IMG/VR virus record: IMGVR_UViG_3300047321_000298 | Span: 160,001 to 224,000 of that record | Reading direction: 5' to 3' (one strand) | DNA length: 64,000 nucleotides | Origin: a virus | Taxonomy: Duplodnaviria > Caudoviricetes | Shown: piece by piece, positions 1 through 64,000 of the stretch | How positions within the stretch are numbered: position 1 is the first letter of the stretch | Layout: each line of letters starts with the position of its first letter | Position numbers and translations under genes: made by a program | The notes under the pieces: model-generated | Database searches by the model: none | What the model was told of the DNA's origin: nothing | Seen by the model: only the letters and a program-made list of their open reading frames with translations

Positions 1-2
1 AG

Positions 3-689
3 CACTGGAATGTGACGCTGGCGTATCGCCAGTCGGACGAAATCACACTGTACTGGGAAAACTCGGACATCGACGCGCAGATGCCGTTCGACGGCCGGGT
101 CCAGAAACTGGTATCGCTTCTCGCTTCGTCTGCATCGGTTCGTTTCTACCAGCTTATCCACGAGCACCTGCCGGAAAAGGACGACAAGATTCCTGAACTT
201 GACTGCCGCGTGTGGCAGCTTCCGACCTACGGCGAGGTCTACAACGCGTTTCTGTGGCGCGAGCAGGACGCGACTCGCAACTCGTTGCAGATGGCAGCAC
301 GTTCGCTTTACTCGCACAAGCAACTGCACGGTAAGGGCTATGCGGCACTCCACGACATGCTGCATGAAAAGGGCGTCAACTGGAACGACCTACCTGCATT
401 CTTCAAACGCGGGACCTACGCGCGCACGTTTCGGTCCGTGAAGATTTTCACGAAAGAAGAACTGGAAGCGATGAACGACAAGGCACGGTCCCACGCTCTA
501 CAGAACCCGGTTCTTCGGTCTGAGGTTCGCTGCGTCGTCGCTAACCCGCTAAGCGAATACGGGATGTTGGCCAACTTGCTCGCGGAAGCTGGCTCCGAGG
601 AATCCCCAATCAGCAAAGGCATGTTGCGGGAAGCCCGTAATCGGGAAGCCCTGAAGAAAAATGGTCTTGTCAATTGGAGCTTCAAGTGA
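3..689 (+). CDS. thg1: tRNA-His guanylyltransferase Thg1-like protein (5' end truncated by window)
   Basis: Frame open from base 3; Thg1 motifs AYRQSDEI, FDGRVQKL, LDCRVWQLP, WREQDATRNS, GVNWNDLP..FKRG. Confidence 0.88.
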   Translation, partial: HWNVTLAYRQSDEITLYWENSDIDAQMPFDGRVQKLVSLLASSASVRFYQLIHEHLPEKDDKIPELDCRVWQLPTYGEVYNAFLWREQDATRNSLQMAARSLYSHKQLHGKGYAALHDMLHEKGVNWNDLPAFFKRGTYARTFRSVKIFTKEELEAMNDKARSHALQNPVLRSEVRCVVANPLSEYGMLANLLAEAGSEESPISKGMLREARNREALKKNGLVNWSFK

Positions 690-1234
690 GCCGAGAAGAA
701 TACGTACCGAACGAACGCATCGTGGACCGCGCTGTTTATTTGTGGCTCAAGGCGCTCCGTAAGCCTCAGTACAACAACGGCGGCGGTCTTGAATCCTTCA
801 TGGCGTCAGGTATAGCTTCCATGCTTCCGAAGAATAATGACGAGCAGACACTCGCTCGCTTCGGTGCCGAACTCAAAACGCTGCTGATGAGTGGAGAGGT
901 GAGCCAATACGGGAACGGAGAGTCGTTCACGCATTATCAGACGTATCTGGGCGTGGACTACCACCCCGACAAAACACTGAGTACTGCGGCTGAGGCGGCC
1001 GGATTGAAGATGGAGTTCCCGTGGAAAACGTCCATGCATCTGTGGACTAACTACGTTCAGTTCAGTCTCGGCTACGGTAACCGTGGGCTATATCACTACC
1101 CGCTGAGCAACGGCAAGTGGTTGCTTACGACGTTGACCGGGGCTCCGGAGCACGTCACGGGGCTCTGCGAGCTTGCGGAAAGCAGGCTTAGCGAGGGTGC
1201 GCCGTGCCCAATCTTCTATCACATCGAAGAGTGA
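686..1234 (+). CDS. hypothetical phage protein
   Basis: GTGA start/stop overlap with the thg1 stop; 182 aa. Confidence 0.7.
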   Translation: MSREEYVPNERIVDRAVYLWLKALRKPQYNNGGGLESFMASGIASMLPKNNDEQTLARFGAELKTLLMSGEVSQYGNGESFTHYQTYLGVDYHPDKTLSTAAEAAGLKMEFPWKTSMHLWTNYVQFSLGYGNRGLYHYPLSNGKWLLTTLTGAPEHVTGLCELAESRLSEGAPCPIFYHIEE

Positions 1235-1237
1235 TAA

Positions 1238-2044
1238 ATGCGCCAAAGAATCATAGAAGCCCTTCGCTGGATCGAGCACAAAGAAAAGGTCAAGATTCTC
1301 GTTGCTGTCGAAGCCGGGTCGCGGGCCTGGGGCTTCGAGTCCCCAGACTCTGATTTCGACGTGCGCTATGTGTACGTCCGGCGACCGACTGCCTACCTGG
1401 AAATTGACGACCGGCGCGATGTGATCGACCACTACCACCAGCAACCGTATATCCAAGGATCGGGGTTTGATGATCCGCTGCTTGATATCACGGGGTGGGA
1501 CGTGAAGAAGGCTTTGCAATTGCTGCGCAAAGGCTCACCCCAACTTCAGGAGTGGTTGAACAGCACCACGATTTACATCGAGGGCCAACGCCAAAGCTTG
1601 CTTGATCTGTCGAATTCGATCAACCGGTTTGAGCCTGTGTACATGTTCTATCGGTCGATGGCAGCGAACAACTTCCGGACGTATCTGCAGGGCGACATGG
1701 TTCGCTACAAGAAGTATTTGTATGTGATTCGTCCACTGCTCGCTGCCCAGTGGGTCCTGACGTATCGCACGTTTCCACCTGTCGATTTCCGGACGCTACT
1801 GCTCGATGTGATCCAGCAGTACGAGACGATGTTCCCGCACCTACGCGAAGCCATCGAACGGCTGCTCGAACGGAAGGCTAAGGCCAGCGAGTTGGAGGAC
1901 GCGCCGCGTGACGAGGTTTTGCACGAGTGGATTCGATGGGAATTTGACCGCAAACCCCATCAGATGGATGACCCGGTGTCAGACCCGACGCCCCAACTGA
2001 ACAGTTTCTTTCATCGGGTGCTATGTGGAAAAGAGCTACGTTGA
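1238..2044 (+). CDS. Pol-beta superfamily nucleotidyltransferase (Nuc-transf/RlaP family)
   Basis: AVEAGSRAWGFESPDSDFDVRYVY, DITGWDVKKAL, KKYLYVIRPLLA motifs. Confidence 0.88.
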   Translation: MRQRIIEALRWIEHKEKVKILVAVEAGSRAWGFESPDSDFDVRYVYVRRPTAYLEIDDRRDVIDHYHQQPYIQGSGFDDPLLDITGWDVKKALQLLRKGSPQLQEWLNSTTIYIEGQRQSLLDLSNSINRFEPVYMFYRSMAANNFRTYLQGDMVRYKKYLYVIRPLLAAQWVLTYRTFPPVDFRTLLLDVIQQYETMFPHLREAIERLLERKAKASELEDAPRDEVLHEWIRWEFDRKPHQMDDPVSDPTPQLNSFFHRVLCGKELR

Positions 2045-2339
2045 TTCAGCGGTGCAAATCGAGTGTGCCGTCTCCGCTGACGGTACGGCGATTCACGCCG
2101 GTCAAATCTGGAAACACAAACGGTCGAAGTTCCATTCGGTGTTTGTGGTCACCTCCGTCTACGAGCGCTCCTATCAAGGCGGCAAGAACTCACGAGCCCG
2201 CGTTAAGGGAGTTCTGATTTCGTCCGGTGACCCGCAATCCTGCGACCCATCAAGATCGTTAGACGTTGAGTCACTCCGAACGATGTACCCGTTCATCCAC
2301 TTCGAGCCGTACAAGCCAAGACCTGAGGAAGATAAATGA
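2025..2339 (+). CDS. hypothetical protein
   Basis: Coupled to both neighbours; ATGA overlap with the next gene. Confidence 0.6.
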   Translation: MEKSYVDSAVQIECAVSADGTAIHAGQIWKHKRSKFHSVFVVTSVYERSYQGGKNSRARVKGVLISSGDPQSCDPSRSLDVESLRTMYPFIHFEPYKPRPEEDK

Positions 2340-3067
2340 GCAGCGCAAAAGATCATGAACTGGAGGCAGAACTCCAGCGACTTCAGGCCAACGCACCGCG
2401 CCTGAAACCCGAAGACATCGACGCGGTAATCGTGGGCACCACCTACACCAAGCTACCGTCAGAAAAAGTGCTGGTGTGTGAACTCACGCTTCGAAACAAG
2501 TACACGGTGCGCGGCGAATCGGCTGTCGTATCCATCGCCAACTACAGGCAAGAGGTCGGCGAGCGCATCTCGAAAGAGCGGGCGTACGCGAAAATCTGGG
2601 AGCTTGAGGGCTATCTGCTTCAGCAGCGCCTTTACGAGCAGGCACTCGCCTCAGTCGGCGGGGTGGCGGTACCAGCTACGGCGCAGCGAACCTATACCCG
2701 CAACGATGTGCAGACCTGGCGCGACGATGCATTTAAGACCGCGCTGTCGCTGATAGAGCGTATCAAGCTGATCGACGGAAATCCGGACCACGATTTTGTG
2801 CGCGGCCAACTCGATATGGTCACCTGTGCGATTGACGGCTTGATTTCAAAGGACTACGAACAAGCATGGTACCTGGCCTCAGCGCTCCGCCGGACCTTCA
2901 ATGGTGAAAATCTGCCGCTCGTGCTGGGTTTCGAACAGAGCGTGACAGAACAGACTGGGTACTACGGCACCGGCCCGGAGCAGTGGGGGCCGCACGATCA
3001 GGCACCCGGGTTTTTCACGGACAATCATCAGCCGTGTCAACCGTTCGTGTGGCGTTTCGCGGACTAA
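2336..3067 (+). CDS. phage Gp49/Gp66-family domain protein with C-terminal extension
   Basis: PRLKPEDIDAVI...VCELTLRNKYTVRGESAVVSIANY..EVGERISKERAYAKIWELEGYLL. Confidence 0.75.
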   Translation: MSSAKDHELEAELQRLQANAPRLKPEDIDAVIVGTTYTKLPSEKVLVCELTLRNKYTVRGESAVVSIANYRQEVGERISKERAYAKIWELEGYLLQQRLYEQALASVGGVAVPATAQRTYTRNDVQTWRDDAFKTALSLIERIKLIDGNPDHDFVRGQLDMVTCAIDGLISKDYEQAWYLASALRRTFNGENLPLVLGFEQSVTEQTGYYGTGPEQWGPHDQAPGFFTDNHQPCQPFVWRFAD

Positions 3068-3082
3068 CCCCGTAGTTTGTTG

Positions 3083-3112
3083 TTGACGTGCTGTTGACGT
3101 TTTGTGTATGAT
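3083..3112 (+). promoter_or_regulatory. sigma70-like promoter containing the repeated 15-bp element
   Basis: TTGACG (3083)-N18-TATGAT (3107); element ttgacgttttgtgta at 3094-3108. Confidence 0.6.
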
Positions 3113-3144
3113 GAACACATAAACTAAACAACAAGGGGTTCGAA

Positions 3145-3225
3145 ATGAACGCAACGTTTCCTGGTTTCATTGGGGCCTGTGCTGTTGGGGCAATTCTGGC
3201 AATCATGATTGCAGCCAGCATGTAA
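3145..3225 (+). CDS. 26-aa hydrophobic peptide
   Basis: RBS aagggg; MNATFPGFIGACAVGAILAIMIAASM directly after the promoter. Confidence 0.5.
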   Translation: MNATFPGFIGACAVGAILAIMIAASM

Positions 3226-3264
3226 GGGTTTTAAAATCCGGGCTTCCGTTTTTGAAGTTTTGAA

Positions 3265-3351
3265 ATGAGCGACGATCTACACTACGCGTGCGGCATGTTG
3301 TTTCTTTGCGCGCTGCTGGCCGCCCTATTGACCGTGCCCGATTTACTCTAA
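3265..3351 (+). CDS. 28-aa hydrophobic peptide
   Basis: MSDDLHYACGMLFLCALLAALLTVPDLL; ends 6 nt before the next gene. Confidence 0.45.
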   Translation: MSDDLHYACGMLFLCALLAALLTVPDLL

Positions 3352-3357
3352 TCCAAA

Positions 3358-3819
3358 ATGAAAGAGTCAAAAGCTACAGTTGACCGGTGGATGGCTGAGA
3401 AAGCCGCCTCAGGTTTCCAGTTTATGTTTGTTGTGTGCGATACGTTCGACTATCAACAGTATCCGGTTGGCGTCAAAGCTTCCGAGTTTTGGAGCATGCA
3501 CGAGCGCTATCACGGGATGGACATGCAGCGCATCGAGGGATACTACGACTTGTCCACGAAACAGACGCTCATCAACTTTCCGCCAAAGGTCGAGCCGGAA
3601 GCGTACATGTTGACTCTGCTGAAGGCCCGACCGACCCATACGACGTTCACTGTCCATATGGACTATCAGCGCCGGAAACTGACCGAAATCGACACGACTG
3701 AGCGTCAGGCGCTGGAACAGGTGCGCGAGGCGCTGCTTGATCCACAAAACCCGCACGTTGCAAGTCGCGCAAACAACGCACTGAACATCATCGACAAGGT
3801 AATAGGCGAGCCAAAATGA
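3358..3819 (+). CDS. hypothetical protein
   Basis: ORF track; ATGA coupling to the next gene. Confidence 0.7.
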   Translation: MKESKATVDRWMAEKAASGFQFMFVVCDTFDYQQYPVGVKASEFWSMHERYHGMDMQRIEGYYDLSTKQTLINFPPKVEPEAYMLTLLKARPTHTTFTVHMDYQRRKLTEIDTTERQALEQVREALLDPQNPHVASRANNALNIIDKVIGEPK

Positions 3820-4289
3820 GCGATAACCTGATGACCAAGACGGAAATCATGAAGTTGATCGCAGCGGGTCGAATTCATGAATCGTTCGTGCACTCGATTG
3901 AAGGCACGTTCGACATCACGGAGATGCGAGCACGCGCGTCTGGGTCGCAGGTAGTCACCGTGCCGATCCAGTCGGTATTGCCGTTCGTCCTCGAAAATCG
4001 GGTGTTCGAACTGGATCGGGTGTTCGAACTGGACGACAACAGTTGGAAGAACGACCCCGCGATGTGCGTCGTTTTTGACCGGGCCGAAGTCGTTGAGCAC
4101 CTGCTGGTGGATGGCGTTCACCGGATCATGCGCCGGTACCACGAGGGGTTAGAAGACTTCGAATGCTACTTCGTGGCCGAAAGAGACATCGTTCGGCCGG
4201 ACATGTCCAAGTGGCAGGACGGTACCGAACGCGGCTTAGACTGGGGTACCGAAATCGTGGTTGACGGCAAGATCGTAAAGCGTAGTTAA
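3816..4289 (+). CDS. hypothetical protein, possible ParB/Srx-like N-terminal fold
   Basis: LLVDGVHRIMRR resembles the ParB/sulfiredoxin DGxHR motif. Confidence 0.5.
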   Translation: MSDNLMTKTEIMKLIAAGRIHESFVHSIEGTFDITEMRARASGSQVVTVPIQSVLPFVLENRVFELDRVFELDDNSWKNDPAMCVVFDRAEVVEHLLVDGVHRIMRRYHEGLEDFECYFVAERDIVRPDMSKWQDGTERGLDWGTEIVVDGKIVKRS

Positions 4290-4309
4290 AACAACTATTC
4301 GGGGAATCT

Positions 4310-4621
4310 ATGAAATATCTGGTCGCTGGTTTGCTTAGTGCGGTGGCGTTCGCCATCTCTTTTTTCTTTCAGGCCGCAATGTGGGTCCGGCTGTACGCGG
4401 GACTCGAACCGCCGATCTTCTTCTTTGTTCTCCTGTCCGTTGTGGTCGGCGCGTTCTTTTTCTTGGGGTACGCCGTCGCTGACTGTACGTCTGGCCGCAC
4501 CCCGGTCAAAGACGAAGCCGACGAGTGGAAGCCCGTGCGGAGGTCGATTGATGAGCACGGAGCGGAATTCGTGAGCGCTCAGGAGATTCGCTTTCGCATG
4601 AAAAAGAGGTACCCAAGTTGA
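4310..4621 (+). CDS. membrane protein (2 predicted TM segments)
   Basis: Two hydrophobic stretches in the N-terminal 55 aa. Confidence 0.65.
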   Translation: MKYLVAGLLSAVAFAISFFFQAAMWVRLYAGLEPPIFFFVLLSVVVGAFFFLGYAVADCTSGRTPVKDEADEWKPVRRSIDEHGAEFVSAQEIRFRMKKRYPS

Positions 4622-4902
4622 TGGACCCGCGTTTGAAAGAGGGTGACGCCTATCAAATTCGAAGGTATGACCGGGACAACACGGTAACCCCCGGTTGGGG
4701 AGAGTGGGAGACTGTGACGCGTCAGAAGTATGACGATGTTTGCGCCTACATAGAGATGGGTTACCTGTTTTACCAGGCTCGATCACTGACCTGTAGTCAC
4801 GCCGTGTGCCACAAGCTTTCGCCACCTGACGACTGTCCGGGCACGCAAGAAGTAGGAATTGCAAAAGAATTTCGGGGAAATCCATTCGCCTTCCGTAAAT
4901 AA
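4621..4902 (+). CDS. hypothetical protein
   Basis: ATG overlaps the upstream stop. Confidence 0.6.
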   Translation: MDPRLKEGDAYQIRRYDRDNTVTPGWGEWETVTRQKYDDVCAYIEMGYLFYQARSLTCSHAVCHKLSPPDDCPGTQEVGIAKEFRGNPFAFRK

Positions 4903-4951
4903 GCTGATGTAGGGGCCAGACCGAGTCCCTCACATCAACAAGGAGCGGAAG

Positions 4952-6682
4952 GTGTCAACGATTGGAACTGAAACTATCGAGCAGCAAAAGAAGCGCCTGG
5001 GCACGGACTCTGATTCGGATTACAGCGCGTTTCTGGCCCACGTGAAATCGACGTTCAAGAAGGCGGTAGCCGATCAGGACGCCCGCCTCTTCTATGTGAG
5101 TTTTGATCCGGCCGATGCTCCGGGCCCGACCGAAGACGACGAAGACGCGCCTCTCGCTCTTTTCGATCACTACCTCGCGCACATCCATCCGTCGCAACGT
5201 CAGGTCCACACCTGCAGCACGTGCCGTTCGTTCATGAAGCGATACGGCGGGCTCGTGACCGTGTCGAAGAAAGGTCGCATCAAGTCGGCGCTGTGGGACG
5301 AAGAAGGGTATGAAGGCCCGTACGAAGACGCAATATGTGGTCTGCGTCAGGAAGTCGAGAGCGCGCACATCAAGGGCGTGTTTCTGACCAAGGAAATCAA
5401 GCTCGGTTATGAGACCACTGGCGGCGCATACTTCAGCGAACCTGAATGGAGTCACCTGTCTGTGTCGGTGCCCCGTCATCTGATCTTCCAAAGCTCGTTG
5501 CTGTCGGCCAAGCAAAAGATGGCGGCCAAGCGCGAGGACTACAAAAACATGGTCAGGGCTCTGACCGAGTTTTCGATTGACACCGTAAATCAGGCAGTGG
5601 CTCTTCTGGAATCGAACGCGCTGTACCGTGCAGATGCGGTTCTTGGGCCCGCGAAGTTCCTGCAAGAGGTGCTGCTCGAACGCGCGGGCGTGAACAACCG
5701 CCAGTACCGGGCTAACTTGCTGTGGAAGCGCGTGGCTTCCGCTCCTGATGGTTTCCTGCATCCGAACTCTTCAATGATCGGTACGCTGCTCGATGACATC
5801 CAGAAGGGGTTGAAGTTTGACGCGGTGAAGGCGCGTTTTGCCGAGAAGATGGCACCGACGCAATACATGCGACCACAGGTAGCACCGAAGGCCGGTAACA
5901 TCCAGCAAGCTGAAACGATCATCGCTAAGCTCAACGCGGCAGGTGCTCTGGAGCGTCGCTTTGCTCGTCTCGAAGACATCCAGACGATCTGGCACCCGCA
6001 GCGACAGGTGTCGAAGCGGTCATCGGCCGATGAAGGTGGTGTGTTCTCGCACCTGCAATCGAAGGGGGCAGCACTCTCGGCTAATCTGGAGCCGATGCGC
6101 GGTATGCAACCGAGCGTGATGACGTGGAGCCTCTTCCGCTCGAAAGTCCTGCCGAAAGCACTGCGAATCCAGGTGTACACGCAGCCCCATGGGCTGTACG
6201 GAGCCTACACGACTGCGGCGTATGAAGACGCGGAGCCGATCATCCAGTGGGACAACACGGAGCGCCGCAACCCCGTTGCCTGGTACGTGTACCACGCTGG
6301 CTCGTCTGCGCATCAGTGGGGGTTGGCCGCAAACGCTTGGATCGATGTATCAGCCATGAGCCTGCAACCGCACCAGTGGTTCGAGGAAGAGAAGTACATG
6401 CACCATGGTGAAGGCGTTCTGCTCGTTCTTCCGAACTGTCGGGATTCGCAGTACAAACGGGCGGGCAATGCTCTGTTTCCGCAGTGCCTGCGCTCCGAGT
6501 TGCATGGAGTCCGCGCGACTATCGAGGCGTACTCGCAAACCGCTGTCCTGTCTGGTGCCGATGAGCCGAATCTCGCTTGCGGTATCAAGTTCAACAAGGA
6601 CAACAATCTGCGCGGCATCCTGTTCCGAGTCCAGAAGAATGACGGGACAGTCATGAGCTACGCGCTGGATCGCTGGGAATAA
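4952..6682 (+). CDS. large conserved-type phage protein of unknown function with HxCxxC motif
   Basis: RBS aaggagcgg; HTCSTCRSFMKRYGGLV; 576 aa. Confidence 0.75.
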   Translation: MSTIGTETIEQQKKRLGTDSDSDYSAFLAHVKSTFKKAVADQDARLFYVSFDPADAPGPTEDDEDAPLALFDHYLAHIHPSQRQVHTCSTCRSFMKRYGGLVTVSKKGRIKSALWDEEGYEGPYEDAICGLRQEVESAHIKGVFLTKEIKLGYETTGGAYFSEPEWSHLSVSVPRHLIFQSSLLSAKQKMAAKREDYKNMVRALTEFSIDTVNQAVALLESNALYRADAVLGPAKFLQEVLLERAGVNNRQYRANLLWKRVASAPDGFLHPNSSMIGTLLDDIQKGLKFDAVKARFAEKMAPTQYMRPQVAPKAGNIQQAETIIAKLNAAGALERRFARLEDIQTIWHPQRQVSKRSSADEGGVFSHLQSKGAALSANLEPMRGMQPSVMTWSLFRSKVLPKALRIQVYTQPHGLYGAYTTAAYEDAEPIIQWDNTERRNPVAWYVYHAGSSAHQWGLAANAWIDVSAMSLQPHQWFEEEKYMHHGEGVLLVLPNCRDSQYKRAGNALFPQCLRSELHGVRATIEAYSQTAVLSGADEPNLACGIKFNKDNNLRGILFRVQKNDGTVMSYALDRWE

Positions 6683-6755
6683 AGGCGAAAGCTGAGTTAA
6701 TGCTCGTGGGCCCCGTAATTCGGGGCTCTCTGCACGTTACCACCTGAAAAATAAA

Positions 6756-7280
6756 ATGAACAAACTTCAGATTAAGAAAAGTGCCTGGCACTATCGGCTG
6801 GCGCTCAAATTCGGTTGGACTGAACTGGTACGGAACCCGAACTGGGGTTACCGTGATACGCCGATGTACGTACCGAACGATGACTTCTGCTCCTATCTGC
6901 GACGCGTCCTTCTGGGGCTAGCGATTATCGCGCTGTGTGCTGGCATGCTCGCTTTCTATTGCTACTGCAATTACCTTCTCTGCGTAGACTTGCTGAAAGG
7001 CACCTTCGTATTTCAAAACGGCCCGCTTCGCCAGCTTTTTGCCGTGACTTTTGACGTGATTATCGTGGTCCTGGCAGCAGGTTGGGTCTTGTGGAATACG
7101 TGGATTCATTGGGGCTTGGGTGATTGGGTGTATGAAAAAACGGAGGGTTGGAGGGATGCCCTTTACGAAAAGTCCTATGCCAAACGAAAGACCAAGCCTG
7201 CGCGCGATCCGTTTTACAAGGCCGCGTACGAAACATTGAAGCACAAGTTCTGCATGAAGATCGAGGTAACGAATGACTAA
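6756..7280 (+). CDS. membrane protein
   Basis: Two hydrophobic segments (aa ~52-75, ~93-115). Confidence 0.65.
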   Translation: MNKLQIKKSAWHYRLALKFGWTELVRNPNWGYRDTPMYVPNDDFCSYLRRVLLGLAIIALCAGMLAFYCYCNYLLCVDLLKGTFVFQNGPLRQLFAVTFDVIIVVLAAGWVLWNTWIHWGLGDWVYEKTEGWRDALYEKSYAKRKTKPARDPFYKAAYETLKHKFCMKIEVTND

Positions 7281-7503
7281 CGCGTTCGACAAATTCACAG
7301 AACTGTATAAGTCCGATCCGTCAGCACCGCATCTGCGCTTAGGTCAGTTCTTCTGCAATCTGTACATACGCGAATCGTGGCCCGAACTCTACTACGAAGC
7401 AGATGATTCGAAGGCCGCCGCGCTGATCTGTGATTGGCTGGAGCGTCACCAGTACACCGACAGTCTGCCGAAGCCCCAAAACCGCATCCAACTTCCGCAC
7501 TGA
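7273..7503 (+). CDS. hypothetical protein
   Basis: Coupled ORF; HLRLGQFFCN motif. Confidence 0.6.
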   Translation: MTNAFDKFTELYKSDPSAPHLRLGQFFCNLYIRESWPELYYEADDSKAAALICDWLERHQYTDSLPKPQNRIQLPH

Positions 7504-7511
7504 GCCCAACT

Positions 7512-7928
7512 ATGGATAACGCAAAAGAGTATGCCTCGCTGGTGGCCAATGGCGCGGTCCTTGACACGCTGGTTGCTTTGATCGAGCGGGGCCCACTGGA
7601 TGACGGCAGTGTGCCCTCCAAGCGCGGTCGCGACACGCTGATCGCCCACGGGTGCGCGCAACGGGTGATCATGCGCTCCGAAGACGGCTACACGGCCGCA
7701 ACGCTAAAGGGTGCCGATCTGTATCGGTACGCCTTTGGCAACGCAGACACCCTGAAGCAAGCTGCCGAGCGTCGCACTGCCGAGCGCGCGATTGCGAACG
7801 CTCGGACGATCCAGCTTAAACAGGCCAGCGTAACAACCCACGCGGAGTGCACACATTGCACCAACGTGCGTCTCTGCAAGGCAGAACACGGATGTGCGGC
7901 ATATCACGGCATCAACCTCTGGGGCTAA
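7512..7928 (+). CDS. hypothetical protein
   Basis: Start reassigned to ATG 7512; Cys-rich C-terminus. Confidence 0.6.
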   Translation: MDNAKEYASLVANGAVLDTLVALIERGPLDDGSVPSKRGRDTLIAHGCAQRVIMRSEDGYTAATLKGADLYRYAFGNADTLKQAAERRTAERAIANARTIQLKQASVTTHAECTHCTNVRLCKAEHGCAAYHGINLWG

Positions 7929-7931
7929 CCT

Positions 7932-8201
7932 GTGACCAAGAAACGATTCAAAGCCTCGGACACCGTGGCATTCAACGTCGAAGCCGTTGAGGTGAATGGC
8001 GAGCACTTCATCTCGATTCGCAAGATGTACCAGACGCAGAAGGAACCTGGCGTGTGGAAGCCCGGGTTTCAGGGCATCACGCTTCCGCTGAAGGGCGTCA
8101 AGAAAATAGCCGACTACGCTGCGACGATTGCTGCTGATCCGGCCACGGAGTTCCTTCATATCGAGCCGAAACCCAAGGGCGAGAAGAAGGGTAAGAAATG
8201 A
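7932..8201 (+). CDS. PC4-like (transcriptional coactivator p15) ssDNA-binding protein
   Basis: VEVNGEHFISIRKMYQ...WKPGFQGITLP matches the PC4 signature. Confidence 0.75.
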   Translation: MTKKRFKASDTVAFNVEAVEVNGEHFISIRKMYQTQKEPGVWKPGFQGITLPLKGVKKIADYAATIAADPATEFLHIEPKPKGEKKGKK

Positions 8202-8608
8202 CAGAGCAAACCGATCCGCAAAAACTACGGGCAGCACTGGAGCAGAAGGCGCTGGATTCAGAACAGCGTATGTCGTCCGCTCTGACGAGCGCCGCGTTTC
8301 AGCTTGTGCAGGCTTTAGCCAATCGGAGAGTTGACGGCATCAATCTCCGTATCGAGCGCGAGCGTCTAGATTTCGTGATGCGAACTCAGGCGGTGTGGAC
8401 GCCCGCTGGAGCCTTTGGATATTTGAAGTATCAGATGGATGGTGCTTCATTCGTCATCCAGGCGATGACCTACGAGCGGGCAATCGATAGAGCGATGAGA
8501 GATGAAACAGACGGAAATCGAGATAGTAGCAGCCCATCGTATACGTGTACTCCGCAAGCTGCACGAGAACCCGACGCCAGAACTGAAAGCGGAATTTCGG
8601 AAGCTTAA
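8198..8608 (+). CDS. hypothetical protein
   Basis: ATGA coupling; last ~35 codons overlap the next ORF. Confidence 0.55.
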   Translation: MTEQTDPQKLRAALEQKALDSEQRMSSALTSAAFQLVQALANRRVDGINLRIERERLDFVMRTQAVWTPAGAFGYLKYQMDGASFVIQAMTYERAIDRAMRDETDGNRDSSSPSYTCTPQAAREPDARTESGISEA

Positions 8609-8753
8609 TGAGCGTATGCTCGAACTCAGCCCACGGGTTCATCCAGATCAGTTGGTCGCACTAAATCGGACGCTGGGTGCGCTCAATCGTGCGCGCTCTG
8701 AGATGGATGAACTAGACAAATTAATAGCGAGCGTCACGCGTTCATTTTACTGA
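8502..8753 (+). CDS. hypothetical helical protein
   Basis: 83-aa ORF, amphipathic. Confidence 0.5.
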   Translation: MKQTEIEIVAAHRIRVLRKLHENPTPELKAEFRKLNERMLELSPRVHPDQLVALNRTLGALNRARSEMDELDKLIASVTRSFY

Positions 8754-8835
8754 CGCCCGCCATTAAATCCTGGACGCTGAAGTAAATAGGTTGTGTAGGA
8801 CACGCCTACTAACCCAAACTTCACACAGGACCAAA

Positions 8836-9702
8836 ATGAATCTGGACACCTACACTCGCGTAGTTGGATCGACAGCCGCTGAATTTGCCGAACTGGAACT
8901 GAGTATTGACCAGCTATTTGCCTGGCAAATACTCAAAATGAATCAAATGTACGAACTGCCGATGAACCGCTTTCCGACGCTGGACGGTCTGGGCGAAACT
9001 CCGGTTCAGCGCATGCAAGGTTTCATGAAGACCCTGCAGAAAGAAATGGAAGAGGGCAAGGAAGTTCTGGCGGCTCTGGTCTATCGCGAGTGGTTGCAGA
9101 AGGGCGTAGATGTCACGCAGGAAGGTCTGCTGTCCGGTCTCATGACCAAGCTCGAAATCACGGACGACAGCCGCGCGAAGAAGGTGATTGCATTCCTTCA
9201 GCAGTACACGGTTGAGGCGCAACTCGAAGAACTGAGCCGCCAGATTCTCGTGCAGCTTGCCGATTGGCTTGGTGACATGAGCGTGTTCAATCGTTCGGAA
9301 GCCCTGAAGTATGGCATCCCGCTCGAAGGCGTTCTGGCGTGCATCATGGGCTCGAACTTCACGAAGCTGGATGAGAACGGCCAGCCGATCAAGGACGAGA
9401 ACGGCAAGTTCCTGAAGGGACCGAATTTCCTTCCGCCCGAAGATCACATCTACGCGACGCTGTTCGAAGCAGATGCGCTGCAGCAGGAAGCTTACGACCT
9501 GTCGATGAAGGTGCGCGAGCAGCAGGCGATTGCCGTGCCGGTCCTGCTCAATCCGCTGGCCGCGATTGTCGAGCGTATCGAGGAAGTTGCGGAAGCCCAG
9601 GCCGTCGATGCTGAGGAAGATGACGAAGGCGAGGAACTGGAACACGATCATGAAGCTGAGCACGCGGCCACGGCCGGTGATTCAGTCTTCGGCGCAGAGT
9701 AA
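8836..9702 (+). CDS. MazG-like / PRA-PH family NTP pyrophosphohydrolase with acidic tail
   Basis: LQKEMEEGKEV and LADWLGDM...VLACIMGSNFTKLDENGQPIKDENGKFLKGPNF; RBS cagga. Confidence 0.8.
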   Translation: MNLDTYTRVVGSTAAEFAELELSIDQLFAWQILKMNQMYELPMNRFPTLDGLGETPVQRMQGFMKTLQKEMEEGKEVLAALVYREWLQKGVDVTQEGLLSGLMTKLEITDDSRAKKVIAFLQQYTVEAQLEELSRQILVQLADWLGDMSVFNRSEALKYGIPLEGVLACIMGSNFTKLDENGQPIKDENGKFLKGPNFLPPEDHIYATLFEADALQQEAYDLSMKVREQQAIAVPVLLNPLAAIVERIEEVAEAQAVDAEEDDEGEELEHDHEAEHAATAGDSVFGAE

Positions 9703-9708
9703 GATGCC

Positions 9709-9951
9709 ATGTTCGTTTTCTACGGTGACCGCGATCTACCGCCCGAATTCATCAGGGCGTGTGAGGGCTTGGTAACCATCGCAAACAATCAGGAGCTAAC
9801 ACCTGAACAACGCGAGCGGGCGCTAAAGGAAATACGACGCATTGCCCTCAACTTATGCCGTGAGCTTCAGCCGAACAATCTGCAACGAGAGGTGACTCCG
9901 CTGATCGGCGGCACGCTGTTCGATGATGTGTACTGGGTTCGAAAAGAGTGA
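9709..9951 (+). CDS. hypothetical protein
   Basis: ORF followed by terminator. Confidence 0.6.
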   Translation: MFVFYGDRDLPPEFIRACEGLVTIANNQELTPEQRERALKEIRRIALNLCRELQPNNLQREVTPLIGGTLFDDVYWVRKE

Positions 9952-9956
9952 AAACG

Positions 9957-9983
9957 GCCGGGGCCTAAAAATCCCGGCTTTTT
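9957..9983 (+). terminator. intrinsic terminator
   Basis: gccggg-N9-cccggc-T run, directly before promoter 9997. Confidence 0.7.
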
Positions 9984-11674
9984 CTTCATTCTGTTGTTGA
10001 CGCTTTGTGCAGCACGTGTACAATAGATTCTGTTGGATGTGAAACGAACCAGGAGCTAGAAATGACCAAGATCGATCAGTTGGAAGCGCAAGTTCGCGAG
10101 ACGTTCGCTTTGGGTCACGAGCGTGCGTATGTCGAAGCCGGTATCTACAAGTTCTACATGCCCAACACGATCTTGGCTTTACAGAAGCGCGGCTACAAGG
10201 TTGAAAGTCCGAAGGTTGGTGTTTATTACGTCTACCCGAAAGGTGCTTAAATGTCCGTGATCCAAGCCCAAGAAGAATTCATTGCTCAGGTCAACGCGTG
10301 TGTGCGGCCGGGTGACAGGCAACACCGAGTGAAACGCTCAGCTAACCGGAAGCTCGCTGACTATCTGAATGCGGTGGGCTACACCGCAGAACAGATCAGG
10401 CAAGCGCAGATCGACGCGTGGGATGTGGCAGAACTTGAGAATAGAGCGGACTGATCAATGGCTTCCGATGACGAAGAAATGATTTGCAGTATCTGCAGCA
10501 AGCCGATCCTGGATGGAGAAGGCCGGTACACCGCTGGCGAGCACAGGGGCATATTCCGGCACTGGGACTGCTACAAGCCCGATCTGGACAAGATTGACCG
10601 GCTAATGAAGGAGTTGAAGTCCGACATCGACAGCTTGGGGCCCATAAAGAAACGCAGGAGCCCCTGCCGCCCCGGGGATGGACCCACGGCCAAGCGTCTC
10701 GGTCTGAAGATCGTGAAGGCTCTTAAACGCCAGCTTGACCTGGATGTGACCATCGATCATCTGGATTTCTGGGTTCAGCCTCCAACATACCGTGGTCCCC
10801 GATGGGACCTAGCAATATGGGGCTGCACAGTTGAGCACCCGGATATTGTGGGTGGCAGGCTCATGCTTCATTCGTGGGAGCCCATGACCAAACTCGCGAA
10901 GCAGGAGACGGTGACGTTATTCCCCGAAGGCGTTCTAACTTTCGACGTTGGCTAAGTTTTTTGTTGACGGTTTGTGCGCGACGTGTACAATGGGTTCTGT
11001 AGTGAGTGATCTGAAACGAAACGGGGAACGAAATGGACTACGCAGCTAACCTTGCTCTCTTCCTTCAAGAAAAGACCGGAACGATTTTCGGTGAATGGGA
11101 TGGGCGGATGACCGCAGCAGAGCAGCGTGCGTTGTTCGGTCGCTTTCTCGGAAAGGGATTGCTCTGTATCAACGGTTTGACTGAAGTGGTGGAACACCAT
11201 GTCAAGGTCTGTTTTGGAACGGACAGCGATTGCACCGCACGTGTCGCCTGGCGCGATCTGAAGTAAAAAGGATAAATGATGAGCAGCCTTCTTAAAACAG
11301 CAAGCTGGGTCATTCGCAACATCGAGACTCAGGAAGTCGTGATGGAGACGTTCAACGAAAACCTCGTGGCGAAATTGAACGTCGCGAAGTACGAAGCTGT
11401 GCCGATCCTCGAATATCTTCAAAGCCTCAACCGGAGCTAAAAACATGTTCGGAAAATCGATTTCGCGTCACGCCTACTCGCTGGATAAGCGAGATGCCAA
11501 GATGGCTGCGTGTCGTGGGTTGCTTAACCGCGCACGAATCTCGCGGAACCACGTGGAGATCACCCGGTTGACGCGCGAACTGAAACTTCTTGGTCAAAGT
11601 ATTTGTTGACGTTCTGTGCACGACCTGTATAATGGGTCTTGTTGGATGTGACTCGAAACGAACCGGAGAACGAG

Positions 11675-12169
11675 ATGGCTTTTATGGACCAAATCAAGAA
11701 GGCAAAGATCGCGGCGGCCCTCAAGAAGGTGATGCCTAACGACTGGAAGTACAGCCTGGCGGTTCGGCACCACAGCCGGATTGTGTTGACCATCAAGCAA
11801 GCTCCGGTTGATCTGATCGGTATCATCAACGCGAAGAACAAGGCGTACGCAGAGAAGTGGGGTGAGGATTTTCGGGAGTGCAGCGACTACGTACAGTTGA
11901 GCCCCTACCACCTCGAACGGAACTACGAGGGTGACGTGCTCAAGGTCCTCGAAGCTGCGAAGGCCGCACTGTACAGCGCTGACTACTACGACCACAGCGA
12001 CGCGCAAACCGACTATTTCAACTGCGCGTACTACGTCGATATGAACATCGGCAAGTGGAACAAGCCGTTTGTGTGCAGCGCAAAGGCGAAGGGCGAACCG
12101 GATAACGGCAACAAGTTCGCGAAGTTCATGGAGCAGGTTCTCAGCCCGGTCGAAATGCTTGACGAATAA
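11675..12169 (+). CDS. conserved-type phage protein, possibly LPD29-like
   Basis: YDHSDAQTDYFNCAYY resembles the D-x-x-T-D-Y-F signature; from memory only. Confidence 0.4.
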   Translation: MAFMDQIKKAKIAAALKKVMPNDWKYSLAVRHHSRIVLTIKQAPVDLIGIINAKNKAYAEKWGEDFRECSDYVQLSPYHLERNYEGDVLKVLEAAKAALYSADYYDHSDAQTDYFNCAYYVDMNIGKWNKPFVCSAKAKGEPDNGNKFAKFMEQVLSPVEMLDE

Positions 12170-12174
12170 ACAAC

Positions 12175-12198
12175 GGGGCCTACAAGGGCCCCATTTTT
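12175..12198 (+). terminator. intrinsic terminator
   Basis: ggggcc-N6-ggcccc-attttt before promoter 12209. Confidence 0.65.
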
Positions 12199-14525
12199 CG
12201 CTTCTGTGTTGACGTTTTGTGCTGTCTCTGTATAGTAAATCCTGTAAACGCAAAAAGAACTGAGGACAACATCATGCCTAGCAGTAAATATGAATTGGAC
12301 CCGTCACTCACGTTCGAGCAGGCACAGGAAATCGCGGACAAGCTACAAGCGGCCTGGAGCGCTGCGGGCAACGCCCTGAGCGCTTTTGTCGATGCTCAGG
12401 GTCCACGGGGTCCCATGAATCTGACGCCGGATAGCGTACGGCTGATGCCTCAATATCGGACGCTTCAAAGCGAACTCCAAAGTGCACGTGTTCGAGCGCA
12501 ACGTTTCGGTGCGTTGTACACGCGGAAGTTCAAGAAAGAAATCCGCGATTCCGTGATGGCACGTCGGAAAGCGATGATGAAAGCGAACCAGGAAAACGAA
12601 AGTGAACAATCTTAACGGCGATGACCAGGCGCAAACGAAAGACGCATGGCCCATGCTGAAGCCGCTGCACTTGGAGGCTCTTATGTTTGCGTACAACGAG
12701 GGCTACTCAAAAGCGTTCGATGGGCGAATGTTCCCGAACCCGTTTGTGGAGTCTGGTTCGCAGGCTGCAGCATGGGCTCTTGGCACACGTGACGGCACAG
12801 AGGCGCGCAATAAGTCGCAGGCTCAGGCAGACATGCTTCCCGAATTGCGACTGTATGCGTTTGCTCTGGCGACATCAGTTACGAGCAACAAGCATGCGAC
12901 TACGGCCATGAAAAAGCTGGCTGACTCCATGCTGAAACTTTTGAACAAGTGAGAGGAAATTATGGGCGTTCGGACAACAGCGGATGAGAAAGTTGAATCG
13001 GCACTCGAAAACATCAACAACGCGATCCAATCCCTGTCTGACATCGTGGTCAACCAGTGTTGGGGTCACGATTCGTGGAACGTAGAGTACCGCGCAAAAC
13101 TGGAAGAGTCGTTCCTGTCGCTGATGGAAATTCGAAAAAAGCTTGAGGGTTGTTGACGTTTTGTGCGGCGCTCTGTACAATCGTTCCTGTAGTGATTCGA
13201 GACGAACCAGGAGAACGAAATGTTGGCACTGAGCGCGTGTGAATACCGGAAGGCAAGCAAAACTCTCGTTGTTTCTTCTGCTCTGGTTGGTCCCGGTTTT
13301 CCTCGCAAGATCGAAGTGAAGAGCCACCACACTGGCTCGGTAGTCGAGTTCGAAGTTGACGTTGAAGCGGGTATCGCTGCTGAATTCTGGGATGGTGAGA
13401 TGTGCGAGTATGTTCCGGTCGAACCGGTACCCAACGTCGTCAAGCTCGTTGTCTCCAACTTCTGCTGAGAAAAATCATGTACCTCGTTCAAGTGACCTAT
13501 TGGGAAACGGTGAATGGGACTCGTGCTTGGGTGAACGAGCACGAACTTCAGGTTGTGGATCAACAGCAGTTGGATGTCGAAATCGACGTAGAGAACGTTA
13601 GTCTTCGGATGAAGAACGCGGGCTACGATGAGGTTGTGATTTCGTGCGCCGGTCTGGATTTTTTCCGAACACTCAAATAACAGAACATGACCATTTTTAA
13701 AGATTTCGCCGTGCTCGCTGATTTGAAAAAGCAGTATGAAGATCAGCAGGCACGAATCGACGCGTTGGTTGATGCGCAGGAGCAATTGAGCCTCCGCATT
13801 CGTAGGGCTTCGCGGGTTAAAGAAGTAACGAAAGATGGGATAGCCCTGGACACGACCGTAGCTTTTCTGAAACGCGAGGGCGGTTACGCATCCACGGTTC
13901 CGCTGCACGACGAAGACGGACGCCGGACCGTTGACGTTTACCAGAAGCGGGGCGCACACCACAAAGGGTGGGCAGTTAAGGTCAACTCGTTCGGAGGCTT
14001 CAAAGAGGAATTCTACGGCGGTAAAGTTTTAGGTCTGGACGCAGCGTGGAGTAAATCGAAGGCCGCGCGTGTAGCTATTGCGTGGCTAACGTTTGGAAAA
14101 ATCCTGGAGGATCAAGCGAATGACGTTGCAACAACCTAAAGACAAGCCCCATAAAGTCTTCGAGAAAATACGTTTGTCAAAAGCATTGTCGTCTATTCAG
14201 CTACGCGCTGAGCGGGCACTAGCCCGGTATCAGGATGACGGTATCGACCTGAGCCCCACGGATATGGTGCTTCTGAAACAGATTATCCATGCGGATGATC
14301 TGGATGAAGTGCATCTGATCTGCGCTGAGCGCTTGGGTCACGACGACGAAGCGAAGAAGCTGCGCACGTGTATTTCAGGTAAGGCTGAGCGTGGGGACGG
14401 AAGGGCGATAGGTATCGTCCTGTAGTCCAAGCGTTCAATTTCATGATTGAAAATCTAACAGGGTATTCAACCAGAATCTGAACCGTTCAGGTGTCTGGGT
14501 TTGTGAACTTCAGGATGAGTAAATC

Positions 14526-16079
14526 ATGAAACTTAATGCAGCGTCACGCTTGACCGCTAACTGGTGGGACAATCTCGGACCGGATGGTCAGGCCCAATAC
14601 CTCAAGGACCACCCGAACTCGGAGAAAGCCAAGGAAGCCCGCCAGCAACAGCAGAAGACTGGCGAGAAGCCAAAGGCTGAAGAGAAGCCGAAAAAGGAAG
14701 AGCCACAGAAGCAAACTCCGAAGGCTGACGACGAGCCGGACGCAGAAGGGAAAAAACAGAAGCCGGAACCGGAGCAGAAAAAGCCGGAACCAAAGGCTGA
14801 CGATTCCGAGCAGAAGCAACCGGAACCAAAGGCTGACGAACCGGCCGCACAGGAGCCGAAAGCCGCACCCGGGATCGATGAGAAGCCGAAGCAAAAACCG
14901 CTCGCTCCTGGCCGCCCGTTGGCAGACTTTGCGAAAGAACGCGACGATCCGACCTTCACTGCGGAGAAGCTGTTCGCAAAGCTGAAGCCTGAGGATGCTC
15001 AGGAAATCAAGGACAAGACGCAACAGGCGATGCGCCTGCCGCCGTCCGACAAGGAATACATCAAGAACGGCGAGTACACTCCGGAACGCAAACGGCTGCA
15101 CCAGGAGATTACCCGCAAGATTCTCACACCGGACCGCATCAAGGCCGCGACGCCAAAGCCTGGCGAGAACCCGACGTTCATCGTGCTCGGTGGGCGTGGG
15201 GGTTCTGGCAAATCTTCGTTCACGCATAACGAGGAAACCGGCGCACCTGCGACAGTCAGCGAGTTCGATTCGTCCAAGTTCCTGACGCTGGACGCGGATG
15301 CGATCAAGCAGATGCTGTATCCGCCGTATGAAGGCTGGAACGCGAACCAGGTGCACGAAGAATCGTCCGAACTGTTCGATCAGATCATGAAGACGGCGCA
15401 AGGCATGGGTCTTAACATCATCTCGGATGCGACGCTCAAGTCAGACAAGATGGGCTCGCAGTTGGAAGAACTCGCAGCGAAGGGTTACGACATCGAGGGG
15501 CACTACATGTACCTGCCGCGTCAGAAAGCTGCTGAGCGCGCTTGCGGACGCTACCTGAAGGATGGCCCGGGTAACCGGGGCCGTCTGGTGCCGCCTGAGG
15601 TTATCTTGGGCAACGTCAACAACGAAGCGAACTTCGACAAGCTGAAGAAATATTTCAAGCGCTGGTCGGCCTACAACAACGATGTGGCTCGTGGCGAAAA
15701 TCCGCAGTTGATTGACCATTCCGATTTGAATCCGAAGAAGACTGATGCACGAGTCGTCAAATCGTCATATAATCGAAGCGTCGTAAAGGCACACCAGCTT
15801 CTTTTTGGTGGCCTGCGTAGGCTTTTGCTGGCAGATAACGAGGGGGCCGATATGGGCACTCAGGAACAAGAACAACCGCAATATACCGCCGACTCGTGGG
15901 AAAACGATCCGTATCTCACGAACAATCCTGAACGTGAAGCGCGGGTGAAGCGTGACACGTACCCGATGATGAAGGCGCTTGGTATCCGGACCTCGCAAGT
16001 CAAGGACCCGCAGACGAAAGCTGAGTACATCGCCTATCTCAAGGGCGAACAGGGTGCTAAGGACGAACAGAGCGAGTGA
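14526..16079 (+). CDS. zeta-toxin-family P-loop kinase with shared leader peptide, WW..HP motif and K/E/P-rich linker
   Basis: Leader MKLNAASRLTA; FIVLGGRGGSGKS Walker A, DADAIK, VHEESS, ISDATL, GRLVP. Confidence 0.85.
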   Translation: MKLNAASRLTANWWDNLGPDGQAQYLKDHPNSEKAKEARQQQQKTGEKPKAEEKPKKEEPQKQTPKADDEPDAEGKKQKPEPEQKKPEPKADDSEQKQPEPKADEPAAQEPKAAPGIDEKPKQKPLAPGRPLADFAKERDDPTFTAEKLFAKLKPEDAQEIKDKTQQAMRLPPSDKEYIKNGEYTPERKRLHQEITRKILTPDRIKAATPKPGENPTFIVLGGRGGSGKSSFTHNEETGAPATVSEFDSSKFLTLDADAIKQMLYPPYEGWNANQVHEESSELFDQIMKTAQGMGLNIISDATLKSDKMGSQLEELAAKGYDIEGHYMYLPRQKAAERACGRYLKDGPGNRGRLVPPEVILGNVNNEANFDKLKKYFKRWSAYNNDVARGENPQLIDHSDLNPKKTDARVVKSSYNRSVVKAHQLLFGGLRRLLLADNEGADMGTQEQEQPQYTADSWENDPYLTNNPEREARVKRDTYPMMKALGIRTSQVKDPQTKAEYIAYLKGEQGAKDEQSE

Positions 16080-16082
16080 TCT

Positions 16083-16586
16083 ATGACCTTCATCCAGCGT
16101 CTACTGGCAACAGCAGACGGGGAAGAGGATCAGGGGCCACTGGCTGACACTGAATATTGGGCAAAACGCGGCGCAGGTTGTGTGCTAATGGCACAGTCTA
16201 CGCTGCGTTTTCTTTTGCCCATGCGCTCCGCACAGGTTTCCGAACCCCACACCTACGGCACGTGGGGTGGCGGAATCGACGGATCAGAAAGTCCTGGGGC
16301 ATCCGTTCGTCGCGAGCTACGCGAAGAAGCCGGTTATGTCGGTGTTTCCTCCCTTTACCCGTTGCTCGTCTATCGCGATCTTGATCAAGGTCGCGTCTAT
16401 CACAATTTCCTCGCCGTCGTCCCTGAAGAGTTCGAGCCCGTTCTGAACTGGGAGACGGAACACGCAATATGGGTGCCATTTGACGAATTCCATCAACCTC
16501 TGCATCCGGGGTTGGAGTCCTTGCTGAAAGACCCGTATTCAATACGAACGATCAATTCGCATATGGAGCGGGCTTATCATGTATAG
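16083..16586 (+). CDS. Nudix hydrolase
   Basis: GGGIDGSESPGASVRRELREEAG Nudix box; N-terminus MTFIQRLLATA. Confidence 0.9.
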   Translation: MTFIQRLLATADGEEDQGPLADTEYWAKRGAGCVLMAQSTLRFLLPMRSAQVSEPHTYGTWGGGIDGSESPGASVRRELREEAGYVGVSSLYPLLVYRDLDQGRVYHNFLAVVPEEFEPVLNWETEHAIWVPFDEFHQPLHPGLESLLKDPYSIRTINSHMERAYHV

Positions 16587-16784
16587 GATACATTGGCAGT
16601 GGGTTGTAATTAATGGCGCAGTATCAACGGCCGATATGTTCGTCACGGTATTTTCGCTCATTGTCATCTCACAATGCATTCCGTGTTTTGCGATTCAGCT
16701 TGTTTCGTCGCTGTTTATCCGACAGCCCTACGAACACTGCCTGAGAGCTAAACGCCGGTCCCGTTATATCCAAAGGGTGGCGAC

Positions 16785-17291
16785 ATGAATGCAGCGCACA
16801 GACTTTTAGCTACCGCCATTCATCCGGAAGTTCAGCATATGGTGGATACAACGCTCAAGATGCTAAAGCGGAAGTTTCCGAAAGTCCCCAAAAAGCTGAA
16901 GGTTGTTTTTGAAAGGCGGGTGGGCGCTACGTTCGATCCGTGGGACTGGGAACTCAAGATGTCTGACTACGGGCTCGATCAGCCGCTGCACGTGGTAGAT
17001 AAAGAGGAAGATCAGGCTCAAGGCCCCGGAACCCTCCAGTACGGTCTGGAGGGCACCCTAATCCACGAATTCGGGCACGCGGTCAACGCAACGATCATCA
17101 AGCTCCACAGGCAGGACGATGACGCTCTGGGCGCATGGCAGCAGACGAAGCATGAATTGGAGCAAAAGCTAGGACACCCATCGGCCTACGCGAAGAAAAA
17201 CAATAGCGAGTGGTTTGCTGAACAGTTCCTGTACGAGATGAAGGGCCACGGGCATGCGCTGCTCGATGCAATCCAAGAGTGGAGCAAATAA
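16785..17291 (+). CDS. HExxH zincin-like metallopeptidase with leader peptide
   Basis: MNAAHRLLATA; LIHEFGHAV and SAYAKKNNSEWFAE. Confidence 0.75.
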   Translation: MNAAHRLLATAIHPEVQHMVDTTLKMLKRKFPKVPKKLKVVFERRVGATFDPWDWELKMSDYGLDQPLHVVDKEEDQAQGPGTLQYGLEGTLIHEFGHAVNATIIKLHRQDDDALGAWQQTKHELEQKLGHPSAYAKKNNSEWFAEQFLYEMKGHGHALLDAIQEWSK

Positions 17292-17878
17292 TGAAGATAC
17301 ACGCAGCGCAACGATTGCTCGGCTCCGCGTGGCAGGGGCACTTCAAGCTGGAGCTACCGGACGCCGTACGCGAAGAAATCCACGACATCATGAACAAGCT
17401 GTCCGCAGATTTCCCCACGCTGGCACATATCAACATCGAAGCTGGCGATCCGGAGTGGATGGAGAATATTCTCGCAACGAAGAGTCTGACGGCGCTGTAC
17501 CTGAACGCTCATTATTTTCAGGACCCCGAAAAGCTGCGTGTGCATTTCGAGAACTGGAAGGGTTTGCAGGTTGAACCAACGCTGACGGGCACGATTATCC
17601 ACGAGTGCGGACACATTCTGGCCAATCAGGTGCTGCAAAAAGCGGGCGCGCGTAAATTCAATAACGTACTAAAGAAACACCTGAGTGATCTTAACGGCAT
17701 CTGGAATTATGAGAGTCCCTCGTCCTACGGCCAGGAGAACACCTCAGAATTTCTCGCTGAAGCGTTCGTTGCACATTATCTCGGCAAACACGCGTGGGAC
17801 CCGATAGGTGAGTTCGGAACAATGTCTATGGCAACCAGCAATGCAGTCTGGACAGCCATGCGCAAACTTTTGAAATAG
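17291..17878 (+). CDS. HExxH zincin-like metallopeptidase with leader peptide
   Basis: TAATG coupling; MKIHAAQRLLGSA; IIHECGHIL and SSYGQENTSEFLAEAF. Confidence 0.75.
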   Translation: MKIHAAQRLLGSAWQGHFKLELPDAVREEIHDIMNKLSADFPTLAHINIEAGDPEWMENILATKSLTALYLNAHYFQDPEKLRVHFENWKGLQVEPTLTGTIIHECGHILANQVLQKAGARKFNNVLKKHLSDLNGIWNYESPSSYGQENTSEFLAEAFVAHYLGKHAWDPIGEFGTMSMATSNAVWTAMRKLLK

Positions 17879-17887
17879 GAGATTAGC

Positions 17888-18283
17888 TTGACTACAGGAA
17901 TCAATGCGGCGCATCGGCTAATCGCAGCCTCTGCTGAAGATGCGATACGCGAAGCAATCAACAACGCACCCAACCAGCACATCGGCAAGCCGTTCCCTGT
18001 CGTCACTCACTTCAACGGCGTGACGGTCCCCTTTATGGCCTACATCACGCGTATCGCTAACTCTGCGGAGCAGATGCGCGGGTCTTTCACCAAGGTCACT
18101 CTGACAACGGTGAAATGGGGCTTGCTGATCAAGGGTCATCCAAAGTGCTGGATTGCGGCGCACTACATACTGGATCAAAAGAACCGGCTGAAGGAAAGCG
18201 GCTTACCGTCGCGTATCGAAGACCACGAAGCCGAAAAATTCTTCCACGACTGCGGTGTTCCGGTTCCTCCCCATCTCCAGTAA
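17888..18283 (+). CDS. hypothetical protein with leader peptide
   Basis: TTG start, RBS aggag; MTTGINAAHRLIAAS. Confidence 0.7.
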   Translation: MTTGINAAHRLIAASAEDAIREAINNAPNQHIGKPFPVVTHFNGVTVPFMAYITRIANSAEQMRGSFTKVTLTTVKWGLLIKGHPKCWIAAHYILDQKNRLKESGLPSRIEDHEAEKFFHDCGVPVPPHLQ

Positions 18284-18318
18284 ATAAAAAGTAGGTACAC
18301 AAAAACTGGGGTGGCAGA

Positions 18319-18765
18319 GTGGCAAAGCAGGCTGATGAAGATCGCATGGCTATGGACATCGCGTATCTGGCGGCTGAACGGTCTCATGATCCTAAGCATG
18401 GAGTCGGGTGTGCAATTGTGACACCCGACCACATGATTACGCTGGGCTGGAACGGGATGCCTCAAGGTATGGACAACCAGATGCGCGAGCCGCGTCTCGT
18501 GCGAACCGCTTGTGGCTGTCTGCATTTCCAGGACAAGACCAAGCCGGAAGTCATGCATGCCGAGTTCAACGCTCTATCGAAGTTCGTCGGATCGACAGCT
18601 TCCACAGAAAACGCAAAACTCTACACGACGTTGAGCCCGTGTCTCCCGTGCGCGATATTCGCACATCGAGCCAAGATCGAACGCGTGATCTACGACCAGG
18701 TGTACCTGGACGGGGCAGGAATTGAATTTCTGCTTGAACGGGGAATAGTAGTCACGAGGATTTGA
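18319..18765 (+). CDS. dCMP deaminase
   Basis: HAEFNAL and TLSPCLPCA zinc motifs; GWNGMP. Confidence 0.92.
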   Translation: MAKQADEDRMAMDIAYLAAERSHDPKHGVGCAIVTPDHMITLGWNGMPQGMDNQMREPRLVRTACGCLHFQDKTKPEVMHAEFNALSKFVGSTASTENAKLYTTLSPCLPCAIFAHRAKIERVIYDQVYLDGAGIEFLLERGIVVTRI

Positions 18766-18768
18766 TCA

Positions 18769-19068
18769 ATGGGTGGGTATGTATTTGACGGGATAGGTTC
18801 AGCAGCGAGAGAAGCACAACGACTCGAAGCGTGGACAGCGGTTAGAGAGGGGCTCCACGGCATCAACGGACAGTGGTTGACCAACTACCATGAGCAGTCG
18901 GTGACGTTCAGGCACAGGAGGCGAGGGCACAACGTAAGGGTAACGCTAGCTGGCGAGGTCTACACTGACCTGAAGTTGCGCGCAGGAGCGTACAAATCGA
19001 ACGTTCACAAGTCTGATCTGAAGTCGGCGCTGATCTACACCAGGCAATTTCTCGAAGAGCACGTATGA
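18769..19068 (+). CDS. hypothetical protein
   Basis: ORF followed by terminator. Confidence 0.6.
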   Translation: MGGYVFDGIGSAAREAQRLEAWTAVREGLHGINGQWLTNYHEQSVTFRHRRRGHNVRVTLAGEVYTDLKLRAGAYKSNVHKSDLKSALIYTRQFLEEHV

Positions 19069-19071
19069 ACG

Positions 19072-19096
19072 AAGCCCGCCATAGAGCGGGCTTTTT
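19072..19096 (+). terminator. intrinsic terminator
   Basis: aagcccgc-N6-gcgggctt-ttt. Confidence 0.75.
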
Positions 19097-19141
19097 CATT
19101 TCAATTTCATAGCATCGACTACAAATTAGTGAGGTGCCACA

Positions 19142-20389
19142 GTGCCCTACGTTGATCGCTCAAATTCCAGAATAATGCCTGCAAACTCGCGCACCGCCGA
19201 CGTTGCAGAAAAGGCGATCCAGGAAATTATCCCGGTGCAGCAGCGTCGTTACTACGATAGCTTTCGCGTGCAAGGCATACAGTGCATCCATTATTCGCGA
19301 CTCACCTCCGGACGCAAGTGCAACTGTCAATCTTCGGCAAAACAGTTGAATGGTCTGCTCGATAAAAGCGGTAAGGCGAGCACCGGAACCATCAACCAGT
19401 TGTTGACCGGCAACCTCGAATTCAACGTCACTCCGTACAACTTCGATCAGAAGAGGCTCCCCGGAGTAACGAGCGCCCAGACTTCTCCGCAGGCACCAGC
19501 AAACAAGAATCAGGGGGTGTTCGACATCGCGACTGCGTCCGACGATATCCCGTTTGCTGACCTGATCAAAGGGACGCACGGCATGGGCGACAACGGTCCA
19601 GTCGAAAACACGACGATTGATGAACTCGTGGGTGACTGGGACCCTTCGATCATGGGCTTCTCCGACGTTGCGTGCCCGATCTGTTTCGGTACCGGCTTCG
19701 TATCCGGTTTCTCACCGTTTCACGGTCACCGTCAGGTGCTGGCCGTGCCCGATGTTCAGTTGCTGGCTGGCTCTGACATCGACACGCTCAAGCGCCCATT
19801 CACAGCACAGACACCCGGCTTCAACGTCGTCGTGATACTGCCCGCTGGAGCCATTGGAATTGACGTGTTCCGCGTCTGGAATATGGCGAACCCCGTGAAC
19901 AATGTGCAGATGTCGGTTGACGGTACGCCTCTCACTTCAGAGGCACAGTTGATGCAGTACTGCAACGGCAAACCACATCTGTTGCGCTTCACGGGGCCGA
20001 ACGGTCAACCGTTCGAATTCACGCACCTCGAAATACAGTTCCAGTTGACTACAGAATCTGTGTACTTCGAATTCCCCAAGCGCTCAACTTCGAACAACAC
20101 GGACCTTCTCGAACAGATGGAGCCGTTCAACATCATCGTTTCACCCAATCTCCCAACTCTCGAATCGATGGACATCATCGTTGAGCAGCAGCTAGGAAAA
20201 ATTCTGGTTGTTCAGAACACGAACCCTTGGCGTTCGCGTCAGCGAAACGTGCTGGGATGGGAAGCACAGGTGCGAGTGATCCAGCCCATGGAACTGTTCC
20301 GTATCTTGCCGATGCGTGGGCGGGTGATGAACAAAGACGCGACCACTAGGATGGTGCGGCCGAACTCTACAGGACCGCGCGTCACTTAA
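19142..20389 (+). CDS. virion structural protein, putative neck/head-closure protein
   Basis: KCNC...CPICFGTGFVSGF motif typical of large-myophage neck proteins; first gene after an AATTTCAT motif. Confidence 0.5.
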   Translation: MPYVDRSNSRIMPANSRTADVAEKAIQEIIPVQQRRYYDSFRVQGIQCIHYSRLTSGRKCNCQSSAKQLNGLLDKSGKASTGTINQLLTGNLEFNVTPYNFDQKRLPGVTSAQTSPQAPANKNQGVFDIATASDDIPFADLIKGTHGMGDNGPVENTTIDELVGDWDPSIMGFSDVACPICFGTGFVSGFSPFHGHRQVLAVPDVQLLAGSDIDTLKRPFTAQTPGFNVVVILPAGAIGIDVFRVWNMANPVNNVQMSVDGTPLTSEAQLMQYCNGKPHLLRFTGPNGQPFEFTHLEIQFQLTTESVYFEFPKRSTSNNTDLLEQMEPFNIIVSPNLPTLESMDIIVEQQLGKILVVQNTNPWRSRQRNVLGWEAQVRVIQPMELFRILPMRGRVMNKDATTRMVRPNSTGPRVT

Positions 20390-20398
20390 GGACGATAT

Positions 20399-21202
20399 AT
20401 GGAAGCAGCAAAAAGACTGGCAGCATCGGAAAAATCATGTTCGATGGAACTACCGCGTTTCCGTTACATGGACGACGTGACGCGGTATCTGTCGAACATG
20501 CGGTCAGATATCGAAGACTCTGAGAATCTAATCAGGGTTACACAGAAGGCGCTGGCGTCGCTCACCAAAGCAAAGATCGAAGCACAAAAGATCGACCCGG
20601 AAATCAAGAAGAAAGTCGTGCCGTCCGTGTCAAAGCTCCAGTCACAGTATGGCCTGATTGAAGACCTCTACGAGAAGCACCGGACACTGGAATCCGTCGA
20701 GTCGCAGATCACGCTGCAGTTTCCCGTGCGCAAGGGCGAGGTCTACGAGCGGACAACTGCGACGCTGCGTGAACTGAAGAAGAAAGTGGAAACACAGTTG
20801 CGGACGGTTCTAGATTTCCTTCGCGACATCTCGAACAAGCACGAGCCCAAGTCTTTCGCGAAATATCGACAGGCGGTGATTCAGGAAATTCAGGAGCGGC
20901 TGGAATTCCGCGACTCCGAGCAGTATCTGTATGTGTCCACTGCCGACTCTGACCTGATTTTCACCTCGTACTTCCTGTTGAATGACGTGCTGACAGAGGA
21001 CAGGCGGAAGGTTCCGAACCTGTACGTATCTATTCAGTGGGTGGTTGGTACAGGCGTCTTCACGCATCTGTCCAACGAGTTCGAACTCCCCGAAAGTCTG
21101 ACACACGAGCCGGGTACCGAGTGCAAGACGATGGCGGAGACGGTCACCTCGCTTTCGAACCTACTCAGCGCAGAAGGCTTCTTCAATAAACAAGGTAAAT
21201 GA
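20399..21202 (+). CDS. hypothetical late protein with shortened leader
   Basis: MEAAKRLAASE. Confidence 0.65.
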   Translation: MEAAKRLAASEKSCSMELPRFRYMDDVTRYLSNMRSDIEDSENLIRVTQKALASLTKAKIEAQKIDPEIKKKVVPSVSKLQSQYGLIEDLYEKHRTLESVESQITLQFPVRKGEVYERTTATLRELKKKVETQLRTVLDFLRDISNKHEPKSFAKYRQAVIQEIQERLEFRDSEQYLYVSTADSDLIFTSYFLLNDVLTEDRRKVPNLYVSIQWVVGTGVFTHLSNEFELPESLTHEPGTECKTMAETVTSLSNLLSAEGFFNKQGK

Positions 21203-21203
21203 T

Positions 21204-21566
21204 ATGTACGCGAAATTAGATAGGCGTCAGGGGCAATTCCACAGCGTGGAGCTAAAGCTTGTGTCGAAACAGGGGAAGACGCTGAAGAACTGGTGCAAGC
21301 CTGAAGAAATGAACACGTATCTCAGAGAGAACGGCTTCAGGAATGGCCCTGGCGGCACGCTCGAAACAGACAAAGAGTTGCAGAAGAAAGGAACGTTCGC
21401 AGACGCCCAGCACCTCGCTACAGACGGAGACTTGCCGATTGGCAACTTGGACATGAAGACAGGAGGCGGCGTGAATAACTACGCGATGCCCTCGATCCCG
21501 GTTCAAGGCGCGGCAGAGCGGCTGCTCGCAACCAAAGAATGGCCTTTCCCTGAGAAGGATGAATGA
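21204..21566 (+). CDS. hypothetical late protein
   Basis: C-terminal VQGAAERLLATKEW. Confidence 0.65.
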   Translation: MYAKLDRRQGQFHSVELKLVSKQGKTLKNWCKPEEMNTYLRENGFRNGPGGTLETDKELQKKGTFADAQHLATDGDLPIGNLDMKTGGGVNNYAMPSIPVQGAAERLLATKEWPFPEKDE

Positions 21567-21568
21567 TT

Positions 21569-23113
21569 ATGGCGGCACCCTTTCTGTTTTTCAAAGAAGT
21601 CCTACCCGACCTGTCGTATCAGGTAGACATCTCGCAGTACATCAACCAAGCCGAAACGATTACGTCAATCGTAGCCTCTGCGCCGCTTCCCACATCGTCC
21701 GCACCCCTGGCCGTCACGATCACCTCAGGACTCAGTCCCGTGATCCGGATGACAGCATCTGGCGGCAATGAAGCTGTGAGCTACGGCTACACACTGACGG
21801 TCACGACGACAGCACAGGTGCTTCTGTTCACGGTCGCAATCACCGTACAGGACCCGTCCTTTGTTCCGTACATCACTTCGAACCCAAGCGCCTTCCAAGA
21901 CCTCGTTGACGAGATTCAAGCGGGCGACGCGGCAATCGCTTCATCCGTTTTCGCGTTTCCTGCCGGTATCGATCCTTCAGGCGGTTTCGTCACGTGGGAG
22001 CTTCTGGCGAGTGACGGCACAGTGTATTCAGCCGGTAACGCGTTCGAGTACAAGATCATCCAGAATGGTCTGTCGAACACGGTGATTTCGCGCTGCGTTA
22101 TCTCGGTTCCGTCCACGGTCCCGCCGTCGCTGGACGGCCAGAAATACCAACTTCGATACACGCTGGCTCTGCCTCAGGACTCAGGAACCCCACAAGACCC
22201 GACGACCGGCGCGCTGTCACAGAACACGTTCTTCCAGTTCGAAAATATCCGCGTCGTATCGCTTACGAACGTTCCGCTCGGTACTCAGCCATCTGTGGAG
22301 CTTCAGGGCGTCAACGCAACTGTTTCGCTGGTCACAGATAAGCCCTACGACAACGTGACGGTTGAAATATGGGCGGGTACTTCGCAGGTTGCTCCCGCGT
22401 CGGTGATTCAGGAATTCGAGCGCACGGCGACTGGTTTCTGCTTTTCTGGCGTGATCAACACGTCACAGTTCCAAGTATCGCTGGTTCCGTATCAGGTGAT
22501 CTGGAAATACTGGGCGTCGAATAATCCCGGTGTCGTGTACCAAGAATCGGCCGATCTGTTTGTGATCAACCCTTCGATCATGAACGCGATCAACAACGTC
22601 AAGGACAAGATCAACAAGGCGCGCACAACGCTCTACGGTCATCCTGATCTGTTGTATCCGAACGCCGTGATCATGACTTGGCTGCGCCGTGGGGCAGATG
22701 CGTTTAACGCTGCATACGGTCAGTTCACTAGCTTCACCATGACCGACGCGCTGGGCCCGATCCGCGAATTCTGGCTGCTCGAAGCCGAACTGTCAGCCAT
22801 CCGAGCGCAATACCTGGCTGAGGGTGAGAAAGCATTCGACTTCCAAGGCGGTGCAATCTCACTCGAAGTGGATCGTACGCAGTATCTCGATACTGCTGCG
22901 CAGGCGATAGAAAACGTACTCGATCAACAACTGAAGCTGATCAAGCAAAACCTGATCATCAAAGGCAACACGTCCGGAACAGGCGCGTCTGGAGCGAACG
23001 CTGGTGCCCTTCAACCGGGTGCTATCGGGGCCGTTGGAATCACCATCACTCCCGCAAGCATGTTCGGACGTTTCTCCCCAGCGTATGGACTAAGTGGGCC
23101 GCGCAATTTGTAA
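21569..23113 (+). CDS. virion structural protein (beta-rich N-terminus, helical adaptor-like C-terminus)
   Basis: S/T/V-rich composition; position in the structural region. Confidence 0.55.
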   Translation: MAAPFLFFKEVLPDLSYQVDISQYINQAETITSIVASAPLPTSSAPLAVTITSGLSPVIRMTASGGNEAVSYGYTLTVTTTAQVLLFTVAITVQDPSFVPYITSNPSAFQDLVDEIQAGDAAIASSVFAFPAGIDPSGGFVTWELLASDGTVYSAGNAFEYKIIQNGLSNTVISRCVISVPSTVPPSLDGQKYQLRYTLALPQDSGTPQDPTTGALSQNTFFQFENIRVVSLTNVPLGTQPSVELQGVNATVSLVTDKPYDNVTVEIWAGTSQVAPASVIQEFERTATGFCFSGVINTSQFQVSLVPYQVIWKYWASNNPGVVYQESADLFVINPSIMNAINNVKDKINKARTTLYGHPDLLYPNAVIMTWLRRGADAFNAAYGQFTSFTMTDALGPIREFWLLEAELSAIRAQYLAEGEKAFDFQGGAISLEVDRTQYLDTAAQAIENVLDQQLKLIKQNLIIKGNTSGTGASGANAGALQPGAIGAVGITITPASMFGRFSPAYGLSGPRNL

Positions 23114-23124
23114 AGGATAACCAG

Positions 23125-23481
23125 ATGCTCAATGTCTTACCTGATCTTCGTTATCTGGCAGCTAACGGGATGGACCTGGTACTGATGGTTATGGTAGCTG
23201 CGTCCGTCGCTATCTTGCTCAAAATCCAGAGAACGAAGGATGACTACGATCTGCGCTCCGTCATATCTGACGAGAACGGACAACCCTCAATCCACAAGAT
23301 CGGACAACTGATCGCGCTAATGCTGTCTACGTGGATGCTGGTGTATCTGGCACTCCACAACCAGATGACTGAAGGTTATTTCGGTACGTACATGGGAATC
23401 TGGGCAGCGGCTCAGGCAGCAGATAGATGGCTGGGTCGTGGTGGAGATAAGCCGGAAGGCGACAGACCTCCGGAGCGGTAA
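23125..23481 (+). CDS. small membrane protein, possible holin
   Basis: 2-3 hydrophobic segments and a charged C-terminus; no endolysin seen nearby. Confidence 0.4.
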   Translation: MLNVLPDLRYLAANGMDLVLMVMVAASVAILLKIQRTKDDYDLRSVISDENGQPSIHKIGQLIALMLSTWMLVYLALHNQMTEGYFGTYMGIWAAAQAADRWLGRGGDKPEGDRPPER

Positions 23482-23515
23482 TTTGAGGTAGTAACTCAAC
23501 CAAAAGGAATCGATC

Positions 23516-24010
23516 ATGACGATTAACTACGTGCAGTTGAAAGAAGCTATGGCCGCAGCAGGACTTCCTGTTTCGCAGGGTGCCGCGTGGCTGGGCTCGG
23601 ATGATGGTTTGTACATTCAGCAGTACGTTCCGGGGGTCGCCTACGCAGCAGGTGTACGCCCTGACCGTTCGAACGCACATTACGGTCTGGCGTACGCGGG
23701 GGCTATGCCTGCTGCCCTCTCTGCTGCTGTTACCGGCGCTCAGTACAGCGCAACGCTCGCAGGTTCTCCGCTGACCGGTGTGCACTCATCAGCCCCGGTT
23801 ACCTGGACGCTGACTGAAGCACACAAACCGGCCGGTGCAACCGTGTCGTATCTGTGGGCGCTGGGTGATGGCACGAACCAGACCACCTCAGTCCCGTCCG
23901 TCACACGCACTTACACGGCTGCTGGCTCGTTCACCGCGACGTGCACTCCGACCATCAACGGAATTCCGCAGACCCTCGTGACGGCTGCGGCACCGGCAGT
24001 TCTGACGTAA
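23516..24010 (+). CDS. PKD-domain virion decoration protein
   Basis: SYLWALGDGT...VTRTYTAAGSFTATCT PKD signature. Confidence 0.8.
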   Translation: MTINYVQLKEAMAAAGLPVSQGAAWLGSDDGLYIQQYVPGVAYAAGVRPDRSNAHYGLAYAGAMPAALSAAVTGAQYSATLAGSPLTGVHSSAPVTWTLTEAHKPAGATVSYLWALGDGTNQTTSVPSVTRTYTAAGSFTATCTPTINGIPQTLVTAAAPAVLT

Positions 24011-24020
24011 GGGGTAGCAC

Positions 24021-24341
24021 ATGTGGCAGCGCCGTGTGCGGACCGGACGTAGGAACTCGCACGGCGTTGCTCCCATCCGTCGCGAGAATTACTCAACTGT
24101 GAACGGCTTTACGCAGAAAGACGGGTGGTGGGAAGTACGTAAGAAGGTCGAGAAGAGGTCAGGTGGGAAATGTGAAGCGTTGATCGCGGGTGTGCGATGC
24201 GGCGCGAAAGGCACCGACGTTCACCACATCATCCCCCTATCAAAGGGAGGGACGAACAGCCTTTCAAATCTGCTCATGATCTGTCTCTCCTGCCACGAAA
24301 AGCGCCACCGTCATCTGTTCAGGGCTGGTTACAGTAAATAA
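24021..24341 (+). CDS. HNH endonuclease (possibly packaging-associated)
   Basis: CE...C...DVHHIIPLSKGGTNSLSNLLMICLSCHEKRH. Confidence 0.92.
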   Translation: MWQRRVRTGRRNSHGVAPIRRENYSTVNGFTQKDGWWEVRKKVEKRSGGKCEALIAGVRCGAKGTDVHHIIPLSKGGTNSLSNLLMICLSCHEKRHRHLFRAGYSK

Positions 24342-24357
24342 AAGGTAAGAGGTAGTT

Positions 24358-24795
24358 ATGGAAAACGAACAGCAGTTGCAGCAACTGATTACGCTGTTTC
24401 TCGAAATCAATCCGAACCCGTCAGATCAGCAATTCCACATGCTGGCTGACAGCATCGGTGTGGATCACGAAGCACTTGAAGCAGTGTCGTACGCGATGCT
24501 TGCCAAGGATGGTCCGCAACAATCTGTTATGTCCGGAACCGAAGACCTGTCGGAATCGCAAAAGGTTCTGGACGGTGACTACGATCCGAACGTCACGTCG
24601 CCCGATGATCTGCTGTTGAACGACGGCGCACCCGAAGGCACGTCGAACATTCAGGAACTGCAAGACGACCTGTACGACGATGGCGTGGCGGCCGACGACA
24701 TTGGGCTAGGCGTATCGAGCGATAAGGATGCGATGGTTTCTGATGGCGCACCTGCCGTCCAGTTGAAAGCACACTCACGACTCATGGGTGGCTAA
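24358..24795 (+). CDS. acidic hypothetical protein
   Basis: NPNPSDQQFHMLADSIG helical N-terminus; D-rich middle; C-terminal VQLKAHSRLMGG. Confidence 0.7.
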   Translation: MENEQQLQQLITLFLEINPNPSDQQFHMLADSIGVDHEALEAVSYAMLAKDGPQQSVMSGTEDLSESQKVLDGDYDPNVTSPDDLLLNDGAPEGTSNIQELQDDLYDDGVAADDIGLGVSSDKDAMVSDGAPAVQLKAHSRLMGG

Positions 24796-25479
24796 ATGGC
24801 CGATCCGTTTCTGTCGAATCTGGGGATTGACTCGCTGAAGCAGGCGAGACCCCCAACGGGTTCTGCGTTTCCGCTGGCGTTCAATCAGAACAACTCGTAC
24901 ATCTGGCAAGAGGCGGTTCAGCTAATCACTTCGTCAGGGGACGCCGCCACTGACTGGGTACTCGCTATCCGAAAGTACGTGGATATCTGCGAACAACGCG
25001 ATCTGTTTCCTTTTCAAAATGTCCAGGCCAACCGCAACGACTCGATTGCAGATTATCTGCGCGAGCGACGCACCGCGTTCGTTCAGTTCTGTGAGGCTGT
25101 CGAGTTTTTCACAGACATGAAGGTACGGGACACGCAGCGAAAGGTAACGATGACGGACTCTGGTTTCATGCTCCGTGGCGAAGCCAAGGTTCGGGTGGAG
25201 GACCCTTCCTTCGACCAATGGCTACAGCAGAAACCGGCAATGCAGTCGGTAAATGACCGGTTCTCTCGCTCTCTGATGTCTGGGATCGACGTATTTGCAG
25301 AGCGCGGTGAGTCTGATGTCTGGACCCTTGGGTACGAGATTGCATGTCCGATGTATCCGGAAGTTCCAGATAGCCCGCTGCCGTCCCGCGCCACGCTGGA
25401 AAACTTTGTCCTGTCCGTTTTGTGGATGCCTGTTTTGCGGTGCATGCGTCCATCTAATCTTGCTCACCGTTTGATCTAG
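24796..25479 (+). CDS. hypothetical protein
   Basis: Adjacent ORF, 227 aa. Confidence 0.65.
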   Translation: MADPFLSNLGIDSLKQARPPTGSAFPLAFNQNNSYIWQEAVQLITSSGDAATDWVLAIRKYVDICEQRDLFPFQNVQANRNDSIADYLRERRTAFVQFCEAVEFFTDMKVRDTQRKVTMTDSGFMLRGEAKVRVEDPSFDQWLQQKPAMQSVNDRFSRSLMSGIDVFAERGESDVWTLGYEIACPMYPEVPDSPLPSRATLENFVLSVLWMPVLRCMRPSNLAHRLI

Positions 25480-25484
25480 GAGAA

Positions 25485-25826
25485 ATGATGGACTACGTTT
25501 CAATCATCGGGGATGTGCTTCATGTTGTGATCGCCGCGCCTCTGTTGGGTGTCGGCATCGTGATCGGTGCTATCGGCTACCGCTACCTGCTGAAGAACGA
25601 GCCTTCGCTGCTCAACAGTCTTGTGTCGGCGGCCTACACGGACCTTCAAGCCGCGCTGAAGGCTCTGGAGGCGAAAGCTGGAGCCGCAGTAATGCCCACC
25701 CCAGCGACGACCACGGCAGCGGCACCAACGAGCGCTGCGCCAGCCGCCGTAGTAACCACAGCCGTGGATGCTGCCGCTGCTGTAACCACCACAGCCGCAA
25801 CACAAGTAACAGACGCTAGTAAATAA
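25485..25826 (+). CDS. membrane-anchored protein with Ala/Thr-rich tail
   Basis: N-terminal TM segment; low-complexity C-terminus. Confidence 0.65.
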   Translation: MMDYVSIIGDVLHVVIAAPLLGVGIVIGAIGYRYLLKNEPSLLNSLVSAAYTDLQAALKALEAKAGAAVMPTPATTTAAAPTSAAPAAVVTTAVDAAAAVTTTAATQVTDASK

Positions 25827-25860
25827 AAAGTGAGAAAGCAAATCTGTTGCTAAATTTTCA

Positions 25861-25887
25861 CCCGGCACCTAAAAAGTGCCGGGTTTT
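25861..25887 (+). terminator. intrinsic terminator
   Basis: cccggcac-N7-gtgccggg-tttt. Confidence 0.65.
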
Positions 25888-25906
25888 CGTCGTTCCTTAA
25901 AAGACC

Positions 25907-28900
25907 ATGAAACTGCGCCCCTCTACAAATCTGATCGTCCCGCAGCATCTCGCCCTTCCGCGCGCTCAACTGAAAACGGGGTTCTTCCATGTGTACGGCG
26001 CGCACTATGCGGGCTCTCCGGTCATGTACATGACGAAGCTATGGGCGTCGCTGTTCTTTCCGTCCCTAACGCTGAATCCCAAGTTCGGACAGTCACGCAA
26101 CCGGGCGAAGATCGGAGATGCGCTGCGCAGGCTCACGCGTCCGTCCTACCTCAAAGTCAAGATCGAGCGCCAGTTCAAGGACCCGCACATCATTGCGTCG
26201 GTTCCGGTCTTTTCGTGCTCTGCAAACAATGCAGGCGGCGCATTCTCTTTCCTTTACGATCACTTCGTGCGCCCACCGCGCACGAACGACGCGTACATGC
26301 CAACGGCCGAACAGGAAGCAGAAATTCAGGGACTCCGGGCGTATTTCACGGACGAGTCACAGGAGGCTCAGGAGATTGTCTTTTCTCCGCTTCAGGTGCT
26401 GCACTCGCTCCGACATCTGACTCAGAATGAGCAGGGGATGCTCCGCCAGTCTCTGCAATCAGTGCGAATCGTGCGGAAGAAGGGGCTTGCGGTTTTCTTC
26501 GTTGACTTCAAAATCACGAGAGCGGAAGCGCAGCAACTCACCACAACCGAATGGCACCAGCTTCGCGAAATCGACATCTATCCGCTGCTCCTGCAATGGA
26601 CGATGACTAGTTTCGGTGAGCGTGAACCAGCGCCGCTGGCATCGTTCCCGATTTCGAAGATTGCACTGTCGTTGCCCGCGTCTCACGTCGAATCGGCGCG
26701 CGTCAGTGAGCATGGGCTGTCGATTGGGCCCAACGGCAAACCGTACTACCTGCCGCGATCAATTGATCGTCAGCATACCGTTCAATACGAGGATGCATAC
26801 ACGCAGGCCGGTATGCGTCCGGATGGATCGTATGCGCTGACAGACATTCACGAAGGGGCAGAAGCTCACGCGGCCGGTACGGAAATCAAGGTGAAGCTTC
26901 CGAAGTCTGTGCCTGTCCTGATCGACTGGGTGAACAACAAATATTCGTACACGGATACGAACGGGCTGCTCCACGTGATGGACCTGATGCGTTTCCGGAA
27001 GGCTGAGATTCCGCACGTCCGCATCTTGCTCGCAGAACACTACATCACCGAAGAGCGTTTGGAGCTATTCCTGAAGTTGGGGAAAGCTGCGGGCGTCAAG
27101 GACATGGAGTTCATGCCAACAAACGACGATCTTGAACGCGCGCCGTACACGATTCGTCACGAGTTGATGCGTGCGGCCACGCCTAAGCGGTGGTTTGATG
27201 TTGCGCTGCTCGGCTGGCAGATCGATAAGGACCGCGAGGACTTGCCGTTCCGGGAAGTGTCAGCTACCGCTTACCCGCCGTTCCGGCCGCTGGCTGAGTT
27301 TCTCAAGCTGATCTGCAAAGAAGTGTTGGCGAACCTAGCTGCGGTGTATCGTGAATATTCGGTGCGAACGGTCATGGAGAATCTGTCGTGGCTCGTGATG
27401 ATGGCTGAATACAACGAGCGCTTTGACCAGATACAGGCTGAGGACTTGCTCATTCGCAAACCCGCAATCGAGCAGGGAGTACTTCCGGATTGGTCACTTC
27501 CGGAGTGCCCGCTGATCAACCGTTCGCTTGACATCGGTCTGATTCCCCATCAGGTGAAAGTCAGGAACCTGCTACGCGAATCGCCGCTGTTTGCGTTGAT
27601 TCCGGTGCAGGCGGGCGGAGGTAAGACTCTGTTGCTGCTGACTGACATCCTGTACGAAATCCAGCGCGGAAATCCGGGGCCTTTCCTCATCATGTGCCCG
27701 GGGCATCTGGTTTCGAACTACGTGAACGAAGTGCTGTATTTCACGGGCGGGCGTATGAACGTGATGCCCGTCACGTCTGCGGTAATTCGTGAGCATGGCG
27801 TGGAGCGCCTACAGGAAATGATGGAGGCGCTGCCCATTAATTCGCTGGTCGTCGTGGACTACGACACGTTGAAATACCGGCAGCAAACAATCTGCTACGG
27901 AACGACACCGGTCGCTTTGTATCCAGTGATCGATTTCCTGCGTCAGTTCAGTTTCGCGTACGCCGGACTTGACGAGAGTCACCGCGTGAAGCGGGATACG
28001 GCACGAACCAAGGCCGCGATGTGCCTGATCACGGATATTCCGAAACTGCGCCTGGCGTCAGGCACGATGGCCCATGATTCCCCGTCAGATATCGCGATGC
28101 AGGTTGCTTCGATGGACCCGACATTGTTCGGCACGCGCGAGGAATTCAACCGTAAGTACGGATCGTATGTATCGGGTGGTCGGGTCATGCATTGGAGAGA
28201 GGGCGCACAGGAACAGATCAGACACAAAATCAATTCGCGGATCGTCGTGGCTGGAGCCATGCGCAAGGAATGGGCTGCATTCCTGCCGACCAAACGCGAA
28301 TGGATCGGCGGTGTCGAACTCAAAACTAACCAGCAGCTAGTGTACGACTCGATTCTTGAAGAGACGTTGGAAAAAATCCAGGAGGATGCGAAGGAGAACA
28401 AGGAACTCGCGAAGTTCCTGAAGCCCCAAACGAGCATTGTGCCGAGCCAGAACGATCCAGAAGCGGACGACGATGATCCGCTGGACGAAGACGCCGGGTC
28501 GGACCTCGCGTCGCTTCTACGGCCGTATTTGGCCCGTCTGGAGCGATTCTTGTTGGCACCGGGCAAAGACGAGCTTGGGGCGAAGCTACTGGAAGGCAAT
28601 GATCTGGTTTCACCGAAGGCTAAAGCTGTAATCGAGCGCCTCAAGCTGCACATGTTCGGCGGGAAGGTCCGGGATTCAGAAGGGGTGGAGCAGGAAGTTG
28701 GCCCAACACCTGGAAAGGTCCTGATCTTCACGAACTACATTATCTCGGCTGAAGCGATTTGGGAGCTAGCTGGTCCGGAGCTTCAGAAGTGCGGGATTCT
28801 GTACAAGGCCGAAGACAAGTCCGAGTGCGTTGCACGCTTCGAGAAGCTCGATTCGCTGCAATGGATGGTCGGTGTCGAGCAGTCGATGAACGAAGGTTTG

Positions 28901-30475
28901 AATTTCCAGTTCGTGAGTCGGACGATTCGACCTGAGGCTGTGTGGAATCCGGGGACTCTCGAACAGGGTAACTCCCGGACCGGGCGTCCTCAGTTGAAGA
29001 CGGTCGATCAGCGTACGTCCGTCTACTACGATTCGCTCGTGATAAACCGGACAATCGACATAACGAAGACTGCGCGACTCATCTCGAAAATCATTTCCGT
29101 GGCGAAGTTCGAGAACTCGGAGAATCCGGAATTCAGCACCATACCGGATGTTCCGATCATCAAGATGTCGCTTGATGCAATCCAGATGTTCAACACGTGG
29201 GAGTACATTGACGATGCACATCCGGGACTAGCGTCGTACGCTGCTGCGCTATCGAAGTACGAACAGGTACGTAATAGGGACTATGAAGCGTATCTGTCGA
29301 AGTATGTGTCGAAGTACGGCAATCGCCCAGTTCGTACAGCAATCCCAATTGCAGACGATCCTGAGGGTTCGGCGTTCATGGGGTCACTGCCGTATGTACC
29401 CGGCTCAGACATCCCGATGAAGGAGCGAATTCGCGCCGTACGCGTTGATGATTACCTCAACCAGATCGAAGAAGAGTTGTCTGACTCGGACGAGGAAGAA
29501 TCGGAGGGTTCGCTACAGCGCAAGATCGAGTATCTCAAGACACGACGAGTGCACACGTCATTTGGCGAAGGTCAGGTGCGGCGCTGCGGCCCGAACTCGA
29601 AGCACGTTCTCGTGCAGCTTGATTCGGATTACTCCGTGGCCGTCCGAAAGTCTGCGTGTTTTATGCTTCAGGGAAAGACTCAGGAATCGGTGCGCGAGGT
29701 CTTGGCCGAACGTTTGCGACTGGACTTCAAGAAGGTGCGTGCGGTACCTGCGTCACTCTTCAAGGAATCCCGGCAGAAATCGAAAGCTCGAATTCTGCGC
29801 GAGCAGCGCATTGCGGCTAGAGCAGAACGTGTGCGAATTCGCGAACGACGTAAGGCGCTGAGTATCAAGCTGTCACTCGTCATGAGCAACGGGTTCTTCG
29901 GACTGTCGTATGCAGCGGACGACAATCAGAAGGCAATGCAAACGCTTCAGGCGAACGGTTTCCGTTCGAGTGCCGCGTTCTACTTTGCAAAGCTCGGATC
30001 GGGTAAGGCTCTGGCACGGCAGTTGAATCGCTGGGAAGAAAACGGCCTGCAGCCGGATCGCAAACACCTGAAGGAGGGTTCTGCTCAGTGGTTCTCTGAA
30101 GTGTACCAGCAGATGGAAGCAGGAATCACCGGCCAACGATCTATCAATCGATTGCATCGCGCGGGCGTTCCGAATTTCTACCAGGTGAAGCACGTCGCGT
30201 GCGCTGACCGGCACGTGATCAAGCCGTACCCAGTTGTCGAAAATGGCGAGGTTTTCCTTGCTTTGCCTAAGGAAAATCAAGCTTGGACGAAAAATGCGAT
30301 CCGCCACTCTTCGCTGGAGTGGTTCGAGGGTGAGCCTTCGCTAACCTATTTTGGATCAATCAAGGATGTGCTACGCGTCGCAAAAGACCTGAAAGCCTCA
30401 GGAATCACTGTGCAAAACGCTGCATCCATCAATCGTAGCTTCAAAAAGCTGCGCGGACTCACAGTACGTACATAG
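25907..30475 (+). CDS. giant SNF2/SF2-type helicase (1522 aa)
   Basis: PHQ, QAGGGKT Walker A, LDESH Walker B, ASGT motif III, WNPGTLEQGNSRTGR motif VI. Confidence 0.88.
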   Translation: MKLRPSTNLIVPQHLALPRAQLKTGFFHVYGAHYAGSPVMYMTKLWASLFFPSLTLNPKFGQSRNRAKIGDALRRLTRPSYLKVKIERQFKDPHIIASVPVFSCSANNAGGAFSFLYDHFVRPPRTNDAYMPTAEQEAEIQGLRAYFTDESQEAQEIVFSPLQVLHSLRHLTQNEQGMLRQSLQSVRIVRKKGLAVFFVDFKITRAEAQQLTTTEWHQLREIDIYPLLLQWTMTSFGEREPAPLASFPISKIALSLPASHVESARVSEHGLSIGPNGKPYYLPRSIDRQHTVQYEDAYTQAGMRPDGSYALTDIHEGAEAHAAGTEIKVKLPKSVPVLIDWVNNKYSYTDTNGLLHVMDLMRFRKAEIPHVRILLAEHYITEERLELFLKLGKAAGVKDMEFMPTNDDLERAPYTIRHELMRAATPKRWFDVALLGWQIDKDREDLPFREVSATAYPPFRPLAEFLKLICKEVLANLAAVYREYSVRTVMENLSWLVMMAEYNERFDQIQAEDLLIRKPAIEQGVLPDWSLPECPLINRSLDIGLIPHQVKVRNLLRESPLFALIPVQAGGGKTLLLLTDILYEIQRGNPGPFLIMCPGHLVSNYVNEVLYFTGGRMNVMPVTSAVIREHGVERLQEMMEALPINSLVVVDYDTLKYRQQTICYGTTPVALYPVIDFLRQFSFAYAGLDESHRVKRDTARTKAAMCLITDIPKLRLASGTMAHDSPSDIAMQVASMDPTLFGTREEFNRKYGSYVSGGRVMHWREGAQEQIRHKINSRIVVAGAMRKEWAAFLPTKREWIGGVELKTNQQLVYDSILEETLEKIQEDAKENKELAKFLKPQTSIVPSQNDPEADDDDPLDEDAGSDLASLLRPYLARLERFLLAPGKDELGAKLLEGNDLVSPKAKAVIERLKLHMFGGKVRDSEGVEQEVGPTPGKVLIFTNYIISAEAIWELAGPELQKCGILYKAEDKSECVARFEKLDSLQWMVGVEQSMNEGLNFQFVSRTIRPEAVWNPGTLEQGNSRTGRPQLKTVDQRTSVYYDSLVINRTIDITKTARLISKIISVAKFENSENPEFSTIPDVPIIKMSLDAIQMFNTWEYIDDAHPGLASYAAALSKYEQVRNRDYEAYLSKYVSKYGNRPVRTAIPIADDPEGSAFMGSLPYVPGSDIPMKERIRAVRVDDYLNQIEEELSDSDEEESEGSLQRKIEYLKTRRVHTSFGEGQVRRCGPNSKHVLVQLDSDYSVAVRKSACFMLQGKTQESVREVLAERLRLDFKKVRAVPASLFKESRQKSKARILREQRIAARAERVRIRERRKALSIKLSLVMSNGFFGLSYAADDNQKAMQTLQANGFRSSAAFYFAKLGSGKALARQLNRWEENGLQPDRKHLKEGSAQWFSEVYQQMEAGITGQRSINRLHRAGVPNFYQVKHVACADRHVIKPYPVVENGEVFLALPKENQAWTKNAIRHSSLEWFEGEPSLTYFGSIKDVLRVAKDLKASGITVQNAASINRSFKKLRGLTVRT

Positions 30476-30546
30476 AAATACAAAAACCCTAATTTGATGA
30501 GCATGGGGCAGAAGTTGCCCCGCTCACTCTTTAGGAGCGTACTGCC

Positions 30547-31041
30547 ATGAGTTTCAACATCACAGCAATCAAAAAAGCGCTGGCTGATGCCGGTTACGAA
30601 GTCTCGAAGGTTGAGGGCATGCTCTCAACCGACTTCAAACACCTGCTGACGTTCGCTCACTTTCAATTCGGTTTGTCACCTGCCCAGGTTGGGTACGGCT
30701 TGGCTTATCCCGAAACCATCACCACCGATTTCCCCGGTCACCCGAACGCGACTTCCGCGCCGGTAGCTGCGGCTGTTGCCGAATCAGCACCTGTAGCCCC
30801 CGAAGCGCCGGTTGAAGCCCCGCAACCTGTTGCTGCGCCTGTTGCAGAAACTGCTGCTGAGACCCCGGCTCCGGAAGCTGCTCAGGAAACGCAAACCCCG
30901 GCCGCAGAAAACACCCAAGCTCCAGAAGCTGCTGAACAGGCCGATGCTGCACAGGAACCTGCTCAGGACGCTGAAGAAAAGCCCGCAGCAGCAGCGGAAG
31001 GCGCTACTGAACAAACGCAGAGCGAAGAAACCGCTAGCTAA
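30547..31041 (+). CDS. Ala/Glu/Pro-rich late protein
   Basis: RBS taggag; low-complexity C-terminal half. Confidence 0.7.
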   Translation: MSFNITAIKKALADAGYEVSKVEGMLSTDFKHLLTFAHFQFGLSPAQVGYGLAYPETITTDFPGHPNATSAPVAAAVAESAPVAPEAPVEAPQPVAAPVAETAAETPAPEAAQETQTPAAENTQAPEAAEQADAAQEPAQDAEEKPAAAAEGATEQTQSEETAS

Positions 31042-31052
31042 TCGGAGAACGT

Positions 31053-31454
31053 ATGACAGCGAAAGTTATAGGCAATCGCTCAGCATACTTCCGTGGCGGT
31101 TCAGATGGTATCGGACGGCGCAATCTGCCGGACGGCAACATCGGATGGGTTGGCGTCACCTCGAATACTCAGGGTGATGTCGCCTATCTCTCGGCTGTGG
31201 ATGTAACGAGCAATGACCGCCCCTTCCTAGGTTATTCACTTCAGGCAGTTGGGCACGTGGTTACGGTCGAGTTCACCCTGCAGAATTCAGGCTTGGCTAC
31301 GGACCCCGATCCGAGCGTGCAGGCCAGCGTGGCGTGGTGCAACTCAACCACTGTGACCCCGGGCACTGTCACACCGATCACGTTCCCCTTTTCTGCGCTA
31401 AAGATCACGTTCTCAGGCGGTGCAGGCACTGAGTGCTACGTCGTTTGCCGCTGA
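31053..31454 (+). CDS. beta-rich putative virion protein
   Basis: Composition and position upstream of the protease. Confidence 0.55.
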   Translation: MTAKVIGNRSAYFRGGSDGIGRRNLPDGNIGWVGVTSNTQGDVAYLSAVDVTSNDRPFLGYSLQAVGHVVTVEFTLQNSGLATDPDPSVQASVAWCNSTTVTPGTVTPITFPFSALKITFSGGAGTECYVVCR

Positions 31455-31470
31455 TCGGAGTACGTAAATC

Positions 31471-32391
31471 ATGGCAAAAATCCCACAGGCGTTTGCAAAC
31501 GCACTCTCAAAGCAGAAAGCAGCACCCACCGTCTACGTCCCGCAGAAACCAGACGCGACGATGGAAGACATGATGGATTCCCATTCGGTCGGCACGATGT
31601 CTCAGGGTGTAGAGACATTCGACGCTGAGCGGGAACCCGGAAAAATTCAGCAAATGAATAACCCGGACGGTGAAGAGCGCGGCAAGATGGATTTCGAAAC
31701 CTGGCTGCCATTCGCAGCTAAGGTCTACAAGATCAGCCCGCGTATCGAAGACTACATCATCGTCAACACGCTGATCTGTCCTTCAGACATTCCGAACCGA
31801 AACGGTATTGCGTTCCCCGCGACCGAACTCGGACGTTTTCTCCCACCGCCGATGAATCGCATGGTTTACAAGGCGTGGGCCGGATGTCCCGTGCATCTGG
31901 AGCATGACAACGAAGTGCACGAAAAAGCGTACGGCGTGATTCTTGACGCAGCCTTGATGAAGGTTGCGGGTTTCGGTGGCGGAAAGCTCTGGAAGGTTAT
32001 GGGGTTGCTCGCAATCGATAAAAACAAGAATCCCGACATCGCTCAGCAAGTTCTCACACGAAAAATCAATACGTATTCGATGGGTGCACTGGTCGAGTCA
32101 TTTACGTGTGGGTATTGCGGCGCTGAATGCGATTCCCGTTTCACTTGCGGTCACATCTCTTCTACAAAGAACGTCAACTGGAAGAAATACAGAGACTTTG
32201 ACGGTTCTACACATCTCGCCTTTCTGAATGCGCACTCAATCTCTCCAATCGAATGCTCGATTGTGAAAGACCCTGCGTGGGCTCCTGCGCTTTCCGACAC
32301 AGTCTATGACCCGTGGGCGCAAATTTCACAGGACACCAGTTCGGAAGTGTCGGATGCGTTGAGCGGCAAAGGTGCTACGCGCACTCTCTAG
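31471..32391 (+). CDS. prohead (capsid maturation) protease
   Basis: VHLEHD and YSMG putative catalytic His/Ser motifs, CGYC Zn ribbon, ECSIVKDPA; upstream of scaffold and capsid. Confidence 0.8.
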   Translation: MAKIPQAFANALSKQKAAPTVYVPQKPDATMEDMMDSHSVGTMSQGVETFDAEREPGKIQQMNNPDGEERGKMDFETWLPFAAKVYKISPRIEDYIIVNTLICPSDIPNRNGIAFPATELGRFLPPPMNRMVYKAWAGCPVHLEHDNEVHEKAYGVILDAALMKVAGFGGGKLWKVMGLLAIDKNKNPDIAQQVLTRKINTYSMGALVESFTCGYCGAECDSRFTCGHISSTKNVNWKKYRDFDGSTHLAFLNAHSISPIECSIVKDPAWAPALSDTVYDPWAQISQDTSSEVSDALSGKGATRTL

Positions 32392-32447
32392 TTTTATGAC
32401 GTGTAGATTCCTCTGGTGAAGATCACACAATCCAAAGTGAGGACAAT

Positions 32448-34028
32448 ATGGCAATCTTGAAGAAGGAAAAGGTGATCGCTCGCGAATCAACGAGCACGCA
32501 CTTTCCAAATGAAACAACTCAGGCACCGCTCGATTCGGATCAGGCAGCGCTGAATCACCAAACGTCAAATACGTTGATCGATCCGGAGGACTTCGAAGGC
32601 GGTTCTACTCACTTCAAAAATGAAGAAGAGTACAACGACAATTCGAAGCGTCAAAACGCAAGCGCAAAGCAGCGTCTCGCCGCAGCGAAGACTCCGAAGC
32701 ATCCGGGCATCGTTCCGCTTGCCAAGGAATCGGCAAAGAAGCATCCGGCAAAGACGAAAGCCGGTCTGGACGAAAGCGATTCGACGGGTGAAAGCGATCC
32801 GGATTTCGTGCAGGACGCAGGTGACGAAGTTCTGGAAGCTGATGCAGATTTCGGCGCTACGGGTGAACCGGAATCGGGTCTGCAAGATACGCAGCACCTT
32901 CCGAACACCGAAGACCCGGCTGCTGGCTATCTGCAAGTTGGTTCGGAAGGTGATCTGTCCGGTACTGAACTGGAAGGCGGTGACAACCCGCAATCAGGTC
33001 TCGAAGCTCCGCAAGCAGTGGAAGCCGATGATCTGGACGCTGACGGCGTTCAGGACGTTGTCGATGAGTTCGATGACCAACCGGCCGCTGCTCCGATGGA
33101 AGGCACCGATCTGATCGATGACGAAGAAATCGAGCAAGCTGCGGGCCCCGCACCGGAAGACATGGCCATTCTTGACGTTGATGGCGCAGACGACGAGTCG
33201 GACGATGTTGTGTTCGCGAATGTCGGCACGTCGGTCAAGGTCATCAAGGCCAATCGCATCATCGCTTCGATGAGCAAAAAGGTCGCTGTCAAAGCCGGTC
33301 ACGCGGATGTGTATCTGGGCGATCAGTTCCAGGAAGTCACAGCAGTCGAAATGTCGAAGCACGGCGTTCGCGCTGGTCTGCAAAAGATGGGCTTCGTTCT
33401 GGCTACCGTGAATCTGGGCAAAGCAGACGTGCTGAACAAGCGCGTTGAAGCGAAAGCCTCGAAGCTCACGGCCGGTGTGCGTGCCCAACACGCTGAAGCT
33501 CTGGCATCGATGGATCAGTGTCTGGCTATCGCATCTGTCGGTATCACGAAGGGCTACTTCAAGGGCGTCAGCAACGAACTGAGCGCCGCTCTCGAAGACG
33601 AACTGTCGGCTGCTGGTGTGCGCGGTGCAAAGGGCATGCTCAAGCGCGTATTCGCATCGAAGGGTGTGGATTTCGCAAAGGCAATCCTCGCGCAAGCCAC
33701 GAAGCTCTCCGCTCTGTCGGAAGACGTTCGCAATCAACACGCAGCGGCTCTCGATATGGTCTCTGAAGAAGGCATGGACGAATCTACGGATGACTCCGAC
33801 AACCTCTTCGGTGATTCAGCGAGTCCCGACTTCCAAAGCGAGTTGAACGGCAGCGATGACGAGTTCGTTGACGGCTTCGAAGGCGATTCGCATGCACCGG
33901 AAACTGTGCACGCTGCGCTGATGCGTCCGGCAACCCGCGTTCGTCATGAAGTGTCCGCAAAAGCTGCTGGCTATTCGACGGATGTTCAAGCAGTTCTCGC
34001 TGGCAAGCTCCCGTTCGGCTTCCAGTAA
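32448..34028 (+). CDS. acidic scaffold / prohead core protein
   Basis: Very D/E-rich; between protease and capsid genes. Confidence 0.65.
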   Translation: MAILKKEKVIARESTSTHFPNETTQAPLDSDQAALNHQTSNTLIDPEDFEGGSTHFKNEEEYNDNSKRQNASAKQRLAAAKTPKHPGIVPLAKESAKKHPAKTKAGLDESDSTGESDPDFVQDAGDEVLEADADFGATGEPESGLQDTQHLPNTEDPAAGYLQVGSEGDLSGTELEGGDNPQSGLEAPQAVEADDLDADGVQDVVDEFDDQPAAAPMEGTDLIDDEEIEQAAGPAPEDMAILDVDGADDESDDVVFANVGTSVKVIKANRIIASMSKKVAVKAGHADVYLGDQFQEVTAVEMSKHGVRAGLQKMGFVLATVNLGKADVLNKRVEAKASKLTAGVRAQHAEALASMDQCLAIASVGITKGYFKGVSNELSAALEDELSAAGVRGAKGMLKRVFASKGVDFAKAILAQATKLSALSEDVRNQHAAALDMVSEEGMDESTDDSDNLFGDSASPDFQSELNGSDDEFVDGFEGDSHAPETVHAALMRPATRVRHEVSAKAAGYSTDVQAVLAGKLPFGFQ

Positions 34029-34186
34029 AGAGTAGTTCTAGGGGCTTAGTCCCCTAGTTCTTCTCCGCGCAGTACTCGCCTCACACCCCTCCGCAGCAAA
34101 TCCCCAATTCGTAATTTCATCGTTGCAGAGACGCGCTGCTGGTTCAGCGCGTGTCTTGACGCACGAATCCAATATGGAGAAACAAA

Positions 34187-34882
34187 ATGTCTTTTTACTT
34201 GCCGTTCACTAAGGCTGAACAAAGCACGGAAATGATCGTTGCCCCGGGCGCGCAGTTCTACGCCGAAGGTCAAGTTGCGGTCACGACTCAAGGTGCAACT
34301 TCAGCAGGCGTTCAGCCGTCAACTGGTGCCGCGACTGACGTGTTCGCTGGTTTCGTGTTTGCCGGTACGTCAGCCGCTCCGTTCAGCGAAACCTACTACA
34401 ACAAGGTCGAACAGTTCACGGTACCCGCAACGGGCATCGTCACGCTGTCGCTCACGCCGCTCGCCGGTCAAGTGTTCGTGTACGACAACACGACCAAGGC
34501 CGTTGCTGCGGGCGCAACGGTTTCAGGTCAGAACGTTTCAGGTCTGACTGCCGGTGACACGGTCACGGTCACCTACAAGTACGCACTCACCGTCATCCAA
34601 GCACGCGCCCTGTTCGGTGACGTTCAGCCGGGTGGCTACATCGGCAACTACGTGGGCCAAATCGGTGTGATCACGCGCGGCACGGTGTGGACCTCGGAAT
34701 TCGACGCGTCGAAGAACTGGGCCGCTGCTGGTGGCTCTGCTTCCACGCAACTCGTGGCAGTCGCAAACGGCCAAGTGTCGCTCGGCACGCCGGGTACGAC
34801 CGGTGTCGCAATCCCGGGTTACGTGAAGGGTGTTCCGGGTCAAGACACGCCGTTCCTCGGCATCACCTTCTCAGCCCCGTAA
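34187..34882 (+). CDS. head decoration / capsid-stabilising protein
   Basis: A/G/T/V-rich beta protein directly upstream of the MCP; RBS atggag. Confidence 0.6.
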   Translation: MSFYLPFTKAEQSTEMIVAPGAQFYAEGQVAVTTQGATSAGVQPSTGAATDVFAGFVFAGTSAAPFSETYYNKVEQFTVPATGIVTLSLTPLAGQVFVYDNTTKAVAAGATVSGQNVSGLTAGDTVTVTYKYALTVIQARALFGDVQPGGYIGNYVGQIGVITRGTVWTSEFDASKNWAAAGGSASTQLVAVANGQVSLGTPGTTGVAIPGYVKGVPGQDTPFLGITFSAP

Positions 34883-34963
34883 TCAACACGCGGCTTCTTT
34901 GATTTAGCGGGAGTTCATTAGTTCGGACTCCCGCTGATTAAACCAAACAAAACGGAGTATCAA

Positions 34964-36049
34964 ATGCGTAATAAGGTTGAAGTCCGCGCGGCTAAGACGC
35001 CGATGGTTGCGGCATCGGAATATAAGTTTGCGAACTCAGGTGAGCGCGCAATCGGTTCGAACGGTGAAATCAACGCGTCGTCAAAGCGCGACCTGATCAA
35101 CCGCCAGATGGAATTCCTCGCAGCTTCGAGCCGTCGTGAAGTTGTGGCTGACCCGGTGTTCGCTGCTGCTGAAACGAACGAAAAGCTGCACAAGGAACTG
35201 ATCCAGGCAGCGTTCAACGACCGTGAAGCTCACCGCGTTCTGGGTGAACGTATGGCTGATTCGCTGTACATCACTGCGAACCGTCAAGGCTTCATGCGCA
35301 AGTACACGACCAAGATCACGGTCGAACAAGGCGCAATCGTTCGCTTCCCGCTGAAGAACAAGAACGTGACGGCTGTGTGGTCAACCAGCCCGACCAAGAT
35401 TCAGTCACAGATCACACGTGACAAGTGGTTCACTCCGCCGGAACTGCAGGTTGTGACCCGCCCGTTCATTCCGATGAACGAAATCAACCAGTCGGCCGGT
35501 GACGTGCTTCAAGAGAAATACGTCGAAGCAACCGAAGCCATCATGGTGTCGGAAGACCGCCTCTGGTACCAACTGGTCAACGAAATCGTTGGCGTGGACA
35601 ATCCGCTGTCGATCATCTCCGGTCAGTTGACCCCGTACACGTTTGCTCAGGTGATGACGAACGTGACGCGTTGGGGCCTGAAGGCACCGCACGTGCTCAT
35701 CGCTACCGACATCTACCAGGACATCATCGGCAACTCGGACTTCTTCACGGCAATCGATCCGGTTGCACGTCACGAACTCCTGCTGACCGGCGAACTGGGC
35801 GTTCTCTACGGTTGCACGATCACTTCGGATGCATACCGTCACCCGGAACACAAGGTGCTGAACCAAGGTGAGTTCTTCGTGATTTCGGATGCACTGAATC
35901 ACGGCGCTTACTCGGATCGCGGTGGCCTGCAATCGCAGCCTATCGATATCTCGGTGGAACGCATTCCGGGCCGTGGCTGGGTGATGTTCGAATCGCTGGC
36001 AGTCAGCGTGTCGAACAGCCGCTCGGTTGCTAAGGGCTACCGCATCTAA
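34964..36049 (+). CDS. major capsid protein
   Basis: 361 aa, strongly biased codon use, HK97-like pattern (VQEKYVEATEAIMVSEDRLW, LLTGELGVLYGCTITSD); protease-scaffold-decoration-MCP order. Confidence 0.8.
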   Translation: MRNKVEVRAAKTPMVAASEYKFANSGERAIGSNGEINASSKRDLINRQMEFLAASSRREVVADPVFAAAETNEKLHKELIQAAFNDREAHRVLGERMADSLYITANRQGFMRKYTTKITVEQGAIVRFPLKNKNVTAVWSTSPTKIQSQITRDKWFTPPELQVVTRPFIPMNEINQSAGDVLQEKYVEATEAIMVSEDRLWYQLVNEIVGVDNPLSIISGQLTPYTFAQVMTNVTRWGLKAPHVLIATDIYQDIIGNSDFFTAIDPVARHELLLTGELGVLYGCTITSDAYRHPEHKVLNQGEFFVISDALNHGAYSDRGGLQSQPIDISVERIPGRGWVMFESLAVSVSNSRSVAKGYRI

Positions 36050-36127
36050 TCGGGCGTTGTTGTTCGGGGCTGTTCTGCAAATCAGACAGCCCCGTTTCAA
36101 TGACACCGCACACAGAGGAAACAGATC

Positions 36128-36532
36128 ATGAAGACTTACAACCGTGCGCTCGATAACATGGCGCTCGCCGCAAACCACTACCTCGAAGGCAACGAAATCG
36201 TTGCTGCTGCTTTCTTCATGAAAGCCGCTCAATCGCCGGACGTGGCCCAAGCAATCGCCATCATCGAAGCATCGAACGCGCAAGCGTACGCAGCAGCTTC
36301 GGTCAAGACGGAAGCCACAGCTAAGGCTCCGGTGAAGGCTTCGAAGAAGCAGATCACCGCATCAGAGCGCAAGCAACTCGCAGCACTCGTCGGCGCTGAC
36401 GTGGTGAACGCTGAATTCGGTGAAGAGCCGGTGGGCGAACCCGAAGCAGTGGAAGACGAAGCAGTGGAAGTGGAAGACGAACAGCCGTCGTTCGCTCAAG
36501 CACTCGCCGCGCTGAAGAAGTCGCAGAAGTAA
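36128..36532 (+). CDS. Ala-rich head-associated protein
   Basis: RBS gagg; directly after the MCP. Confidence 0.7.
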   Translation: MKTYNRALDNMALAANHYLEGNEIVAAAFFMKAAQSPDVAQAIAIIEASNAQAYAAASVKTEATAKAPVKASKKQITASERKQLAALVGADVVNAEFGEEPVGEPEAVEDEAVEVEDEQPSFAQALAALKKSQK

Positions 36533-36578
36533 AACCGGTCGCCAAATGGTTTGATACAGGCCGCTTTTGGCGGGCGAC

Positions 36579-36614
36579 AAAAAGCCTGATCGGTTTGCTC
36601 CGATCAGGCTTTTT
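36579..36614. terminator. bidirectional intrinsic terminator
   Basis: aaaaagcctgatcgg-N6-ccgatcaggcttttt, 15-bp stem. Confidence 0.85.
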
Positions 36615-36647
36615 TCGTTTCTGCGACCTACTTTTAGGCTCACGTCT

Positions 36648-37322
36648 ATGCGATCTACCGAAATTCAACCGATTGAGTTTTTGATTTTCGCCGGATTTCA
36701 GCAGCGCTTCGAGCAAGTGTTTGGCTGCGCCAAATGTGCGTTCATAAATGCTAACGATAAGACAAAGATTCTCCAGCGCCTATTTGGCGAGGGCAAGCCT
36801 TTGACTTACCCGTATGCGTTCTTTGAGATTTCGAAGATCGGTGCAAATACCGACTCATACAACTCACATGCATTAGGCCGTCGCGGTATTCCAGTGAACG
36901 TACGTACAGATCAGACGGTGCAAACGGTACGCGTGATGCCTGTGAATTTCGATCTGGAAATCACGTACGTAACTGACAAGTTCCAGTCGGTAGAGCAGGG
37001 CTCTGTACTGGCGTTTGTTCGCAGATGGCTTCTTGCAAGGCGCTTTGGATATCTGAAGTCGTCCGTGAATTACGGACGCCTGCAATTCGGCATCAACGTA
37101 ACGATGGGAGAAGACGTACAGATTCCATCGAGAGAGAACATCACTGAAGCCGAAGTCTCGTACCAAATGCAGATGAGCGCGACGATTCACGGCTTTATAA
37201 GCGAACCGATCCTCTCTGAAATAGGAAAGGTCGATCAGTTTAATGTAAATGGCCAGGTAGGCGGAGTAAACGGCCAAATAGTAAGTACTCAATTCTTCGC
37301 TTTTCCTGATCAAGGAGGTTAA
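36648..37322 (+). CDS. putative tail completion/terminator protein
   Basis: Position upstream of sheath; RVMPVNFDLEITYVT beta pattern. Confidence 0.45.
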   Translation: MRSTEIQPIEFLIFAGFQQRFEQVFGCAKCAFINANDKTKILQRLFGEGKPLTYPYAFFEISKIGANTDSYNSHALGRRGIPVNVRTDQTVQTVRVMPVNFDLEITYVTDKFQSVEQGSVLAFVRRWLLARRFGYLKSSVNYGRLQFGINVTMGEDVQIPSRENITEAEVSYQMQMSATIHGFISEPILSEIGKVDQFNVNGQVGGVNGQIVSTQFFAFPDQGG

Positions 37323-37327
37323 AAGTC

Positions 37328-37627
37328 ATGGCTACTTTAGTCATAAATGTAAGCCGTGTACCGCAACAGGTTGGGCTGATCCTGTCGAATGGGGAGAAGT
37401 CGTATTCGCGAGTCATGGCCCGCAGTCGTGCACAGCTTCAAGACGGTGCGACAGTCGATCCGCACTGGCTCGCAATGAATCCGGGTGTGGTGAAAATCAC
37501 AGAGGTTCAACAGCCTGCGGTCGCGCAAGCAAAGACCAACGCATCAAAACCAGCAGTGTCTGTAGCTACACAGACTGCAACGACAAATACGGCAGAGACC
37601 GTCGCTAGCGATACGGGAGTCGAATAA
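37328..37627 (+). CDS. small tail-associated hypothetical protein
   Basis: RBS aggagg; coupled to the sheath start. Confidence 0.6.
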   Translation: MATLVINVSRVPQQVGLILSNGEKSYSRVMARSRAQLQDGATVDPHWLAMNPGVVKITEVQQPAVAQAKTNASKPAVSVATQTATTNTAETVASDTGVE

Positions 37628-39564
37628 TGACGATCTCCGCTAATCAGTCATCAAAAGTTATCACGCAAGAAATCAACCTGTCGCAAGTCGTTACTTCGGC
37701 TTCAACGTCAGTCGTTGCACAAGTCGTGGTGTCGAAGCAGGGTTCCACGTCCCCGATGCTGTTCACGAACGCTCAGGACTATCTGGCGCAGTACGGAAAC
37801 CCCAACGCTGCAATCTCGTTTGACGTGTATTGCGCGCTGGACTACTTCAAGCAGGGCAATCAGTTGTGGGCTTTGCGCGTAGCGGGTGCCGGGGCCCTGT
37901 ACTCGTCAGTGCTGATGTGGACGGACGGCAACCTGACGTACCTGACGCCGATTACTGCTGGCGTCACCGATCCGACTCAACCAGATTGGGCAGCGTTGCT
38001 CCCTGCGGGCACCGGCCACGAAGCTATCGCCTTGTTCTATCCCGCGATGGGTCCTGGCTCATATGCGGACAACTACGCAATATCGATTGCGTCATCGAAC
38101 ATTGCGACGCCTTCAGGTCTGGCGCTGGCTTCGAGCAATACAGGCGGAGTACTTCCCTCAGCAACATACGAGTATCAAGTATCGGCTGTGGGTGCGAACG
38201 GTGAGACTCTCGTTTCGCAGCCTGTGCAGATCGTGATTGCGGGTCCGCAAGTAACGAACAGTGTGACGTTGTCGTGGAATAACGTACCGCTCGCTCAGGG
38301 CTACAACATCTACGGCCGCACTGCTTCGGGGGTCGGCTACATCACGCAGGTTGGACAAGGAACGCTGACGTTCACGGACACAGGCGCGATCACTGTCAAC
38401 ACGAACAAGCAGCCCCTCGTGTCGCCTGCCGATCTGGAAGCACCGAATCCAGTGTTCACGGTTTCAGTGTTCAACACGGCACAAAGCTCCACATACCCAG
38501 TTGAGCAGTTCGATTGCTCGCTCGAAGACAACACAGATTCGACCGGTCTGGAAACTGAGCTTGAACAACGTATCAATCCGTTCTCGCAATTCATCCAGGT
38601 CACGTCGAACGTTCCGGCGCTCACATCAGCACCGGCTGTTGATTCGGTGGTTACAACGAACCTGGCTGGCGGCAACTCAGGTGCGGCTCCCACGTCAACC
38701 GACGTTGCTGGCGCATGGGACACGTTCTCGAACAAGCAACTGTATGCAGTGAACATCCTGCTGAACTCTGGGCATGCATCGCCAGATGTGCAGTTGGCGA
38801 TGGACTCACTGGCTCAGCGTCGTGGTGACTGCGTGGCGCTCCTTGACGTGCCCTCAGCATCACAGAAGTTCCAGCAGGCAATCAACTATCGCAATCTCCA
38901 GTTGAACCTGAACTCAACGTATAGCGCGCTGTTCTCGCCGGACGTTCTGGAAGCTGACACGATCAACGGCAAGCAGCAATACGTGCCGTTCTCAGGTCAG
39001 GCCGCTGCACGCTGCGCATATACCGATTCAGTTGCTAACCCCAGCTTCTCGATTGCTGGTCTGAATCGCGGGCTGCTGGATGTTCTGGGTACGCGCTATA
39101 CGTACGATGCGGGCCAAATGGATGCGTTGTTCCAGGCTCAGGTGAACTACACGCAAACGTTCGTTGGTCAGGGTACCGCACTCTGGGAACAACAGACGAT
39201 GGCCGCAGAAATGTCGGCGCTGTCGTGGGTATCAGTTCGCCGGATCGTCAACGTGATGAAGGTCGCGCTCTACAAGTTCCTGTTGTATTCGCTGCAGGAG
39301 CCGAACGACGACTTCCTTGGCCGTCAGATCGTTAGCTCATGTTCGGACTATCTCCAAACCATTCAGAACGCACGCGGCATCTCAGCGTTCTCGGTGGTGT
39401 CCGACACGAGCAATAACACGGCTCAGGACTTCAACACGGGCGTGCGTAACGTCACCGTGATCATCATCCCGACGATCCCGACGCACATCATCAACCTGCA
39501 AGTTGTGATTTCGCAGCAGGGCGTTTCGTTCACTGAAGCGCTTTCGCAGGTGAGCCCTGGTTAG
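37627..39564 (+). CDS. contractile tail sheath protein
   Basis: 645 aa; VITQEINLS N-terminus, RGDCVALLD, SIAGLNRG, WEQQTM...SVRRIVN, LQEPND sheath motifs. Confidence 0.92.
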   Translation: MTISANQSSKVITQEINLSQVVTSASTSVVAQVVVSKQGSTSPMLFTNAQDYLAQYGNPNAAISFDVYCALDYFKQGNQLWALRVAGAGALYSSVLMWTDGNLTYLTPITAGVTDPTQPDWAALLPAGTGHEAIALFYPAMGPGSYADNYAISIASSNIATPSGLALASSNTGGVLPSATYEYQVSAVGANGETLVSQPVQIVIAGPQVTNSVTLSWNNVPLAQGYNIYGRTASGVGYITQVGQGTLTFTDTGAITVNTNKQPLVSPADLEAPNPVFTVSVFNTAQSSTYPVEQFDCSLEDNTDSTGLETELEQRINPFSQFIQVTSNVPALTSAPAVDSVVTTNLAGGNSGAAPTSTDVAGAWDTFSNKQLYAVNILLNSGHASPDVQLAMDSLAQRRGDCVALLDVPSASQKFQQAINYRNLQLNLNSTYSALFSPDVLEADTINGKQQYVPFSGQAAARCAYTDSVANPSFSIAGLNRGLLDVLGTRYTYDAGQMDALFQAQVNYTQTFVGQGTALWEQQTMAAEMSALSWVSVRRIVNVMKVALYKFLLYSLQEPNDDFLGRQIVSSCSDYLQTIQNARGISAFSVVSDTSNNTAQDFNTGVRNVTVIIIPTIPTHIINLQVVISQQGVSFTEALSQVSPG

Positions 39565-39575
39565 TAGACCGAAGT

Positions 39576-39602
39576 AGGGTGCCAGAAAATCGGCACCCTT
39601 TT
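39576..39602 (+). terminator. intrinsic terminator
   Basis: agggtgcc-N8-ggcaccct-ttt. Confidence 0.65.
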
Positions 39603-39615
39603 CAGAGGAAAAACT

Positions 39616-40065
39616 ATGAAGCTTAAAGCATCAACCAGATTGCTCGCGGATTCTCCCGTCATCGCGCCGTCTGATTCGTTCAGAGACGAGAACAAAGAGC
39701 AGTTGAAGGATCGCCAGTCTGAGAGCCGGAAGACCGAAAAGACGGATAGCGGCAGCCCTTCAACCGAAGCCTCATCTACTGCGGTTTCTCAGGGTTCGCA
39801 GGCACTGCCTCAAACCGAAAGCACCTATGCGCGGCTCATCCAATCCGGAGCAGAGGACGACCCTCTCACGATGGATATGGAGGACGCGTGTACGGCTGGC
39901 GACACATCGGACGGTTACGTACCGAACTCAGAAACGGGTTTCGAGCTAGAGGGTCCGGACGTGGATGAGAACTACCTGAACGTAAGGGGCTGCTCGACAG
40001 AGGACGAACTGCTGGCTGACGCGGACCCGACCCTGTGGAACAACGCCGAACAGCCGATGGGGTGA
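39616..40065 (+). CDS. acidic protein with leader peptide
   Basis: MKLKASTRLLADS; RBS gagg. Confidence 0.7.
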   Translation: MKLKASTRLLADSPVIAPSDSFRDENKEQLKDRQSESRKTEKTDSGSPSTEASSTAVSQGSQALPQTESTYARLIQSGAEDDPLTMDMEDACTAGDTSDGYVPNSETGFELEGPDVDENYLNVRGCSTEDELLADADPTLWNNAEQPMG

Positions 40066-40068
40066 GGG

Positions 40069-40365
40069 ATGAAACTCAACGCGATGTACCGGCTACTCGC
40101 ACTTTCTGCGCTGGATCATGCGCGAAACGTGGAGAAGCTATTCGACACCCTGAGGTCACGCCATATGAGCGTTGTCCTCAACAAGACCGATTACACCATC
40201 GGATTCAGATCGGACACCGAACAAGTGCTCCGGGCGCTAGGGCTCATGGGCTTTCGCAAAAACGGCACCAGCCACAACGGAATGATGCTCTCAGACGGGC
40301 ATCAGGAAATCCGTTTGTTTGAACCACGCGAAGGCTGGCCCCCAATCGCACAGCTTCTACATTAA
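40069..40365 (+). CDS. small protein with leader peptide
   Basis: MKLNAMYRLLALS. Confidence 0.7.
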   Translation: MKLNAMYRLLALSALDHARNVEKLFDTLRSRHMSVVLNKTDYTIGFRSDTEQVLRALGLMGFRKNGTSHNGMMLSDGHQEIRLFEPREGWPPIAQLLH

Positions 40366-40377
40366 AGGAATTCAGTT

Positions 40378-40884
40378 ATGTCACGGACAAGTTTGTTTGA
40401 TGTCGAGAGCGTAGCCGATCCGGCGCAGTCGTGGAACTTCGATATGTTCCTGCCAGCGATTCCCGGTTCGTCAGATACGCGAGCTTTGACGTGGAAGTGC
40501 ATGACCTCAGCGCTGCCAGGTTTCGGCTTCGACAACGTTGAGGTTCCACTTCACGGAATCGTCCTGAACTATGCGGGCCGCAAGACGTTCACGCATACGT
40601 TCAACTCAACATTCATGGAAGCATCAGATTGGTCAACGCGTTCGCAGTTCTACGCGTGGTCAGAATCAATGCGTTCGTGGATTAACAACAGCGGAACATT
40701 CGCATCAGCCTACAAGGTCAACGCTCAACTCGTTGTGTACAACGATCTGCCACAGGTCTCGCGCACGATCAACGTGATGGGTATGTGGCCTGCTGAAGTT
40801 GCAGACGTTGAGCTGGACGGCGGCGCTTCGAACCTCATTTCACTCAATATCACTTGGCGCTTCGACTATCTCCAAGATACCTGA
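40378..40884 (+). CDS. tail tube protein
   Basis: 168 aa; DPAQSWNFD, NYAGRKTF, Y-K..YNDLP..TINVMGMWP T4-gp19-like pattern. Confidence 0.85.
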   Translation: MSRTSLFDVESVADPAQSWNFDMFLPAIPGSSDTRALTWKCMTSALPGFGFDNVEVPLHGIVLNYAGRKTFTHTFNSTFMEASDWSTRSQFYAWSESMRSWINNSGTFASAYKVNAQLVVYNDLPQVSRTINVMGMWPAEVADVELDGGASNLISLNITWRFDYLQDT

Positions 40885-40904
40885 TGCGCGACTCCGGAGT
40901 CTAT

Positions 40905-42035
40905 ATGTTGAAGATCAATGCTGCATCTAGACTTCTGGTGACTGCTGAAGGGGAGTGGTTTTATTCACTCCCCGACGAGATGCAAAAGCAGTACATAGAA
41001 GAACATCCGGAATCCAAGTACGCCAAGGACTACAAGCCCAAGGGCGATAACCCGTCGATTCCGGGTCCCCAGACTGCACCAAACGACCCGCAATCGCCTC
41101 AAAATCAGCCCAAAGTGCAAACCCCAATGGGAGCACCGGGCAGGCTCCAGAGACCGCCAGCGCAGTTGGTTAAGCCCAGGCCGCAGTTGCCAAAGAAGAC
41201 TGAAGAAGCGCTGAAACATGTGCCGAAACCTGTTGGAAAGGCACTTAAAAACGGTGGCATGAAGCCCAAGTCGAAAGAGCGGATGGAGATTGCAGAGAAG
41301 CTGAAGGCGAAGACTCCACGTCTTGCGCGCGGCATGCTTAAAGACACGATGGGTGCTGCAAAAGGTTTGGCATCAACCTACAACATCGTCGTCAAGGGCA
41401 AGCCTGAACAGGGCGACTTCAAGAAGGTCGCGTCGATGTTCGGGACGATTCTTGGATCATCGGTGATGGCCGCTGCAATTGGGACCACGGGTCCAGTTGG
41501 TTTCCTCGCGTTCATGGCAGTCAAGCATATGGCTGCACCTGCTCTGTACCGAATGGCACAGAAAGCGTTCCATCCGCCTCCCGAACCTGACTCTTATGGC
41601 TACTGGGCAGATGAAGACACGTGGGTCGATATGCCTAAGGCGGAATGGGAAAAGCTGACCGACAAGGAAGCTGACCGCCGATTCAAGGAAGGCCAGAAAA
41701 AGAAGGCGCTAGAGAAACACGGTCACGGCTATTGGGACAAAGGTCAGTGGCATGCGCAGCCGCGCGCAGAGTGGGAACAGGATTTCAACAAGCGCGGGCC
41801 TGGGAAGCGTTCAGACATCGGCAAGCAGGGTGCGTCAGTGGTCACTGCCACGGACGAGGAAAAGCAGATGACCCAGCTTCTGGAGACGCTGTTCGATTTT
41901 GTGGAGAACGGAGATATCCCGAAGGAAGCTATCGAGCGTGCAGTCTACGAAATGGCTGATGCACAGATCGCTAGGGACCGTGAGCACGAGAAAGAGCAGC
42001 TTCAGAGGCAAGAGCACGAGAATTCTCGCGATTAA
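40905..42035 (+). CDS. protein with leader peptide, WF..HP motif and central hydrophobic/Gly-rich segment
   Basis: RBS ggag before ATG 40905; MLKINAASRLLVTAEGEWFYSLPDEMQKQYIEEHPES. Confidence 0.75.
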   Translation: MLKINAASRLLVTAEGEWFYSLPDEMQKQYIEEHPESKYAKDYKPKGDNPSIPGPQTAPNDPQSPQNQPKVQTPMGAPGRLQRPPAQLVKPRPQLPKKTEEALKHVPKPVGKALKNGGMKPKSKERMEIAEKLKAKTPRLARGMLKDTMGAAKGLASTYNIVVKGKPEQGDFKKVASMFGTILGSSVMAAAIGTTGPVGFLAFMAVKHMAAPALYRMAQKAFHPPPEPDSYGYWADEDTWVDMPKAEWEKLTDKEADRRFKEGQKKKALEKHGHGYWDKGQWHAQPRAEWEQDFNKRGPGKRSDIGKQGASVVTATDEEKQMTQLLETLFDFVENGDIPKEAIERAVYEMADAQIARDREHEKEQLQRQEHENSRD

Positions 42036-42123
42036 GCGTGCAACACCCGCAATTTCATTAGAGCAGTAACCTGCGCATCGACGCTCACAAGACTTCAATT
42101 TTCCTTTCGCAATAAGGTACAAA

Positions 42124-42870
42124 ATGGATACGAATACTCTGTCAATCACCGACTTCGAAATGAAGACTCCGACCATCGCGAAGGTCGTCATTTCGTACAC
42201 GGGTGGTTTCAACAAGGAGAAGGTTCGCGCCTCTCTTCTGAAGATGCTGGACAACCGCGCTGCACCGGTTGAAGATTCCTTCCGCCAGGTGCGTGCGGGC
42301 GTCGCTGTCGGCTTCCTGCGGGCTAACCGCGAAGTGCGTGTTGTGGACCCGAAGGAACTTCGCGCATCGTATCGCGTCATGGGTTCATCGAACATCATGA
42401 TGAGCGAAGTCGATAACTCGCTGTGGGAAGTGAAGCAAGGCAAGGGCGGTACGTTCCTCGCTCGCCACGGTCAGGAAGACCTGTCGGAACTGGTCGAAAG
42501 CTCAACGCAGCGCCGCACCGATGTCCCGGGCATTCGCCACCTGCAACTGGCGAAGGCCGTATCGGGCGAGTTCGTGGCATTCACCTCGAAGTCTGGCGAC
42601 ATGGACTACGGTTTCGTTGTTGCTTCGAACTCGGAAAAGGTTAAGGTCGTTTCGACCACGACTCAGATGCCCGCCGTCGCTTCGTACGATATGGTGTCGT
42701 TCATCGGCCGCGCTCCGATTCCGAAGTCGTTCGCTCAGGACATGGTGAAGGCTGGCATCAGCCGCGAAGACAAGTCGCAGGCCATCGAGTACTGGAAAAA
42801 GCTGTACTCATACAACCCGGCCTACCTGCAAATGGTGATCGATCAGGTGAACGAGGGCACAGTCGCCTAA
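42124..42870 (+). CDS. probable highly expressed late/virion protein of unknown function
   Basis: Biased codons like the MCP; AATTTCAT upstream; terminator downstream. Confidence 0.6.
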   Translation: MDTNTLSITDFEMKTPTIAKVVISYTGGFNKEKVRASLLKMLDNRAAPVEDSFRQVRAGVAVGFLRANREVRVVDPKELRASYRVMGSSNIMMSEVDNSLWEVKQGKGGTFLARHGQEDLSELVESSTQRRTDVPGIRHLQLAKAVSGEFVAFTSKSGDMDYGFVVASNSEKVKVVSTTTQMPAVASYDMVSFIGRAPIPKSFAQDMVKAGISREDKSQAIEYWKKLYSYNPAYLQMVIDQVNEGTVA

Positions 42871-42882
42871 CTGAGTTCAGAG

Positions 42883-42909
42883 AAAGCCCGCGTTTATCGT
42901 GGGCTTTTT
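42883..42909 (+). terminator. intrinsic terminator
   Basis: aaagccc...gggcttttt. Confidence 0.65.
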
Positions 42910-42929
42910 CTTTATCTAGGAAGAAAGAT

Positions 42930-43259
42930 ATGGAACTGAATGCAGCCACGCGACTGCTCGCTGATTGGTGGTCCGACTTAAGTCCGGAAGAGCAGGAGAA
43001 GTACATCAAGGACCATCCGCATTCTGACAAGGCAATGGAGAAGCGGAAGCACGCCTACCACAACCCAGAAGTGGAAATCTCCGATTCCCGCTACTCGAAC
43101 GGTAGTAAGATCGTACGCGTAAAATCTGAGACTGGTTATAAGACTAAAGGCCACGACGTTGCAGAAGAACTCAAGGGCCGCTGGTCGAACCGCGAGAAGG
43201 GCTACATCATGAGTCCGACCAAAGCCCTTAAGTTCCAGAAGATGATGGCTCAACAATAA
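42930..43259 (+). CDS. leader-array gene 1 (with WW..HP motif)
   Basis: MELNAATRLLADWWSDLSPEEQEKYIKDHPHS. Confidence 0.8.
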   Translation: MELNAATRLLADWWSDLSPEEQEKYIKDHPHSDKAMEKRKHAYHNPEVEISDSRYSNGSKIVRVKSETGYKTKGHDVAEELKGRWSNREKGYIMSPTKALKFQKMMAQQ

Positions 43260-43266
43260 GGCGATC

Positions 43267-43737
43267 ATGGAACTCAATGCAGGCTCCCGGCTGATCGAAG
43301 CCGCAACAGAGAAGCGACTTATTGGCGAATACGTGACGAAGAACGGGGAACCGGCAATCACGATCTATCAGGAAATCAATGATAAAGGTCGTGTTCAGTA
43401 TCGCCCCGACATCATGCACGACAAGTTCAGTTGCCCGCCGTTTCATGACCGTTCCGACTATCGCGAAGTCTATACGAAGGTTACTGAGGAACTGAAGCGC
43501 AAGCGCGGATGGAAGGCAATCAAGCCGTTGCCCGAACACGAACCGTCAACCCATGTGGAACCGACACACTACGAATTCCACGTGGAGTTTCTGGACGAGA
43601 ATGGGCGTATGGGCAAGCTCGATCACGCGGTGAAGGCGCGCAATCGCTTTGACGCGTTTGCTGAGTTGCTCCAGGGATTGAAACGAAGCGGCGGGATGGA
43701 AGTCGTTCACCGAATCACATGCACCGCTAGTAAATAG
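43267..43737 (+). CDS. leader-array gene 2
   Basis: MELNAGSRLIEAA. Confidence 0.8.
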   Translation: MELNAGSRLIEAATEKRLIGEYVTKNGEPAITIYQEINDKGRVQYRPDIMHDKFSCPPFHDRSDYREVYTKVTEELKRKRGWKAIKPLPEHEPSTHVEPTHYEFHVEFLDENGRMGKLDHAVKARNRFDAFAELLQGLKRSGGMEVVHRITCTASK

Positions 43738-43761
43738 ACACCGAATCGACTAGGGAATAAC

Positions 43762-44046
43762 ATGGAACTTAATGCGAGCACGCGACTGTACGCGGCAAAC
43801 CTCACAGAGAAGGCAGCGGAATTCCGCGCGCTGTTGAAACAGAAGGGTCTCAAGGTGCGCACCCGCGTCGCACCGGGTGGCGGTCAGGTGCAGGTGATCG
43901 CGCCGTCCTACGCAGAGCCGTTCACCGACGAGCAGAAGCTGACCATCAACCAGTTGGCCGTAGACCTCGGATATGTTGGTGTTAGGGGCACTCCTATCAA
44001 CGTGCACGGTGGCGATTCCCATCAACTCAACTTCTATCCGGGCTGA
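43762..44046 (+). CDS. leader-array gene 3
   Basis: MELNASTRLYAAN. Confidence 0.8.
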   Translation: MELNASTRLYAANLTEKAAEFRALLKQKGLKVRTRVAPGGGQVQVIAPSYAEPFTDEQKLTINQLAVDLGYVGVRGTPINVHGGDSHQLNFYPG

Positions 44047-44054
44047 GTAACCAC

Positions 44055-44516
44055 ATGTCACCACTCGAAAACGTAAAGCGCCTGTATCTCGATTATCTCA
44101 ATGCAGGGTTCAAGAAAGACGTGATCGCACGAAAGCTGAAAAGTCAGTTTCCGGGTGCGAAGTTCACGTTCAAGGGTGCAACGCTGTACGTTGCATTTGG
44201 CCTCAATCCAGAGCAGAAGGTGTTAGGTATGGAACTCAACGCAGCGCAGCGCTTGCAAGTCACAGCCTCCGACTATCACAAGCTGAAAGAACTCGCGAAA
44301 AAGTTCGAGCAGCAATTGAAGAAGGAGGGCGCTCCGGGCGTCGAAGTGACGTTCATCAGCGATGATGAAATCAACATCTTCAGCGAAGACAAGCACGCAT
44401 TTGACAAGGCGAAGCAAGTCCTCAAGAAGGTGCCGGGTCTAACCTTCAGCAAGGAAGACGTGGACAACGATCCCGATTTCGACGGCCCGCAATATCACGC
44501 CTGGTACAAGTTCTGA
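44055..44516 (+). CDS. leader-array gene 4; leader at in-frame internal ATG 44229
   Basis: Internal MELNAAQRLQVTA preceded by ttaggt. Confidence 0.7.
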   Translation: MSPLENVKRLYLDYLNAGFKKDVIARKLKSQFPGAKFTFKGATLYVAFGLNPEQKVLGMELNAAQRLQVTASDYHKLKELAKKFEQQLKKEGAPGVEVTFISDDEINIFSEDKHAFDKAKQVLKKVPGLTFSKEDVDNDPDFDGPQYHAWYKF

Positions 44517-44581
44517 TCACTTGCACAATACGTCAATAGGAGTAAGATGCTTCTGTTGACGTATTCATTGCGGAGAAGAAC

Positions 44582-44893
44582 ATGGAACTCAACGCAGCGC
44601 AACGGCTGACAGCAACTTCGGATCAGGACAACGTCTCGAAGGCTCTGATTGATCACAACTTCAAGCTGCCTTTGTTTGAGGTTGCTGTTGACGGGGCACA
44701 TGGCACTGTCTACGCGAAGCAGGTCGCCTCCCAAATCCGCACGGGCAACGTGAACATTTTTCTCAAGATGCAGGGCGAGAAGGATGTCCGCATTGGTGCT
44801 TACACAGACCACCCGCGCAACACGGTTTCCGATCTGAAAAGCTACGTGAAGGAAGAACTGCTCGAAGAAGGTACGATCACCCGATCATTGTAA
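44582..44893 (+). CDS. leader-array gene 5
   Basis: MELNAAQRLTATS; RBS ggag. Confidence 0.8.
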   Translation: MELNAAQRLTATSDQDNVSKALIDHNFKLPLFEVAVDGAHGTVYAKQVASQIRTGNVNIFLKMQGEKDVRIGAYTDHPRNTVSDLKSYVKEELLEEGTITRSL

Positions 44894-44902
44894 GAGGAAC
44901 TC

Positions 44903-45160
44903 ATGGAACTGAACGCAGCTACGCGGCTGATTGCGTCGGACATCGAAGAACGTCTAAAGGAAAAGATGTCGCGGTATGGCCACGCGACTTTTACTGGCAG
45001 GCGCGACTTCGATGCCATCGAGAAGCTGGAGCGCGAGGGAAAGCTCCAGGACTATGCCGTGTCTCGCGATGTATACAACGCTAACGGTCCCGAATTTAAG
45101 TCGCAGTGGAAGTCCCCGCGCTCAAAGACCGCCTACGAAATCACCGTGAGTCCGAAATGA
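44903..45160 (+). CDS. leader-array gene 6
   Basis: MELNAATRLIASD; RBS gagg. Confidence 0.8.
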   Translation: MELNAATRLIASDIEERLKEKMSRYGHATFTGRRDFDAIEKLEREGKLQDYAVSRDVYNANGPEFKSQWKSPRSKTAYEITVSPK

Positions 45161-45351
45161 TAGAACTGAACGCGGCGTACAGACTGCTCGCACTGAGCTA
45201 TGACGGCAACATCGGAATGATGGAGATGGTCAAGTTCTATAAGGTGGCGACACCGGAGCAGAAGAGCCTGATGCAATCCTTCCTCAGTAGCAAACAGTTT
45301 GCCAAGGGCTGGGAACTGCTCCAGGACGTGACCGGTGTCAAACTCAAATAA
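45157..45351 (+). CDS. leader-array gene 7
   Basis: ATGA coupling; MIELNAAYRLLALS. Confidence 0.8.
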   Translation: MIELNAAYRLLALSYDGNIGMMEMVKFYKVATPEQKSLMQSFLSSKQFAKGWELLQDVTGVKLK

Positions 45352-45372
45352 CCTCAAACACTGTACCAATCT

Positions 45373-45648
45373 ATGACGACACTTAACGCATCATCTCGGC
45401 TGACTGCGGGTGCCCCTCACGACCGGCACCTGGAAAAGATCGTCAACGCGATCAACCACAGCGGCATCAAGGCCGCACACATCAATTCGGAGGGTCAGGA
45501 AGTCGTGGTGAGTACCATGAAACCCTTCAACGTTCACATGCTTGGGAAGTTCGCTGAGCAAATGCACGTCGATCCGCAGCACATCAGCATTGAACTCGGT
45601 CACGGTGTCATCGAACTCCGTATTCCTGAGTTCGTAATCGGCAAGTAG
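45373..45648 (+). CDS. leader-array gene 8
   Basis: MTTLNASSRLTAG. Confidence 0.8.
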   Translation: MTTLNASSRLTAGAPHDRHLEKIVNAINHSGIKAAHINSEGQEVVVSTMKPFNVHMLGKFAEQMHVDPQHISIELGHGVIELRIPEFVIGK

Positions 45649-45656
45649 GTAGAATA

Positions 45657-45908
45657 ATGACGGGACTCAACGCAGCCACCCGCCTCGTGGCATCCGAGCC
45701 ACGACTGACGCGTCAGGAACTGTTTAAACGGGCCCGCGATAAGGGGTACAAGGTGACGGATAGGGGAACGCGCGTTTTCGTTACCCTGAACCGGTACACG
45801 TCGCTTGTGTTCTACGAAGACGGTTCGATCTTCTTCGCAGACATGGACCTATCGGCAGCAAAGAAAATCCCGCTGAAAGAAGCCTTTCGGATTTTGAAAC
45901 TCCTGTGA
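45657..45908 (+). CDS. leader-array gene 9
   Basis: MTGLNAATRLVASE. Confidence 0.8.
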   Translation: MTGLNAATRLVASEPRLTRQELFKRARDKGYKVTDRGTRVFVTLNRYTSLVFYEDGSIFFADMDLSAAKKIPLKEAFRILKLL

Positions 45909-45915
45909 GAAACCC

Positions 45916-46143
45916 ATGACTGAACTCAACGCAGCCACCCGCCTCGTGGCGACGGAAACCGAAAAGCCAGGTCATGGCGAAGTCGGCTCGCACGAGTATG
46001 AGAACTACGGCAAATACTTTCGTAGAGGTGATCTGGTGAAAGATAACTACGGCAAGTTACATACAGTGCGGGAGCATCGCGGCCCACAAGTATTTTTTCA
46101 GGACGGGGGCTACGCCCACCCGTCGAAACTGCATCTAGCCTGA
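45916..46143 (+). CDS. leader-array gene 10
   Basis: MTELNAATRLVATE. Confidence 0.8.
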   Translation: MTELNAATRLVATETEKPGHGEVGSHEYENYGKYFRRGDLVKDNYGKLHTVREHRGPQVFFQDGGYAHPSKLHLA

Positions 46144-46146
46144 AAG

Positions 46147-46178
46147 AAGCCCCGTTGAGAAATCTTCGGGGCTTTTTT
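46147..46178 (+). terminator. intrinsic terminator closing the array
   Basis: aagccccg-N12-cggggctt-tttt. Confidence 0.75.
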
Positions 46179-47687
46179 GTTTCTGGTGCTTGCACAAATC
46201 GTCAATAACTGTATAATTGGTCATGTTGGATTCGAAACGAACCAGGAGCAGGAAATGAACGACCTTGACATCATGCTTGAAGTGAACACGATGACACCGG
46301 CAAAGACCGCACGGCTCACCGCTGACTTCACGCGAGCAGCGGGCGCGGCACCCATTCTCATGAACGTACGGATGATCAGCCCCGCTCTCGATATGACGGT
46401 CGGCTTTGACTCTGAACTCGCAGCCTTCAAGCTCGCATACTACTTTCGCGAACACGCTCAATCCCGCGTTCGCGTGGAGGAAGCGAGCGTACCAGGCGTT
46501 TTTCTCGTGATTCTGACTCCGAAGGCTTAAAACAATGAACAGCGAACGAATTGCGCAGATCGCGCGTGAACTCAAACCCGCTTACGAGCCGGTGCTCGCT
46601 GCGTGGCGTGCTATCGACTCGAACGCGGGCTCAGGCGTCGAGCAGATGCAGGCGCTCGCTAACGCGTGCGCAGCGTACAACGCGAAGTATCTGGAGCAAG
46701 TGCCTGTGCTCGCGTCGGTTACGCCCAACAGCGAGCAGACGTTGCGCCAGGCGTTCTACCCGAAGGACGAATATTCGACGTACCCAACGCCTGAATTTCT
46801 GATGAACGTCGCGAATTACAACTCGTTCAACGACAAGCTCTGGCGCAAGGGTTCGGGATTCTTACGCGAACCGTCGAACAACTTCACTTTCTAGGGAGCT
46901 TTATGGGCACACGGGCAAACAAGAATTCACCACCGACCGTCCCAGAAGGGTACCGTGTGTATCAAACACTGGTAGGAACATGGCGATGGTCGAAGGGCGT
47001 GTTCGGCACCTCAAACTGGACTGATGGCGAGAATCTCCCGAACGAAGATGCAGCCATCCGCGACGCAATTCGAGACGCGTCGGCCAAAGATACGTATTGA
47101 CGTTTTGTGCAGCCCCCGTATAATGAGTCTTGTGGTTGAGACGGAAACGATACGGGGGTTTGATATGAACGCAGCGCAACTGTTCCAGGACATCGAGACT
47201 GGTGCTCTCACGGAGGTGGTGGAAGCAGCAAACACCTTCTACCATGAAGTACGCGGACTGAACGCGCGTCAGCAGTTCTTCATCTACCCGGACGGCCTTA
47301 TTTACGCGCTCACCTGCTGTGATGCCAGCTATGAGGTCGTGCGTCTGGTGGACGATAACGAAGCGATTTTCATGCATCGCTACCCGCAATATTTCGAACA
47401 GGTCTGATCATGACAAAGTATTTTGTTGAGAACGAAAACACGCTGGTCTATCTGATTGAAAACGGTAGCTATGGCATTCTTCGCGGCAGTGTACTGCGAG
47501 GCGGCCGTAACGATCTGGATGGCTGGTTTCCTGGCGCATGCGTTGGTGCTTTGCGCCCCGCAACGCGGGAGGATTTCGACACGTACCGCGTGATGCTTCC
47601 ACGCGATTTCGTAGACCCTGCGTGAGATAGTTGTTGACGTTTTGTGCAGAAGGAGTACAATCGTTTCTGTGACTGGGAGAAACGATT

Positions 47688-47975
47688 GTGATGACCTTGA
47701 CTGTTACTGCTGAGTTTGATGCCTGGCTCCTTCGGGTGCGGGATCGGCAAGCGGCGATGGCTGTGGTCGGTCGGCTCAACAGGGCACGGGCAGGAAACCT
47801 CGGTTTGTGGAGGGGTGTTGGTGGTGGCGTGGCTGAAATGAAGATCGACATCGGCCAAGGCTACCGGGTTTATTTCGTGCAACGTGGCGAACAGGTTTTC
47901 GTGCTTTGCGGTGGCAACAAGGCTACCCAGGCAGCAGACATTCGGCGGGCGCAAGTGCTCGCGCGTGAGGTGTGA
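47688..47975 (+). CDS. addiction-module killer protein (HigB/RelE-like, HI1419 type)
   Basis: FDAWL..VRD...RLNRARAGNLG...GVAEMKIDIGQGYRVYF...LCGGNKATQAADI. Confidence 0.88.
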   Translation: MMTLTVTAEFDAWLLRVRDRQAAMAVVGRLNRARAGNLGLWRGVGGGVAEMKIDIGQGYRVYFVQRGEQVFVLCGGNKATQAADIRRAQVLAREV

Positions 47976-47982
47976 GGTGGAG

Positions 47983-48249
47983 ATGATGGAATTCGACGCT
48001 GCTAGATACTTGAATGACGACAACGATTGCCGTCTCTACCTCAATCAAGCTTTGGAGAACGGTGATCCACTCGAAATTCAAACGGCACTCGCGGATATTG
48101 CGCGGGCACAATGCACCAAGGCAAACATTGACAGCGCGGTGCAGCAGGCGCTCGCTCAGGGCGCTGCAGACTTCGCGACCGTCATAGCCGTGATCAACGC
48201 ATTAGGCATGCGACTCACGGCCCAAGAGAATCCGAGCAAGCAAGAATAG
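47983..48249 (+). CDS. addiction-module antidote (HI1420 type) with apparently degenerate HTH
   Basis: FDAARYL...YLNQALENGD...ALADIARA...FATVIAVINALG. Confidence 0.8.
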   Translation: MMEFDAARYLNDDNDCRLYLNQALENGDPLEIQTALADIARAQCTKANIDSAVQQALAQGAADFATVIAVINALGMRLTAQENPSKQE

Positions 48250-51200
48250 TTGTTGACGTTTTGTGCGTCGATCTGTACAATGGGTTCTGTTGGATGTGAA
48301 ACGAACCAGGAGCTAGAAATGAGCCAGCAGCAAAAGCCGATGAGCAAGAGCGCGATCCTCCGGGGCCTTCGTATTCAAAAGCGTGAGGATCAGCATCGTC
48401 CGGAGTGTTTCTACTTCTACGTGGAAATCGGTCAAGGCGAAACCTATCGCGCTTTCGGTCTGAGCCTCAGCGAAAAGGGCGCGAAGGAACTCCGCGCGAC
48501 CATTCGCAAGCAACCTGATCAATTCGGCATCGTTTAATTGAATTTCGCCGTAAGAACCAGAAGGTAACGAAATGACTGAGGCGCAACGGATAGAAGTCCT
48601 CGAAGCGGAAAACAAGAAGCTCCGTGAGGCACTCGCGAAGGCCCTGACGATCATGAAGACTCAGGAGCGGAACCTCGGCACGGTGGGCCTCTCGGTCATC
48701 GCTCTTGCTGAAAACCTTGTCAAATAAGTGGAGAAGAAATCATGGGTTTGATCGTTGACGTTTATCGCAGCGCGTCCCGTATGGGGGATTGCACGCTTGG
48801 CGGAATCTCCAGCCGCTTCACTCGTCTGTGCGTTGTGAATGTTGGCGGCCCTTTCGAGCCCGATGACGAGACTCCCGCCGTTATTCTGAATGTCCGCAAT
48901 ATCATGGGCGGCCAGAAAGTTCTGAGCATCGTGCCTGCCGAAAAGATCGGTGGCGGCTATGAACCGGTTAAGTCGTGGGTCATGATGGGCGGCAACTACG
49001 CTGCAACTCCCGACTCGCGTTTCTCCGAGAAGTGTGAGGAACTGACGGGCCAGTCGTTTTACGGTGCTGTCGCCATTCACGACCGGATTGAATCGTGAGC
49101 GATGCGCAGATTGAACTGCTGCTCCGTCTGATCCGGGCAGATCAGCAGTACCACGAGAAGAAAGAGGCTGGTGAGCCAGTCTCTCGTGACTATCGTGGTG
49201 TTGAGGTCGGACCGATCAACGGCGTAAATATGCGCACTGCTCAATGGCTGTGCGAACAGGGACTGGCCGAAATGATCGATCTGTTCGGCAACGGACGTAG
49301 CTGGATTTTTCTGGGGAAATATTGAGGACCATGAGCAGCACCGACCTGAAATATAGAAATGCCGCAGACGCGGTCGATGCGCTGGATGCGTATCTGGACG
49401 CACGTGCGGAGTACGACGCGGCCAAGGCCCAGTGCGAAGAGAATCACGGCGTCGTGATCTACGATGTCATTCACAAGGAACAGGACGCGAAAGATGACGC
49501 GCGTGCGCGTCTGTACTACGCCCTGCGTGCCGTTCAAGGATAAGAACCATGGCTGAAGTGATTGGACCCTGCAGCACACTGCCTGGCGCGTTGCATAAGG
49601 TACCGGCAGGCACGATGTGCGATAAGCATCACGATGTCCCAGCTACGCACCGGGTGCAGGGCGCAACTGATTCGTTTGGTGCTGAACTGAACGACAAGTG
49701 CCAAGCCTGCTACGACAAGTACAGGGCTGCGGTTGATGAGCACAAGGCCGAAGCCGCCACCGGCACCTGTGACTGGTGCCGAAGCCACGCAACCGATTTG
49801 CGGCCCCGTAGGGACTTCGAGGAAGGCATGTACGGGCGTGTGTACGATGTATGCGGGGCATGCGTCAAGAAAGAAAACGAACGGCTCCAAGACGAGCTAG
49901 ACGACGATTACTGATCAAGAGTTGTACGCGGTAAGCTGCACCCCAAGTTAAGCCCACTATTTGTGGGCTCTTTTTCGTTTTGTTGTTGACGGTTTGTGCA
50001 GACGGGGTATAATCGGTTTTGTGGCAGGACAAACGTAACGGGAGCGAAAAATGACCATCAACAGAGTGACCCTTGAAAACGGCAACGTTCAGTTCGAAGA
50101 CTACGCAGCGAGTTCCGCTGCTCCGTTTGTAGGCATGGCGATGGAACTGCCGATGTGCGCGAGCGGTTGGACCGTGGGGCGCTTTGAAGTGATCGGCGTG
50201 TCTCCGCACCCCGTGGACGCAAACATGGTGGTAGCGGAAGCGAGGCGGGTGGCGTGATGCGCTACAGTGTGCGCGCGTACGAAAGTAGAGCGGCGGGTGA
50301 ATCCGGCCGCTTTACGCCCCTTGACCGGTTCCAGACGGGCGATAGCCGAACGGCTGAACACGGAGCGCGTCAATTAGCAGATGGCTACGGCGCGGCTGTT
50401 ATCGAAGATACTGAGACCTGCAGTCGAACCTGGCTTACTCGGAGGTAGCATGGAAATAAAGGCATTCTGGCAATTCAACAAGGCCCTGGAGCAGGGGCCG
50501 TACGCGTGGCCCGGTGGCTACCCTACGTATTTCCTTTGTCGTGATGGTGAGGCGCTGTCTTTCAAGGCAGCACAGGATAACGCGGGGCTGATACGCGATG
50601 CGCTGATCACGAACGACCGCAACTCAGAGTGGTTCGTTGTCGCGTTCGACGTGAACTGGGAAGACACCGATCTGATCTGCTCGCATACCGGCGAGAAAAT
50701 TGAGTTTGCGTACGGCAACGATTGATAGTTTGGTAAGAAGGGGGCCGAAAGGCTCTTTTCTTCGTTTTATTGTTGACGGTTTGTGCAGCAGGTGTATAAT
50801 CGATTCTGTTGGATGTGAAACGAACCCGGAGCTAGAGATGGCGAAGAAGATTCTAAAAGCTGAAACCACGGTGGGCTGTTTTTCGCGGGCGTCAGAGACA
50901 GAGTACAAGTTCGTTAAGGTGTGGTCAGCGCCGCGCTTCGAACGGTATCGAGACACGCGCGCCAGTACCGGAAAGCCAGGACACTGGCATAAAAACAAGG
51001 GATTTGAAGTTACCTGGCATCAAACGCGCGATGCGGCGGAACGGGCGAAGTGCAAGTGGGTCAGTGATGCAGTGTGCGTCGGTATCTTTCCCGTGGAATC
51101 GATAGGCTGACAACCAAGTCGCCGCTCCCGGGTCAAACCCGGGGTCTCGCTGAAATCATTCAATAGCAAAGTACAGGATGGGGTAAATCATGGTTCGATA

Positions 51201-53479
51201 CATCATGCCAACGGCGCACCAAAGAGAGATGATTCAGCGCTGCATTCGTTCGGGTATCCCGATGGCGGAAAAGTTCGAGTACCCCGACGGTGTCAAAACC
51301 AGTGTTGGATACATGGCGCTCACCTACGAGAAGCGCGGCAACTACCACTACCTCAACGGCAAGCGTGTCGCCCGCAATTTCGTGCTCGATGCAGGGCACC
51401 AAGGTTTGGTAGGCGATTGAATACACGTTTCGCCCACACGGAAAAGGACATGATCACATGACGACCGACAAAGAGGCTCTGTTCAACTACCAGCTACTGG
51501 GCCGATTACAGCAGGACTGTGAGTACTATCTAGGTCACGGTAACCGAGCGAAAAAGCACCTTTGGGCCGGTGATGAAGCTGAGCAAATCGCAAAAATGAA
51601 AGAAATTTACGAAGGGCTGAGCGAGAAACCGGAGTGGATTTCGCTTGAGAAAATTGCCGAGTACGAAGCGGCAATGACTGCGAGTCAGTAGCCCCTTGGT
51701 GCAAGTCAGCAGCGACGACTGGGCTGGTGGTAGCAGAAGGGGTCTAAGGCCCCTTTTCTTCTGTTTATGTTGACGCTTTGTGCACAGGTCCGTATAATCG
51801 TTCTTGTGGTTGAGACTTTCCTGGAGAACGCGATGGACCGTTTCGTTGTGTTGGTTTTCGTTGGTGCTAGCGCTACCGTGATCGATGGCGAGCCGCTGAT
51901 CTGCGACGGCTGCAGCGATGAGGTAGAACTCGAAAACTGGGCTGTTGAGAAGTTCGCTAACGGCCGGGAAGTCTTCAACGTGGTTTGCGTTGCTAGCGAG
52001 CGGAACGCAATGGCGTACATCGCGCGGTTTGGCTACGAGTTTGTTGCGGAGTGAAAAATCATGGCACGTAAAGAGCCCCTGATGGTGCAGGTTAGCAGCA
52101 ACGGTCAGGTGATCGGCAAGCTGACGACTCAAGAATTCATGGACTACGCGAAGAAGAACTTCGGCATCGGTAGCCAACGTTTCCTGGGCGACTACGTGAA
52201 GTGTTTCAACGAGGGCAAGGCACGGATAGGTGAGCCGGAACGCGTTGAACTGATCCTCAACAAGTGAGCAGGTTCGGAGAACGAAGTGATCAAGCGTCCT
52301 GTTGGCGTTAGAAAGGCTCCTGAGCCGATCATGTGGTCGGTTGAGCATTTCGGCTACTTCCCGCCTGAGTATGGCCGTGAGGTGGCGGTGTTCTGGGACC
52401 AAGCTGCGGCCTATGCGTGCAGCGAAGAGCGCAACAAGTTTAACTACTGCACAGACGTTCAGGTCTATGCGTATGCGGATGAATAGCGGACGTGTGTCGC
52501 GCTAACGATGATGAAAAAGGAAAGGGTGGGCGATGGCACTAAAGGACGGCAATTATCTAGCCACGTGCAAGGAGAGGAACCCGTTGGCCGCTGCGGTGAA
52601 CGGGCACCACCGCGTGTGGCCTAATGCTACGTGTGTGGTCAAGAGAGGATTCGCGAGATTCAAGCGCGACGGTGACGAAGTCTGGAGTTGCAACGCGACT
52701 TACGCGGAAGCGCACTTCAAGCTCGAACCACTCGACTGATTTACTGTTGACGTTTTGTGCGTCGTTCTGTACAATGGGTTCTGTGGTGATCAGAAACGGA
52801 CTGGAGAACGAGATGGCACTGACGGCAACTCAAACGACTGGCGGGAGGGCTCTTCCTCAGTTCGTGCTTGAAATCCTGGCAACGAGATTTTCCCCGGCTG
52901 AAATCAGCATCATTGATCAGAACTGGAACCGATACAGCCAGATGTCTTTCAGCAATTCGTGTGCAGACGAATTCCTTCTCCAGGGCGACCTCATACTGAT
53001 GCTTGAAAGGACTTGATCATGGCAAGGAACTGGTTCATGAGTGGGTGCGATAAGTTCGGCAACCCCGAGGGTCAACGGCAGAACATCACTGAGGTGGTGC
53101 TCGATACCGCTGGTGAAGAAGTTTTTGATGCGAACAGCGGTGAGCAGGAGATGGCTGCTCAGGCACTGGTCGAAAGCGCGTACGGCACGACCGCTGGCTA
53201 CTGCAACGGCACCTACTGGACCGAGTGAGAAACTATGACAGCGACTATTATTTTCCGGAACGGACAAGGCGGATTTGTTGAGGCGTTCGAGGCAATTCGC
53301 CTTGGCTACGACTACGACGGCTATAACCTGTACGCTGGTGGCATCCGCCGTAACCCCATCGAAGTGGTGGAATGCACGGCTGTTGATGTAGCTGAGTCGT
53401 CCATTGACGGTGTGAGTTTCTTCCGTACAGAGACCGGCCGTGTGTACAAGACAATCCAGTGAGTGGTGACAGAGCCAAG

Positions 53480-53510
53480 AAAAAGCCCGGAATCCCGGGC
53501 TTTGCTTTTT
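53480..53510. terminator. bidirectional terminator at the convergent junction
   Basis: aaaaagcccgg-aatc-ccgggctttgcttttt between the + and - gene blocks. Confidence 0.8.
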
Positions 53511-53516
53511 GGTGAC

Positions 53517-53699
53517 CTACTGCGTTGCGTGCCAGTCAGCCGCTGTCAGTGACGGGCTCTCACCCGCGTCGAATTCACGGCGGAACCAATCCTCGTTGTC
53601 GTAGGGAACGTGCTTGGCTTCAAGCATGTCAATACCAAGCTTGGTCAGTTCGTGTGACACGGCCGATGCCCAATCATCAAAAGTGCGGTGTGCCGCCAT
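53517..53699 (-). CDS. hypothetical protein
   Basis: RBS ggag; last gene of the leftward block. Confidence 0.55.
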   Translation of the reverse strand: MAAHRTFDDWASAVSHELTKLGIDMLEAKHVPYDNEDWFRREFDAGESPSLTAADWHATQ

Positions 53700-53715
53700 A
53701 CGGGAGTCCTCCGGT

Positions 53716-54039
53716 CTATCGGTCTTGGCGAGTGTCCCAGACGCGCAAAAGAGCTATCGCAGTCGGTTCCTCAGAGTACGGGGGTAGAACTTCATAGTGC
53801 AATTCATAGCGCCCCGCCAGACATACCCAGCGATGAACTTCGCGTGCGGGAGGTCCATCGTAGCCGTCAAGCTCTTCACCGAGTCGGTGGAAGTGATCTT
53901 GTCCAAGCCGATCTGCTTCATCGAGTAGAGCATTGACGATACGTCGGGCCGCTGCTCCATCGTTGAATTTTTTCACGTGGTCAGCGATCAGCGCCAGGTC
54001 GGACATGGCTTTAGAAGTAGGTAGGACCTTGACCTTCAC
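53716..54039 (-). CDS. ParE/RelE-family toxin
   Basis: VLPTSKAMSDLALIADH...AARRIVNAL...GRYELHY...LLRVWDTRQD. Confidence 0.85.
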   Translation of the reverse strand: MKVKVLPTSKAMSDLALIADHVKKFNDGAAARRIVNALLDEADRLGQDHFHRLGEELDGYDGPPAREVHRWVCLAGRYELHYEVLPPYSEEPTAIALLRVWDTRQDR

Positions 54040-54305
54040 GCTTCGGGCACCGGCTGTTCGTTATCGGTTCCAATGCTGTCGGCCCAGACGCGTGCCTGAT
54101 CCATCGGGACGAATCGGCCCGCAGTCACATCGTCCAGTCCTTCCTGAATCAATCGACGCTTCTCCGCTTCTCGTGAGAGAAACTGGACCAGCGCTTTCTT
54201 GACGATCCACTGACGCGGCCGGTCAAGCAGCGCGGAGAGGGCGTCCACTTCCTGCGCTAGTTCGACCGGCACCTGAGCCGTGAGGGTTCGAGTTTCAGCA
54301 GTCAC
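54036..54305 (-). CDS. CopG/RHH antitoxin
   Basis: TLTAQVPVELAQEVDALSALLDRPRQWIVKKAL; GTGA overlap with the toxin. Confidence 0.85.
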   Translation of the reverse strand: MTAETRTLTAQVPVELAQEVDALSALLDRPRQWIVKKALVQFLSREAEKRRLIQEGLDDVTAGRFVPMDQARVWADSIGTDNEQPVPEA

Positions 54306-54335
54306 AGGGGCCTCCTATTGAAAACTAACTGAGTC

Positions 54336-54365
54336 TATTGTAAATCAATAAACCCGTCACTTCAA
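54336..54365 (-). promoter_or_regulatory. TA operon promoter with palindromic operator
   Basis: Minus strand TTGAAG-N17-TACAAT; TATTG-N5-CAATA at 54336-54350 overlaps the -10. Confidence 0.6.
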
Positions 54366-54390
54366 GGAGACGCCACACGGATTTGAGGGC

Positions 54391-54984
54391 TCAGGCTGCG
54401 CTCTGTTGGCACGAACTGAGTTCCGCCTCCAGGGTTAAGAGTCGTTTTGATCGAGCTTTGAGCCGCTTAACGGGCGTCCCGAAATACATACCCCAAGGAT
54501 CGAGAGACTTCGTCACCAACGACATCGCACCAACGGACGATCCTTCACCGATCCGACAGCCAGGCAGGATGACAGTGCCCGATCCGACAATGACGTGTCG
54601 TCCAAGTCGGACCGGCGCAACCTTCACATTCAAATACTGACGAGGTACGGTCGGGTTCGTGAGCGCCGCGCCAGAGTAATCGTCCGACACGCTATAGACA
54701 CGCACACCCTGAGACAATCCACAGAAGTCCTCCAGTTCGATGCCTCCACCACCGGCCATAAAGCACATACCTCCGATGTGCACGTATGAGCCGATGCGTA
54801 TATGCCCGCTCGAAGCAGACAGGACACTGGGTCCGTCGATACGCACGTTACTCCCGAACGTCATGTTTTCGATGCCGACGACCGTACAGTTTTTCGCGAC
54901 CCTAACGTTGCTGCCCACGGAGGGCGAGCCGAACTGTTTCAATTCTTCTTCGGTCCAGTAGCCTGGATTGAGCGGGTTTTGCAT
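54391..54984 (-). CDS. hexapeptide-repeat (LbH) sugar acyltransferase, VioB/galactoside acetyltransferase-like
   Basis: Repeated [LIV]-G-x4 hexapeptides; SDDYSGAALTNPTVP; VGAMSLVTKSLDPWGMYFGTP. Confidence 0.88.
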   Translation of the reverse strand: MQNPLNPGYWTEEELKQFGSPSVGSNVRVAKNCTVVGIENMTFGSNVRIDGPSVLSASSGHIRIGSYVHIGGMCFMAGGGGIELEDFCGLSQGVRVYSVSDDYSGAALTNPTVPRQYLNVKVAPVRLGRHVIVGSGTVILPGCRIGEGSSVGAMSLVTKSLDPWGMYFGTPVKRLKARSKRLLTLEAELSSCQQSAA

Positions 54985-55109
54985 GTGAGTCCCTCGCGCG
55001 CCGGGGCGAGCTAAAAAGTGGATTTGCCTTCAGGCCGCCCGCAAACGACGACCCGATGCATCGCCTATACTAGCCAGTGAGGCGAGGAACGGTTTTCGCA
55101 AACAAAAGC

Positions 55110-55148
55110 AAAAAGCCGCGCCAATTCGATGCTTTGAATGAGCGCGGC
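55110..55148 (-). terminator. intrinsic terminator (minus strand)
   Basis: gccgcgc...gcgcggc stem with an A-run on its left side. Confidence 0.55.
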
Positions 55149-55197
55149 AAGTCAGTGTTCGGCAAAACAGGCGGTACGGCTATTCAGCACTTAACGG

Positions 55198-57365
55198 CTA
55201 CTCGCTCTCAAGTCGCGAGATTTCCTCATCCACTGTGGGTGGCGTAGGCAGACCGAGTTTTTTGCGTTCAGCGTCCACTGTCGGTCCGGTTCTTTCGTAG
55301 CCACCCAGCTTGATTTTGTGGCGCACAGCGCGCCCGTCAGGGAGCCACCCGTTGAACGCCCAATCGCTGCCATTGATGCGCCCATGCTTGCACAGGAATT
55401 CGTGCACCGCGAAAACGAGCTTCTCAAGCTCACGACTTTCACTTTCCGTGAAGCTGTCGAACATTGATGACTCCCTCAGATTTGACATAAATCTAATTAT
55501 CAACAATTGAACGAGCGTTCACTTTTCTGTCAAGGACCTGGCGCAGCAGCGGCCGGAAGCGTTGCTGTTCGCTTCACAATCTCGCCGTCCCGATACTCGA
55601 ACCCGTTTTCATCCATCCACGTCTGCGCAGCCTGAATGATCGCGTCGTCCAACATGAGTCTCTCGACCTCGTTGGCGGAAAGGCGAACGCCGGTTCCTCG
55701 AAGGCCAGCGCGATAGATGCGCGCGTGCGGATTGTCCTTTATCTCTTCCATTGCTATCCCTGTCGTATGTCTGTCAGGGTCAATGCTCGCAAACGATCAT
55801 CGTCGTCGTATGGCGACCCGTCCGTCAGCGCGCGCCATGAGATATAGACGCCATGAGCCATGCACCGCAGGACGTGTGCGCGTTCACCCTCAGCGGTTTC
55901 CGACGCCTGCTGCATCAACCTCTTAATTTGTGTTTCCGCATTCCGGGTAATCTGCTGGTGTGTCCAGCGCGTTGGATTGCTCATCGCGTGTTAGCCGATT
56001 CCCCGGCTGGCGTCCAACGCGGAGCCAACTGATCTTCGATGCGGGGGCGCTCTGTGAATCCAAGCCGAACCAAAAACTCGCGAACCTGTTCTTCGGTCTC
56101 GAACGGCCTAAAGTGTTGGGTGCCTGCGCTAAACCCCGGCTGGCAAATTTCGACCACAGGATAAGTACCAGACATCGCTTTGCGGCCGAACCGAAAAACT
56201 GCACCGGGTGCCGCGCGCTTGCCAACCTCGTCATTCATCGCGATCATCCAGCCGTCGATGGGTTCTGCGATAACCTTGGGACTGTCTTCCATTCGTTAGT
56301 TCTCCACAATGTCGATGACTGGTTGATTAGAGTTTACCGCCGACAGGTGAATCGAGGATGGCGTTGATGTTTTCGATATCGCCAAGGCCCGACAACTTGA
56401 TCAGCTTGGTGAGGTTTTGATACGAGACACTGATCGTCTGAGCTTCAACATCAATCTCGTTTTCGGCCACGATGTCTAGCACCAGTTCCTGCAGATCGGT
56501 TCTTCGCGGTGTGCTCACGTTAAGTCCTCATCAATGTAAATATCTGGCTTCTGCGTTTCGCCCGCAGCCGCCTGTTATTTCTTTTTGCCGTGCAGAATGA
56601 AAATACCGGGCGCTAGGTGCGTGATGTCCGGATCGGCCGGACCCTTTGCATAGCAGTGACCCGTTTGCGTGTCGAAGATAGCCCACCGCCGACCGCTCGA
56701 ATACGCGTCTTTCCAGCGAAGCGCCGAATCGTAGTCCGTGAAAGTGTCCAAGCTGTCCAGGCATTCACCCGTACTCTCGTAAATCTTGACCTCGTAACCC
56801 ATAACCGCCCCACTCCTAACTGTTCTGTACATCGTCTAGCGCTTGGACCGCATCGCTGAGGTCCGTCAGGTCCTCAATCTCATCGAGCGCTACGATTGCT
56901 GTATCGAGACTATCAACCGCAGCTTCCGCTGTCTCCCCTCGCTGCCCTGCCCTCAAACTTTCCGGCATGTTATCGAGTGCTTCCTGCTCTTCATCTCGCA
57001 CCGCTTCGAGTGTGGTTCGGATACTTTCGCCCTCCGCTTTCAGTTCTTCGATCAGCACCTTCAACGCTTCAAGACGCGAACGCTGCGTCTGGATGATTTT
57101 TCGTCTAGTGCCGTTCATAGGATTAGAGTTGAGCGCGTCCGGAATCCGTCAAGCGCACGGCTCTATACATGAGCCCCTGCCCTTTGGCGATAAAACAGCT
57201 AGGCGCGCTTGACTGCACCTCTTCGTCGCTCACGAGTTCAGCGAGCCCCTTCGCCATGAGCGCATCGAGCGCCGATCCGTAGCACTCTCCATACGGGCTG
57301 AATGGTGCCTCTCCTAGCCACTGTAGCAACCGGCGTTCTGTGCTGTTCAGTTCGATCTGTGTCAT
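55198..57365 (-). other. leftward run of small hypothetical genes
   Basis: CDS 55198-55464, 55530-55751, 55754-55984, 55981-56292, 56327-56518, 56575-56832 (start uncertain), 56816-57118, 57123-57365. Confidence 0.7.
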
Positions 57366-57606
57366 CCGGCCTCCGCTTATGCACAGGGTTGTGCACCGAA
57401 ATTGTGGACAACCTCCATCCCCTCTGCAAGCCGATTTTCTCTGCATTTGTGTGCGCGGTCGCGGGGCAGACAGTTAGTTGTGTTTTGCGGCAGTCGCCGA
57501 AAATTTCCCCAGCGCCCTGCCCTCCCCTACCGTCGATCCTTCATCCTAGTTCTAGCTTTCTCCCGCAAACCCAGGCTGGATAAGGCTTACCCAGGGAAAA
57601 GTTAAC

Positions 57607-57679
57607 TTGCAGAAGATGAGTTAACCGTATACATTCCGACCAATTCGCCATTTTACGGAAGTTGCAGCGAAAAATGGCG
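57607..57679 (+). promoter_or_regulatory. putative parAB promoter with operator-like repeats
   Basis: TTGCAG-N17-TACATT; GTTAAC at 57601 and 57620; inverted repeat CGCCATTTT/AAAATGGCG at 57646-57679. Confidence 0.45.
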
Positions 57680-57724
57680 ACCACTTCAGTAAATAACCAC
57701 ACTGCCAATGAAGGGGAGTCCAAG

Positions 57725-58945
57725 ATGCTCGTTGCCAAACCAATCGTATCTATCGAACACTCTGTCAAGCACACTCCGAACCGTGTGGCCCTAGACGACA
57801 TTGAGTTCATCGCACAGAACGCGAGCGAGATGCTGATGAATGTGCGTGAGAGCATGCTTGCTCCGCATCCGCGAAAACACGCGCCTGTGTTCACAACCTC
57901 ACAACTCGCGTCGCTCTGCCAGGTGGATCGCAAGAAGATCAACTATTACTGGGAGAAGCCTGAACTCGGCCTGCCCCAAGGCACAGTGCTGCCGCGTACG
58001 CGCGAATTCACGCTGGTCGAAGCGCGCGAATGGGTCAAGAAAGTTGGCCCGTACCTGAAGCGGCCGGACGGTGTTAAGGGCAAAAAGATTGCAATCGGAA
58101 ACTTCAAAGGGGGCGTCTCCAAAACTACAACAGCGATGACTCTGGCTCAGGGCCTGTCGCTGCGCGGTCGGCGCGTGCTGATAATTGATCTTGATCCGCA
58201 AGCATCGCTCACCGCGTTGAACGGAATCTTGGCTGACAGCGAAGTCAATGAAGACCAAACGATTCTGCCACTCATTTACGGTGAAGCGGACTCGCTCGAA
58301 TACGCGATCCAGCCGACGTACTGGGATGGTATCGACCTCATTGCGGGCAGTCAGTCTTTGTTCAGCGCTGAATTTTACCTTCCCTTCAAGCAGTCACGCG
58401 AACGCGAATTTCGTTTTTGGGAAGTGCTGGAAAAGGGCTTGGAACCTCTGCTCGATCAGTACGACATGATCATCATCGACACGCCCCCTGCCCTCTCCTA
58501 CGTTACGATCAACGCGTTCATGGCCGCAGACGGCCTGATTGTTCCGACTCCGCCGAACGCACTGGACTACGCATCGTCCACGCAGTTCTGGTCGCTGTTC
58601 ACGGACTTCGCACGGAGCATGAAACAGATCGTGCCGGACCTGAACAAGCACTTCGATTTCATCCACGTCCTGCTCGCTAAAGTCGATCAATCGCAGGCAG
58701 CAACGTTCGCCGTGCGCGAGTGGATTAACCGCACGTACGAGCGTCATGTGCTGCCGGTTGAGATTCCCACGACGACCGTGACATCGAGCGCATCGACCGA
58801 GTTCGGGACCGTCTACGATATCTCGAAGTACGACGGCAGCAATAAAACCTACCAGCGGGCGCGTGAAGCATACGACCGATTTGCAGAGATGATCGACCAG
58901 GAGATTTTCGCGCTGTGGACCTCTGAACTGGAGGTCGCAGCATGA
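57725..58945 (+). CDS. parA: type Ia plasmid partition ATPase
   Basis: N-terminal HTH extension; KGGVSKTT deviant Walker A, DLDPQASL, DTPP; RBS ggggag before ATG 57725 (ORF is open from 57662). Confidence 0.95.
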   Translation: MLVAKPIVSIEHSVKHTPNRVALDDIEFIAQNASEMLMNVRESMLAPHPRKHAPVFTTSQLASLCQVDRKKINYYWEKPELGLPQGTVLPRTREFTLVEAREWVKKVGPYLKRPDGVKGKKIAIGNFKGGVSKTTTAMTLAQGLSLRGRRVLIIDLDPQASLTALNGILADSEVNEDQTILPLIYGEADSLEYAIQPTYWDGIDLIAGSQSLFSAEFYLPFKQSREREFRFWEVLEKGLEPLLDQYDMIIIDTPPALSYVTINAFMAADGLIVPTPPNALDYASSTQFWSLFTDFARSMKQIVPDLNKHFDFIHVLLAKVDQSQAATFAVREWINRTYERHVLPVEIPTTTVTSSASTEFGTVYDISKYDGSNKTYQRAREAYDRFAEMIDQEIFALWTSELEVAA

Positions 58946-59973
58946 GCATTAAGGAGAAAATGGCGGCCCGAACTGCGGCGATTGCAAGCCCCAGCGGTAA
59001 CCGGCCAGTCGAACCGCTAGCTCGCCCGAAAACTGGTCCAGGTCAGTTTCTGGCCGCAATGCCGATCCTTGCAGAGAAAGAGGAAGAACTGGAAAAGGCG
59101 AACGCTGAGAATGCAAGTTTGCGCGAGCAACTTGAGCAGGCGTTGGCGAATGGAAATCCATTGGGCTCCGCCGTTGAGGTTCCGCTCGATCAACTTCATG
59201 AGGTCCCTGGGCGTCGGCGCTACATGCCCCGCGAAAAGTACATCGAACTTCGCGACAACCTGAAAACCACCGATTTGATTCATGCGGTGGTCGTCCTGCC
59301 ACGTGAATCAGGTGGCTACGAAATCTGGTCCGGACACCATCGGGTGGACGCGTATCGCGAGCTTGGCCGCACCACGATCATGTGCGTCATGGGCAAGGCT
59401 GAAAAGGCTTCTGTCAGCGCCGGGGCGTTCTACGCAAACCTGATGCAGTCGGACCTGACCGATTTCGAAAAGTACCAGGGCTTCAAACGAATTCAGGAAG
59501 AAAACCCGGGCATCACGCAAGCGCAGATGGCGGAGCGTGCGGGCGTAGCAACTTCCGTCCTTTCCCGGTTGATGTCATTTGAGCAGCTACCGGAACCAGT
59601 CCTGCAGATGCTGAACGAGCGCCCTGCTTTGCTTGGTGCGACCTCTGGCAGCGCACTCTCCGGACTGGCCGCAGAGGGGAAAGCAGAACGTGTAATTGAA
59701 GCTGTGCAGAAACTGGCGAAGGGCGAAATTGACCAGACACAGGCCGTGAAGCTGGCGAGCACGGAACCGGCAAAGCCCAAAGAAACGAAGAAGGCAGAGC
59801 GGGTAAAAGTTCGCGTTGGCAAAGCCGTGTATTGCAGTATGAGCACGGCACGCAACGTTGTGCGGATGGAATTTCAATCGGAAGAGGAAGCCGCAGCAGC
59901 TAGGGAAGGGCTAACGGCATTTCTGGAAGCACGGGCCGAAGAATTACGGGCGCAGGCACAGGACGAAAAGTGA
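58942..59973 (+). CDS. parB: ParB partition protein
   Basis: SGHHR (GxxR CTP-binding motif), HTH TQAQMAERAGVATSVLSRLM; ATGA coupling to parA. Confidence 0.93.
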   Translation: MSIKEKMAARTAAIASPSGNRPVEPLARPKTGPGQFLAAMPILAEKEEELEKANAENASLREQLEQALANGNPLGSAVEVPLDQLHEVPGRRRYMPREKYIELRDNLKTTDLIHAVVVLPRESGGYEIWSGHHRVDAYRELGRTTIMCVMGKAEKASVSAGAFYANLMQSDLTDFEKYQGFKRIQEENPGITQAQMAERAGVATSVLSRLMSFEQLPEPVLQMLNERPALLGATSGSALSGLAAEGKAERVIEAVQKLAKGEIDQTQAVKLASTEPAKPKETKKAERVKVRVGKAVYCSMSTARNVVRMEFQSEEEAAAAREGLTAFLEARAEELRAQAQDEK

Positions 59974-60007
59974 AAGTCCTTTTGAATCAAGGACTTCCAA
60001 GTTGGAA
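59974..60007. promoter_or_regulatory. candidate parS-like palindromes
   Basis: AAGTCCTT-N7-AAGGACTT (59974-59996) overlapping TTCCAAGTTGGAA (59995-60007) directly after parB. Confidence 0.4.
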
Positions 60008-60050
60008 CTTCTGAGGAACACGCAATGAACTGATTCTGAGGCGGGAAAAG

Positions 60051-60082
60051 AAAAAGCCCTCGGCTGGAACCGAAGGCTTTTT
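60051..60082. terminator. hairpin/terminator upstream of repA
   Basis: aaaaagcc...ggcttttt. Confidence 0.6.
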
Positions 60083-60228
60083 GCATAAAAGGGCTCGGCT
60101 GGAAATCCGTTCCCCGCACTACACTCACCGACTGGAAATCGGCAAGGACCTCAACAATCCCGAGTGTAGCGGAACGAGATTGACAGTCAAGTGAATTCAG
60201 CCATTTTCTGAAAAATGGACTGCACAGC

Positions 60229-61461
60229 ATGTCAATCGCGCAACACTCCGTTGCTGGCGAGGGTGAAGCTCGCCCCCAGCAGTCAGTACCCGCCGAAGTC
60301 TCAAACGATGCAGCCGCCCTTGCCGCGTTTCGCTGCGATTCGATCAACCTTCCGTGGGTTATCTTTCGCGCTGCATTCCGCGCAAACCAGATCGAACAAC
60401 TGCCAGCACGCGCACGTTCTGTTCTCGCTGCCCTAGCCCGTACAGTTGACGCTAATCGCCCGTTCGCTGCGATCTTTGCCCGCCGTGAGTTATTGACCGG
60501 CCGCGCAATGCAATCGATGCGCACGTTCTATCGCAGCCTGGACGACCTAGAAGCCGCAGAACTCATCGAACGTCGTCCGCAATCCCGCTACGTTGAAGTC
60601 GGTCGATTCGGCCGTGCGAATTTGCATCTCACAGAGCGCGCAGTGGTTCTTCTTGGATTGGTTGAGGTGCAGGCCGAGCAACTCCCTACAGCGCCCGCAG
60701 AAACGGCTCAGACGCCCTCACATGCCGTCCGGATGCAGACCGCAGAACCCAGCGTTTCTTCGTTTATCCGCCCGACTGCCAACGTGGCAGACGGTGCTAT
60801 ATATGGTGATCTTTACCCTGCTTCTTCTCAAAAGAGACAACCGGGGCAACTGCCTGCGGACCTCCAACGTCTGCGGTCCCTGGGTTTCATTGATTTCCTG
60901 ATTTTCAAACTCATGAAGGAAGCGCGAGAGAATCGCAAACGGCTCTCCGACGTTGTTGAAGCTACGTGGGAACATCTGAAGGCTGCGAAGCGACCGATCA
61001 ACTATCTGCGTGCGCTGCTTCGTAGCCCTGTCGATTTCGCTCATCAATTGCGAAGCAAGGCCGAAGCTCGACACGCGGCACAACGTCAAGTCGAACGCGC
61101 AGCGAACGCGGAACTCATTGCACAACGGTGTGCAGGACAGACGTTTATCGACACTGACGGCCAGCGCAAGTACGTGCTCGATACGGACGGCCAGTCCATG
61201 ACGGTGTACGTTCGTGGCGAAGGGGTGGGGCGGCAGGCTGCAGGCTGGAAGGAGCAGTTCGCAGAGGCGCTTGAGAAGGGACGCATTCGTCGTGCTGCGC
61301 TCGATAACTTGGAGGCGTTTGGTCCGGCACCCACACAGACAGCGAGAGCGTCAGCAGGGGAGGGCCACACCGCGAACGTAAAGCCACCGGTTACCGCTCA
61401 AGTCCGTAGCCACATCGCTGGATTGCGTGCCATTCTTCGCACACAGCGGAGTATTATGTAA
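60229..61461 (+). CDS. repA: plasmid/chromid-type replication initiator (wHTH)
   Basis: LPARARSVLAALARTVD...SMRTFYRSLDDLEAAELIERRPQ wHTH; follows parAB as in Burkholderiaceae secondary replicons. Confidence 0.8.
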   Translation: MSIAQHSVAGEGEARPQQSVPAEVSNDAAALAAFRCDSINLPWVIFRAAFRANQIEQLPARARSVLAALARTVDANRPFAAIFARRELLTGRAMQSMRTFYRSLDDLEAAELIERRPQSRYVEVGRFGRANLHLTERAVVLLGLVEVQAEQLPTAPAETAQTPSHAVRMQTAEPSVSSFIRPTANVADGAIYGDLYPASSQKRQPGQLPADLQRLRSLGFIDFLIFKLMKEARENRKRLSDVVEATWEHLKAAKRPINYLRALLRSPVDFAHQLRSKAEARHAAQRQVERAANAELIAQRCAGQTFIDTDGQRKYVLDTDGQSMTVYVRGEGVGRQAAGWKEQFAEALEKGRIRRAALDNLEAFGPAPTQTARASAGEGHTANVKPPVTAQVRSHIAGLRAILRTQRSIM

Positions 61462-61520
61462 GGAGTACATACTACATTAGACGAACGCTGCGCTTGGGTG
61501 TCGTGTTGATGGTTTGCGAT

Positions 61521-61609
61521 TCCGTGAAACACTTCGGAACCTAGCTGAAAACGGGCAAACGTTTGGCTATTCAGCGACTTGGCGCTAGGTCCTCAGTTTG
61601 TTTCACGGA
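61521..61609. repeat. long bulged inverted repeat downstream of repA
   Basis: tccgtgaaaca/tgtttcacgga, acctagc/gctaggt, gctgaa/ttcagc around central caaacgtttg. Confidence 0.65.
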
Positions 61610-61755
61610 TTTGTCAGGAAATCCCTACGCGGATCGAGCAAAACGGCTCGTTTTCTGGCCTAGCGCACGCGGCGCACAGCATTCGCTGGAAACTGTAGTG
61701 AATGCTACGTATTTTGTAATGACGAAATTCTTGGCCACCACTCGCGGAAAACGTA

Positions 61756-61783
61756 TTGACGTTTTGTGCAGACGGCGTAAAAT
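61756..61783 (+). promoter_or_regulatory. sigma70 promoter with the 15-bp element
   Basis: TTGACGTTTTGTGCA; TTGACG-N16-TAAAAT. Confidence 0.8.
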
Positions 61784-61821
61784 CGGGTTTGTCGGATGTG
61801 AACGAACCGGAGCAAGAATAA

Positions 61822-62685
61822 ATGGCCTCAAACGAAAAGGTGTACTTCATCGAAACCGATGACCTAGCGAAGCTGGATCGTCTAGCCGACCGGATGATGG
61901 GCGGCACTGATCAGGAACGCGATTTCGGTCACACGCTCTGGTACGTCCTGGACCGGGTACGCAAGAACGAGCTTGACGCGAGCGTGTTGAAGTAACGCGG
62001 CACCGGCAGTCTCTATAACTATGTGGAGTGCATCATGTGTGTAGCTCAAATCAGCAGCGCCCAAGACGAACTGATGGCCCTGATCCGCAAAGCTCAGTCG
62101 CGCGGCCTGAACGTAGTGAATATCGAATTCGAGGAAAGGGCTCTGGCGGAAGAGGGCGCGTTCATCATCGACACCGTGCAGGTTGCAAGCAAAGGTTTCG
62201 GACCGTATCCGCTTGGACATATCGCGGCACGAGAGCGTATTGCCGAATGGCTGTGGAAGCAGTCGCCCGCGTACAAGGCTCCGTCCTTCCTCGGTCGTAT
62301 CTGATGGACGAGCCGACTTTCGATGTACCTCTGACGGAGGGCGAAATCATCATAATCCGCGAAGCCCTTCGCAAGTTTCCGCGTTCGCACGAAATGGCAA
62401 CCCTGTACGACGCAGAGATTCTGAGCGCGGACCGCAAGATGACTGAGTTGCTGGCAGCTTCATTCGATCAGCATATGGGTCTCAAACCATGACCAAACTG
62501 ATCGGGGGCTGACGATGGACGCCTTCGAGCGCCAGCAGCGAGCATACGAGCAGGGAGAGAGGGCGTATCACGCGGACAAGCCGCGCGAGAAGAATCCGAA
62601 GCGTGGAGAACTTGAGCGCGAGGCTTGGTTTGCGGGTTATGACCGCGCAAAAGAACTGGACGAGTCGAACGACTTCGACGCTTGA
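61822..62685 (+). other. small hypothetical genes
   Basis: CDS 61822-61995, 62023-62304, 62304-62492, 62515-62685. Confidence 0.65.
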
Positions 62686-62707
62686 TTAACAAACCCAAAC
62701 GGAAATT

Positions 62708-63304
62708 ATGGAAAGTAAAACAATTGTGCTAGACGGTGACGGGGTGGTGTTCGATTACCGCAAGGCGTACCCAGGAGTCTGGAAAGCTGCCTTCGGCACC
62801 GACATCATTATGGTGGAACCGAATGCCTACCACGCGCATACGGCGCACGGTGTCCAGTTCGAGAGCGCGGAGCAGGAAGCGCAATTCTTCGAACACTTTG
62901 GTGAAGACGCGTGGGCAACGATGCCGCTTATGGATGGTGCTGACGAGGCGTGTTCGCTGCTCGTCGGCTGTGGCTACAAGCTCGTGATCGTCTCGTCAAT
63001 GAATCCGAAATTCGAAGCCGCGCGTTTGAGCAACTGCAAGCTGCATGGCCTGCCCATCTCTGAGGTCTACGCAGTGAAGCGGGCAGGGGAGGGCAATCCA
63101 AAGTTGCAGGTGCTGCACGATCTGCAGCCGGTCGCTCTGGTTGACGATCTGGTGGACAACTTCGAGGGGCTGAACCAGTCGATTCACTCAGCGTTCATCA
63201 ACTACCAACGCTTCGACTGTCCTAGCATCGGTCGCACGTTGCTGTCAGATAGCGTGCACGGATCGCTTCTGGAGTTCGCGAAGTTCTGGACCTATCCGAA
63301 GTAG
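62708..63304 (+). CDS. HAD-superfamily phosphatase (5'(3')-deoxyribonucleotidase-like)
   Basis: IVLDGDGVVFDY motif I; ALVDD motif IV. Confidence 0.85.
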   Translation: MESKTIVLDGDGVVFDYRKAYPGVWKAAFGTDIIMVEPNAYHAHTAHGVQFESAEQEAQFFEHFGEDAWATMPLMDGADEACSLLVGCGYKLVIVSSMNPKFEAARLSNCKLHGLPISEVYAVKRAGEGNPKLQVLHDLQPVALVDDLVDNFEGLNQSIHSAFINYQRFDCPSIGRTLLSDSVHGSLLEFAKFWTYPK

Positions 63305-63333
63305 TTGCACAAAACGTCAACATCCCCTATACT
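63305..63333 (+). promoter_or_regulatory. sigma70 promoter with reversed 15-bp element
   Basis: TTGCAC-N17-TATACT; tgcacaaaacgtcaa (63306-63320) is the exact reverse complement of the consensus. Confidence 0.75.
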
Positions 63334-63362
63334 GAATCTGTGGGTTCACTAGGGGATGCAAA

Positions 63363-63984
63363 ATGTCTGAGTTAGCGCGGCACCTTCGATTTAACGTACT
63401 GGTAGCCAGGCGCGCTTTTCCGGACAATCCCGCGTGGACCGAAGAAGCAGCGTTCATAGCTGGCTTGCTGATCGCGGGTGAGTACGACCGCGATCTTTTC
63501 GAAGAAATGCTGGAGGCACTCTGACATGGCGCTTACCATCAAAAAGGAAAGCCTGATTGACTGGTTTGTCGAAGACGACAGCAAGCCGCCTGCTACTCGT
63601 GTTGTTGCCCGCATCACGAAGACGACCCAGGGTTACCATGTGGCGCTCCGACTGTTCGATTTCAAAGAGCCGTACTTCTTCCAGTACTTTAAGGAAGCAA
63701 AGGCATGTGCGCTCGATCCTGCTTCGCAACCCGACTGACTCTCACAGAGGGAACAAATGAATAAGATTGCAGTGTTTGACCAGATCGACGCGGCATTGAT
63801 TGCAGGTGAGCTTCCGCCGAAATGCGCTAATGCTTGGATGGCGGCTGGCGACAACGCCACCGGTACGGAAGGGTCAGACGAGTTCAAGATTTCGGCCGTC
63901 GAATCGTTGTCGCTGACCGCACCGTTTCAAGAAAACGAGTCGGTTCGTGAATACTTCGATACCAAGTTCGGCTACCAGTGGTAA
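63363..63984 (+). other. small hypothetical genes
   Basis: CDS 63363-63524, 63526-63738, 63757-63984. Confidence 0.6.
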
Positions 63985-64000
63985 CCGCCGACACCTCTCA

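Follow-up and report, generated by a model that had tools for sequence, protein, structure and literature searches.

In a jumbo phage, some 40 early promoters of the host-sigma70 type share an asymmetric, bipartite 13-nt core, TGACGnTYTGTGC (that is, TGACG, n, TYTGTGC), which is conserved in either orientation and may act as the dispersed operator of a predicted repressor. Our preferred reading, held tentatively and with something short of even confidence, is that this core most likely serves to silence the early genes in a putative plasmid prophage. The window (the whole stretch of 64,000 nucleotides that was analysed) is part of a complete 245.5-kb phage genome, kin to BcepSauron and RSL1; the phage is a 245-kb RSL1/Sarumanvirus-type myovirus, Burkholderia-type, that also bears a plasmid replicon. 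To our knowledge, jumbo phages of the RSL1/BcepSauron group have been treated as strictly lytic, and the control of their early transcription has not been studied. If a repressor does use the core as its operator, a single protein would offer a handle on the 40 or so promoters and on some 150 small early genes whose functions are unknown, a temperate, plasmid-borne jumbo phage could be put to the test, and Burkholderiaceae would gain a compact promoter-operator module indifferent to orientation; even as a temporal shut-off site only, the core would define an early-gene switch, the first for this phage lineage.

Element copies and promoter anatomy

The window holds 13 exact matches to the 15-mer TTGACGNTTTGTGCR (0 in 100 shuffles) and 17 copies at one mismatch or fewer, with none expected by chance (Table 1). 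These 17 are the copies that an earlier note on this DNA had listed, four of them (3094, 11606, 12209, and 44522) with one mismatch, and independent gene calls agree with it that all 17 are intergenic. As that note also stated, no copy occurs in 53.5-61.5 kb or heads the structural genes, which occupy 14.5-44 kb. Allowing two mismatches adds a single match (15746, minus strand), which falls within an ORF of 517 aa and was rejected as being at chance level (1.4 expected). Genome-wide, 36 copies were counted against 0 for a control pattern, with none expected, and only about five copies in a five-record survey lack a promoter context.

The 15-mer comprises the -35 box and 9 nt of the spacer of near-consensus sigma70 promoters (TTGACG, 16-17 nt, TAYAAT), and 64 copies combine TTGACG or TTGCAC with a TAYAAT at 16-17 nt. 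These promoters score 10-11/12 in an independent scan, are the best sigma70 matches within 44-64 kb, and are followed, 43-57 nt past the element, by the start codons of small plus-strand ORFs. The 15-bp element described in the earlier note is present, but it is not the full unit, as the conserved stretch extends from the -35 through 9 nt of spacer, (T)GTAYAAT, and a TTCTGT discriminator into a Shine-Dalgarno leader. Conservation within the spacer, also claimed previously, is real and non-circular: anchoring on the -10 and discriminator alone retrieves 22 promoters, and the spacer element is found in 22/22. Because the hexamers are near consensus, these promoters should need no activator. MerR-type activation through spacer binding, which involves an overlong spacer of 19-20 nt and a palindromic site, does not describe promoters with spacers of 16-17 nt and a non-palindromic core.

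Table 1. Element copies and associated features (window coordinates except where marked as genome)
Feature	Position	Strand	Remarks
Element, off register, 1 mismatch	3094..3108	+	overlaps -10 TATGAT of a promoter whose TTGACG -35 sits 11 nt upstream
Forward promoter copy, -35 and spacer core	9997..10011	+	-10 TACAAT; gene start 10062
Forward promoter copy	10964..10978	+	gene start 11033
Forward promoter copy, C at position 9	11606..11620	+	gene start 11675
Forward promoter copy, T at position 15	12209..12223	+	gene start 12274
Forward promoter copy	13153..13167	+	gene start 13220
Flipped copy, plus-strand promoter	44522..44536	-	TTGCAC as -35, 16 nt, TAAGAT; gene start 44582
Flipped copy, plus-strand promoter	46191..46205	-	TTGCAC, 16 nt, TATAAT; gene start 46255
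Forward promoter copy	47097..47111	+	gene start 47165
Forward promoter copy upstream of Gp49/HigB-like toxin and HI1420-type HTH antidote	47634..47648	+	toxin 47688-47975, antidote 47986-48249
Forward promoter copy	48253..48267	+	gene start 48319
Forward promoter copy, after terminator	49986..50000	+	gene start 50051
Forward promoter copy, after terminator	50773..50787	+	gene start 50838
Forward promoter copy, after terminator	51770..51784	+	gene start 51833
Forward promoter copy	52747..52761	+	gene start 52813
Forward promoter copy, first past plasmid island	61756..61770	+	gene start 61822
Flipped copy, plus-strand promoter	63306..63320	-	TTGCAC, 17 nt, TATACT; gene start 63363
Element-free island	53517..61461		ParE toxin and partner, hexapeptide transferase, small minus-strand ORFs, parA, parB, plasmid-type rep
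Short TetR_N protein	genome 126311-126685		Pfam/PHROGs scan lead
HTH_3 protein	genome 96228-96497		Pfam/PHROGs scan lead

Orientation, register, and conservation of the core

Across the five records, forward promoter copies number 51, and a further 13 are flipped where they stand, neither the -10 nor the 16-17 nt spacing changing with them; of the 21 non-forward copies, 13 have a -10 at the distance expected on the opposite strand. The three copies of the window that the earlier note listed as reversed are not minus-strand promoters; they serve plus-strand genes by way of TTGCAC as the -35. Positions 2-14 of the 15-mer, which make up the core, are kept in both orientations, and the sole end requirement is a TTG at the promoter-distal end: position 16 is A in 12/13 flipped versus 12/51 forward copies (p = 8e-6), and position 1 is T in 8/13 flipped versus 49/51 forward copies (p = 0.003). 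A flip at an orthologous promoter between lineages was also sought, but the genes compared were not orthologous. The further claim that every copy overlaps a -35 is generally borne out, the exception being 3094, one of the off-register copies, which cover another promoter's -10 or +1 (genome 107774, 136713, and 148983 being the rest); a tandem pair of elements occurs at genome 107741/107774.

Since flipping leaves the core conserved, a putative repressor most likely binds there, and the off-register copies, for which sigma70 recognition cannot account, lend support to the operator reading. Contacts by sigma region 4 or polymerase cannot account for two-way conservation, whereas a separate DNA-binding protein can. 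An alternative that we consider rather improbable is a MotA-like logic, in which host polymerase is stimulated by a positive factor on the core, be it an activator (injected by the phage or made early) or a partner that remodels sigma. The core does lie around -28, near the position of the T4 MotA box, and these promoters resemble T4 middle promoters in having a conserved element near -30 upstream of a sigma70 -10, as well as in the gp55-type late system of the phage; nevertheless, T4 middle promoters lack the -35 that is near-perfect in all copies here, and the near-consensus hexamers at optimal spacing leave activation unneeded. Two-way function and off-register copies at -10 or +1 also clash with an oriented contact, and orientation independence does not fit MotA/AsiA, of which neither homologue was found (PF09158, the MotA C-terminal domain, and PF09010, AsiA, gave no match in six frames); sigma region 4 (PF04545) likewise had no match in the phage.

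Position 7, the promoter-proximal spacer, and the upstream bases are randomised among copies while the core stays. Relative to a 96%-identical strain, the core shows 0/182 substitutions, positions 7 and 15 show 5/28 changes, and the flanks differ by 3-4%; in relatives of about 69% nucleotide identity the core is identical. These substitution patterns indicate that the 13-nt core is under purifying selection. The element is also lineage-specific, being missing from BcepSauron, RSL1, BCSR5, and Motura, the relatives searched, which are phages of the same host family. A 230-kb relative (62% protein identity, 43.6% G+C) has no element copy and is uninformative. Matches to the bare 15-mer in viral contigs are mostly single chance matches, and those to a 28-nt pattern in metagenomes, comprising about 24 instances of a single unrelated promoter from a gut bacterium together with a few singletons, are read as chance among promoters.

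BcepSauron early promoters are alike in their TTGTTGAC -35, TAnnAT -10, and leader of 40-50 nt with a GGGGAACGAAATG-like start region at its end, as well as in the many small ORFs that follow; they differ in conserving GGkTA upstream of the -35 and in having variable, G+C-rich, often palindromic spacers, with no conserved spacer sequence and no TYTGTGC spacer core. We give little credence to the possibility that no separate factor is involved, with host polymerase itself contacting the spacer or with recent duplication or gene conversion among promoter copies. The entire cassette is repeated, leader included, close strains differ more at positions 7 and 15 than in the flanks (a hint of copy-to-copy exchange), and the 28-nt pattern occurs in sporadic unrelated bacterial promoters as well, all of which could be expected under such a process; yet the core is invariant beside saturated neutral positions, remains conserved when flipped, and is lacking in phages of the same host family.

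Comparison with known repressors and search for the regulator

Under the repressor reading, host RNA polymerase would read whichever TTG hexamer is promoter-distal (TTGACG in forward copies, TTGCAC in flipped ones) together with the TAYAAT 16-17 nt on, and a putative sequence-specific protein would bind the core, spanning about -35 to -22, so as to block sigma region 4 and turn all early transcription units off together. Early genes would thereby be silenced during upkeep of the plasmid prophage, a P1-like logic built from unrelated parts. In P1, 22 dispersed asymmetric C1 operators, in either orientation and in some cases paired, overlap sigma70 promoters at the -35, the spacer, or the -10 (PMC8546580; P1 record annotation). 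The phage described here likewise has many dispersed asymmetric sites over promoter elements (36 genome copies, on the -35 and spacer or on the -10/+1), and the element's carrier, putatively plasmid-borne as P1 is, possesses par, rep, and addiction modules. It differs from P1 in that the operators have no sequence relationship (a 13-nt core here, 17 bp in P1), that the operator nearly always supplies the -35 itself in one fixed register, and that the carrier, a myovirus of the RSL1/Sarumanvirus type and 245 kb in size, has a T4-late-like promoter class. In cluster A mycobacteriophage L5, a monomeric two-domain repressor, gp71, binds asymmetric 13-mer sites, of which there are more than 20 across the genome (PMC9283540). 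The present core is similarly asymmetric, bipartite, and 13 nt long; L5 sites, however, follow the direction of transcription and are inactive in reverse, and many of them are promoterless intergenic sites, whereas 13/64 copies are flipped here and nearly all are promoter-embedded.

The regulator, which the earlier note had placed outside the window, was found neither inside nor outside it. No P1 C1 homologue was detected by tblastn and phmmer against the genome and its ORFs (best E-value 0.33), nor was a gp71-family two-domain repressor (best tblastn E-value 0.037, over 105 residues at 22% identity; nothing by phmmer). Among 50 ORFs from the minus-strand island and the surroundings of atypical sites, Pfam and PHROGs scans yielded no repressor and only four DNA-binding leads, namely the short TetR_N protein, the HTH_3 protein, the HI1420 antidote, and ParB; relatives of the TetR-like protein were not found in viral contigs, protein-atlas look-ups added no usable lead, and in a relative from a metagenome the ORFs that flank a paired site matched no family. 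The proposal of a repressor-operator regulon has gained in its operator part, from selection, two-way conservation, and the off-register copies, while its lysis/lysogeny part stays presumptive.

That no phage regulator was found would also be expected if a host-encoded regulator bound the core and the phage used it to sense host state, as would the identity of the core across phage lineages differing by 30%, which a conserved host protein would impose. Even so, such a regulator seems hardly probable, given that related Burkholderia phages do not use the core and that the core is not known to resemble the consensus of CRP, FNR, LexA, Fur, DnaA, or sigma54.

The plasmid replicon and the phage setting

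Rep shares 54-60% identity with its counterparts on 112 Burkholderiaceae plasmids and lies in parA-parB-rep-parDE synteny, indicating that the phage bears a genuine Burkholderiaceae plasmid replicon. The plasmid-prophage gene set consists of parA, parB, the plasmid-type rep, ParE, and the Gp49/HI1420 pair, so that two toxin-antitoxin pairs are present (ParE with its partner, and Gp49/HI1420). The island's sigma70-like promoters (54365, minus; 57607, plus) lack the core, including those of parA and of the ParE pair. Lysogeny, in what would be a plasmid state, is suggested by the plasmid-type parA-parB-rep module and the two toxin-antitoxin pairs. The 69%-identical relative has the same core but no plasmid island at the syntenic place; core and island are therefore not strictly linked. 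A more specific scenario, which is possible though on the doubtful side, is that an RSL1/Sarumanvirus-type jumbo myovirus became a plasmid prophage by capturing a Burkholderiaceae parAB-rep, about 40 early units being silenced by a new repressor unrelated to C1/gp71 through a 13-nt operator with either end usable as a -35.

It is also conceivable, if unlikely, that the core has a temporal role in a purely lytic, T4-like programme, wherein an early or middle phage protein on the core shuts off early transcription and the plasmid module serves, for example, a carrier state or genome segregation. The phage has a second, T4-late-like promoter class, AGTAAATA (47 copies versus 4.3 expected), which is co-oriented with genes in 44/47 cases; it also encodes a gp55-like sigma limited to region 2, the match to which, at 64.8 kb, is weak. 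Such a programme would also agree with the lack of a detected integrase, with the occurrence of the core in the island-free relative, and with the isolation of the characterised relatives as plaque-forming phages described as lytic; on the other hand, it is hard to see why a strictly lytic phage would carry two addiction modules and a complete plasmid replicon, and the 50 ORFs scanned included no candidate shut-off protein.

Silencing in a plasmid prophage remains our preferred reading, although the late-like promoter class, the undetected integrase, the island-free relative, and the lytic description of known relatives count against it. So does a search with the major head protein, which found no relatives as replicons in bacterial genome assemblies, the sole match being one 2.8-kb MAG fragment among genome contigs. 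Megablast against phages gave no match. The sequencing runs containing the stretch are of rhizosphere DNA only, with no RNA run listed, and promoters are not discussed in the Matilda preprint.

Lastly, a leader hairpin was rejected as a feature of the promoter family: RNAalifold gave no consensus structure in 33 leaders, and the named leader helix paired in 66.1% versus 66.2% in shuffles. One orthologous pair (window 47634 versus the 69% relative) nevertheless shows a compensatory change in CGTTTC-N11-GAAACG, a hairpin that may be the operator of the Gp49/HI1420 pair.

Element copies and the promoter cassette

The virus record that holds the window, at its positions 160001-224000, is complete (245,517 bp, 54.6% G+C, terminal overlap of 127 bp) and carries a myovirus head and tail module by PHROGs (major head protein, protease, sheath, and connector); its portal protein is 61% identical to those of Burkholderia phages BcepSauron and BcepSaruman, 53% to that of Ralstonia phage RSL1, and 49% to those of BCSR5 and Motura. 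The 15-mer TTGACGNTTTGTGCR has 13 exact matches in the window and none in 100 shuffles. At one mismatch or fewer, the 17 copies listed in the earlier note were recovered at exactly the same coordinates, all of them between genes by independent gene calls, and the window scan likewise bore out the claim that none lie in 53.5-61.5 kb or head structural genes; two mismatches added a single match (15746, within a long ORF), which is chance level. Genome-wide, allowing at most one mismatch, there are 36 copies (32 forward, 4 reverse), versus none for a backwards-read control pattern. Judged from sequence, the observation holds firmly, and more strongly than first reported.

The 15-mer forms only one part of a cassette: tTG-TTGACG-n-TYTGTGCR is followed by 7-8 nt of variable sequence, then (T)GTAYAAT, then the discriminator G-TTCTGT, and last a leader of 35-45 nt that holds start regions of the GAAACGAACC-like and GGAG-N-GAAATG kinds. 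Between -35 and -10 lie 16-17 nt, a small plus-strand ORF begins 43-57 nt beyond the element end, and an independent scan ranked these promoters as the top-scoring sigma70-like sites of window 44-64 kb. Several copies stand immediately after an intrinsic terminator and so head short separate transcription units; the early genes behind the promoters mostly encode 50-130 aa and for the most part lack a BcepSauron homologue. A search anchored on the -10 and discriminator alone recovered 22 real promoters, every one with the spacer element, so the association is not an artefact of site selection. Of the strong sigma70-type intergenic promoters in the genome, almost all have the element; those of the ParE pair, parA, and a TetR_N-like gene do not. 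Separately, a one-mismatch copy at genome 124491-124520 forms an inverted repeat (TTGACGTTT-N12-AAACGTCAA) directly 5' of a tRNA-like sequence, with no evident -10.

Conservation and reversal of the core

Information among the copies is near zero at position 7, in the 7-8 nt that lead up to the -10, and upstream, and neutral positions beside the core (positions 2-14, TGACGnTYTGTGC) have thus already been randomised. Across 14 sites orthologous with a 96%-identical strain (G001), none of 182 comparisons over the 13 core positions shows a substitution, whereas positions 7 and 15 together have 5 in 28 and the flanks differ by 3-4%. At six sites in a relative of ~69% nucleotide identity (G002), the core is unchanged while upstream and leader sequences have diverged, and it is also kept in three metagenome contigs (L187, L189, and L197; about 68-80% identity). 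Given these randomised neighbors and this retention, the spacer part of the element is, by sequence comparison, under purifying selection. The earlier claim that conservation runs into the spacer is confirmed.

Among promoter copies in five records, 51 are forward and 13 are inverted in place (5 of 12 in L197). On the strand opposite each inverted copy, TAnnnT lies at the same 16-17 nt spacing, with the same discriminator and leader, and no inverted copy has a -10 on its own strand. Both classes keep positions 2-14, whereas the ends differ: 12 of 13 flipped copies have A at position 16 (yielding TTGCAC as the -35) versus 12 of 51 forward ones (p = 8e-6), and T stands at position 1 in 49 of 51 forward versus 8 of 13 flipped copies (p = 0.003). 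Since the end positions are biased by orientation and the interior is kept both ways, two separate demands can be discerned: all that sigma70 needs is a promoter-distal TTG hexamer, and the inner 13 nt are needed, in either direction, by something else.

Copies also occur out of register (see the table), as expected for a separable binding site. The tandem pair lies on a TAGTAT promoter, one copy over the -35 and spacer and the other over about +1, ahead of a 115-aa ORF with a BcepSauron homologue; a similar paired arrangement is seen at L189:3890-3945. The orphan copy, conserved in G001, adjoins a cluster of DnaA-box-like sites, and this copy may mark an origin controlled in the same way.

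Locations of off-register element copies, candidate regulators, and role-related features
Feature	Location	Remarks
Off-register copy	window 3094	overlaps -10 of its promoter
Off-register copy	genome 136713	abuts a -10
Off-register copy	genome 148983	at about +1
Tandem pair, flipped variants CTGACGTATTGTGCA	G000:C1:107741-107788 (L012:2742-2789)	copies 107741 and 107774, 33 bp apart
Orphan copy TTGACAGTTTGTGCAA, no -10	G000:C1:37681-37835	388-bp gap in minus-strand block
TetR_N-only protein, 124 aa	genome 126311-126685 (locus G000:C1:126180-126685 = L013:2681-3186)	DNA-binding lead
HTH_3 protein	genome 96228-96497	DNA-binding lead
Plasmid-type island	window 53517-61461	ParE pair, hexapeptide transferase, parA (type Ia size), parB, Rep
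AGTAAATA copies	window 8781, 12283, 18279, 24333, 25818, 43729, 57688	

The proposed reader of the core

Three results indicate that the core is not read by polymerase, and a core acting without a separate factor is rated quite improbable. First, phages of this group on the same host family do without it: BcepSauron, RSL1, BCSR5, and Motura hold no more copies of it than of the control pattern, and the 20-odd BcepSauron early promoters share the cassette plan with variable spacers, conserving GGkTA 5' of the -35 (19 in 1-29 kb with GGkTATTGTTGAC) instead of the spacer element. Second, no sigma region 4, MotA C-terminal domain, or AsiA was found in the phage genome, its sole sigma trace being a weak region 2 match that would fit a gp55-like late sigma. 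Third, and decisively, flipped copies function. The BcepSauron spacers are G+C-rich and are often short palindromes of the GGGCC...GGCCC type.

An activator site is improbable: with near-consensus hexamers and optimal spacing these promoters should need no activator, and orientation independence would suit steric repression rather than an oriented activating contact. A putative protein covering about -35 to -22 would leave no room for sigma region 4. The core is therefore read as an operator, and roughly 40 promoters would form a single early-gene regulon. Of the repressor-operator regulon first proposed, the operator part is well supported by sequence (selection, flipped and off-register copies); its lysogeny part is plausible only.

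Closest in logic is P1, a plasmid prophage whose 22 C1 operators are asymmetric, 17 bp long, oriented either way, and in part paired, and overlap promoter elements (PMC8546580). Cluster A mycobacteriophages have more than 20 asymmetric, monomer-bound 13-mers (PMC9283540); the core regulon likewise has many asymmetric 13-nt sites, but unlike L5 sites its copies are not tied to transcription direction. It belongs to neither family, as no P1 C1 or L5 gp71 homologue was found in the genome. Its distinctive feature would be that the putative operator nearly always itself supplies the -35, from either end. The core, being bipartite and non-palindromic, might, speculatively, suit a binder that is monomeric or has two domains, such as that of L5.

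The regulator was not found, the only DNA-binding leads being the TetR_N protein, the HTH_3 protein, the HI1420 antidote, and ParB; a host regulator acting at the core is, again, quite improbable. The TetR_N protein, a candidate regulator, has no homologue in BcepSauron or viral contigs. Its gene lies just 5' of the biggest block of early genes and is itself preceded by a degenerate flipped copy and by three promoter-like repeats in tandem. Some 24 metagenome contigs (L169-L205; many from gut, about 60% G+C) match the full 28-nt pattern at one unrelated promoter before an ORF starting MKYIF, which we read as coincidence among strong promoters.

A possible plasmid state or lytic shut-off

That the core is the immunity operator of a plasmid state is possible, and we hold it tentatively. 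In its favor count the plasmid-type island, set within a jumbo phage of RSL1/Sarumanvirus type, whose own promoters (those of the island) lack the core, and a second addiction pair, Gp49/HI1420 (window 47688-48249). The island Rep is 54-60% identical to those of 112 Burkholderia, Caballeronia, Paraburkholderia, and Cupriavidus plasmids, and the order parA-parB-rep-parDE is that of a Paraburkholderia plasmid. Against it count the absence of the island from BcepSauron and, in core-bearing G002, at the syntenic position, the lack of any integrase found in the phage or of any relative found as a replicon in bacterial assemblies, and AGTAAATA, present 47 times in the genome (4.3 expected), with 44 copies co-oriented with local genes and one just 5' of parA. 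The latter is a second, T4-late-like promoter class and points to a T4-like lytic programme; the core as a lytic early shut-off site is rated doubtful.

At window 47634-48249, one element promoter drives the Gp49/HigB-like toxin and HI1420-type HTH antidote, and its leader contains CGTTTC-N11-GAAACG beginning right after the -10. As the G002 orthologue bears a compensatory T-to-A and A-to-T change, this repeat may be the pair's own operator or a hairpin.

Follow-up and report, generated by a model that had tools for sequence, protein, structure and literature searches.

Nineteen plus-strand genes between positions 14526 and 46143 of the window (the 64,000-nucleotide stretch analysed here, from the 245.5-kb genome of a jumbo phage) encode N-termini of the form M-x(0-4)-[LI]-N-A-A-x-R-L-x-A. 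The nine-residue peptide [LI]-N-A-A-x-R-L-x-A, with the minimal core A-x-x-R-L-x-A, is common to these late genes, whose bodies are otherwise mostly unrelated (Table 1). The phage is a member of the phiRSL1/BcepSauron clade. All 19 N-termini listed in a first-pass annotation were recovered at their positions; each has a position-specific score of at least 21, and the six-frame translation of the whole genome contains one other position alike. When the N-termini of 373 genome ORFs were clustered de novo, one large family emerged, that of the leader. The statement in the same annotation that the full motif is absent from the early clusters holds, one extra copy being found outside the window in a 94-aa ORF, which adjoins large ORFs (genome 10.5–15.9 kb) presumed to be tail genes. 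We found no paper in the literature describing this motif.

Table 1. Tagged genes, head genes and tag-like copies (window coordinates unless stated)
Feature	Position	Strand	Evidence or remark
Zeta-toxin-like P-loop kinase, 517 aa; leader MKLNAASRLTA, then W-W..H-P module	14526..16079	+	Pfam Zeta_toxin 4e-20
NUDIX hydrolase, 167 aa; degenerate leader MTFIQRLLATA	16083..16586	+	Pfam NUDIX 1.5e-13
Zincin (lethal-factor-like) metallopeptidase, 168 aa; leader MNAAHRLLATA	16785..17291	+	Pfam ATLF 4.3e-7
Second zincin metallopeptidase, 195 aa; leader MKIHAAQRLLGSA	17291..17878	+	Pfam ATLF 6e-6; paralogue of 16785
131-aa protein; leader MTTGINAAHRLIAAS, TTG start	17888..18283	+	Family not assigned
Conserved 267-aa protein; short leader MEAAKRLAAS	20399..21202	+	Two genes upstream of portal gene
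120-aa protein; GAAERLLAT near C-terminus (nt 21504-21533)	21204..21566	+	Just upstream of portal gene
Portal protein	21563..23113	+	61% identity to BcepSauron protein annotated 'head-tail connector'
145-aa acidic protein; C-terminal end LKAHSRLMGG	24358..24795	+	
SNF2-family helicase, 1522 aa, DarB-like, in head module	25907..30475	+	Pfam SNF2-rel_dom 5e-13
Prohead maturation protease	31471..32391	+	PHROG head maturation protease 2e-86
Acidic 526-aa protein, pI 4.4; internal NASAKQRLAAA at residues 70-80	32448..34028	+	Between protease and capsid genes
Major capsid protein; candidate maturation sites AASE (residues 16-19), AAAE (residues 67-70)	34964..36049	+	PHROG major head protein 9e-99
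Acidic protein, 149 aa, pI 4.1; leader MKLKASTRLLA	39616..40065	+	Between sheath and tube genes
98-aa protein; leader MKLNAMYRLLA	40069..40365	+	
376-aa protein; leader MLKINAASRLLVTA	40905..42035	+	W-F..H-P module, Pro/Gln-rich linker, hydrophobic segment, charged C-terminal part
Array of ten small leader genes	42930..46143	+	
Array genes 1-5	42930-43259, 43267-43737, 43762-44046, 44229-44516, 44582-44893	+	
Array genes 6-10	44903-45160, 45157-45351, 45373-45648, 45657-45908, 45916-46143	+	
94-aa leader ORF; leader at N-terminus, second copy at C-terminus	genome 15965-16249, outside window		GTG start

With respect to gene starts, the TTG of the 17888 gene is preceded by a good AGGAG, the leader copy listed near 45160 begins at ATG 45157 (MIELNAAYRL), and the copy at 44229 is perhaps internal, since it lies in frame within an ORF spanning 44055–44516. 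The leader at 16083, earlier described as partial, does retain the second half of the motif alone (IQRLLATA), and the orthologues of this NUDIX protein in relatives (BcepSauron, phiRSL1 and three IMG/VR genomes) have the full leader.

The Walker A motif (GRGGSGKS) of the Zeta-toxin-like kinase and the NUDIX box of the 16083 protein are intact. The ATLF match of the first metallopeptidase is above the Pfam curated cut-off and its HEFGH is present; that of the second (26.5 bits) is just under the cut-off of 27.4, with HECGH present and a PHROG match to a zinc-finger protease. One PHROG portal family also includes a NUDIX-like stretch. Pfam and PHROG searches with the 17888 protein gave no match, the 39616 protein is probably disordered, and the hydrophobic segment of the 40905 protein is possibly membrane-spanning. 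The earlier description of the bodies as unrelated is borne out by blastp for most of them, but not for two groups: the 16785 and 17291 paralogues, and the 14526, 40905 and 42930 proteins, which have a W-[WF]-x2-L-x4-Q-x2-Y-x3-H-P module directly behind the leader. Apart from this module in 42930, the array bodies have no mutual similarity, and no homologue of them was found in relatives, which have leader arrays of their own in this position: the bodies turn over and the tag is kept.

Among 65 distinct N-terminal leaders from the window and IMG/VR relatives, A(-3), R(0) and L(+1) are invariant and the flanking positions vary freely. The arginine is encoded by four codons (CGC, AGA, CGA and CGG) and the leucine by five (TTG, CTT, CTA, CTG and CTC), in agreement with the proposal of the first-pass annotation that the constraint is on the peptide. 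It is therefore extremely unlikely that the element acts as DNA or RNA, for example as a translation-initiation enhancer or late regulatory site with the peptide as a by-product. Its invariable position right at the 5' end of the coding sequence of late-type genes on one strand would suit such a role, but third positions are free, arginine uses both the CGN and AGA families, C-terminal and internal copies keep the peptide, and the upstream regions are alike only in a Shine-Dalgarno-like purine run. A remnant of duplication, or a recombination cassette for swapping genes into late operons, with no targeting role, would account for the ten tagged genes lying head to tail in one array, for the identity of several leader genes over the first 11–12 bases after the ATG, and for the turnover of bodies between relatives. 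We regard this origin as very improbable, given that many synonymous codons encode the invariant residues while the flanks vary freely, that the tag is found on enzymes of quite different origin, and that the leader core persists in relatives with only 75–87% identity in the capsid protein, with a shifted form in phiRSL1.

Leaders are confined to structural gene modules in four genomes, this one and three others, in which they are grouped around head and tail genes. Orthologues of the 39616 protein have the leader in six relatives, phiRSL1 ORF141 being without it, and those of the 40905 protein have it at seven loci. In the alignment of the 20399 family (A3), A3, A4, R6 and L7 are invariant and are followed by a linker of 0–37 aa and then by the conserved body; AF2 predicts a detached helix for the leader (residues 2–9, pLDDT <50), the body scores 81.6 overall, and comparison of the model with the PDB gave no fold match. 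Untagged orthologues of two conserved tagged proteins occur in phiRSL1 and BcepSauron, where these two proteins can therefore do without the tag. No such leader was found in Alexandravirus phages, whose protease belongs to the same family. The leader might instead be a sorting or control signal of the infected cell rather than of the virion: a chaperone site, a degron or a localisation signal by which late enzymes with toxic potential are kept inactive, unstable or confined. The leader is short and terminal, and several bodies (the Zeta kinase and the peptidases) could harm the producing cell; such a signal is nevertheless improbable, as the tag is limited to structural modules, is present on conserved proteins that hold their place among virion genes across the clade and on small family-less proteins with no recognisable catalytic domain, and no candidate receptor (dedicated chaperone or adaptor) is evident beside the tagged genes.

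The AF2 model of the prohead protease (pLDDT 76.5) has T4 gp21 as its best PDB match (5jbl: E 2.4e-3, probability 1.00, TM 0.51 by target), with herpesvirus proteases next. The A-x-E sites of the capsid protein (residues 17–19 and 68–70) are both kept in 13 relatives, and its match to the solved relative phage G gp27 (6wkk) starts at residue 77. The protease is a candidate for the enzyme that removes the leader. Cleavage had been proposed to occur after RLxA; the data point instead to [AGS]-x-E a few residues further on, which would be the likeliest cut site by analogy with the proteases of T4, phiKZ and SPN3US, from which the specificity is taken. Of the 65 clade leaders, 22 have such a site in the 12 residues behind R-L, as against 41 of 324 control N-termini (Fisher p 1.3e-4), an enrichment that comes partly from Ala-rich positions +3 and +4. 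Since only 8 of the 19 leaders of this genome and 22 of 65 in the clade have a nearby site, removal of the leader could not be general.

Tag-like copies are also present at C-termini and within proteins, contrary to the earlier view of a strictly N-terminal propeptide, and the peptide therefore looks more like a position-independent docking tag. The 32448 protein is a candidate scaffold. Of the 18 related sequences found, only 3 have its internal motif, and several of the 18 are cut short by a contig end. BcepSauron gp093, whose gene holds the position of the 21204 gene, has ITAAQRLAAGA at its C-terminus and a further copy, LNAATRLYA, inside; gp090, the homologue of the 24358 protein, ends in ISAARRLMGQ; and a G001 protein of at least 150 aa ends in LKAALRLTESAG. 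Encapsulins provide a parallel, in that a short terminal peptide with a flexible linker, at either end of the cargo, loads unrelated enzymes into an HK97-fold shell; they differ in being non-viral and in their motif, and binding of the leader to a shell protein is here hypothetical.

The C-terminal and internal copies could belong to a retained, uncut docking plug that fixes structural or accessory proteins outside the DNA-filled lumen (at the neck, tail lumen, baseplate or capsid exterior) and does not mark injected cargo. The lack of a nearby A-x-E site behind more than half of the leaders, the tagged genes on either side of the tube gene and the one beside the presumed tail ORFs would fit such a plug. 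We consider it unlikely, because the identifiable bodies are cytoplasmic-type enzymes needing ATP or nucleotide substrates (Zeta kinase, NUDIX hydrolase, zincin peptidases), the others are mostly of 60–150 aa without adhesin-like or fibre-like domains, and most of the tagged genes lie to either side of the portal, protease and capsid genes.

By analogy with the T4 capsid-targeting sequence (CTS), we think it reasonably likely that the leader is a head-loading (virion-loading) tag of the phiRSL1/BcepSauron clade with a new sequence, and it is probably a docking peptide removed from some tagged proteins only. The T4-like head targeting proposed in the first-pass annotation is consistent with the gp21-fold protease, the capsid A-x-E sites, the cargo families, the array turnover and the variable linker, but not in its cut position or its strictly N-terminal propeptide. 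We infer docking, packaging, cleavage and injection of the tagged proteins as follows. While the prohead assembles, the tag (a short helix in the model of one family) would dock on some part of the growing head, with the scaffold core, the capsid protein's inner face and the portal region as candidates; apparent internal densities beneath the vertices have been described in phiRSL1 capsids (PMC5646251). Docking would enclose some 20 different cargo proteins in the head: the Zeta-type kinase, NUDIX hydrolase, two zincin peptidases, the protein with the hydrophobic segment and the rapidly changing small proteins. Cutting at [AGS]-x-E by the T4 gp21-type protease would mature the capsid protein and free the cargo where a site follows the tag; cargo without a site would retain it. 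At infection the cargo would exit with the DNA and act early in the host.

As in T4, a 10–20-residue N-terminal peptide is found on otherwise unrelated proteins, the prohead protease has the gp21 fold, the capsid protein has an N-terminal extension with Glu-ended candidate sites, and the putative cargo comprises small proteins and enzymes. The T-even internal-protein locus is also hypervariable with its leader kept. We take the leader sequence to be unrelated to the T4 CTS peptide. In contrast to the T4 CTS, found on IPI-III and Alt among the internal proteins (Mullaney and Black, 1996; summarised in PMC5694885), the tag is encoded by about 20 genes rather than a handful, many copies have no cleavage site directly behind them, and copies are also C-terminal and internal; the cargo includes the Zeta kinase, NUDIX hydrolase and zincin peptidases, and targeting, removal and injection are predictions from the genes.

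In P1, an N-terminal stretch of DarB, a head-packaged anti-restriction protein of SNF2 type, directs the protein and a reporter into the head (PMC5512222; PMC9024508). The head module of the window likewise encodes a giant DarB-like SNF2 protein, but its N-terminus is different (MKLRPSTNL, kept in BcepSauron and phiRSL1), and the Dar proteins have no common consensus (PMC9024508), whereas here one motif is found on about 20 proteins. The head and ejection proteins of phiKZ and SPN3US, also jumbo myophages with gp21-type proteases and likely the same type of cut site (A-x-E), have long propeptides of 80–160 residues cut at (S/A/G)-x-E, and the paralogues gp53 and gp54 in the phiKZ/SPN3US comparison have identical N-termini that were likened to a CTS (PMC5694885). 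In contrast to the phage studied here, these only distantly related clades have no single short motif across many unrelated proteins. Polyvalent proteins, which phages and conjugative elements inject, combine domains in a giant polypeptide with a MuF or portal anchor, and include lethal-factor-like zincin peptidase, Zeta-type kinase and DarB-type SNF2 domains and a NUDIX association (PMC5512222). They are similarly encoded among late or packaging genes; here, instead, the domains are encoded singly, each by a gene with a short tag of its own.

As a counterpoint to head loading, three tagged genes lie on either side of the tail tube gene: two upstream, between it and the sheath gene, and one downstream. 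Since tagged genes flank the tube gene and also adjoin the presumed tail genes (genome 16 kb), some tagged proteins are perhaps parts of the tail or neck.

The N-terminal leader that the first-pass annotation had located is present in 19 plus-strand ORFs, as M-x(0-4)-[LI]-N-A-A-x-R-L-x-A, and in most of them a purine-rich ribosome-binding site precedes the start by 5-10 bases. Tagged genes are named here by their window start; the start codon of 17888 is TTG, and the copy near 45160 begins at 45157. When the six-frame translation of the whole genome is scored with a position-specific matrix derived from these copies, all 19 reach at least 21, and every other position stays at or below 19.1 except for one, which scores 22.8. 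When 373 ORFs of the genome are clustered by their first 14 residues, one large N-terminal family emerges, the leader, the remaining clusters being groups of at most four ORFs with no evident common motif. The 17 full copies write the invariant Arg as CGC, AGA, CGA or CGG and the invariant Leu with five codons, and the third positions of Asn and Ala vary too; the synonymous variation claimed earlier is thus real, and the constraint therefore acts on the peptide. These codon data are hard to square with a leader that is a duplication remnant or a recombination cassette, which we regard as very improbable, or with one that acts as a nucleic-acid element, to which we give almost no credence.

The exception scoring 22.8 is the C-terminus of a 94-aa ORF outside the window (genome positions 15965-16249). 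This ORF has a GTG start behind AAGGAGG and the N-terminus M-R-V-D-A-A-N-R-L-A-A (MRVDAANRLAAD), so that it is a twentieth tagged gene, and its second, stronger tag copy is C-terminal (ELNAAARLAVATPNI-stop). Large ORFs, probably tail genes, immediately precede it, and its protein, tagged at each end, could be an adaptor. One tagged gene thus adjoins presumed tail genes, and three flank the tail tube gene; this arrangement favors the explanation that the tag is not removed but serves as a plug attaching its protein elsewhere on the virion, which we nevertheless consider improbable. In the ORF at 44055-44516, 58 in-frame codons without a stop, from the ATG at 44055, precede the leader at 44229; either the start has been called wrongly, or the protein has two modules and carries its tag internally.

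The window covers bases 160001-224000 of a virus record of 245,517 bp. The portal protein is 61% identical to those of the Burkholderia phages BcepSauron and BcepSaruman and 53% identical to that of the Ralstonia phage phiRSL1, and the gene order of the window agrees with that of all three phages (see table). This genome has no 1059-aa ORF like the polymerase of Matilda and no inverted terminal 25-mers, and we therefore do not equate it with phiMatilda, a Burkholderia relative of BcepSauron. The array of ten small tagged genes (42930-46143) gave no match to phage records by megablast of 42000-47000, and promoter and terminator scans of the array did not rise above shuffled background; no RNA sequencing run was listed for 39000-47000. 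An N-terminal domain, M-x-x-N/D-x-x-x-I/L-K-x-A-x-A-A-G, is common to the proteins at 23516-24010 and 30547-31041; the former has a PKD domain too and is therefore likely a capsid or neck decoration protein.

Features of the window and of the phiRSL1 locus (L002) that bear on the leader
Feature	Position	Remark
Enzyme block including NUDIX hydrolase and dCMP deaminase		First in the listed gene order, before the portal gene
W-[WF]..H-P-x-S module in tagged proteins	14560-14640, 40945-41020, 42965-43040	
Tag-like C-terminal end	21504-21533	120-aa protein immediately before the portal gene
Portal gene	21563-23113	
Tag-like C-terminal end	24358-24795	145-aa protein (coordinates of the protein)
SNF2-family, DarB-like protein	25907-30475	1522 aa
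Prohead protease	31471-32391	Fold-level assignment
Acidic protein	32448-34028	526 aa; scaffold candidate
Virion protein	34187-34882	
Major capsid protein	34964-36049	
Tail sheath gene	37627-39564	
Tail tube gene	40378-40884	
phiRSL1 ORF111, 112, 126, 133	L002:15602-16551, 24882-25163, 32764-33264	Annotated starts in question

The bodies behind the leader had been described as unrelated. By blastp with the leader removed this is so for most of them, with two exceptions: 16785 and 17291 are paralogues, and 14526, 40905, and 42930 have in common a module W-[WF]-x2-L-x4-Q-x2-Y-x3-H-P directly behind the leader. In BcepSauron gp075 this module occurs twice, one behind each of two tag copies, which points either to the fusion of two units or to an overlooked gene boundary. 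Family searches name four bodies: a Zeta-toxin-like kinase (14526), a NUDIX hydrolase (16083), and two zincin peptidases (16785 and 17291) matching the anthrax lethal factor family, the first over the Pfam cut-off and the second slightly under it. Their catalytic motifs (Walker A, NUDIX box, HExxH) are unbroken. The 40905 protein has a hydrophobic segment after a Pro/Gln-rich linker, and the 39616 protein is very acidic and probably disordered. The other bodies, including those of the array, gave no family match beyond two weak hits to PHROGs of unknown function; a protein-atlas search with 20399 and 39616 returned nothing usable, and a fold search with the 20399 body returned no significant match.

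An IMG/VR scan with the capsid protein identified 25 loci (75-98% identity); from these loci and from additional pieces of three long contigs come 65 distinct N-terminal leaders with scores of at least 20. Numbered from the Arg as R(0), none of the 65 departs from A(-3), R(0), or L(+1); A(-2) is kept in 87% of them and A(+3) in 80%, and past those positions conservation ceases. The motif scan of related phages that the first-pass annotation had proposed finds the leaders of their genomes likewise grouped near virion genes. BcepSauron has about eight tag copies. At least nine ORFs of phiRSL1, found by eye and regular expression, carry a variant one residue longer, I-x-A-A-V-x-R-L-x-A-T; because of this shift a genome profile search with the leader gave no match in phiRSL1, and the minimal common core is therefore A-x-x-R-L-x-A. 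Alexandravirus phages, which have the same protease family, were also considered, and no leader is found in the 40 kb around their head genes.

Leader-bearing orthologues exist for the NUDIX hydrolase, 20399, 39616, 40069, and 40905. No homologue of the Zeta kinase, the two peptidases, 17888, or any gene of the array was found in the relatives, which have their own arrays of small tagged genes in the same place. In the 20399 family, a linker of 0-37 residues separates the tag from a well-conserved body, and the leader in the AlphaFold model of 20399 is a detached helix of low confidence. Tag-free orthologues also occur (BcepSauron gp094, phiRSL1 ORF116 and ORF141). By these comparisons the tag behaves as a separable module. 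That it is an intracellular sorting, chaperone, or degron signal we consider a poor prospect. A 478-aa protein of the uncultured relative G001 starts with the leader (MKVQIHAAQRLL; L035:14500-14600, minus strand; near 224596), and ILVLGF in its N-terminal stretch resembles the start of the phiRSL1 homospermidine synthase, so that it is likely that enzyme; the phiRSL1 homospermidine synthase is without a leader.

Besides the two C-terminal tag-like ends in the window, such ends are found in BcepSauron gp090, gp093, and gp098 and in two proteins of G001, and the tag lies within phiRSL1 ORF112, two relatives' proteins, and BcepSauron gp075 and gp093. The scaffold candidate has NASAKQRLAAA at residues 70-80; a conserved tag as a general feature of this protein was rejected, only 3 of 18 related sequences, several of them truncated, having one. 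These C-terminal and internal copies fit a docking motif better than an obligate N-terminal signal. In a bolder version, which we think doubtful, the core A-x-x-R-L-x-A, of 7-9 residues, would load cargo from any position (N-terminal, C-terminal, or internal), docking clade-wide on the scaffold or the inner capsid surface. It would then resemble an encapsulin loading peptide, which binds the inner face of an HK97-fold shell protein, more than a T4 propeptide. It would also define a large, fast-evolving, head-packed arsenal (the Zeta kinase, the NUDIX hydrolase, the zincin peptidases, the relative's likely homospermidine synthase, and dozens of small proteins) injected to disarm the host before phage gene expression.

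The prohead protease has no Pfam match, and its assignment is therefore at fold level only. Its AlphaFold model (pLDDT 76.5, 31 homologues) has the T4 prohead protease gp21 as its best PDB match (5jbl; E 2.4e-3, probability 1.00, TM 0.51 by target), followed by herpesvirus proteases; by this match of moderate strength, the head module is predicted to encode a prohead protease with the T4 gp21/herpesvirus assemblin fold. Alignment of the capsid protein to phage G gp27 begins only at residue 77, and its N-terminal extension contains V-A-A-[ST]-E at 15-19 and A-[AS]-A-E at 67-70, both kept in 13 of 13 relatives examined. Gp21-type proteases of phiKZ and SPN3US follow an (S/A/G)-x-E cleavage rule (PMC5694885), and both capsid A-x-E sites fit this rule, here borrowed from other phages. 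Within 12 residues after R-L, [AGS]-x-E occurs in 22 of 65 leaders versus 41 of 324 control N-termini (13%; odds ratio 3.5, p 1.3e-4), an excess that is partly due to the Ala-rich positions behind the motif, and in 8 of the 19 window leaders. By analogy, cleavage by the prohead protease is plausible for a subset of the leaders and unsupported for the remainder; that the tag is removed, and only for some proteins, has in our judgment slightly less than an even chance. Capsid residues 34-49 (window 35063-35110) include E-I-N-A-S-x-K-R-D-L, kept in all relatives and in Alexandravirus. The first half of this stretch looks like the beginning of the leader (L-N-A-A/S), which could be chance. Complex prediction of the capsid protein with residues 1-36 of the 44903 protein, run without controls, scored 0.00 with a partner pLDDT of 32-34, a result that counts neither for nor against docking.

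The closest known system is the capsid targeting sequence (CTS) of T4. This N-terminal peptide of 10-20 residues directs Alt and the internal proteins to the scaffold core, after which gp21 cuts it off (PMC5694885); P1 DarB also has an N-terminal head-packaging signal (PMC9024508), and internal density under the vertices is reported for phiRSL1 capsids (PMC5646251). As in T4, a short N-terminal peptide is common here to otherwise unrelated proteins encoded with late genes, and the head module encodes a protease matching the gp21/assemblin fold. To our knowledge the T4 CTS is unrelated in sequence to the leader, and the likeness we propose is therefore one of working, not of homology. The tagged proteins are probably present in virions, and the reading we favor, with a little less assurance, is that the peptide is a head-loading tag of new sequence on an unusually large and varied cargo set. 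Injected polyvalent proteins include lethal-factor-like zincins, Zeta kinases fused to MuF, NUDIX associations, and DarB-type SNF2 proteins (Iyer et al., 2017; PMC5512222), and the zincin, Zeta kinase, NUDIX, and SNF2 types are similarly encoded here among late or packaging genes. Whereas polyvalent proteins combine two to fifteen effector domains in one polypeptide, the tagged enzymes are separate genes of 131-517 aa with one recognisable domain each, and differ from that class in this respect. This set of domains (PMC5512222), with T4 and P1 as precedents, leads us to propose tentatively, at not quite even odds, that the cargo enters the host along with the DNA. The N-terminus of the DarB-like giant protein, MKLRPSTNL (window 25907-25960), is kept in BcepSauron and phiRSL1 (L-R-P-T-T-N-L); it is distinct from the leader and may act as a packaging signal in its own right.

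Literature searches for such a motif returned the T4, P1, and SPN3US precedents and no paper describing the leader; the phiMatilda preprint does not mention it, and the GenBank records of phiRSL1 contain no virion notes. The principle is already known from T4; novel here are the sequence, the clade, the number of cargo proteins, and the occurrence of copies independent of position. If the tag loads the head, it provides a simple sequence rule listing the injected proteins of the Burkholderia, Ralstonia, and Achromobacter jumbo-phage clade and of its many uncultured relatives; of the protease family alone, metagenomes contain at least 228 members. Most tagged proteins have no known family and are good candidates for new anti-defence or host-takeover factors, and the tagged Zeta kinase, NUDIX, and zincin enzymes suggest jumbo-phage action on the host in the first seconds of infection. 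If so, the nine-residue tag might also offer a practical means of packaging foreign proteins in these phages, a use to which the T4 and P1 signals have been put. Where the leader falls in the phiRSL1 ORFs listed in the table suggests that several annotated start codons are wrong: the true start of ORF126 is probably 45 bases earlier, and those of ORF111 and ORF133 are probably internal Met codons.

Follow-up and report, generated by a model that had tools for sequence, protein, structure and literature searches.

A hypervariable array of small genes behind one leader peptide, a candidate capsid-targeting tag, in an uncultured jumbo phage

The genome of an uncultured, metagenomic giant phage of the phiRSL1/BcepSauron lineage (245.5 kb) contains a hypervariable tandem array of ten small genes that combine the same 11-residue leader with unrelated payloads. 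The leader peptide is under selection, is confined to the block of virion genes, and is carried also by effector-type enzymes and, in related sequences, by giant proteins of the polyvalent type. We consider it probable that the leader is a capsid-targeting tag analogous to the CTS and the internal-protein loci of phage T4, in an unrelated lineage and with an unrelated tag sequence.

Organization of the array

The source phage is a jumbo myophage of the phiRSL1/BcepSauron type, and the array lies last in its late virion operon, at the 3' end. All positions below refer to the window of 64,000 nucleotides within which the array was analyzed. An earlier note on this DNA had described ten consecutive co-oriented genes of 64–156 aa at positions 42930-46143, flanked by terminators. 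The description holds in both parts: all ten genes were found as plus-strand ORFs, and the two terminators are genuine, with stable hairpins and U-rich tails; a simple consensus scan flagged neither of them. Coding-type GC periodicity is apparent in all ten ORFs, including the 58-aa part ahead of the internal leader of g4. The genes encode single small domains, with two parts in g4 only, and are spaced by 7–24 nt, except where a single gap measures 65 nt and where two genes overlap by 4 nt.

42124..42870, + strand: conserved 248-aa gene (phrog_17573, function unassigned), the synteny anchor
42880..42915, + strand: intrinsic terminator on the upstream side of the array, closing the conserved 248-aa gene; 13-bp hairpin at 42880-42910 (-21.6 kcal/mol, z -6.8), then a U-rich tail
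42930..43259, + strand: g1, 109 aa; leader MELNAATRLLA and the motif WWxxLxxxxQxxYxxxHPxS (WW/HP), then a unique C-terminal part
43267..43737, + strand: g2, 156 aa; leader MELNAGSRLIE, two-domain beta-rich payload
43762..44046, + strand: g3, 94 aa; leader MELNASTRLYA
44055..44516, + strand: g4, 153 aa; 58-aa N-terminal piece, internal leader MELNAAQRLQV (residues 59-69, codon 44229), payload P4
44582..44893, + strand: g5, 103 aa; leader MELNAAQRLTA
44903..45160, + strand: g6, 85 aa; leader MELNAATRLIA
45157..45351, + strand: g7, 64 aa; leader MIELNAAYRLLA, helical payload; the ATG overlaps the g6 stop (ATGA)
45373..45648, + strand: g8, 91 aa; leader MTTLNASSRLTA
45657..45908, + strand: g9, 83 aa; leader MTGLNAATRLVA followed by SE, alpha-beta5-alpha payload
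45916..46143, + strand: g10, 75 aa; leader MTELNAATRLVA followed by TE
46144..46182, + strand: intrinsic terminator at the array end; hairpin at 46144-46177 (-19.7 kcal/mol, z -5.2), then the U run UUUUUUGUUU

The leader peptide and its selection

Each of the ten genes has the 11-residue pattern M-x-L-N-A-x-x-R-L-x-A, so that the shared leader reported in the earlier note is confirmed throughout the array. The leader of g4, which that note took for an internal start, is indeed internal; it is not a mere start, being instead a conserved internal element (relatives also have the 58-aa piece joined to the leader, and L051 has Ser in place of the Met). Conservation of the tag extends through the lineage: the genomes and loci examined contain 104 distinct tagged proteins, with the consensus M-[KEQ]-[LI]-N-A-A-x-R-L-x-A and, in many cases, [A/S/T]-x-[E/D] next to it; in phiRSL1, the tagged proteins include ORF109 (Nudix), ORF120, 123, 124, 127 and 133. 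The codons for the conserved residues differ (CTG/CTC/CTT, AAT/AAC, CGA/CGG/CGC/AGA), and the 40 nt upstream of the leaders show no conservation. Because synonymous codons vary and the upstream DNA differs, the leader peptide is the target of selection.

Distribution of the tag

Scanning a six-frame translation of the whole 245.5-kb genome for [LIVM]N[AS]xxRL yielded 20 matches, 15 of them in plus-strand ORFs between 14.5 and 46.1 kb of the window (14 at the start of the ORF and the one in g4 inside); ten of these 15 are the array genes, and the remaining five of the 20 matches are scattered in non-coding frames. Altogether, the tag is present on 19 genes, the ten of the array and nine others, all within a 31.6-kb virion block, and no confident copy was detected in the other 214 kb of the genome. 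The nine genes outside the array form two groups.

14526..21202, + strand: six tagged genes adjoining the portal gene, namely 14526 (Zeta_toxin), 16083 (NUDIX, degenerate leader), 16785 and 17291 (ATLF-like zincins), 17888 and 20399
39616..42035, + strand: three tagged genes around the tail-tube gene, namely 39616, 40069 and 40905/40908, conserved in relatives

The tagged enzyme domains of this phage are Zeta_toxin (E 4e-20), NUDIX (E 1.5e-13) and the two zincins; in relatives, the tag is found on an ART-PolyVal ADP-ribosyltransferase (L010, E 1.4e-7, above the Pfam cut-off) and an SDR dehydrogenase (L055, E 9e-48). All these families normally lack the tag. The WW/HP motif of g1 is present also in the genes at 14526 and 40905, and a profile of the tag with this motif matched 618 clusters among 1.84 billion proteins, mostly at the N-terminus of proteins of 45–2530 aa. 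Internal copies occur in giant proteins that contain LPD1, HNH, RelA_SpoT, Zeta_toxin, 2H, TopoIB and InPase domains, and BcepSauron gp075 also has an internal tag. The tag is used both on effector-type enzymes and inside giant proteins of the polyvalent type.

What counts against head targeting is the position of the array and of the tagged trio at the tail-tube gene: their neighbours are tail genes (sheath, tube), and they are located at the 3' end of the tail block. This location would suit a tail docking or loading peptide that places accessory proteins on the tail or baseplate, or cargo in the lumen of the contractile tail, as N-terminal leaders do for eCIS/PVC payloads. We nevertheless consider a tail address unlikely. 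The six other tagged genes are located beside the portal gene, in the head-side part of the block, and the tagged bodies are intracellular-type enzymes (kinase, Nudix, zincin, ART) rather than adhesins; moreover, the lumen of a phage tail is already filled by the tape measure protein. The tag also recurs in polyvalent-type proteins, which are predicted to be capsid cargo (PMC5512222).

Payloads of the array genes

After the leader, the payloads diverge completely, as had been claimed: no pairwise sequence similarity was detected among the leader-trimmed payloads. Given this lack of similarity and the different predicted topologies of g2 and g9, the payloads are not diverged paralogues of one fold. 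Some cassettes have distant paralogues in relatives (35% between g5 and family A, 30% between the g4 payload and L051:10260). In the AF2 models of g2 (pLDDT 76, with residues 1-11 below 50) and g9 (pLDDT 82, with the leader disordered), the tag is predicted to be a disordered appendage to a folded body. Structure search produced no fold match for the g2 model and no clear one for the g9 model, and in the comparison of these two models with known anti-RM, anti-CRISPR and DNA-mimic folds, no payload match was found; the best anti-defence rows for the C-terminal domain of g2, phi29 p56 (Z 5.3) and the AcrIIA15 C-terminal domain (Z 4.6), are both below the trusted level. For g10, a weak DUF4222 match (E 0.003) is under the cut-off. 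The pI of the payloads ranges from 5.3 to 10, such that they are not basic as the T4 internal proteins are.

Turnover of cassettes among relatives

Comparison of the syntenic locus bears out the proposal of a hypervariable cassette locus: rather than being identical across relatives, gene content differs even between near-identical strains. In L058, L059 and L060, g1, g3, g4, g8, g9 and g10 are 100% identical to those of the source phage, yet these strains have two additional cassettes and a single gene where g5 and g6 would be. In L057, L058 and L059, the gene that replaces g5 and g6 encodes 94 aa; the break, at 44608, coincides with the final base of the RL codons in the leader. In L051, L052 and L061, in which the anchor is 97, 95 and 85% identical, respectively, cassette sets and orders differ, and in BcepSauron and phiRSL1 the array is absent. 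L051 and L052 conserve the 58-aa piece of g4 with the leader, but other payloads follow this leader, and P4 is located in the next gene.

Individual cassettes differ in their spread. The most widely retained is g2, with homologues at 72–95% in L003, L016, L051, L052 and L059; g1 is 100% identical in L059 and missing at the corresponding position in L051, L052 and L016; g3 is found in L052, L059 and L061 and not in L051; and g8 is found in L057/L059 (100%), L061 and L062 and not in L051 or L052. The sole homologue of g6 is in L051 (65%), g10 was seen in near-identical strains only, and g5 has no counterpart in any relative examined. For g7, there are sixteen homologue clusters, every one from relatives of the source phage. 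The comparison shows that the locus is evolving fast and, because near-identical strains differ in their cassette sets, a fast-changing set of virion-loaded proteins is the most likely interpretation.

The tagged genes 20399, 39616, 40069 and 40905 are retained in every relative examined. Such retention would fit tagged proteins that are structural or scaffold-type parts of the prohead core, required for assembly or for condensing the DNA rather than injected as effectors, with the tag being a protease propeptide common to core proteins; in T4, core and internal proteins have common processing, and IPIII affects head assembly (PMC9026906). A core role of this kind is quite unlikely, given that the array members can be dispensed with at the strain level (they are gained, lost and replaced), are mutually unrelated and not uniformly basic, and that enzymes are many among the tagged proteins.

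The breakpoints at 42958, 44248 and 44608 lie within or at the end of leader DNA, whereas those at 43761 and 45155 are at the starts of the next cassettes. The coincidence of gain, loss and replacement breakpoints with leader DNA, along with the 94% identity of the g9 and g10 leaders over 35 nt, could indicate that the leader acts mainly at the DNA level, as a short repeat serving as a cassette recombination joint or as a translation-initiation context, the peptide having no targeting role. We regard this as highly improbable: the residues are fixed while synonymous positions vary freely and upstream sequences differ, the peptide is kept on single-copy core genes distributed across 31 kb as well as in distant relatives whose codons and leader variants differ, and the tag is found also inside large proteins.

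Candidate cleavage site and protease

The motif [ASTG][ASTG][ED] occurs within eight residues past the RL of the tag in 35% of the tagged proteins, compared to 5.6% elsewhere in the same proteins, a six-fold enrichment; the distance of the acidic motif from the tag is variable, and about two-thirds of the tagged proteins have none within eight residues. Similar acidic sites are found 15-19 residues from the N-terminus in the major head protein (VAASE/YKF; VAATE/YKF in phiRSL1) and in the adjacent head protein (STE/M; SAE/M in phiRSL1).

31471..32391, + strand: head maturation protease (phrog_18299, E 2.4e-86)
34964..36049, + strand: major head protein (phrog_2522, E 9e-99); the N-terminus, ...PMVAASE/YKF, resembles the end of the leader

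The head maturation protease is the candidate enzyme for leader removal. It has 228 homologues with invariant His145 and Ser203 and a Cys/His cluster, and matches no Pfam family, that of T4 gp21 included, so that its specificity is not inferable from family membership. An internal tag, as in g4 and BcepSauron gp075, fits a processing site and is unlike the strictly N-terminal T4 CTS.

In bacteria, short N-terminal peptides act as recognition tags for proteases or chaperones, and the leader could by this token assign proteins to another intracellular fate, for example chaperone or unfoldase recognition, timed degradation (N-degron), or a phage replication or assembly compartment. This we hold to be very unlikely, given the limitation of the tag to genes of the late virion block, its association with polyvalent-type cargo, and the cleavage-like acidic motif that the tagged proteins have in common with the major head protein.

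Comparison with known systems

The analogy to the internal-protein locus of T-even phages drawn in the earlier note is apt: a conserved short N-terminal tag is combined with unrelated small bodies that are poorly conserved between relatives (PMC9026906, PMC3012670). In T4, a CTS of 10-19 N-terminal residues is present on IPI, IPII, IPIII and Alt, which are mostly small, non-essential and unrelated proteins (PMC9026906, PMC3012670), and Alt, an ART, is packaged via its N-terminal propeptide (PMC9026906, PMC5512222). The system described here likewise comprises a short N-terminal peptide common to otherwise unrelated proteins of one phage, extends to an ART (the tagged ART-PolyVal of L010), and includes a set of tagged proteins poorly conserved between related phages; in part of the tagged proteins, an acidic residue shortly after the tag may mark a candidate prohead-protease site. 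The differences are that the tag sequences are unrelated (LNAxxRLxA compared to MKTYQEFIAE in T4; PMC9026906), the lineage is not T4-like and its protease lacks a Pfam match, 19 genes are tagged, ten of them in a tandem array, compared to four in T4, and the position of the acidic site is variable, the tag can be internal, and packaging is putative.

Polyvalent proteins of phages and conjugative elements, including the Dar proteins of P1, are predicted to be packaged and injected (Iyer et al. 2017, PMC5512222). Their effector repertoire overlaps with that of the tagged proteins (ART-PolyVal, Zeta-type kinase, zincin peptidase, Nudix, InPase, RelA/SpoT, SNF2 helicase); in the wider tagged set, such domains are encoded among virion genes, and the tag with the WW/HP module lies inside such giant proteins. 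Unlike the single long polypeptide of a polyvalent protein, the proteins here are separate, small and individually tagged, and the ten array payloads match no described effector domain of the polyvalent type.

According to abstracts on phiKZ-like phages and SPN3US (PMC5694885, PMC10052503, PMC7411985), these jumbo phages package many proteins that are processed by the prohead protease after Glu. The propeptides of their inner-body and ejection proteins are longer, with no single shared 11-residue consensus, and their lineage differs from that of the source phage; the same abstracts describe no tandem cassette array with strain-level turnover.

Proposed role of the tag

Packaging of the tagged proteins into the head is plausible. 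The arguments for it come from context: the tag does not extend beyond the virion block, polyvalent-type effector enzymes carry it, and acidic, cleavage-like motifs are enriched behind it. Counting against it, besides the position among tail genes, are the variable distance and patchy occurrence of the acidic motif, the internal tags, and payloads that are not basic and, in the two models compared, resemble no known anti-defence fold. Each cassette consists of the 11-residue leader and a small autonomous payload domain. The leader would route unrelated proteins to the prohead as this assembles; the head maturation protease would then cleave at least a part of the tagged proteins, which would exit with the DNA at infection. 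Cassette exchange proceeds by gain, loss and swapping of whole units, with breakpoints in leader DNA or at the borders of cassette genes, so that the cargo set differs even between strains, as expected of proteins engaged in an arms race with host defences.

Tentatively, we would go further and suggest that the LNAxxRLxA tag, with the optional WW/HP extension, might be a portable virion-loading address that originated independently of the T4 CTS and is used across a large clade of jumbo phages, mostly uncultured, from soil and peat. Such an address would then mark free-standing cassettes and double as a cut-and-release joint in giant polyvalent proteins, and the array could be a record of polyvalent proteins split up into single-domain cargos that can be exchanged, the tag DNA serving also as the recombination joint. 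If so, at least 25 payload families would amount to an inventory of new proteins injected for anti-defence or takeover.

Implications

Should the tag be a packaging address, this phage would provide a second, independent case in which, as in T4, exchangeable proteins are loaded into the head, and the marked proteins would be the first to meet host defences. The tag would also provide a sequence rule for picking injected proteins from genomes (19 genes here and hundreds of metagenome clusters), and the shared joint would tie small free-standing cargo genes to giant polyvalent proteins, suggesting a route of arsenal evolution. The lineage has cultured members that infect Burkholderia and Ralstonia, which makes the packaging idea testable. 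The T4 CTS is already useful for packaging foreign proteins into particles, and another short, transferable loading tag could help package such proteins into phage particles.

On the 3' side of the array-end terminator, there is a sigma-70-like promoter together with a repeated 22-nt 5' element (46190-46249), of which the window contains 5 copies compared to the 0.01 expected.

Genomic context and layout of the array

The source record is a 245.5-kb viral metagenome entry bearing direct terminal repeats, of which the window comprises bases 160001-224000. Among cultured phages, the nearest in DNA sequence are BcepSauron and BcepSaruman, jumbo phages of Burkholderia (72-73% across one gene); phiRSL1, Motura, and BCSR5 come next. 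The gene order in the window agrees with that in these phages.

Virion block and anchor gene (positions in the window)
21563, portal
31471, head protease
34964, major head protein
37627, tail sheath
40378, tail tube
42124-42870, conserved 248-aa gene (the anchor), directly 5' of the array

As described in the earlier note, the array consists of ten consecutive co-oriented genes (g1 to g10; plus strand, 64-156 aa) that span positions 42930-46143. The genes are separated by 7-24 nt, save for a 65-nt gap at one junction and an ATGA overlap at another, and all ten display coding-type GC periodicity. The terminators proposed to flank the array were both confirmed by sequence reading and folding (hairpins of -21.6 and -19.7 kcal/mol, with no shuffled sequence folding equally well); a scan with consensus promoters and terminators detected neither of them. 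Downstream of the second terminator, there is a sigma-70-like promoter and then a 22-nt element, which makes the array the final unit of the late virion block.

The 22-nt element, GGAT(TC/GT)GAAACGAACCAGGAGC, is present in five copies in the window, where chance would give 0.01. Two of the sites were looked at, 10035 and 46228: in both, a start codon lies shortly downstream, and the 46228 copy comes after the promoter (46190-46218). The element may represent a 5' leader common to a class of non-late genes.

Copies of the 22-nt element
10035, 13193, 46228, 48292, and 50811, plus strand

A conserved leader peptide

All ten array genes carry the leader, or tag, M-x-L-N-A-x-x-R-L-x-A, which is N-terminal except in g4, where it starts from residue 59. 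Six-frame translation of the whole genome contains 20 matches to [LIVM]N[AS]xxRL, of which 15 belong to plus-strand ORFs in the 14.5-46.1 kb portion of the window (14 at the ORF start and one inside g4), a distribution beyond chance. Once looser variants are counted, the tagged genes total 19, with no confident copy of the tag in the other 214 kb of the genome.

Tagged genes outside the array (starts in the window)
14526, Zeta-toxin-like kinase (E 4e-20)
16083, Nudix hydrolase
16785 and 17291, two ATLF-like zincins
17888 and 20399, further tagged genes
39616, 40069, and 40905, three genes around the tube gene

The codons for the fixed leader residues vary freely among the genes, and the 40-nt stretches preceding the genes are unrelated; therefore, it is the peptide, not the DNA, that is under selection. 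Conservation of the tag extends across the whole lineage: 104 distinct tagged proteins were collected from this genome, a 230-kb relative (G001), BcepSauron, phiRSL1, and 14 metagenomic loci, with the consensus M-[KEQ]-[LI]-N-A-A-[TQS]-R-L-[LVI]-A-[TADS]-[EAS]. The tag is loosely reminiscent of the L27/80alpha LNLQFFA motif. Processing of the Prp type was dropped from consideration because the genome lacks Peptidase_Prp (PF04327). The Matilda preprint, the FLC6 paper, and the jumbo-phage overview make no mention of the tag.

The payloads are unrelated to one another

Past the leader, the genes diverge completely, as previously claimed: all-against-all BLASTP of the leader-trimmed payloads detected no similarity among the ten, the sole exception to their unrelatedness being g1, which shares the motif WWxxLxxxxQxxYxxxHPxS (WW/HP) with the tagged genes at 14526 and 40905. 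Scanning the ten payloads against Pfam and PHROG yielded nothing above the cut-offs; the best sub-threshold matches were phrog_12911, a family without assigned function, for g9 (E 7e-5), DUF4222 for g10 (E 0.003), CT0912-like_C for g4 (0.0012), and HMG_box for g1 (0.025). A tblastn search with g1, g2, and g9 against 50,697 GenBank phage records gave no match.

AlphaFold models were built for the two cassettes retained most widely, namely, g9 (alpha-beta5-alpha; pLDDT 82) and g2 (two beta-rich domains; pLDDT 76). The tag is in each case an appendage modelled with low confidence (pLDDT <50). Foldseek comparison of the two models with PDB, BFVD, and AFDB clusters retrieved nothing at E <= 0.001 (best 0.007). 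In the wide VIA-align search, the best scores were below the trustworthy level, with Z 5.9 for g9 (SUD-C/frataxin-like) and Z 7.6 for the g2 C-terminal domain (PurS/L18a-like beta-alpha-beta); the ESM Atlas lists only generic helical neighbours for g7. Given the lack of sequence similarity, the different g2 and g9 models, and the absence of a trustworthy fold match, the payloads are not diverged copies of one fold, a possibility that the earlier note had raised. Distant paralogues are found in relatives, namely, g5 and cassette family A (35%), and the g4 payload and the gene at L051:10260, in a related locus (30%).

The WW/HP module follows the leader at 42930-43070, 14526-14666, and 40905-41048 of the window. 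It is widespread (618 clusters), at times repeated in one protein, and has no Pfam model.

Cassette turnover at the syntenic locus

Homologues of g9 and g7 were used to reach contigs with matching flanks. The array compositions were taken from manual tables; automatic cassette clustering missed some genes.

Gene content of the arrays, 5' to 3' (capitals, cassette families absent from the window; P4, g4 payload; g4N, 58-aa N-terminal piece of g4; percentages refer to the anchor)
Window: g1 g2 g3 g4 g5 g6 g7 g8 g9 g10
L059 (g1 onward), L058 and L060 (g2 onward), three samples: g1 g2 H A g3 g4 G g7 g8 g9 g10
L051 (97%): g2 A B [g4N+X] [Y+P4] C d g6 g7 g1-like (leaderless gene) g9 P4-paralogue
L052 (95%): F g2 g3 [g4N+Z] [Y+P4] G g7 g9
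L061 (85%): G g3 g8 g4-like X g7
L062 (70%): G g8 … g7 g9
L016 (92%, partial): F g2 …

The suggestion that this is a hypervariable cassette locus is borne out by gain, loss, and order changes, which are apparent even next to identical cassettes: in L059, L058, and L060, the g1, g3, g4, g8, g9, and g10 proteins are 100% identical to those of the window. Array contents differ from row to row of the list above and are different again in L003, L008, L054, L055, L010, L011, and L015, whereas BcepSauron and phiRSL1 have no array 3' of the anchor. At least 25 cassette families are represented across about a dozen loci, and shared cassettes are 55-92% identical compared to 95-98% for the flanking tube and anchor genes.

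In several relatives, the position of the array, right after the anchor, holds a leaderless protein of about 250 aa with a papain-type CSPxxNQxxxGSC motif, by which it is a putative protease. A few kilobases 3' of its array, L052 encodes a ParE-toxin/RelB-type pair (L052:8798-9387); at the matching place, the window has small minus-strand genes (53716-54305).

Papain-motif proteins
L004:10825-11586
L008:4375-5121
L011:2130-2849

Several breakpoints fall within leaders or at gene starts. Compared to L057 and L059, identity ends at 44608, the last base of the RL codons in the g5 leader, and is back at 45155, the g7 start. The H-A insertion site lies between 43726 and 43761, the latter being the base before the g3 start codon. 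Homology to L051 extends from the anchor to 29 nt into the first leader, after which the payload switches, and the break relative to L052 is 20 nt into the g4 leader. These positions indicate that cassettes move as leader-plus-payload units. Over 35 nt, the leaders of g9 and g10 share 94% identity, and such short repeats plausibly serve as recombination joints. Joints of this kind would also fit a purely DNA-level role of the leader, against which stands the selection on the peptide.

Internal leaders

The 58-aa N-terminal piece of g4 and the internal leader are kept in L051, L052, L057, and L059. The sequence that follows varies, being P4 in the window and others in L051 and L052, where P4 is found in the next gene. 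In the L051 counterpart, the internal Met is replaced by Ser, so the g4 leader is truly internal. BcepSauron gp075 likewise contains an N-terminal leader-like segment with a WW/HP motif, a second such pair inside, and a third WW/HP motif.

The tagged protein at 40905-42035 (plus strand) and gp075 (L001:6138-7868) are one conserved protein, containing a low-complexity region rich in Pro and Lys as well as a hydrophobic segment (GTILGSSVMAAAIGTTGPVGFLAFMAV), features that would suit a membrane-inserting ejection protein.

Possible role of the tag

Four lines of evidence indirectly point to virion loading with processing as the role of the tag. First, the tag is restricted to late virion genes, a distribution that would be less expected if it served some other intracellular targeting. 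Second, it is attached to enzymes of families in which it is normally absent, namely, an ART-PolyVal ADP-ribosyltransferase in L010 (above the Pfam cut-off), a short-chain dehydrogenase in L055, and a GNAT-like protein in L051 (a weak match). T4 Alt is the textbook packaged ADP-ribosyltransferase with an N-terminal propeptide (PMC9026906, PMC5512222). The tagged proteins could instead be structural components of the core, a less probable reading, against which stand the many tagged enzymes and the strain-level turnover of array members.

Third, a profile search for the tag with WW/HP among 1.84 billion representatives yielded 618 clusters; the matched proteins are 45-2530 aa long, and most matches are N-terminal. 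Giant proteins bearing LPD1, HNH, RelA_SpoT, Zeta_toxin, 2H, TopoIB, and InPase domains contain internal copies; these are proteins of the polyvalent class, for which packaging and injection are predicted (PMC5512222).

Fourth, the acidic motif [ASTG][ASTG][ED], neither universal nor position-fixed, is six-fold enriched just past the tag. It resembles the conserved N-terminal site of the major head protein (VAASE/YKF; VAATE/YKF in phiRSL1) and that of the adjacent head protein (STE/M; SAE/M in phiRSL1). Tail docking or loading of the tail lumen would be in line with the array adjoining the tail genes; the six tagged genes next to the portal are more in keeping with loading into the head. The 228 homologues of the head protease (phrog_18299) share an invariant His and Ser and a Cys/His cluster, but the enzyme has no Pfam family, and therefore its specificity is not readable from family membership. 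Complex prediction for the protease (44-row alignment) and g9 (7 rows), run without controls, scored 0.00, which is no answer and bears neither way on binding.

Comparison with T4

Among known systems, the nearest is the capsid targeting sequence of T4, along with the polymorphic loci that encode internal proteins in T-even phages (PMC9026906, PMC3012670). The analogy drawn in the earlier note holds for the proposed logic but not for the tag sequence, the lineage, or the scale, all of which differ. Furthermore, T4 internal proteins are basic, whereas the payloads are not: their pI ranges from 5.3 to 10.0, and basic DNA-binding proteins of the T4 kind were rejected as a general rule. This case adds the tie of the tag to polyvalent proteins and the strain-level evidence of cassette exchange.

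Additional features

Midway through the virion block lies the gene for a 1522-aa SNF2-family helicase (25907-30475, plus strand; SNF2-rel_dom E 5e-13, Helicase_C). The protein lacks the LNAxxRL leader, has a phiRSL1 counterpart (ORF129), and is reminiscent of polyvalent proteins and of the DarB-type helicase that phage P1 packages. At the position of the tagged Zeta-like kinase, phiRSL1 encodes a type IB topoisomerase (ORF108, L024:14562-16241), and a 1143-aa metagenomic topoisomerase IB (P0189) contains the WW/HP module near the N-terminus, which hints at a virion-packaged topoisomerase. A sequence of about 40-55 nt located 3' of the array (47630-47685) recurs between genes in L051 (12072, 13248, and 13628) and may be a repeated regulatory element.

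Follow-up and report, generated by a model that had tools for sequence, protein, structure and literature searches.

P1 combines the parABS partition system and RepA with phd/doc addiction and with scattered C1 operators, and c-st is a jumbo plasmid prophage. Work on jumbo phages of the phiRSL1/BcepSauron type treats them as strictly lytic agents for the biocontrol of Ralstonia and Burkholderia, and BcepSauron, phiRSL1, BCSR5 and Motura are known as lytic isolates. Phage-plasmids are defined operationally by phage core genes and plasmid replication/partition genes on one extrachromosomal replicon, and those catalogued range in size up to 241.8 kb (PMC7969092). The jumbo plasmid prophage pBtic235 gives a size-class precedent for 235-245 kb (PMC9700832). 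In the Bsr partition families of Burkholderiales secondary replicons, clustered 16-bp palindromic parS sites with a central CG lie near parAB (PMC5450999).

The DNA analysed here (64,000 nucleotides, called the window) is part of a 245.5-kb jumbo myophage genome from a soil metagenome. It holds a complete, conserved plasmid replication and partition cassette, so the phage may be able to maintain itself in the host as a plasmid of low copy number. We regard a plasmid-prophage lifestyle as plausible, with a probability of about 0.6.

The parA-parB-rep cassette

The original prediction of a complete parA, parB and repA held for all three genes, which are intact, co-oriented and located where it had placed them (Table 1). 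The start it gave for parA, 57725, is an internal ATG; the open reading frame opens at 57662, and the start codon that plasmid homologues also conserve is the ATG at 57674. ParA (ORF of 423-427 aa) matched Pfam AAA_31 (5.5e-37) and PHROG ParA (1e-56). It fits type Ia, in which a large ParA of about 400 aa has a DNA-binding extension at its N terminus: the ATPase domain starts only near residue 140, and the Walker A motif is of the deviant form (KGGVSKT). ParB scored 25.7 bits with HTH_ParB (cut-off 22.6), 22.8 with ParB_N (just under the cut-off of 26.3) and 7e-20 with PHROG ParB, which we counted as the ParB_N and HTH domains of a type Ia ParB.

Table 1. Positions of the features in and around the replicon, in window numbering.
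Feature	Position	Strand	Description
Accessory island	42871..64000, continuing beyond the window to position ~66.6 kb		Small genes behind repeated phage promoter elements; holds the replicon
ParE-family toxin	53716..54039	-	Pfam ParE_toxin 5.3e-08, above cut-off; 3.4 kb left of the cassette
Antitoxin ORF	54036..54305	-	Overlaps the ParE start; phrog_25976 1e-22
Hexapeptide-repeat acyltransferase	54391..54984	-	Pfam Hexapep 6.8e-11
Leftward run of ~7 small ORFs	55198..57118	-	Unknown function; from the ORF list
Winged-helix-like 80-aa protein	57123..57365	-	First gene of the leftward unit, divergent from parA; candidate regulator
Divergent control region with parA promoter/operator	57447..57673		Palindrome AAGTTAACTT at 57599; second AGTTAAC at 57619
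parA	57662..58945	+	Type Ia partition ATPase, N-terminal extension of ~130 aa
parB	58942..59973	+	Centromere-binding protein
Candidate parS or operator	59975..59995		Inverted repeat AGTCCTT-N7-AAGGACT directly 3' of parB
Putative antisense (ctRNA-like) RNA gene	60045..60190	-	In the parB-rep spacer; promoter TTGACT-16-TACACT at 60190-60163
rep	60229..61461	+	Putative replication initiator, Burkholderiaceae 'Replication protein O' family, 410 aa
Non-coding block of ~295 nt	61462..61755		Conserved among phages only; hairpins 61635-61650 and 61678-61706
First phage promoter/operator element right of the replicon	61756..61783	+	

Rep had no Pfam, PHROG or NCBIfam match, and sequence and profile searches of the PDB returned nothing significant; Foldseek gave generic MarR-type winged-helix matches alone (E about 1e-2). 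In 125 plasmids and chromids of Burkholderiaceae, which have the gene order of the cassette, parAB is followed by a gene with 50-60% identity to Rep over its full length, annotated 'Replication protein O' or hypothetical. Identity to the closest named Paraburkholderia homologue reaches 67%. In the plasmids and chromids the gene often lies at the record origin (for example, position 1 of NZ_AP024326.1), and to our knowledge no member of the family has been characterised experimentally. From homology, gene position and fold, Rep is a putative replication initiator. Nucleotide similarity to plasmids is confined to 57788-61060. The similarity to plasmids ends at the rep stop codon, and the blocks beyond it are common to G000, L066 and L067 (alignment A4).

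The control region upstream of parA contains an inverted repeat at 57645-57680, and the promoter blocks AAAGTTAACTTG and GTTTACCGTnTACAT were conserved with three plasmids (alignment A2). The inverted repeat after parB, with one perfect copy in the window, overlaps the IHF-like sequence WATCAANNNNTT. Plasmids and sister phages have a dyad at the same spot with other arms and a conserved AAATCAA core (alignments A1 and A5, the row of the sister assembly G001 being left out of A5), and we take the post-parB dyad as a candidate parS or operator. No Bsr-type 16-bp parS palindromes with a central CG were found near the cassette, in which it differs from the Bsr families; nor were multi-copy 14- or 16-bp palindromes found in the genome, or a DnaA-box cluster at the cassette. 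Cumulative GC skew was dominated by the direction of transcription and located no origin. CTGGAAA motifs resembling the pBC iterons of B. cenocepacia were considered and set aside, since the initiator of pBCJ2315 is TrfA, a protein with no relation to this Rep, and the first of the three motifs is just a terminator loop, variable in sister phages.

The parB-rep spacer, conserved with the plasmids, appears to encode a structured antisense RNA as in repABC. Both hexamers of its predicted promoter fall in blocks that are invariant across phages and plasmids, and the putative RNA has a stem-loop at its 5' end and is followed to an intrinsic terminator (60049-60082). The consensus fold of the minus strand reached -29.7, versus -18.6 for the plus strand, and 6 of the 22 pairs in the RNA fold had compensatory changes (n = 12 sequences).

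Membership of the cassette in a jumbo phage genome

The surrounding genome is that of a jumbo myophage with lytic isolates as relatives, as had been proposed. Its capsid protein is 82.5% identical to that of BcepSauron and 76.5% to that of phiRSL1; protease, portal-like, sheath and tube genes were also found on the replicon-bearing genome, and protein-level matches to complete jumbo phages covered 42-43% of its length. Sharing capsid, sheath and helicase in collinear order, and being larger than 200 kb, it belongs with the phiRSL1/Sarumanvirus-like jumbo myophages. A Burkholderiaceae host, part of the same proposal, remains the best inference. The integrase reported missing from the window was missing from the whole 245.5-kb genome as well, in which neither a tyrosine integrase (Phage_integrase) nor a serine recombinase (Resolvase) nor an S24 repressor was found. 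Circularity of the contig had been named as a point to check: the genome assembled as a circle, its ends sharing 127 bp, and the independent contig G001 spans the joined ends, observations that are also expected from a circularly permuted linear virion genome and do not by themselves set a circular replicon apart.

The replicon lies in an accessory island at whose left edge, 42870, synteny with BcepSauron ends. The genes that match 42124-42870 and 66596-67960 (window numbering) are only 420 bp apart in G003, a complete relative, and 1.7 kb apart in G002. The cassette was absent from complete close relatives and was not found in the cultured relatives BcepSauron, phiRSL1, BCSR5 and Motura; blastn with the module and tblastn with Rep gave no match among 50,697 phage records. 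Three other assemblies, G001, L066 and L067, carry the same cassette at the same phage position. Nucleotide identity of the G001 cassette is 97%; ParA is 91% identical to that of L067 and 72% to that of L066, and Rep 72% and 78%, respectively. Rep identity among sister phages is 72-95%, no plasmid Rep is closer than 67%, and the phage Reps formed one clade within the plasmid Reps in the tree. The cassette is conserved in at least four phage assemblies under purifying selection, with dN/dS among the phage copies of 0.04-0.27 at saturated dS (parA 0.04 versus L067, parB 0.10-0.11, rep 0.14-0.27).

A 15-bp element, TTGACGTTTTGTGCA, occurred 17 times in the window at ≤2 mismatches, versus 0.19 copies expected. 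Genome-wide it has about 31 plus-strand copies, located at phage promoters, and it is confined to the replicon-bearing lineage. Its predicted presence on both sides of the replicon proved real, with copies at 52747 and 61756 and a reversed copy at 63306-63320; none was found between 52747 and 61756. An 8-kb block within this gap contains the cassette, genes for an acyltransferase, a toxin-antitoxin pair and a small protein with a winged-helix-like model, and has its own sigma-70-type promoters. With these promoters and without the element, the block has the layout expected of one that stays active when lytic genes are silenced.

The ParE toxin has an 88% identical copy in the related contig L067, where the antitoxin homologue carries RelB3_C, and a promoter-like site and an inverted repeat accompany the antitoxin ORF at 54331-54365. 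Toxin-antitoxin pairs occur in lytic phages too. Most of the leftward small ORFs had no Pfam or PHROG match, a family being found for 56816-57118 only (phrog_4068, 7e-24; 71% identical in L066). The AF2 model of the 80-aa protein (pLDDT 76, pTM 0.67) had PadR, MarR and DUF2250 proteins as structural neighbours in the Atlas (TM 0.64-0.76), and a fold search of the PDB gave MarR-type matches, none significant. Its homologues were limited to sister phages and two metagenome fragments, and we treat it as a candidate regulator.

Lifestyle of the phage

We propose that an ancestor of this jumbo-phage lineage took a functional low-copy maintenance unit from a Paraburkholderia/Caballeronia-type megaplasmid. 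On the model of type Ia ParABS and repABC cassettes, the type Ia ParA and ParB would segregate the 245-kb circular genome via a centromere adjoining parB, and Rep, with a predicted winged-helix N-terminal domain, would start theta replication with host factors. The spacer antisense RNA would curb rep expression and thereby set the copy number, and the ParE/antitoxin pair would put cells that lose the element at a disadvantage. In a Burkholderiaceae host such a phage would live as a phage-plasmid, or would at least be capable of stable carriage in a plasmid-like form. The sequences show the gene identities, the synteny with plasmids, the place of the cassette in the phage genome, its conservation and selection, and the covariation in the RNA structure; replication, partition, copy control, repression and lysogeny are roles that we infer. 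The data sets listed as containing this DNA were rhizosphere and plant metagenomes only, none of them RNA, with no sighting in a cell line. The capsid gene was absent from 72,556 PLSDB plasmid records and appeared in one MAG fragment only among 185,579 species genomes, and its relatives in a large protein database were phage-named or unnamed, every named one being a phage isolate; these searches thus gave no sign of carriage in isolates.

A further reading is possible, though we hold it doubtful, namely that a branch of an otherwise virulent jumbo clade turned temperate without integration by capturing the chromid-type parA-parB-antisense RNA-rep replicon, and that it also gained a genome-wide switch in the form of a 15-bp operator. 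A small DNA-binding protein peculiar to the lineage, for which the winged-helix-like 80-aa product encoded by parA's side is a candidate, would recognise this asymmetric operator, which stands at about 31 early promoters and in the replicon-bearing lineage only. This would amount to a P1-like immunity architecture that evolved independently in a 245-kb Burkholderiaceae phage.

Several other explanations of the cassette were weighed. A chimeric assembly, or a functionless passenger piece of plasmid DNA in decay, is very improbable. The genome is a metagenome assembly, and the same samples contain homologous plasmid sequences from other organisms, seen as low-depth loose ends at 58799-60262. However, four assemblies from different samples have identical junctions, contig depth in an independent sample was flat at about 91-106 across flanks, junctions and cassette, and phage promoter elements stand on both sides, all of which agree with the original claim that the replicon is part of the same genome; decay is opposed by the intact reading frames and the low dN/dS. 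A selected, genuine phage cassette could still serve the productive cycle, or else a short-lived carrier state (pseudolysogeny), and not true lysogeny, in an essentially virulent phage, with Rep as an early theta origin and ParAB positioning or partitioning replicating genomes in slowly growing soil hosts. Cytoskeletal or partition proteins are known to be employed by jumbo phages, and pseudolysogeny has been considered for these phages as well (PMC7824862, section 3.4.10). The relatives are lytic isolates, the repressor is a candidate, and carriage was not found among isolates in the plasmid, species-genome and protein collections. We nonetheless consider this explanation unlikely, given that complete close relatives replicate without the cassette and that it has kept the antisense RNA and autoregulated promoters by which plasmids limit their copy number, a type of control that would hinder lytic amplification; it also contains no phage promoter element, and the adjoining toxin-antitoxin pair fits vertical maintenance.

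The cassette might also be a weapon or exclusion device, in which Rep, ParB, the antisense RNA or centromere copies cause incompatibility with resident host megaplasmids or chromids, or with co-infecting sister phages. Its nearest homologues are on Caballeronia/Paraburkholderia chromids and megaplasmids that are likely to occur alongside the phage hosts, incompatibility is strongly determined by the antisense RNA in cassettes of the repABC type, and the mosaic similarity of ParA and Rep to L067 and L066 suggests diversifying exchange. Interference needs one component, whereas three genes and the cis region are intact under purifying selection, and a Rep identity of 50-67% together with the other arms of the centromere dyad suggests that cross-reaction is avoided rather than exploited. 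This explanation therefore seems improbable.

If the plasmid-prophage reading is true, a 245-kb plasmid-resident sister lineage would change the view of the ecology, host range and biocontrol safety of these phages, and would offer a natural example of a giant virulent phage that became vertically inherited through the capture of one module. Because a 4.4-kb clone can hold the entire candidate maintenance unit, the case is open to direct testing. As a by-product, the spacer provides a putative antisense RNA that is conserved across a large group of megaplasmid and chromid replicons of Burkholderiaceae, so far uncharacterised, which suggests repABC-like copy control outside the Alphaproteobacteria.

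Comparison with known systems

The order of ATPase, centromere-binding protein and initiator of about 400 aa is the same in repABC as in the phage cassette, which also has a putative counterpart of the small structured antisense RNA located between genes 2 and 3 of repABC. The best curated match of ParA was the repABC RepA model TIGR03453 (1.5e-61), and Rep has weak fold and feature resemblances to RepC. The cassette falls outside the RepA, RepB and RepC equivalogs, and it is not a repABC member because TIGR03453 gave 208 bits versus a cut-off of 348, Rep matched neither RP-C nor RP-C_C (RP-C not even at E up to 10), the spacer matched Rfam ctRNA_p42d weakly (E 0.24; score 22 versus a threshold of 50) and its hosts are Betaproteobacteria, whereas those of repABC are alphaproteobacterial. 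It probably works like repABC without being a member.

Among plasmids, the Caballeronia/Paraburkholderia/Burkholderia parAB-rep units of BTHE68_p2, PAMC 28687 plasmid 1 and pSBC1_4 have the same gene order and sizes, with about 70% nucleotide identity in the coding parts. The Burkholderiaceae megaplasmid and chromid units share the parA promoter blocks and the parB-rep spacer with the phage cassette, which differs from them in its location in a virus and in its own arms of the post-parB dyad. Among phages, BcepSauron and BcepSaruman (Burkholderia) and phiRSL1 (Ralstonia) are collinear with this phage in helicase, protease, capsid, sheath and tube, but lack ParA, Rep, the content of the 23.7-kb island and the TnTGTGC spacer motif in promoters.

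With structural and packaging genes, a plasmid partition system, no integration module and a circular assembly, the genome can be classed among the phage-plasmids, its putative plasmid residence being plausible. Lysogeny and the repressor are putative here. Like P1-type phage-plasmids, this phage has no integrase, a type Ia ParA/ParB, a Rep and a toxin-antitoxin pair, and the short asymmetric element at many of its promoters recalls the dispersed C1 operators of P1. There is no sequence relationship to P1, the ParA proteins being 26% identical and the Reps unrelated; in contrast to P1-like phage-plasmids, a phiRSL1/Sarumanvirus-like backbone from Betaproteobacteria is combined here with a replicon of the Burkholderiaceae megaplasmid type.

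Phage genome and cassette

The window covers bases 160001-224000 of a single virus record of 245,517 bp (GC 54.6%, 11 tRNA genes), rated complete by CheckV. The record's last 127 bases repeat the first 127, and G001, an independent 153.7-kb contig from IMG/VR with about 97% nucleotide identity, crosses the end junction without a break; for the proposed circularity check the assembly is circular, as that of a circularly permuted linear virion genome would also be. The window encodes a large helicase, portal-like protein, head protease, major capsid protein, tail sheath and tail tube, and the genes between helicase and tail tube are collinear with those of BcepSauron. The capsid protein is 82.5% identical to those of Burkholderia phages BcepSauron and BcepSaruman, 76.5% to that of Ralstonia phage phiRSL1, 73.5% to Burkholderia phage BCSR5 and 62% to Achromobacter phage Motura. 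Judged by these identities and the collinearity, the phage is a jumbo myophage of the BcepSauron/phiRSL1 clade. No tyrosine recombinase, serine recombinase or S24 repressor was found in the whole phage genome, so that the lack of an integrase, originally noted for the window, extended to the entire genome.

No model in Pfam, PHROG or NCBIfam matched the third open reading frame of the cassette, even with E allowed up to 10. By tblastn, 125 plasmid records from Burkholderia, Caballeronia, Paraburkholderia, Cupriavidus and relatives contain the gene, at 50-60% identity across 87-100% of the reading frame. In the plasmid records inspected it lies directly 3' of a large ParA and ParB, in several megaplasmids and chromids at the record origin, and is annotated as 'Replication protein O' or hypothetical. 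In the AF2 model, residues about 43-145 make up an N-terminal winged-helix domain, and a helical/beta domain at the C-terminal end is predicted with confidence; fold matches were generic MarR-type winged helices and, weakly, RepC of NGR234. Language-model neighbours were its own family first, then HTH_36, RepL and RepC clusters. From plasmid homology and position, predicted fold and these neighbours, the best reading of the gene is a putative replication initiator, rep; no experimental characterisation of the family was found. The original prediction of complete parA, parB and repA genes held for three intact reading frames, the third a putative rep named by plasmid homology and position.

Features of the cassette, its spacer and the neighbouring region (window coordinates unless a locus is named)
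Feature	Position	Strand	Remarks
Terminator	53482	+	element-free gap
ParE toxin with overlapping antitoxin ORF			own promoter-like site; element-free gap
Hexapeptide acyltransferase	54391-54984		element-free gap
About seven small ORFs		leftward	element-free gap
80-aa protein			winged-helix-like model; divergent from parA; element-free gap
parA-parB-rep cassette	57662-61461	+	element-free gap
parA	57662-58945	+	conserved ATG at 57674; type Ia ATPase; long N-terminal extension; deviant Walker A motif intact
parB	58942-59973	+	overlaps parA stop; ParB HTH and N-terminal domains
Dyad AGTCCTT-N7-AAGGACT	59975-59995		directly 3' of parB
Antisense RNA candidate	60045-60190	-	parB-rep spacer
Antisense RNA candidate, other loci	L001:4807-4930, L064:5710-5833, L065:5742-5865, metagenome loci L074-L080		parB-rep spacer
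Hairpin	60049-60082		T runs on both sides
rep (putative)	60229-61461	+	410-aa ORF, third of cassette
Non-coding block	61462-61755		295 nt, 3' of rep

The same cassette lies between the same genes in G001. Two more diverged phage assemblies from other runs, L066 and L067, carry the same small-gene island, leftward genes and parA-parB-rep, and L067 shares the downstream AAA, DnaB and helicase genes as well. Identities between these phages were 72-91% for ParA, 55-67% for ParB and 72-78% for Rep, and dN/dS of the cassette genes among phages was 0.04-0.27, with synonymous sites saturated. The four phage Reps form one clade (bootstrap support 84; recovered in 86% of bootstrap trees), which falls within the plasmid Reps of Paraburkholderia/Caballeronia. 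Depth along the contig was compared in an independent rhizosphere sample as part of the proposed coverage check, and was flat over left flank, cassette and right flank (91, 102, 106, 96). The cassette belongs to the phage genome, as originally argued, and is not a one-off. Two relatives, each complete or nearly so, have neither ParA nor Rep: G003 (217.6 kb, with terminal repeats) and G002 (230 kb). The genes on either side of the whole 23.7-kb island (window 42.9-66.6 kb) are direct neighbours in G003.

Similarity within the cassette is mosaic: ParA is 91% identical to that of L067 and 72% to that of L066, and Rep 72% and 78%, respectively. Because the two proteins are nearest to different sister phages, recombination among phages within the cassette is suggested. 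L067 also encodes a 900-aa DnaB-type helicase with an intein (L067:14618-17320; Intein_splicing and LAGLIDADG matches); the orthologue here (window-equivalent 66596-67960, 454 aa) has none. A same-strand array of DnaA-box-like 9-mers, among them the genome's only perfect TTATCCACA, follows an AT-rich tract at genome positions 37500-37840, which is 122 kb ahead of the window. G001 keeps the array, while G002 and G003 have a weaker version or none. Host DnaA could use it as an origin, but rep is about 62 kb away on the circular map.

Plasmid similarity and the parB-rep spacer

Blastn matches to plasmids were confined to window 57788-61060, at about 70% identity and in the order parA-parB-rep. 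Short blocks upstream of parA are held in common with plasmids, the parB-rep spacer is strikingly conserved, and the similarity stops at the rep stop codon. Among 50,697 phage records there was no match to Rep and no close ParA (best 29.5% identity; P1 26%).

At the position of the dyad 3' of parB, plasmids and sister phages have dyads with other arms around a conserved AAATCAA core. Since the arms vary around a kept core, as those of a specificity-determining site would, the dyad is a candidate centromere or operator. The hairpin further right has a variable loop and a stem preserved by compensatory changes, and to its right the blocks GAGTGTAGCG and GACAGTCAAG did not vary among the 13 sequences collected. 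On the minus strand these blocks read TTGACT-16-TACACT, from which a transcript of about 110 nt is predicted to run to the hairpin. The consensus fold of the spacer transcript was -29.7 kcal/mol on the minus strand versus -18.6 on the plus strand, and its 9-bp stem-loop uses G-U pairs at positions that are mismatches on the plus strand. RNAalifold predicted 22 pairs, and 6 of these show double compensatory changes. The Rfam match to the repABC ctRNA was below threshold, and no other family reached it.

We read the spacer RNA as an antisense regulator of copy number, analogous to the one in repABC. The likeness would be one of mechanism, not of family, because the replicon falls outside the repABC protein and RNA models. 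The candidate may represent an undescribed copy-control RNA family, repABC-like in layout, sitting between parB and rep of a large Burkholderiaceae megaplasmid and chromid replicon family.

Promoter elements around the cassette

In the window, the phage promoter element (TTGACGTTTTGTGCA, then GTAnAAT) is present in 17 copies versus 0.19 expected (span 3094-63320). The genome has about 33 copies; the + strand count is about 31. Whichever way it is oriented, TTGACGTTTTGTGCA provides a -35 hexamer; in the reversed copy (63306-63320) this is TTGCAC, with TATACT at 63328. The original prediction placed the same element on both sides of the replicon. Copies do flank it, at 52747 and 61756, the further right-hand one being that reversed copy; none lies between 52747 and 61756, an 8-kb gap whose contents are tabulated. 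The acyltransferase in this gap adjoins the toxin-antitoxin pair and is possibly a lysogenic-conversion (surface modification) gene.

Only the replicon-bearing lineage (four phages) showed the spacer motif of the element, TnTGTGC; G002, G003 and the first 50 kb of BcepSauron lack it and have other promoter spacers. As this is a single lineage, the co-occurrence is weak evidence. The 15-bp element may be an operator for a lineage-specific regulator.

The non-coding block 3' of rep is kept in three diverged phages but not in plasmids. It has an inverted repeat, CCGTGAAAC / GTTTCACGG, and a hairpin (61678-61706) with GCTGGAAAC once more in its loop. The block could serve as a phage-specific origin, as a binding site or as a small RNA.

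Lifestyle and known phage-plasmids

We favor plasmid-type maintenance, whether as a true plasmid prophage or in a stable carrier state resembling a plasmid, with a probability of roughly 60%. The genetics fit a phage-plasmid: the partition and replication unit is complete and has control of plasmid type, an addiction module lies beside it, no integrase is present, the promoter architecture sets the maintenance block apart from the rest, and the genes have been conserved long-term under selection. Against it, the phage has been seen in rhizosphere and plant metagenomes only, plasmid and species-genome collections lack its capsid gene apart from one MAG fragment among the species genomes, the named capsid relatives are all phage isolates, and the repressor, origin and centromere are at most candidates. 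Use of the cassette only in infection or in transient pseudolysogeny is an unlikely but serious alternative, and a role in incompatibility or exclusion is quite improbable. An assembly artefact or dead cargo is scarcely credible: the same cassette in G001, L066 and L067 and the flat depth speak against the former, and the dN/dS range against the latter.

For the phiRSL1/Sarumanvirus-like clade, no earlier account of such a replicon was found, and the recent Matilda preprint on the clade makes no mention of one. Phage-plasmids are well known, including Burkholderia KS-14, with sizes up to about 240 kb (PMC7969092), and jumbo plasmid prophages occur in Firmicutes, such as pBtic235 (PMC9700832) and TubZ-partitioned phages (PMC7824862). 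Beside these, a replicon in a clade regarded as lytic carries a testable and moderately surprising implication.
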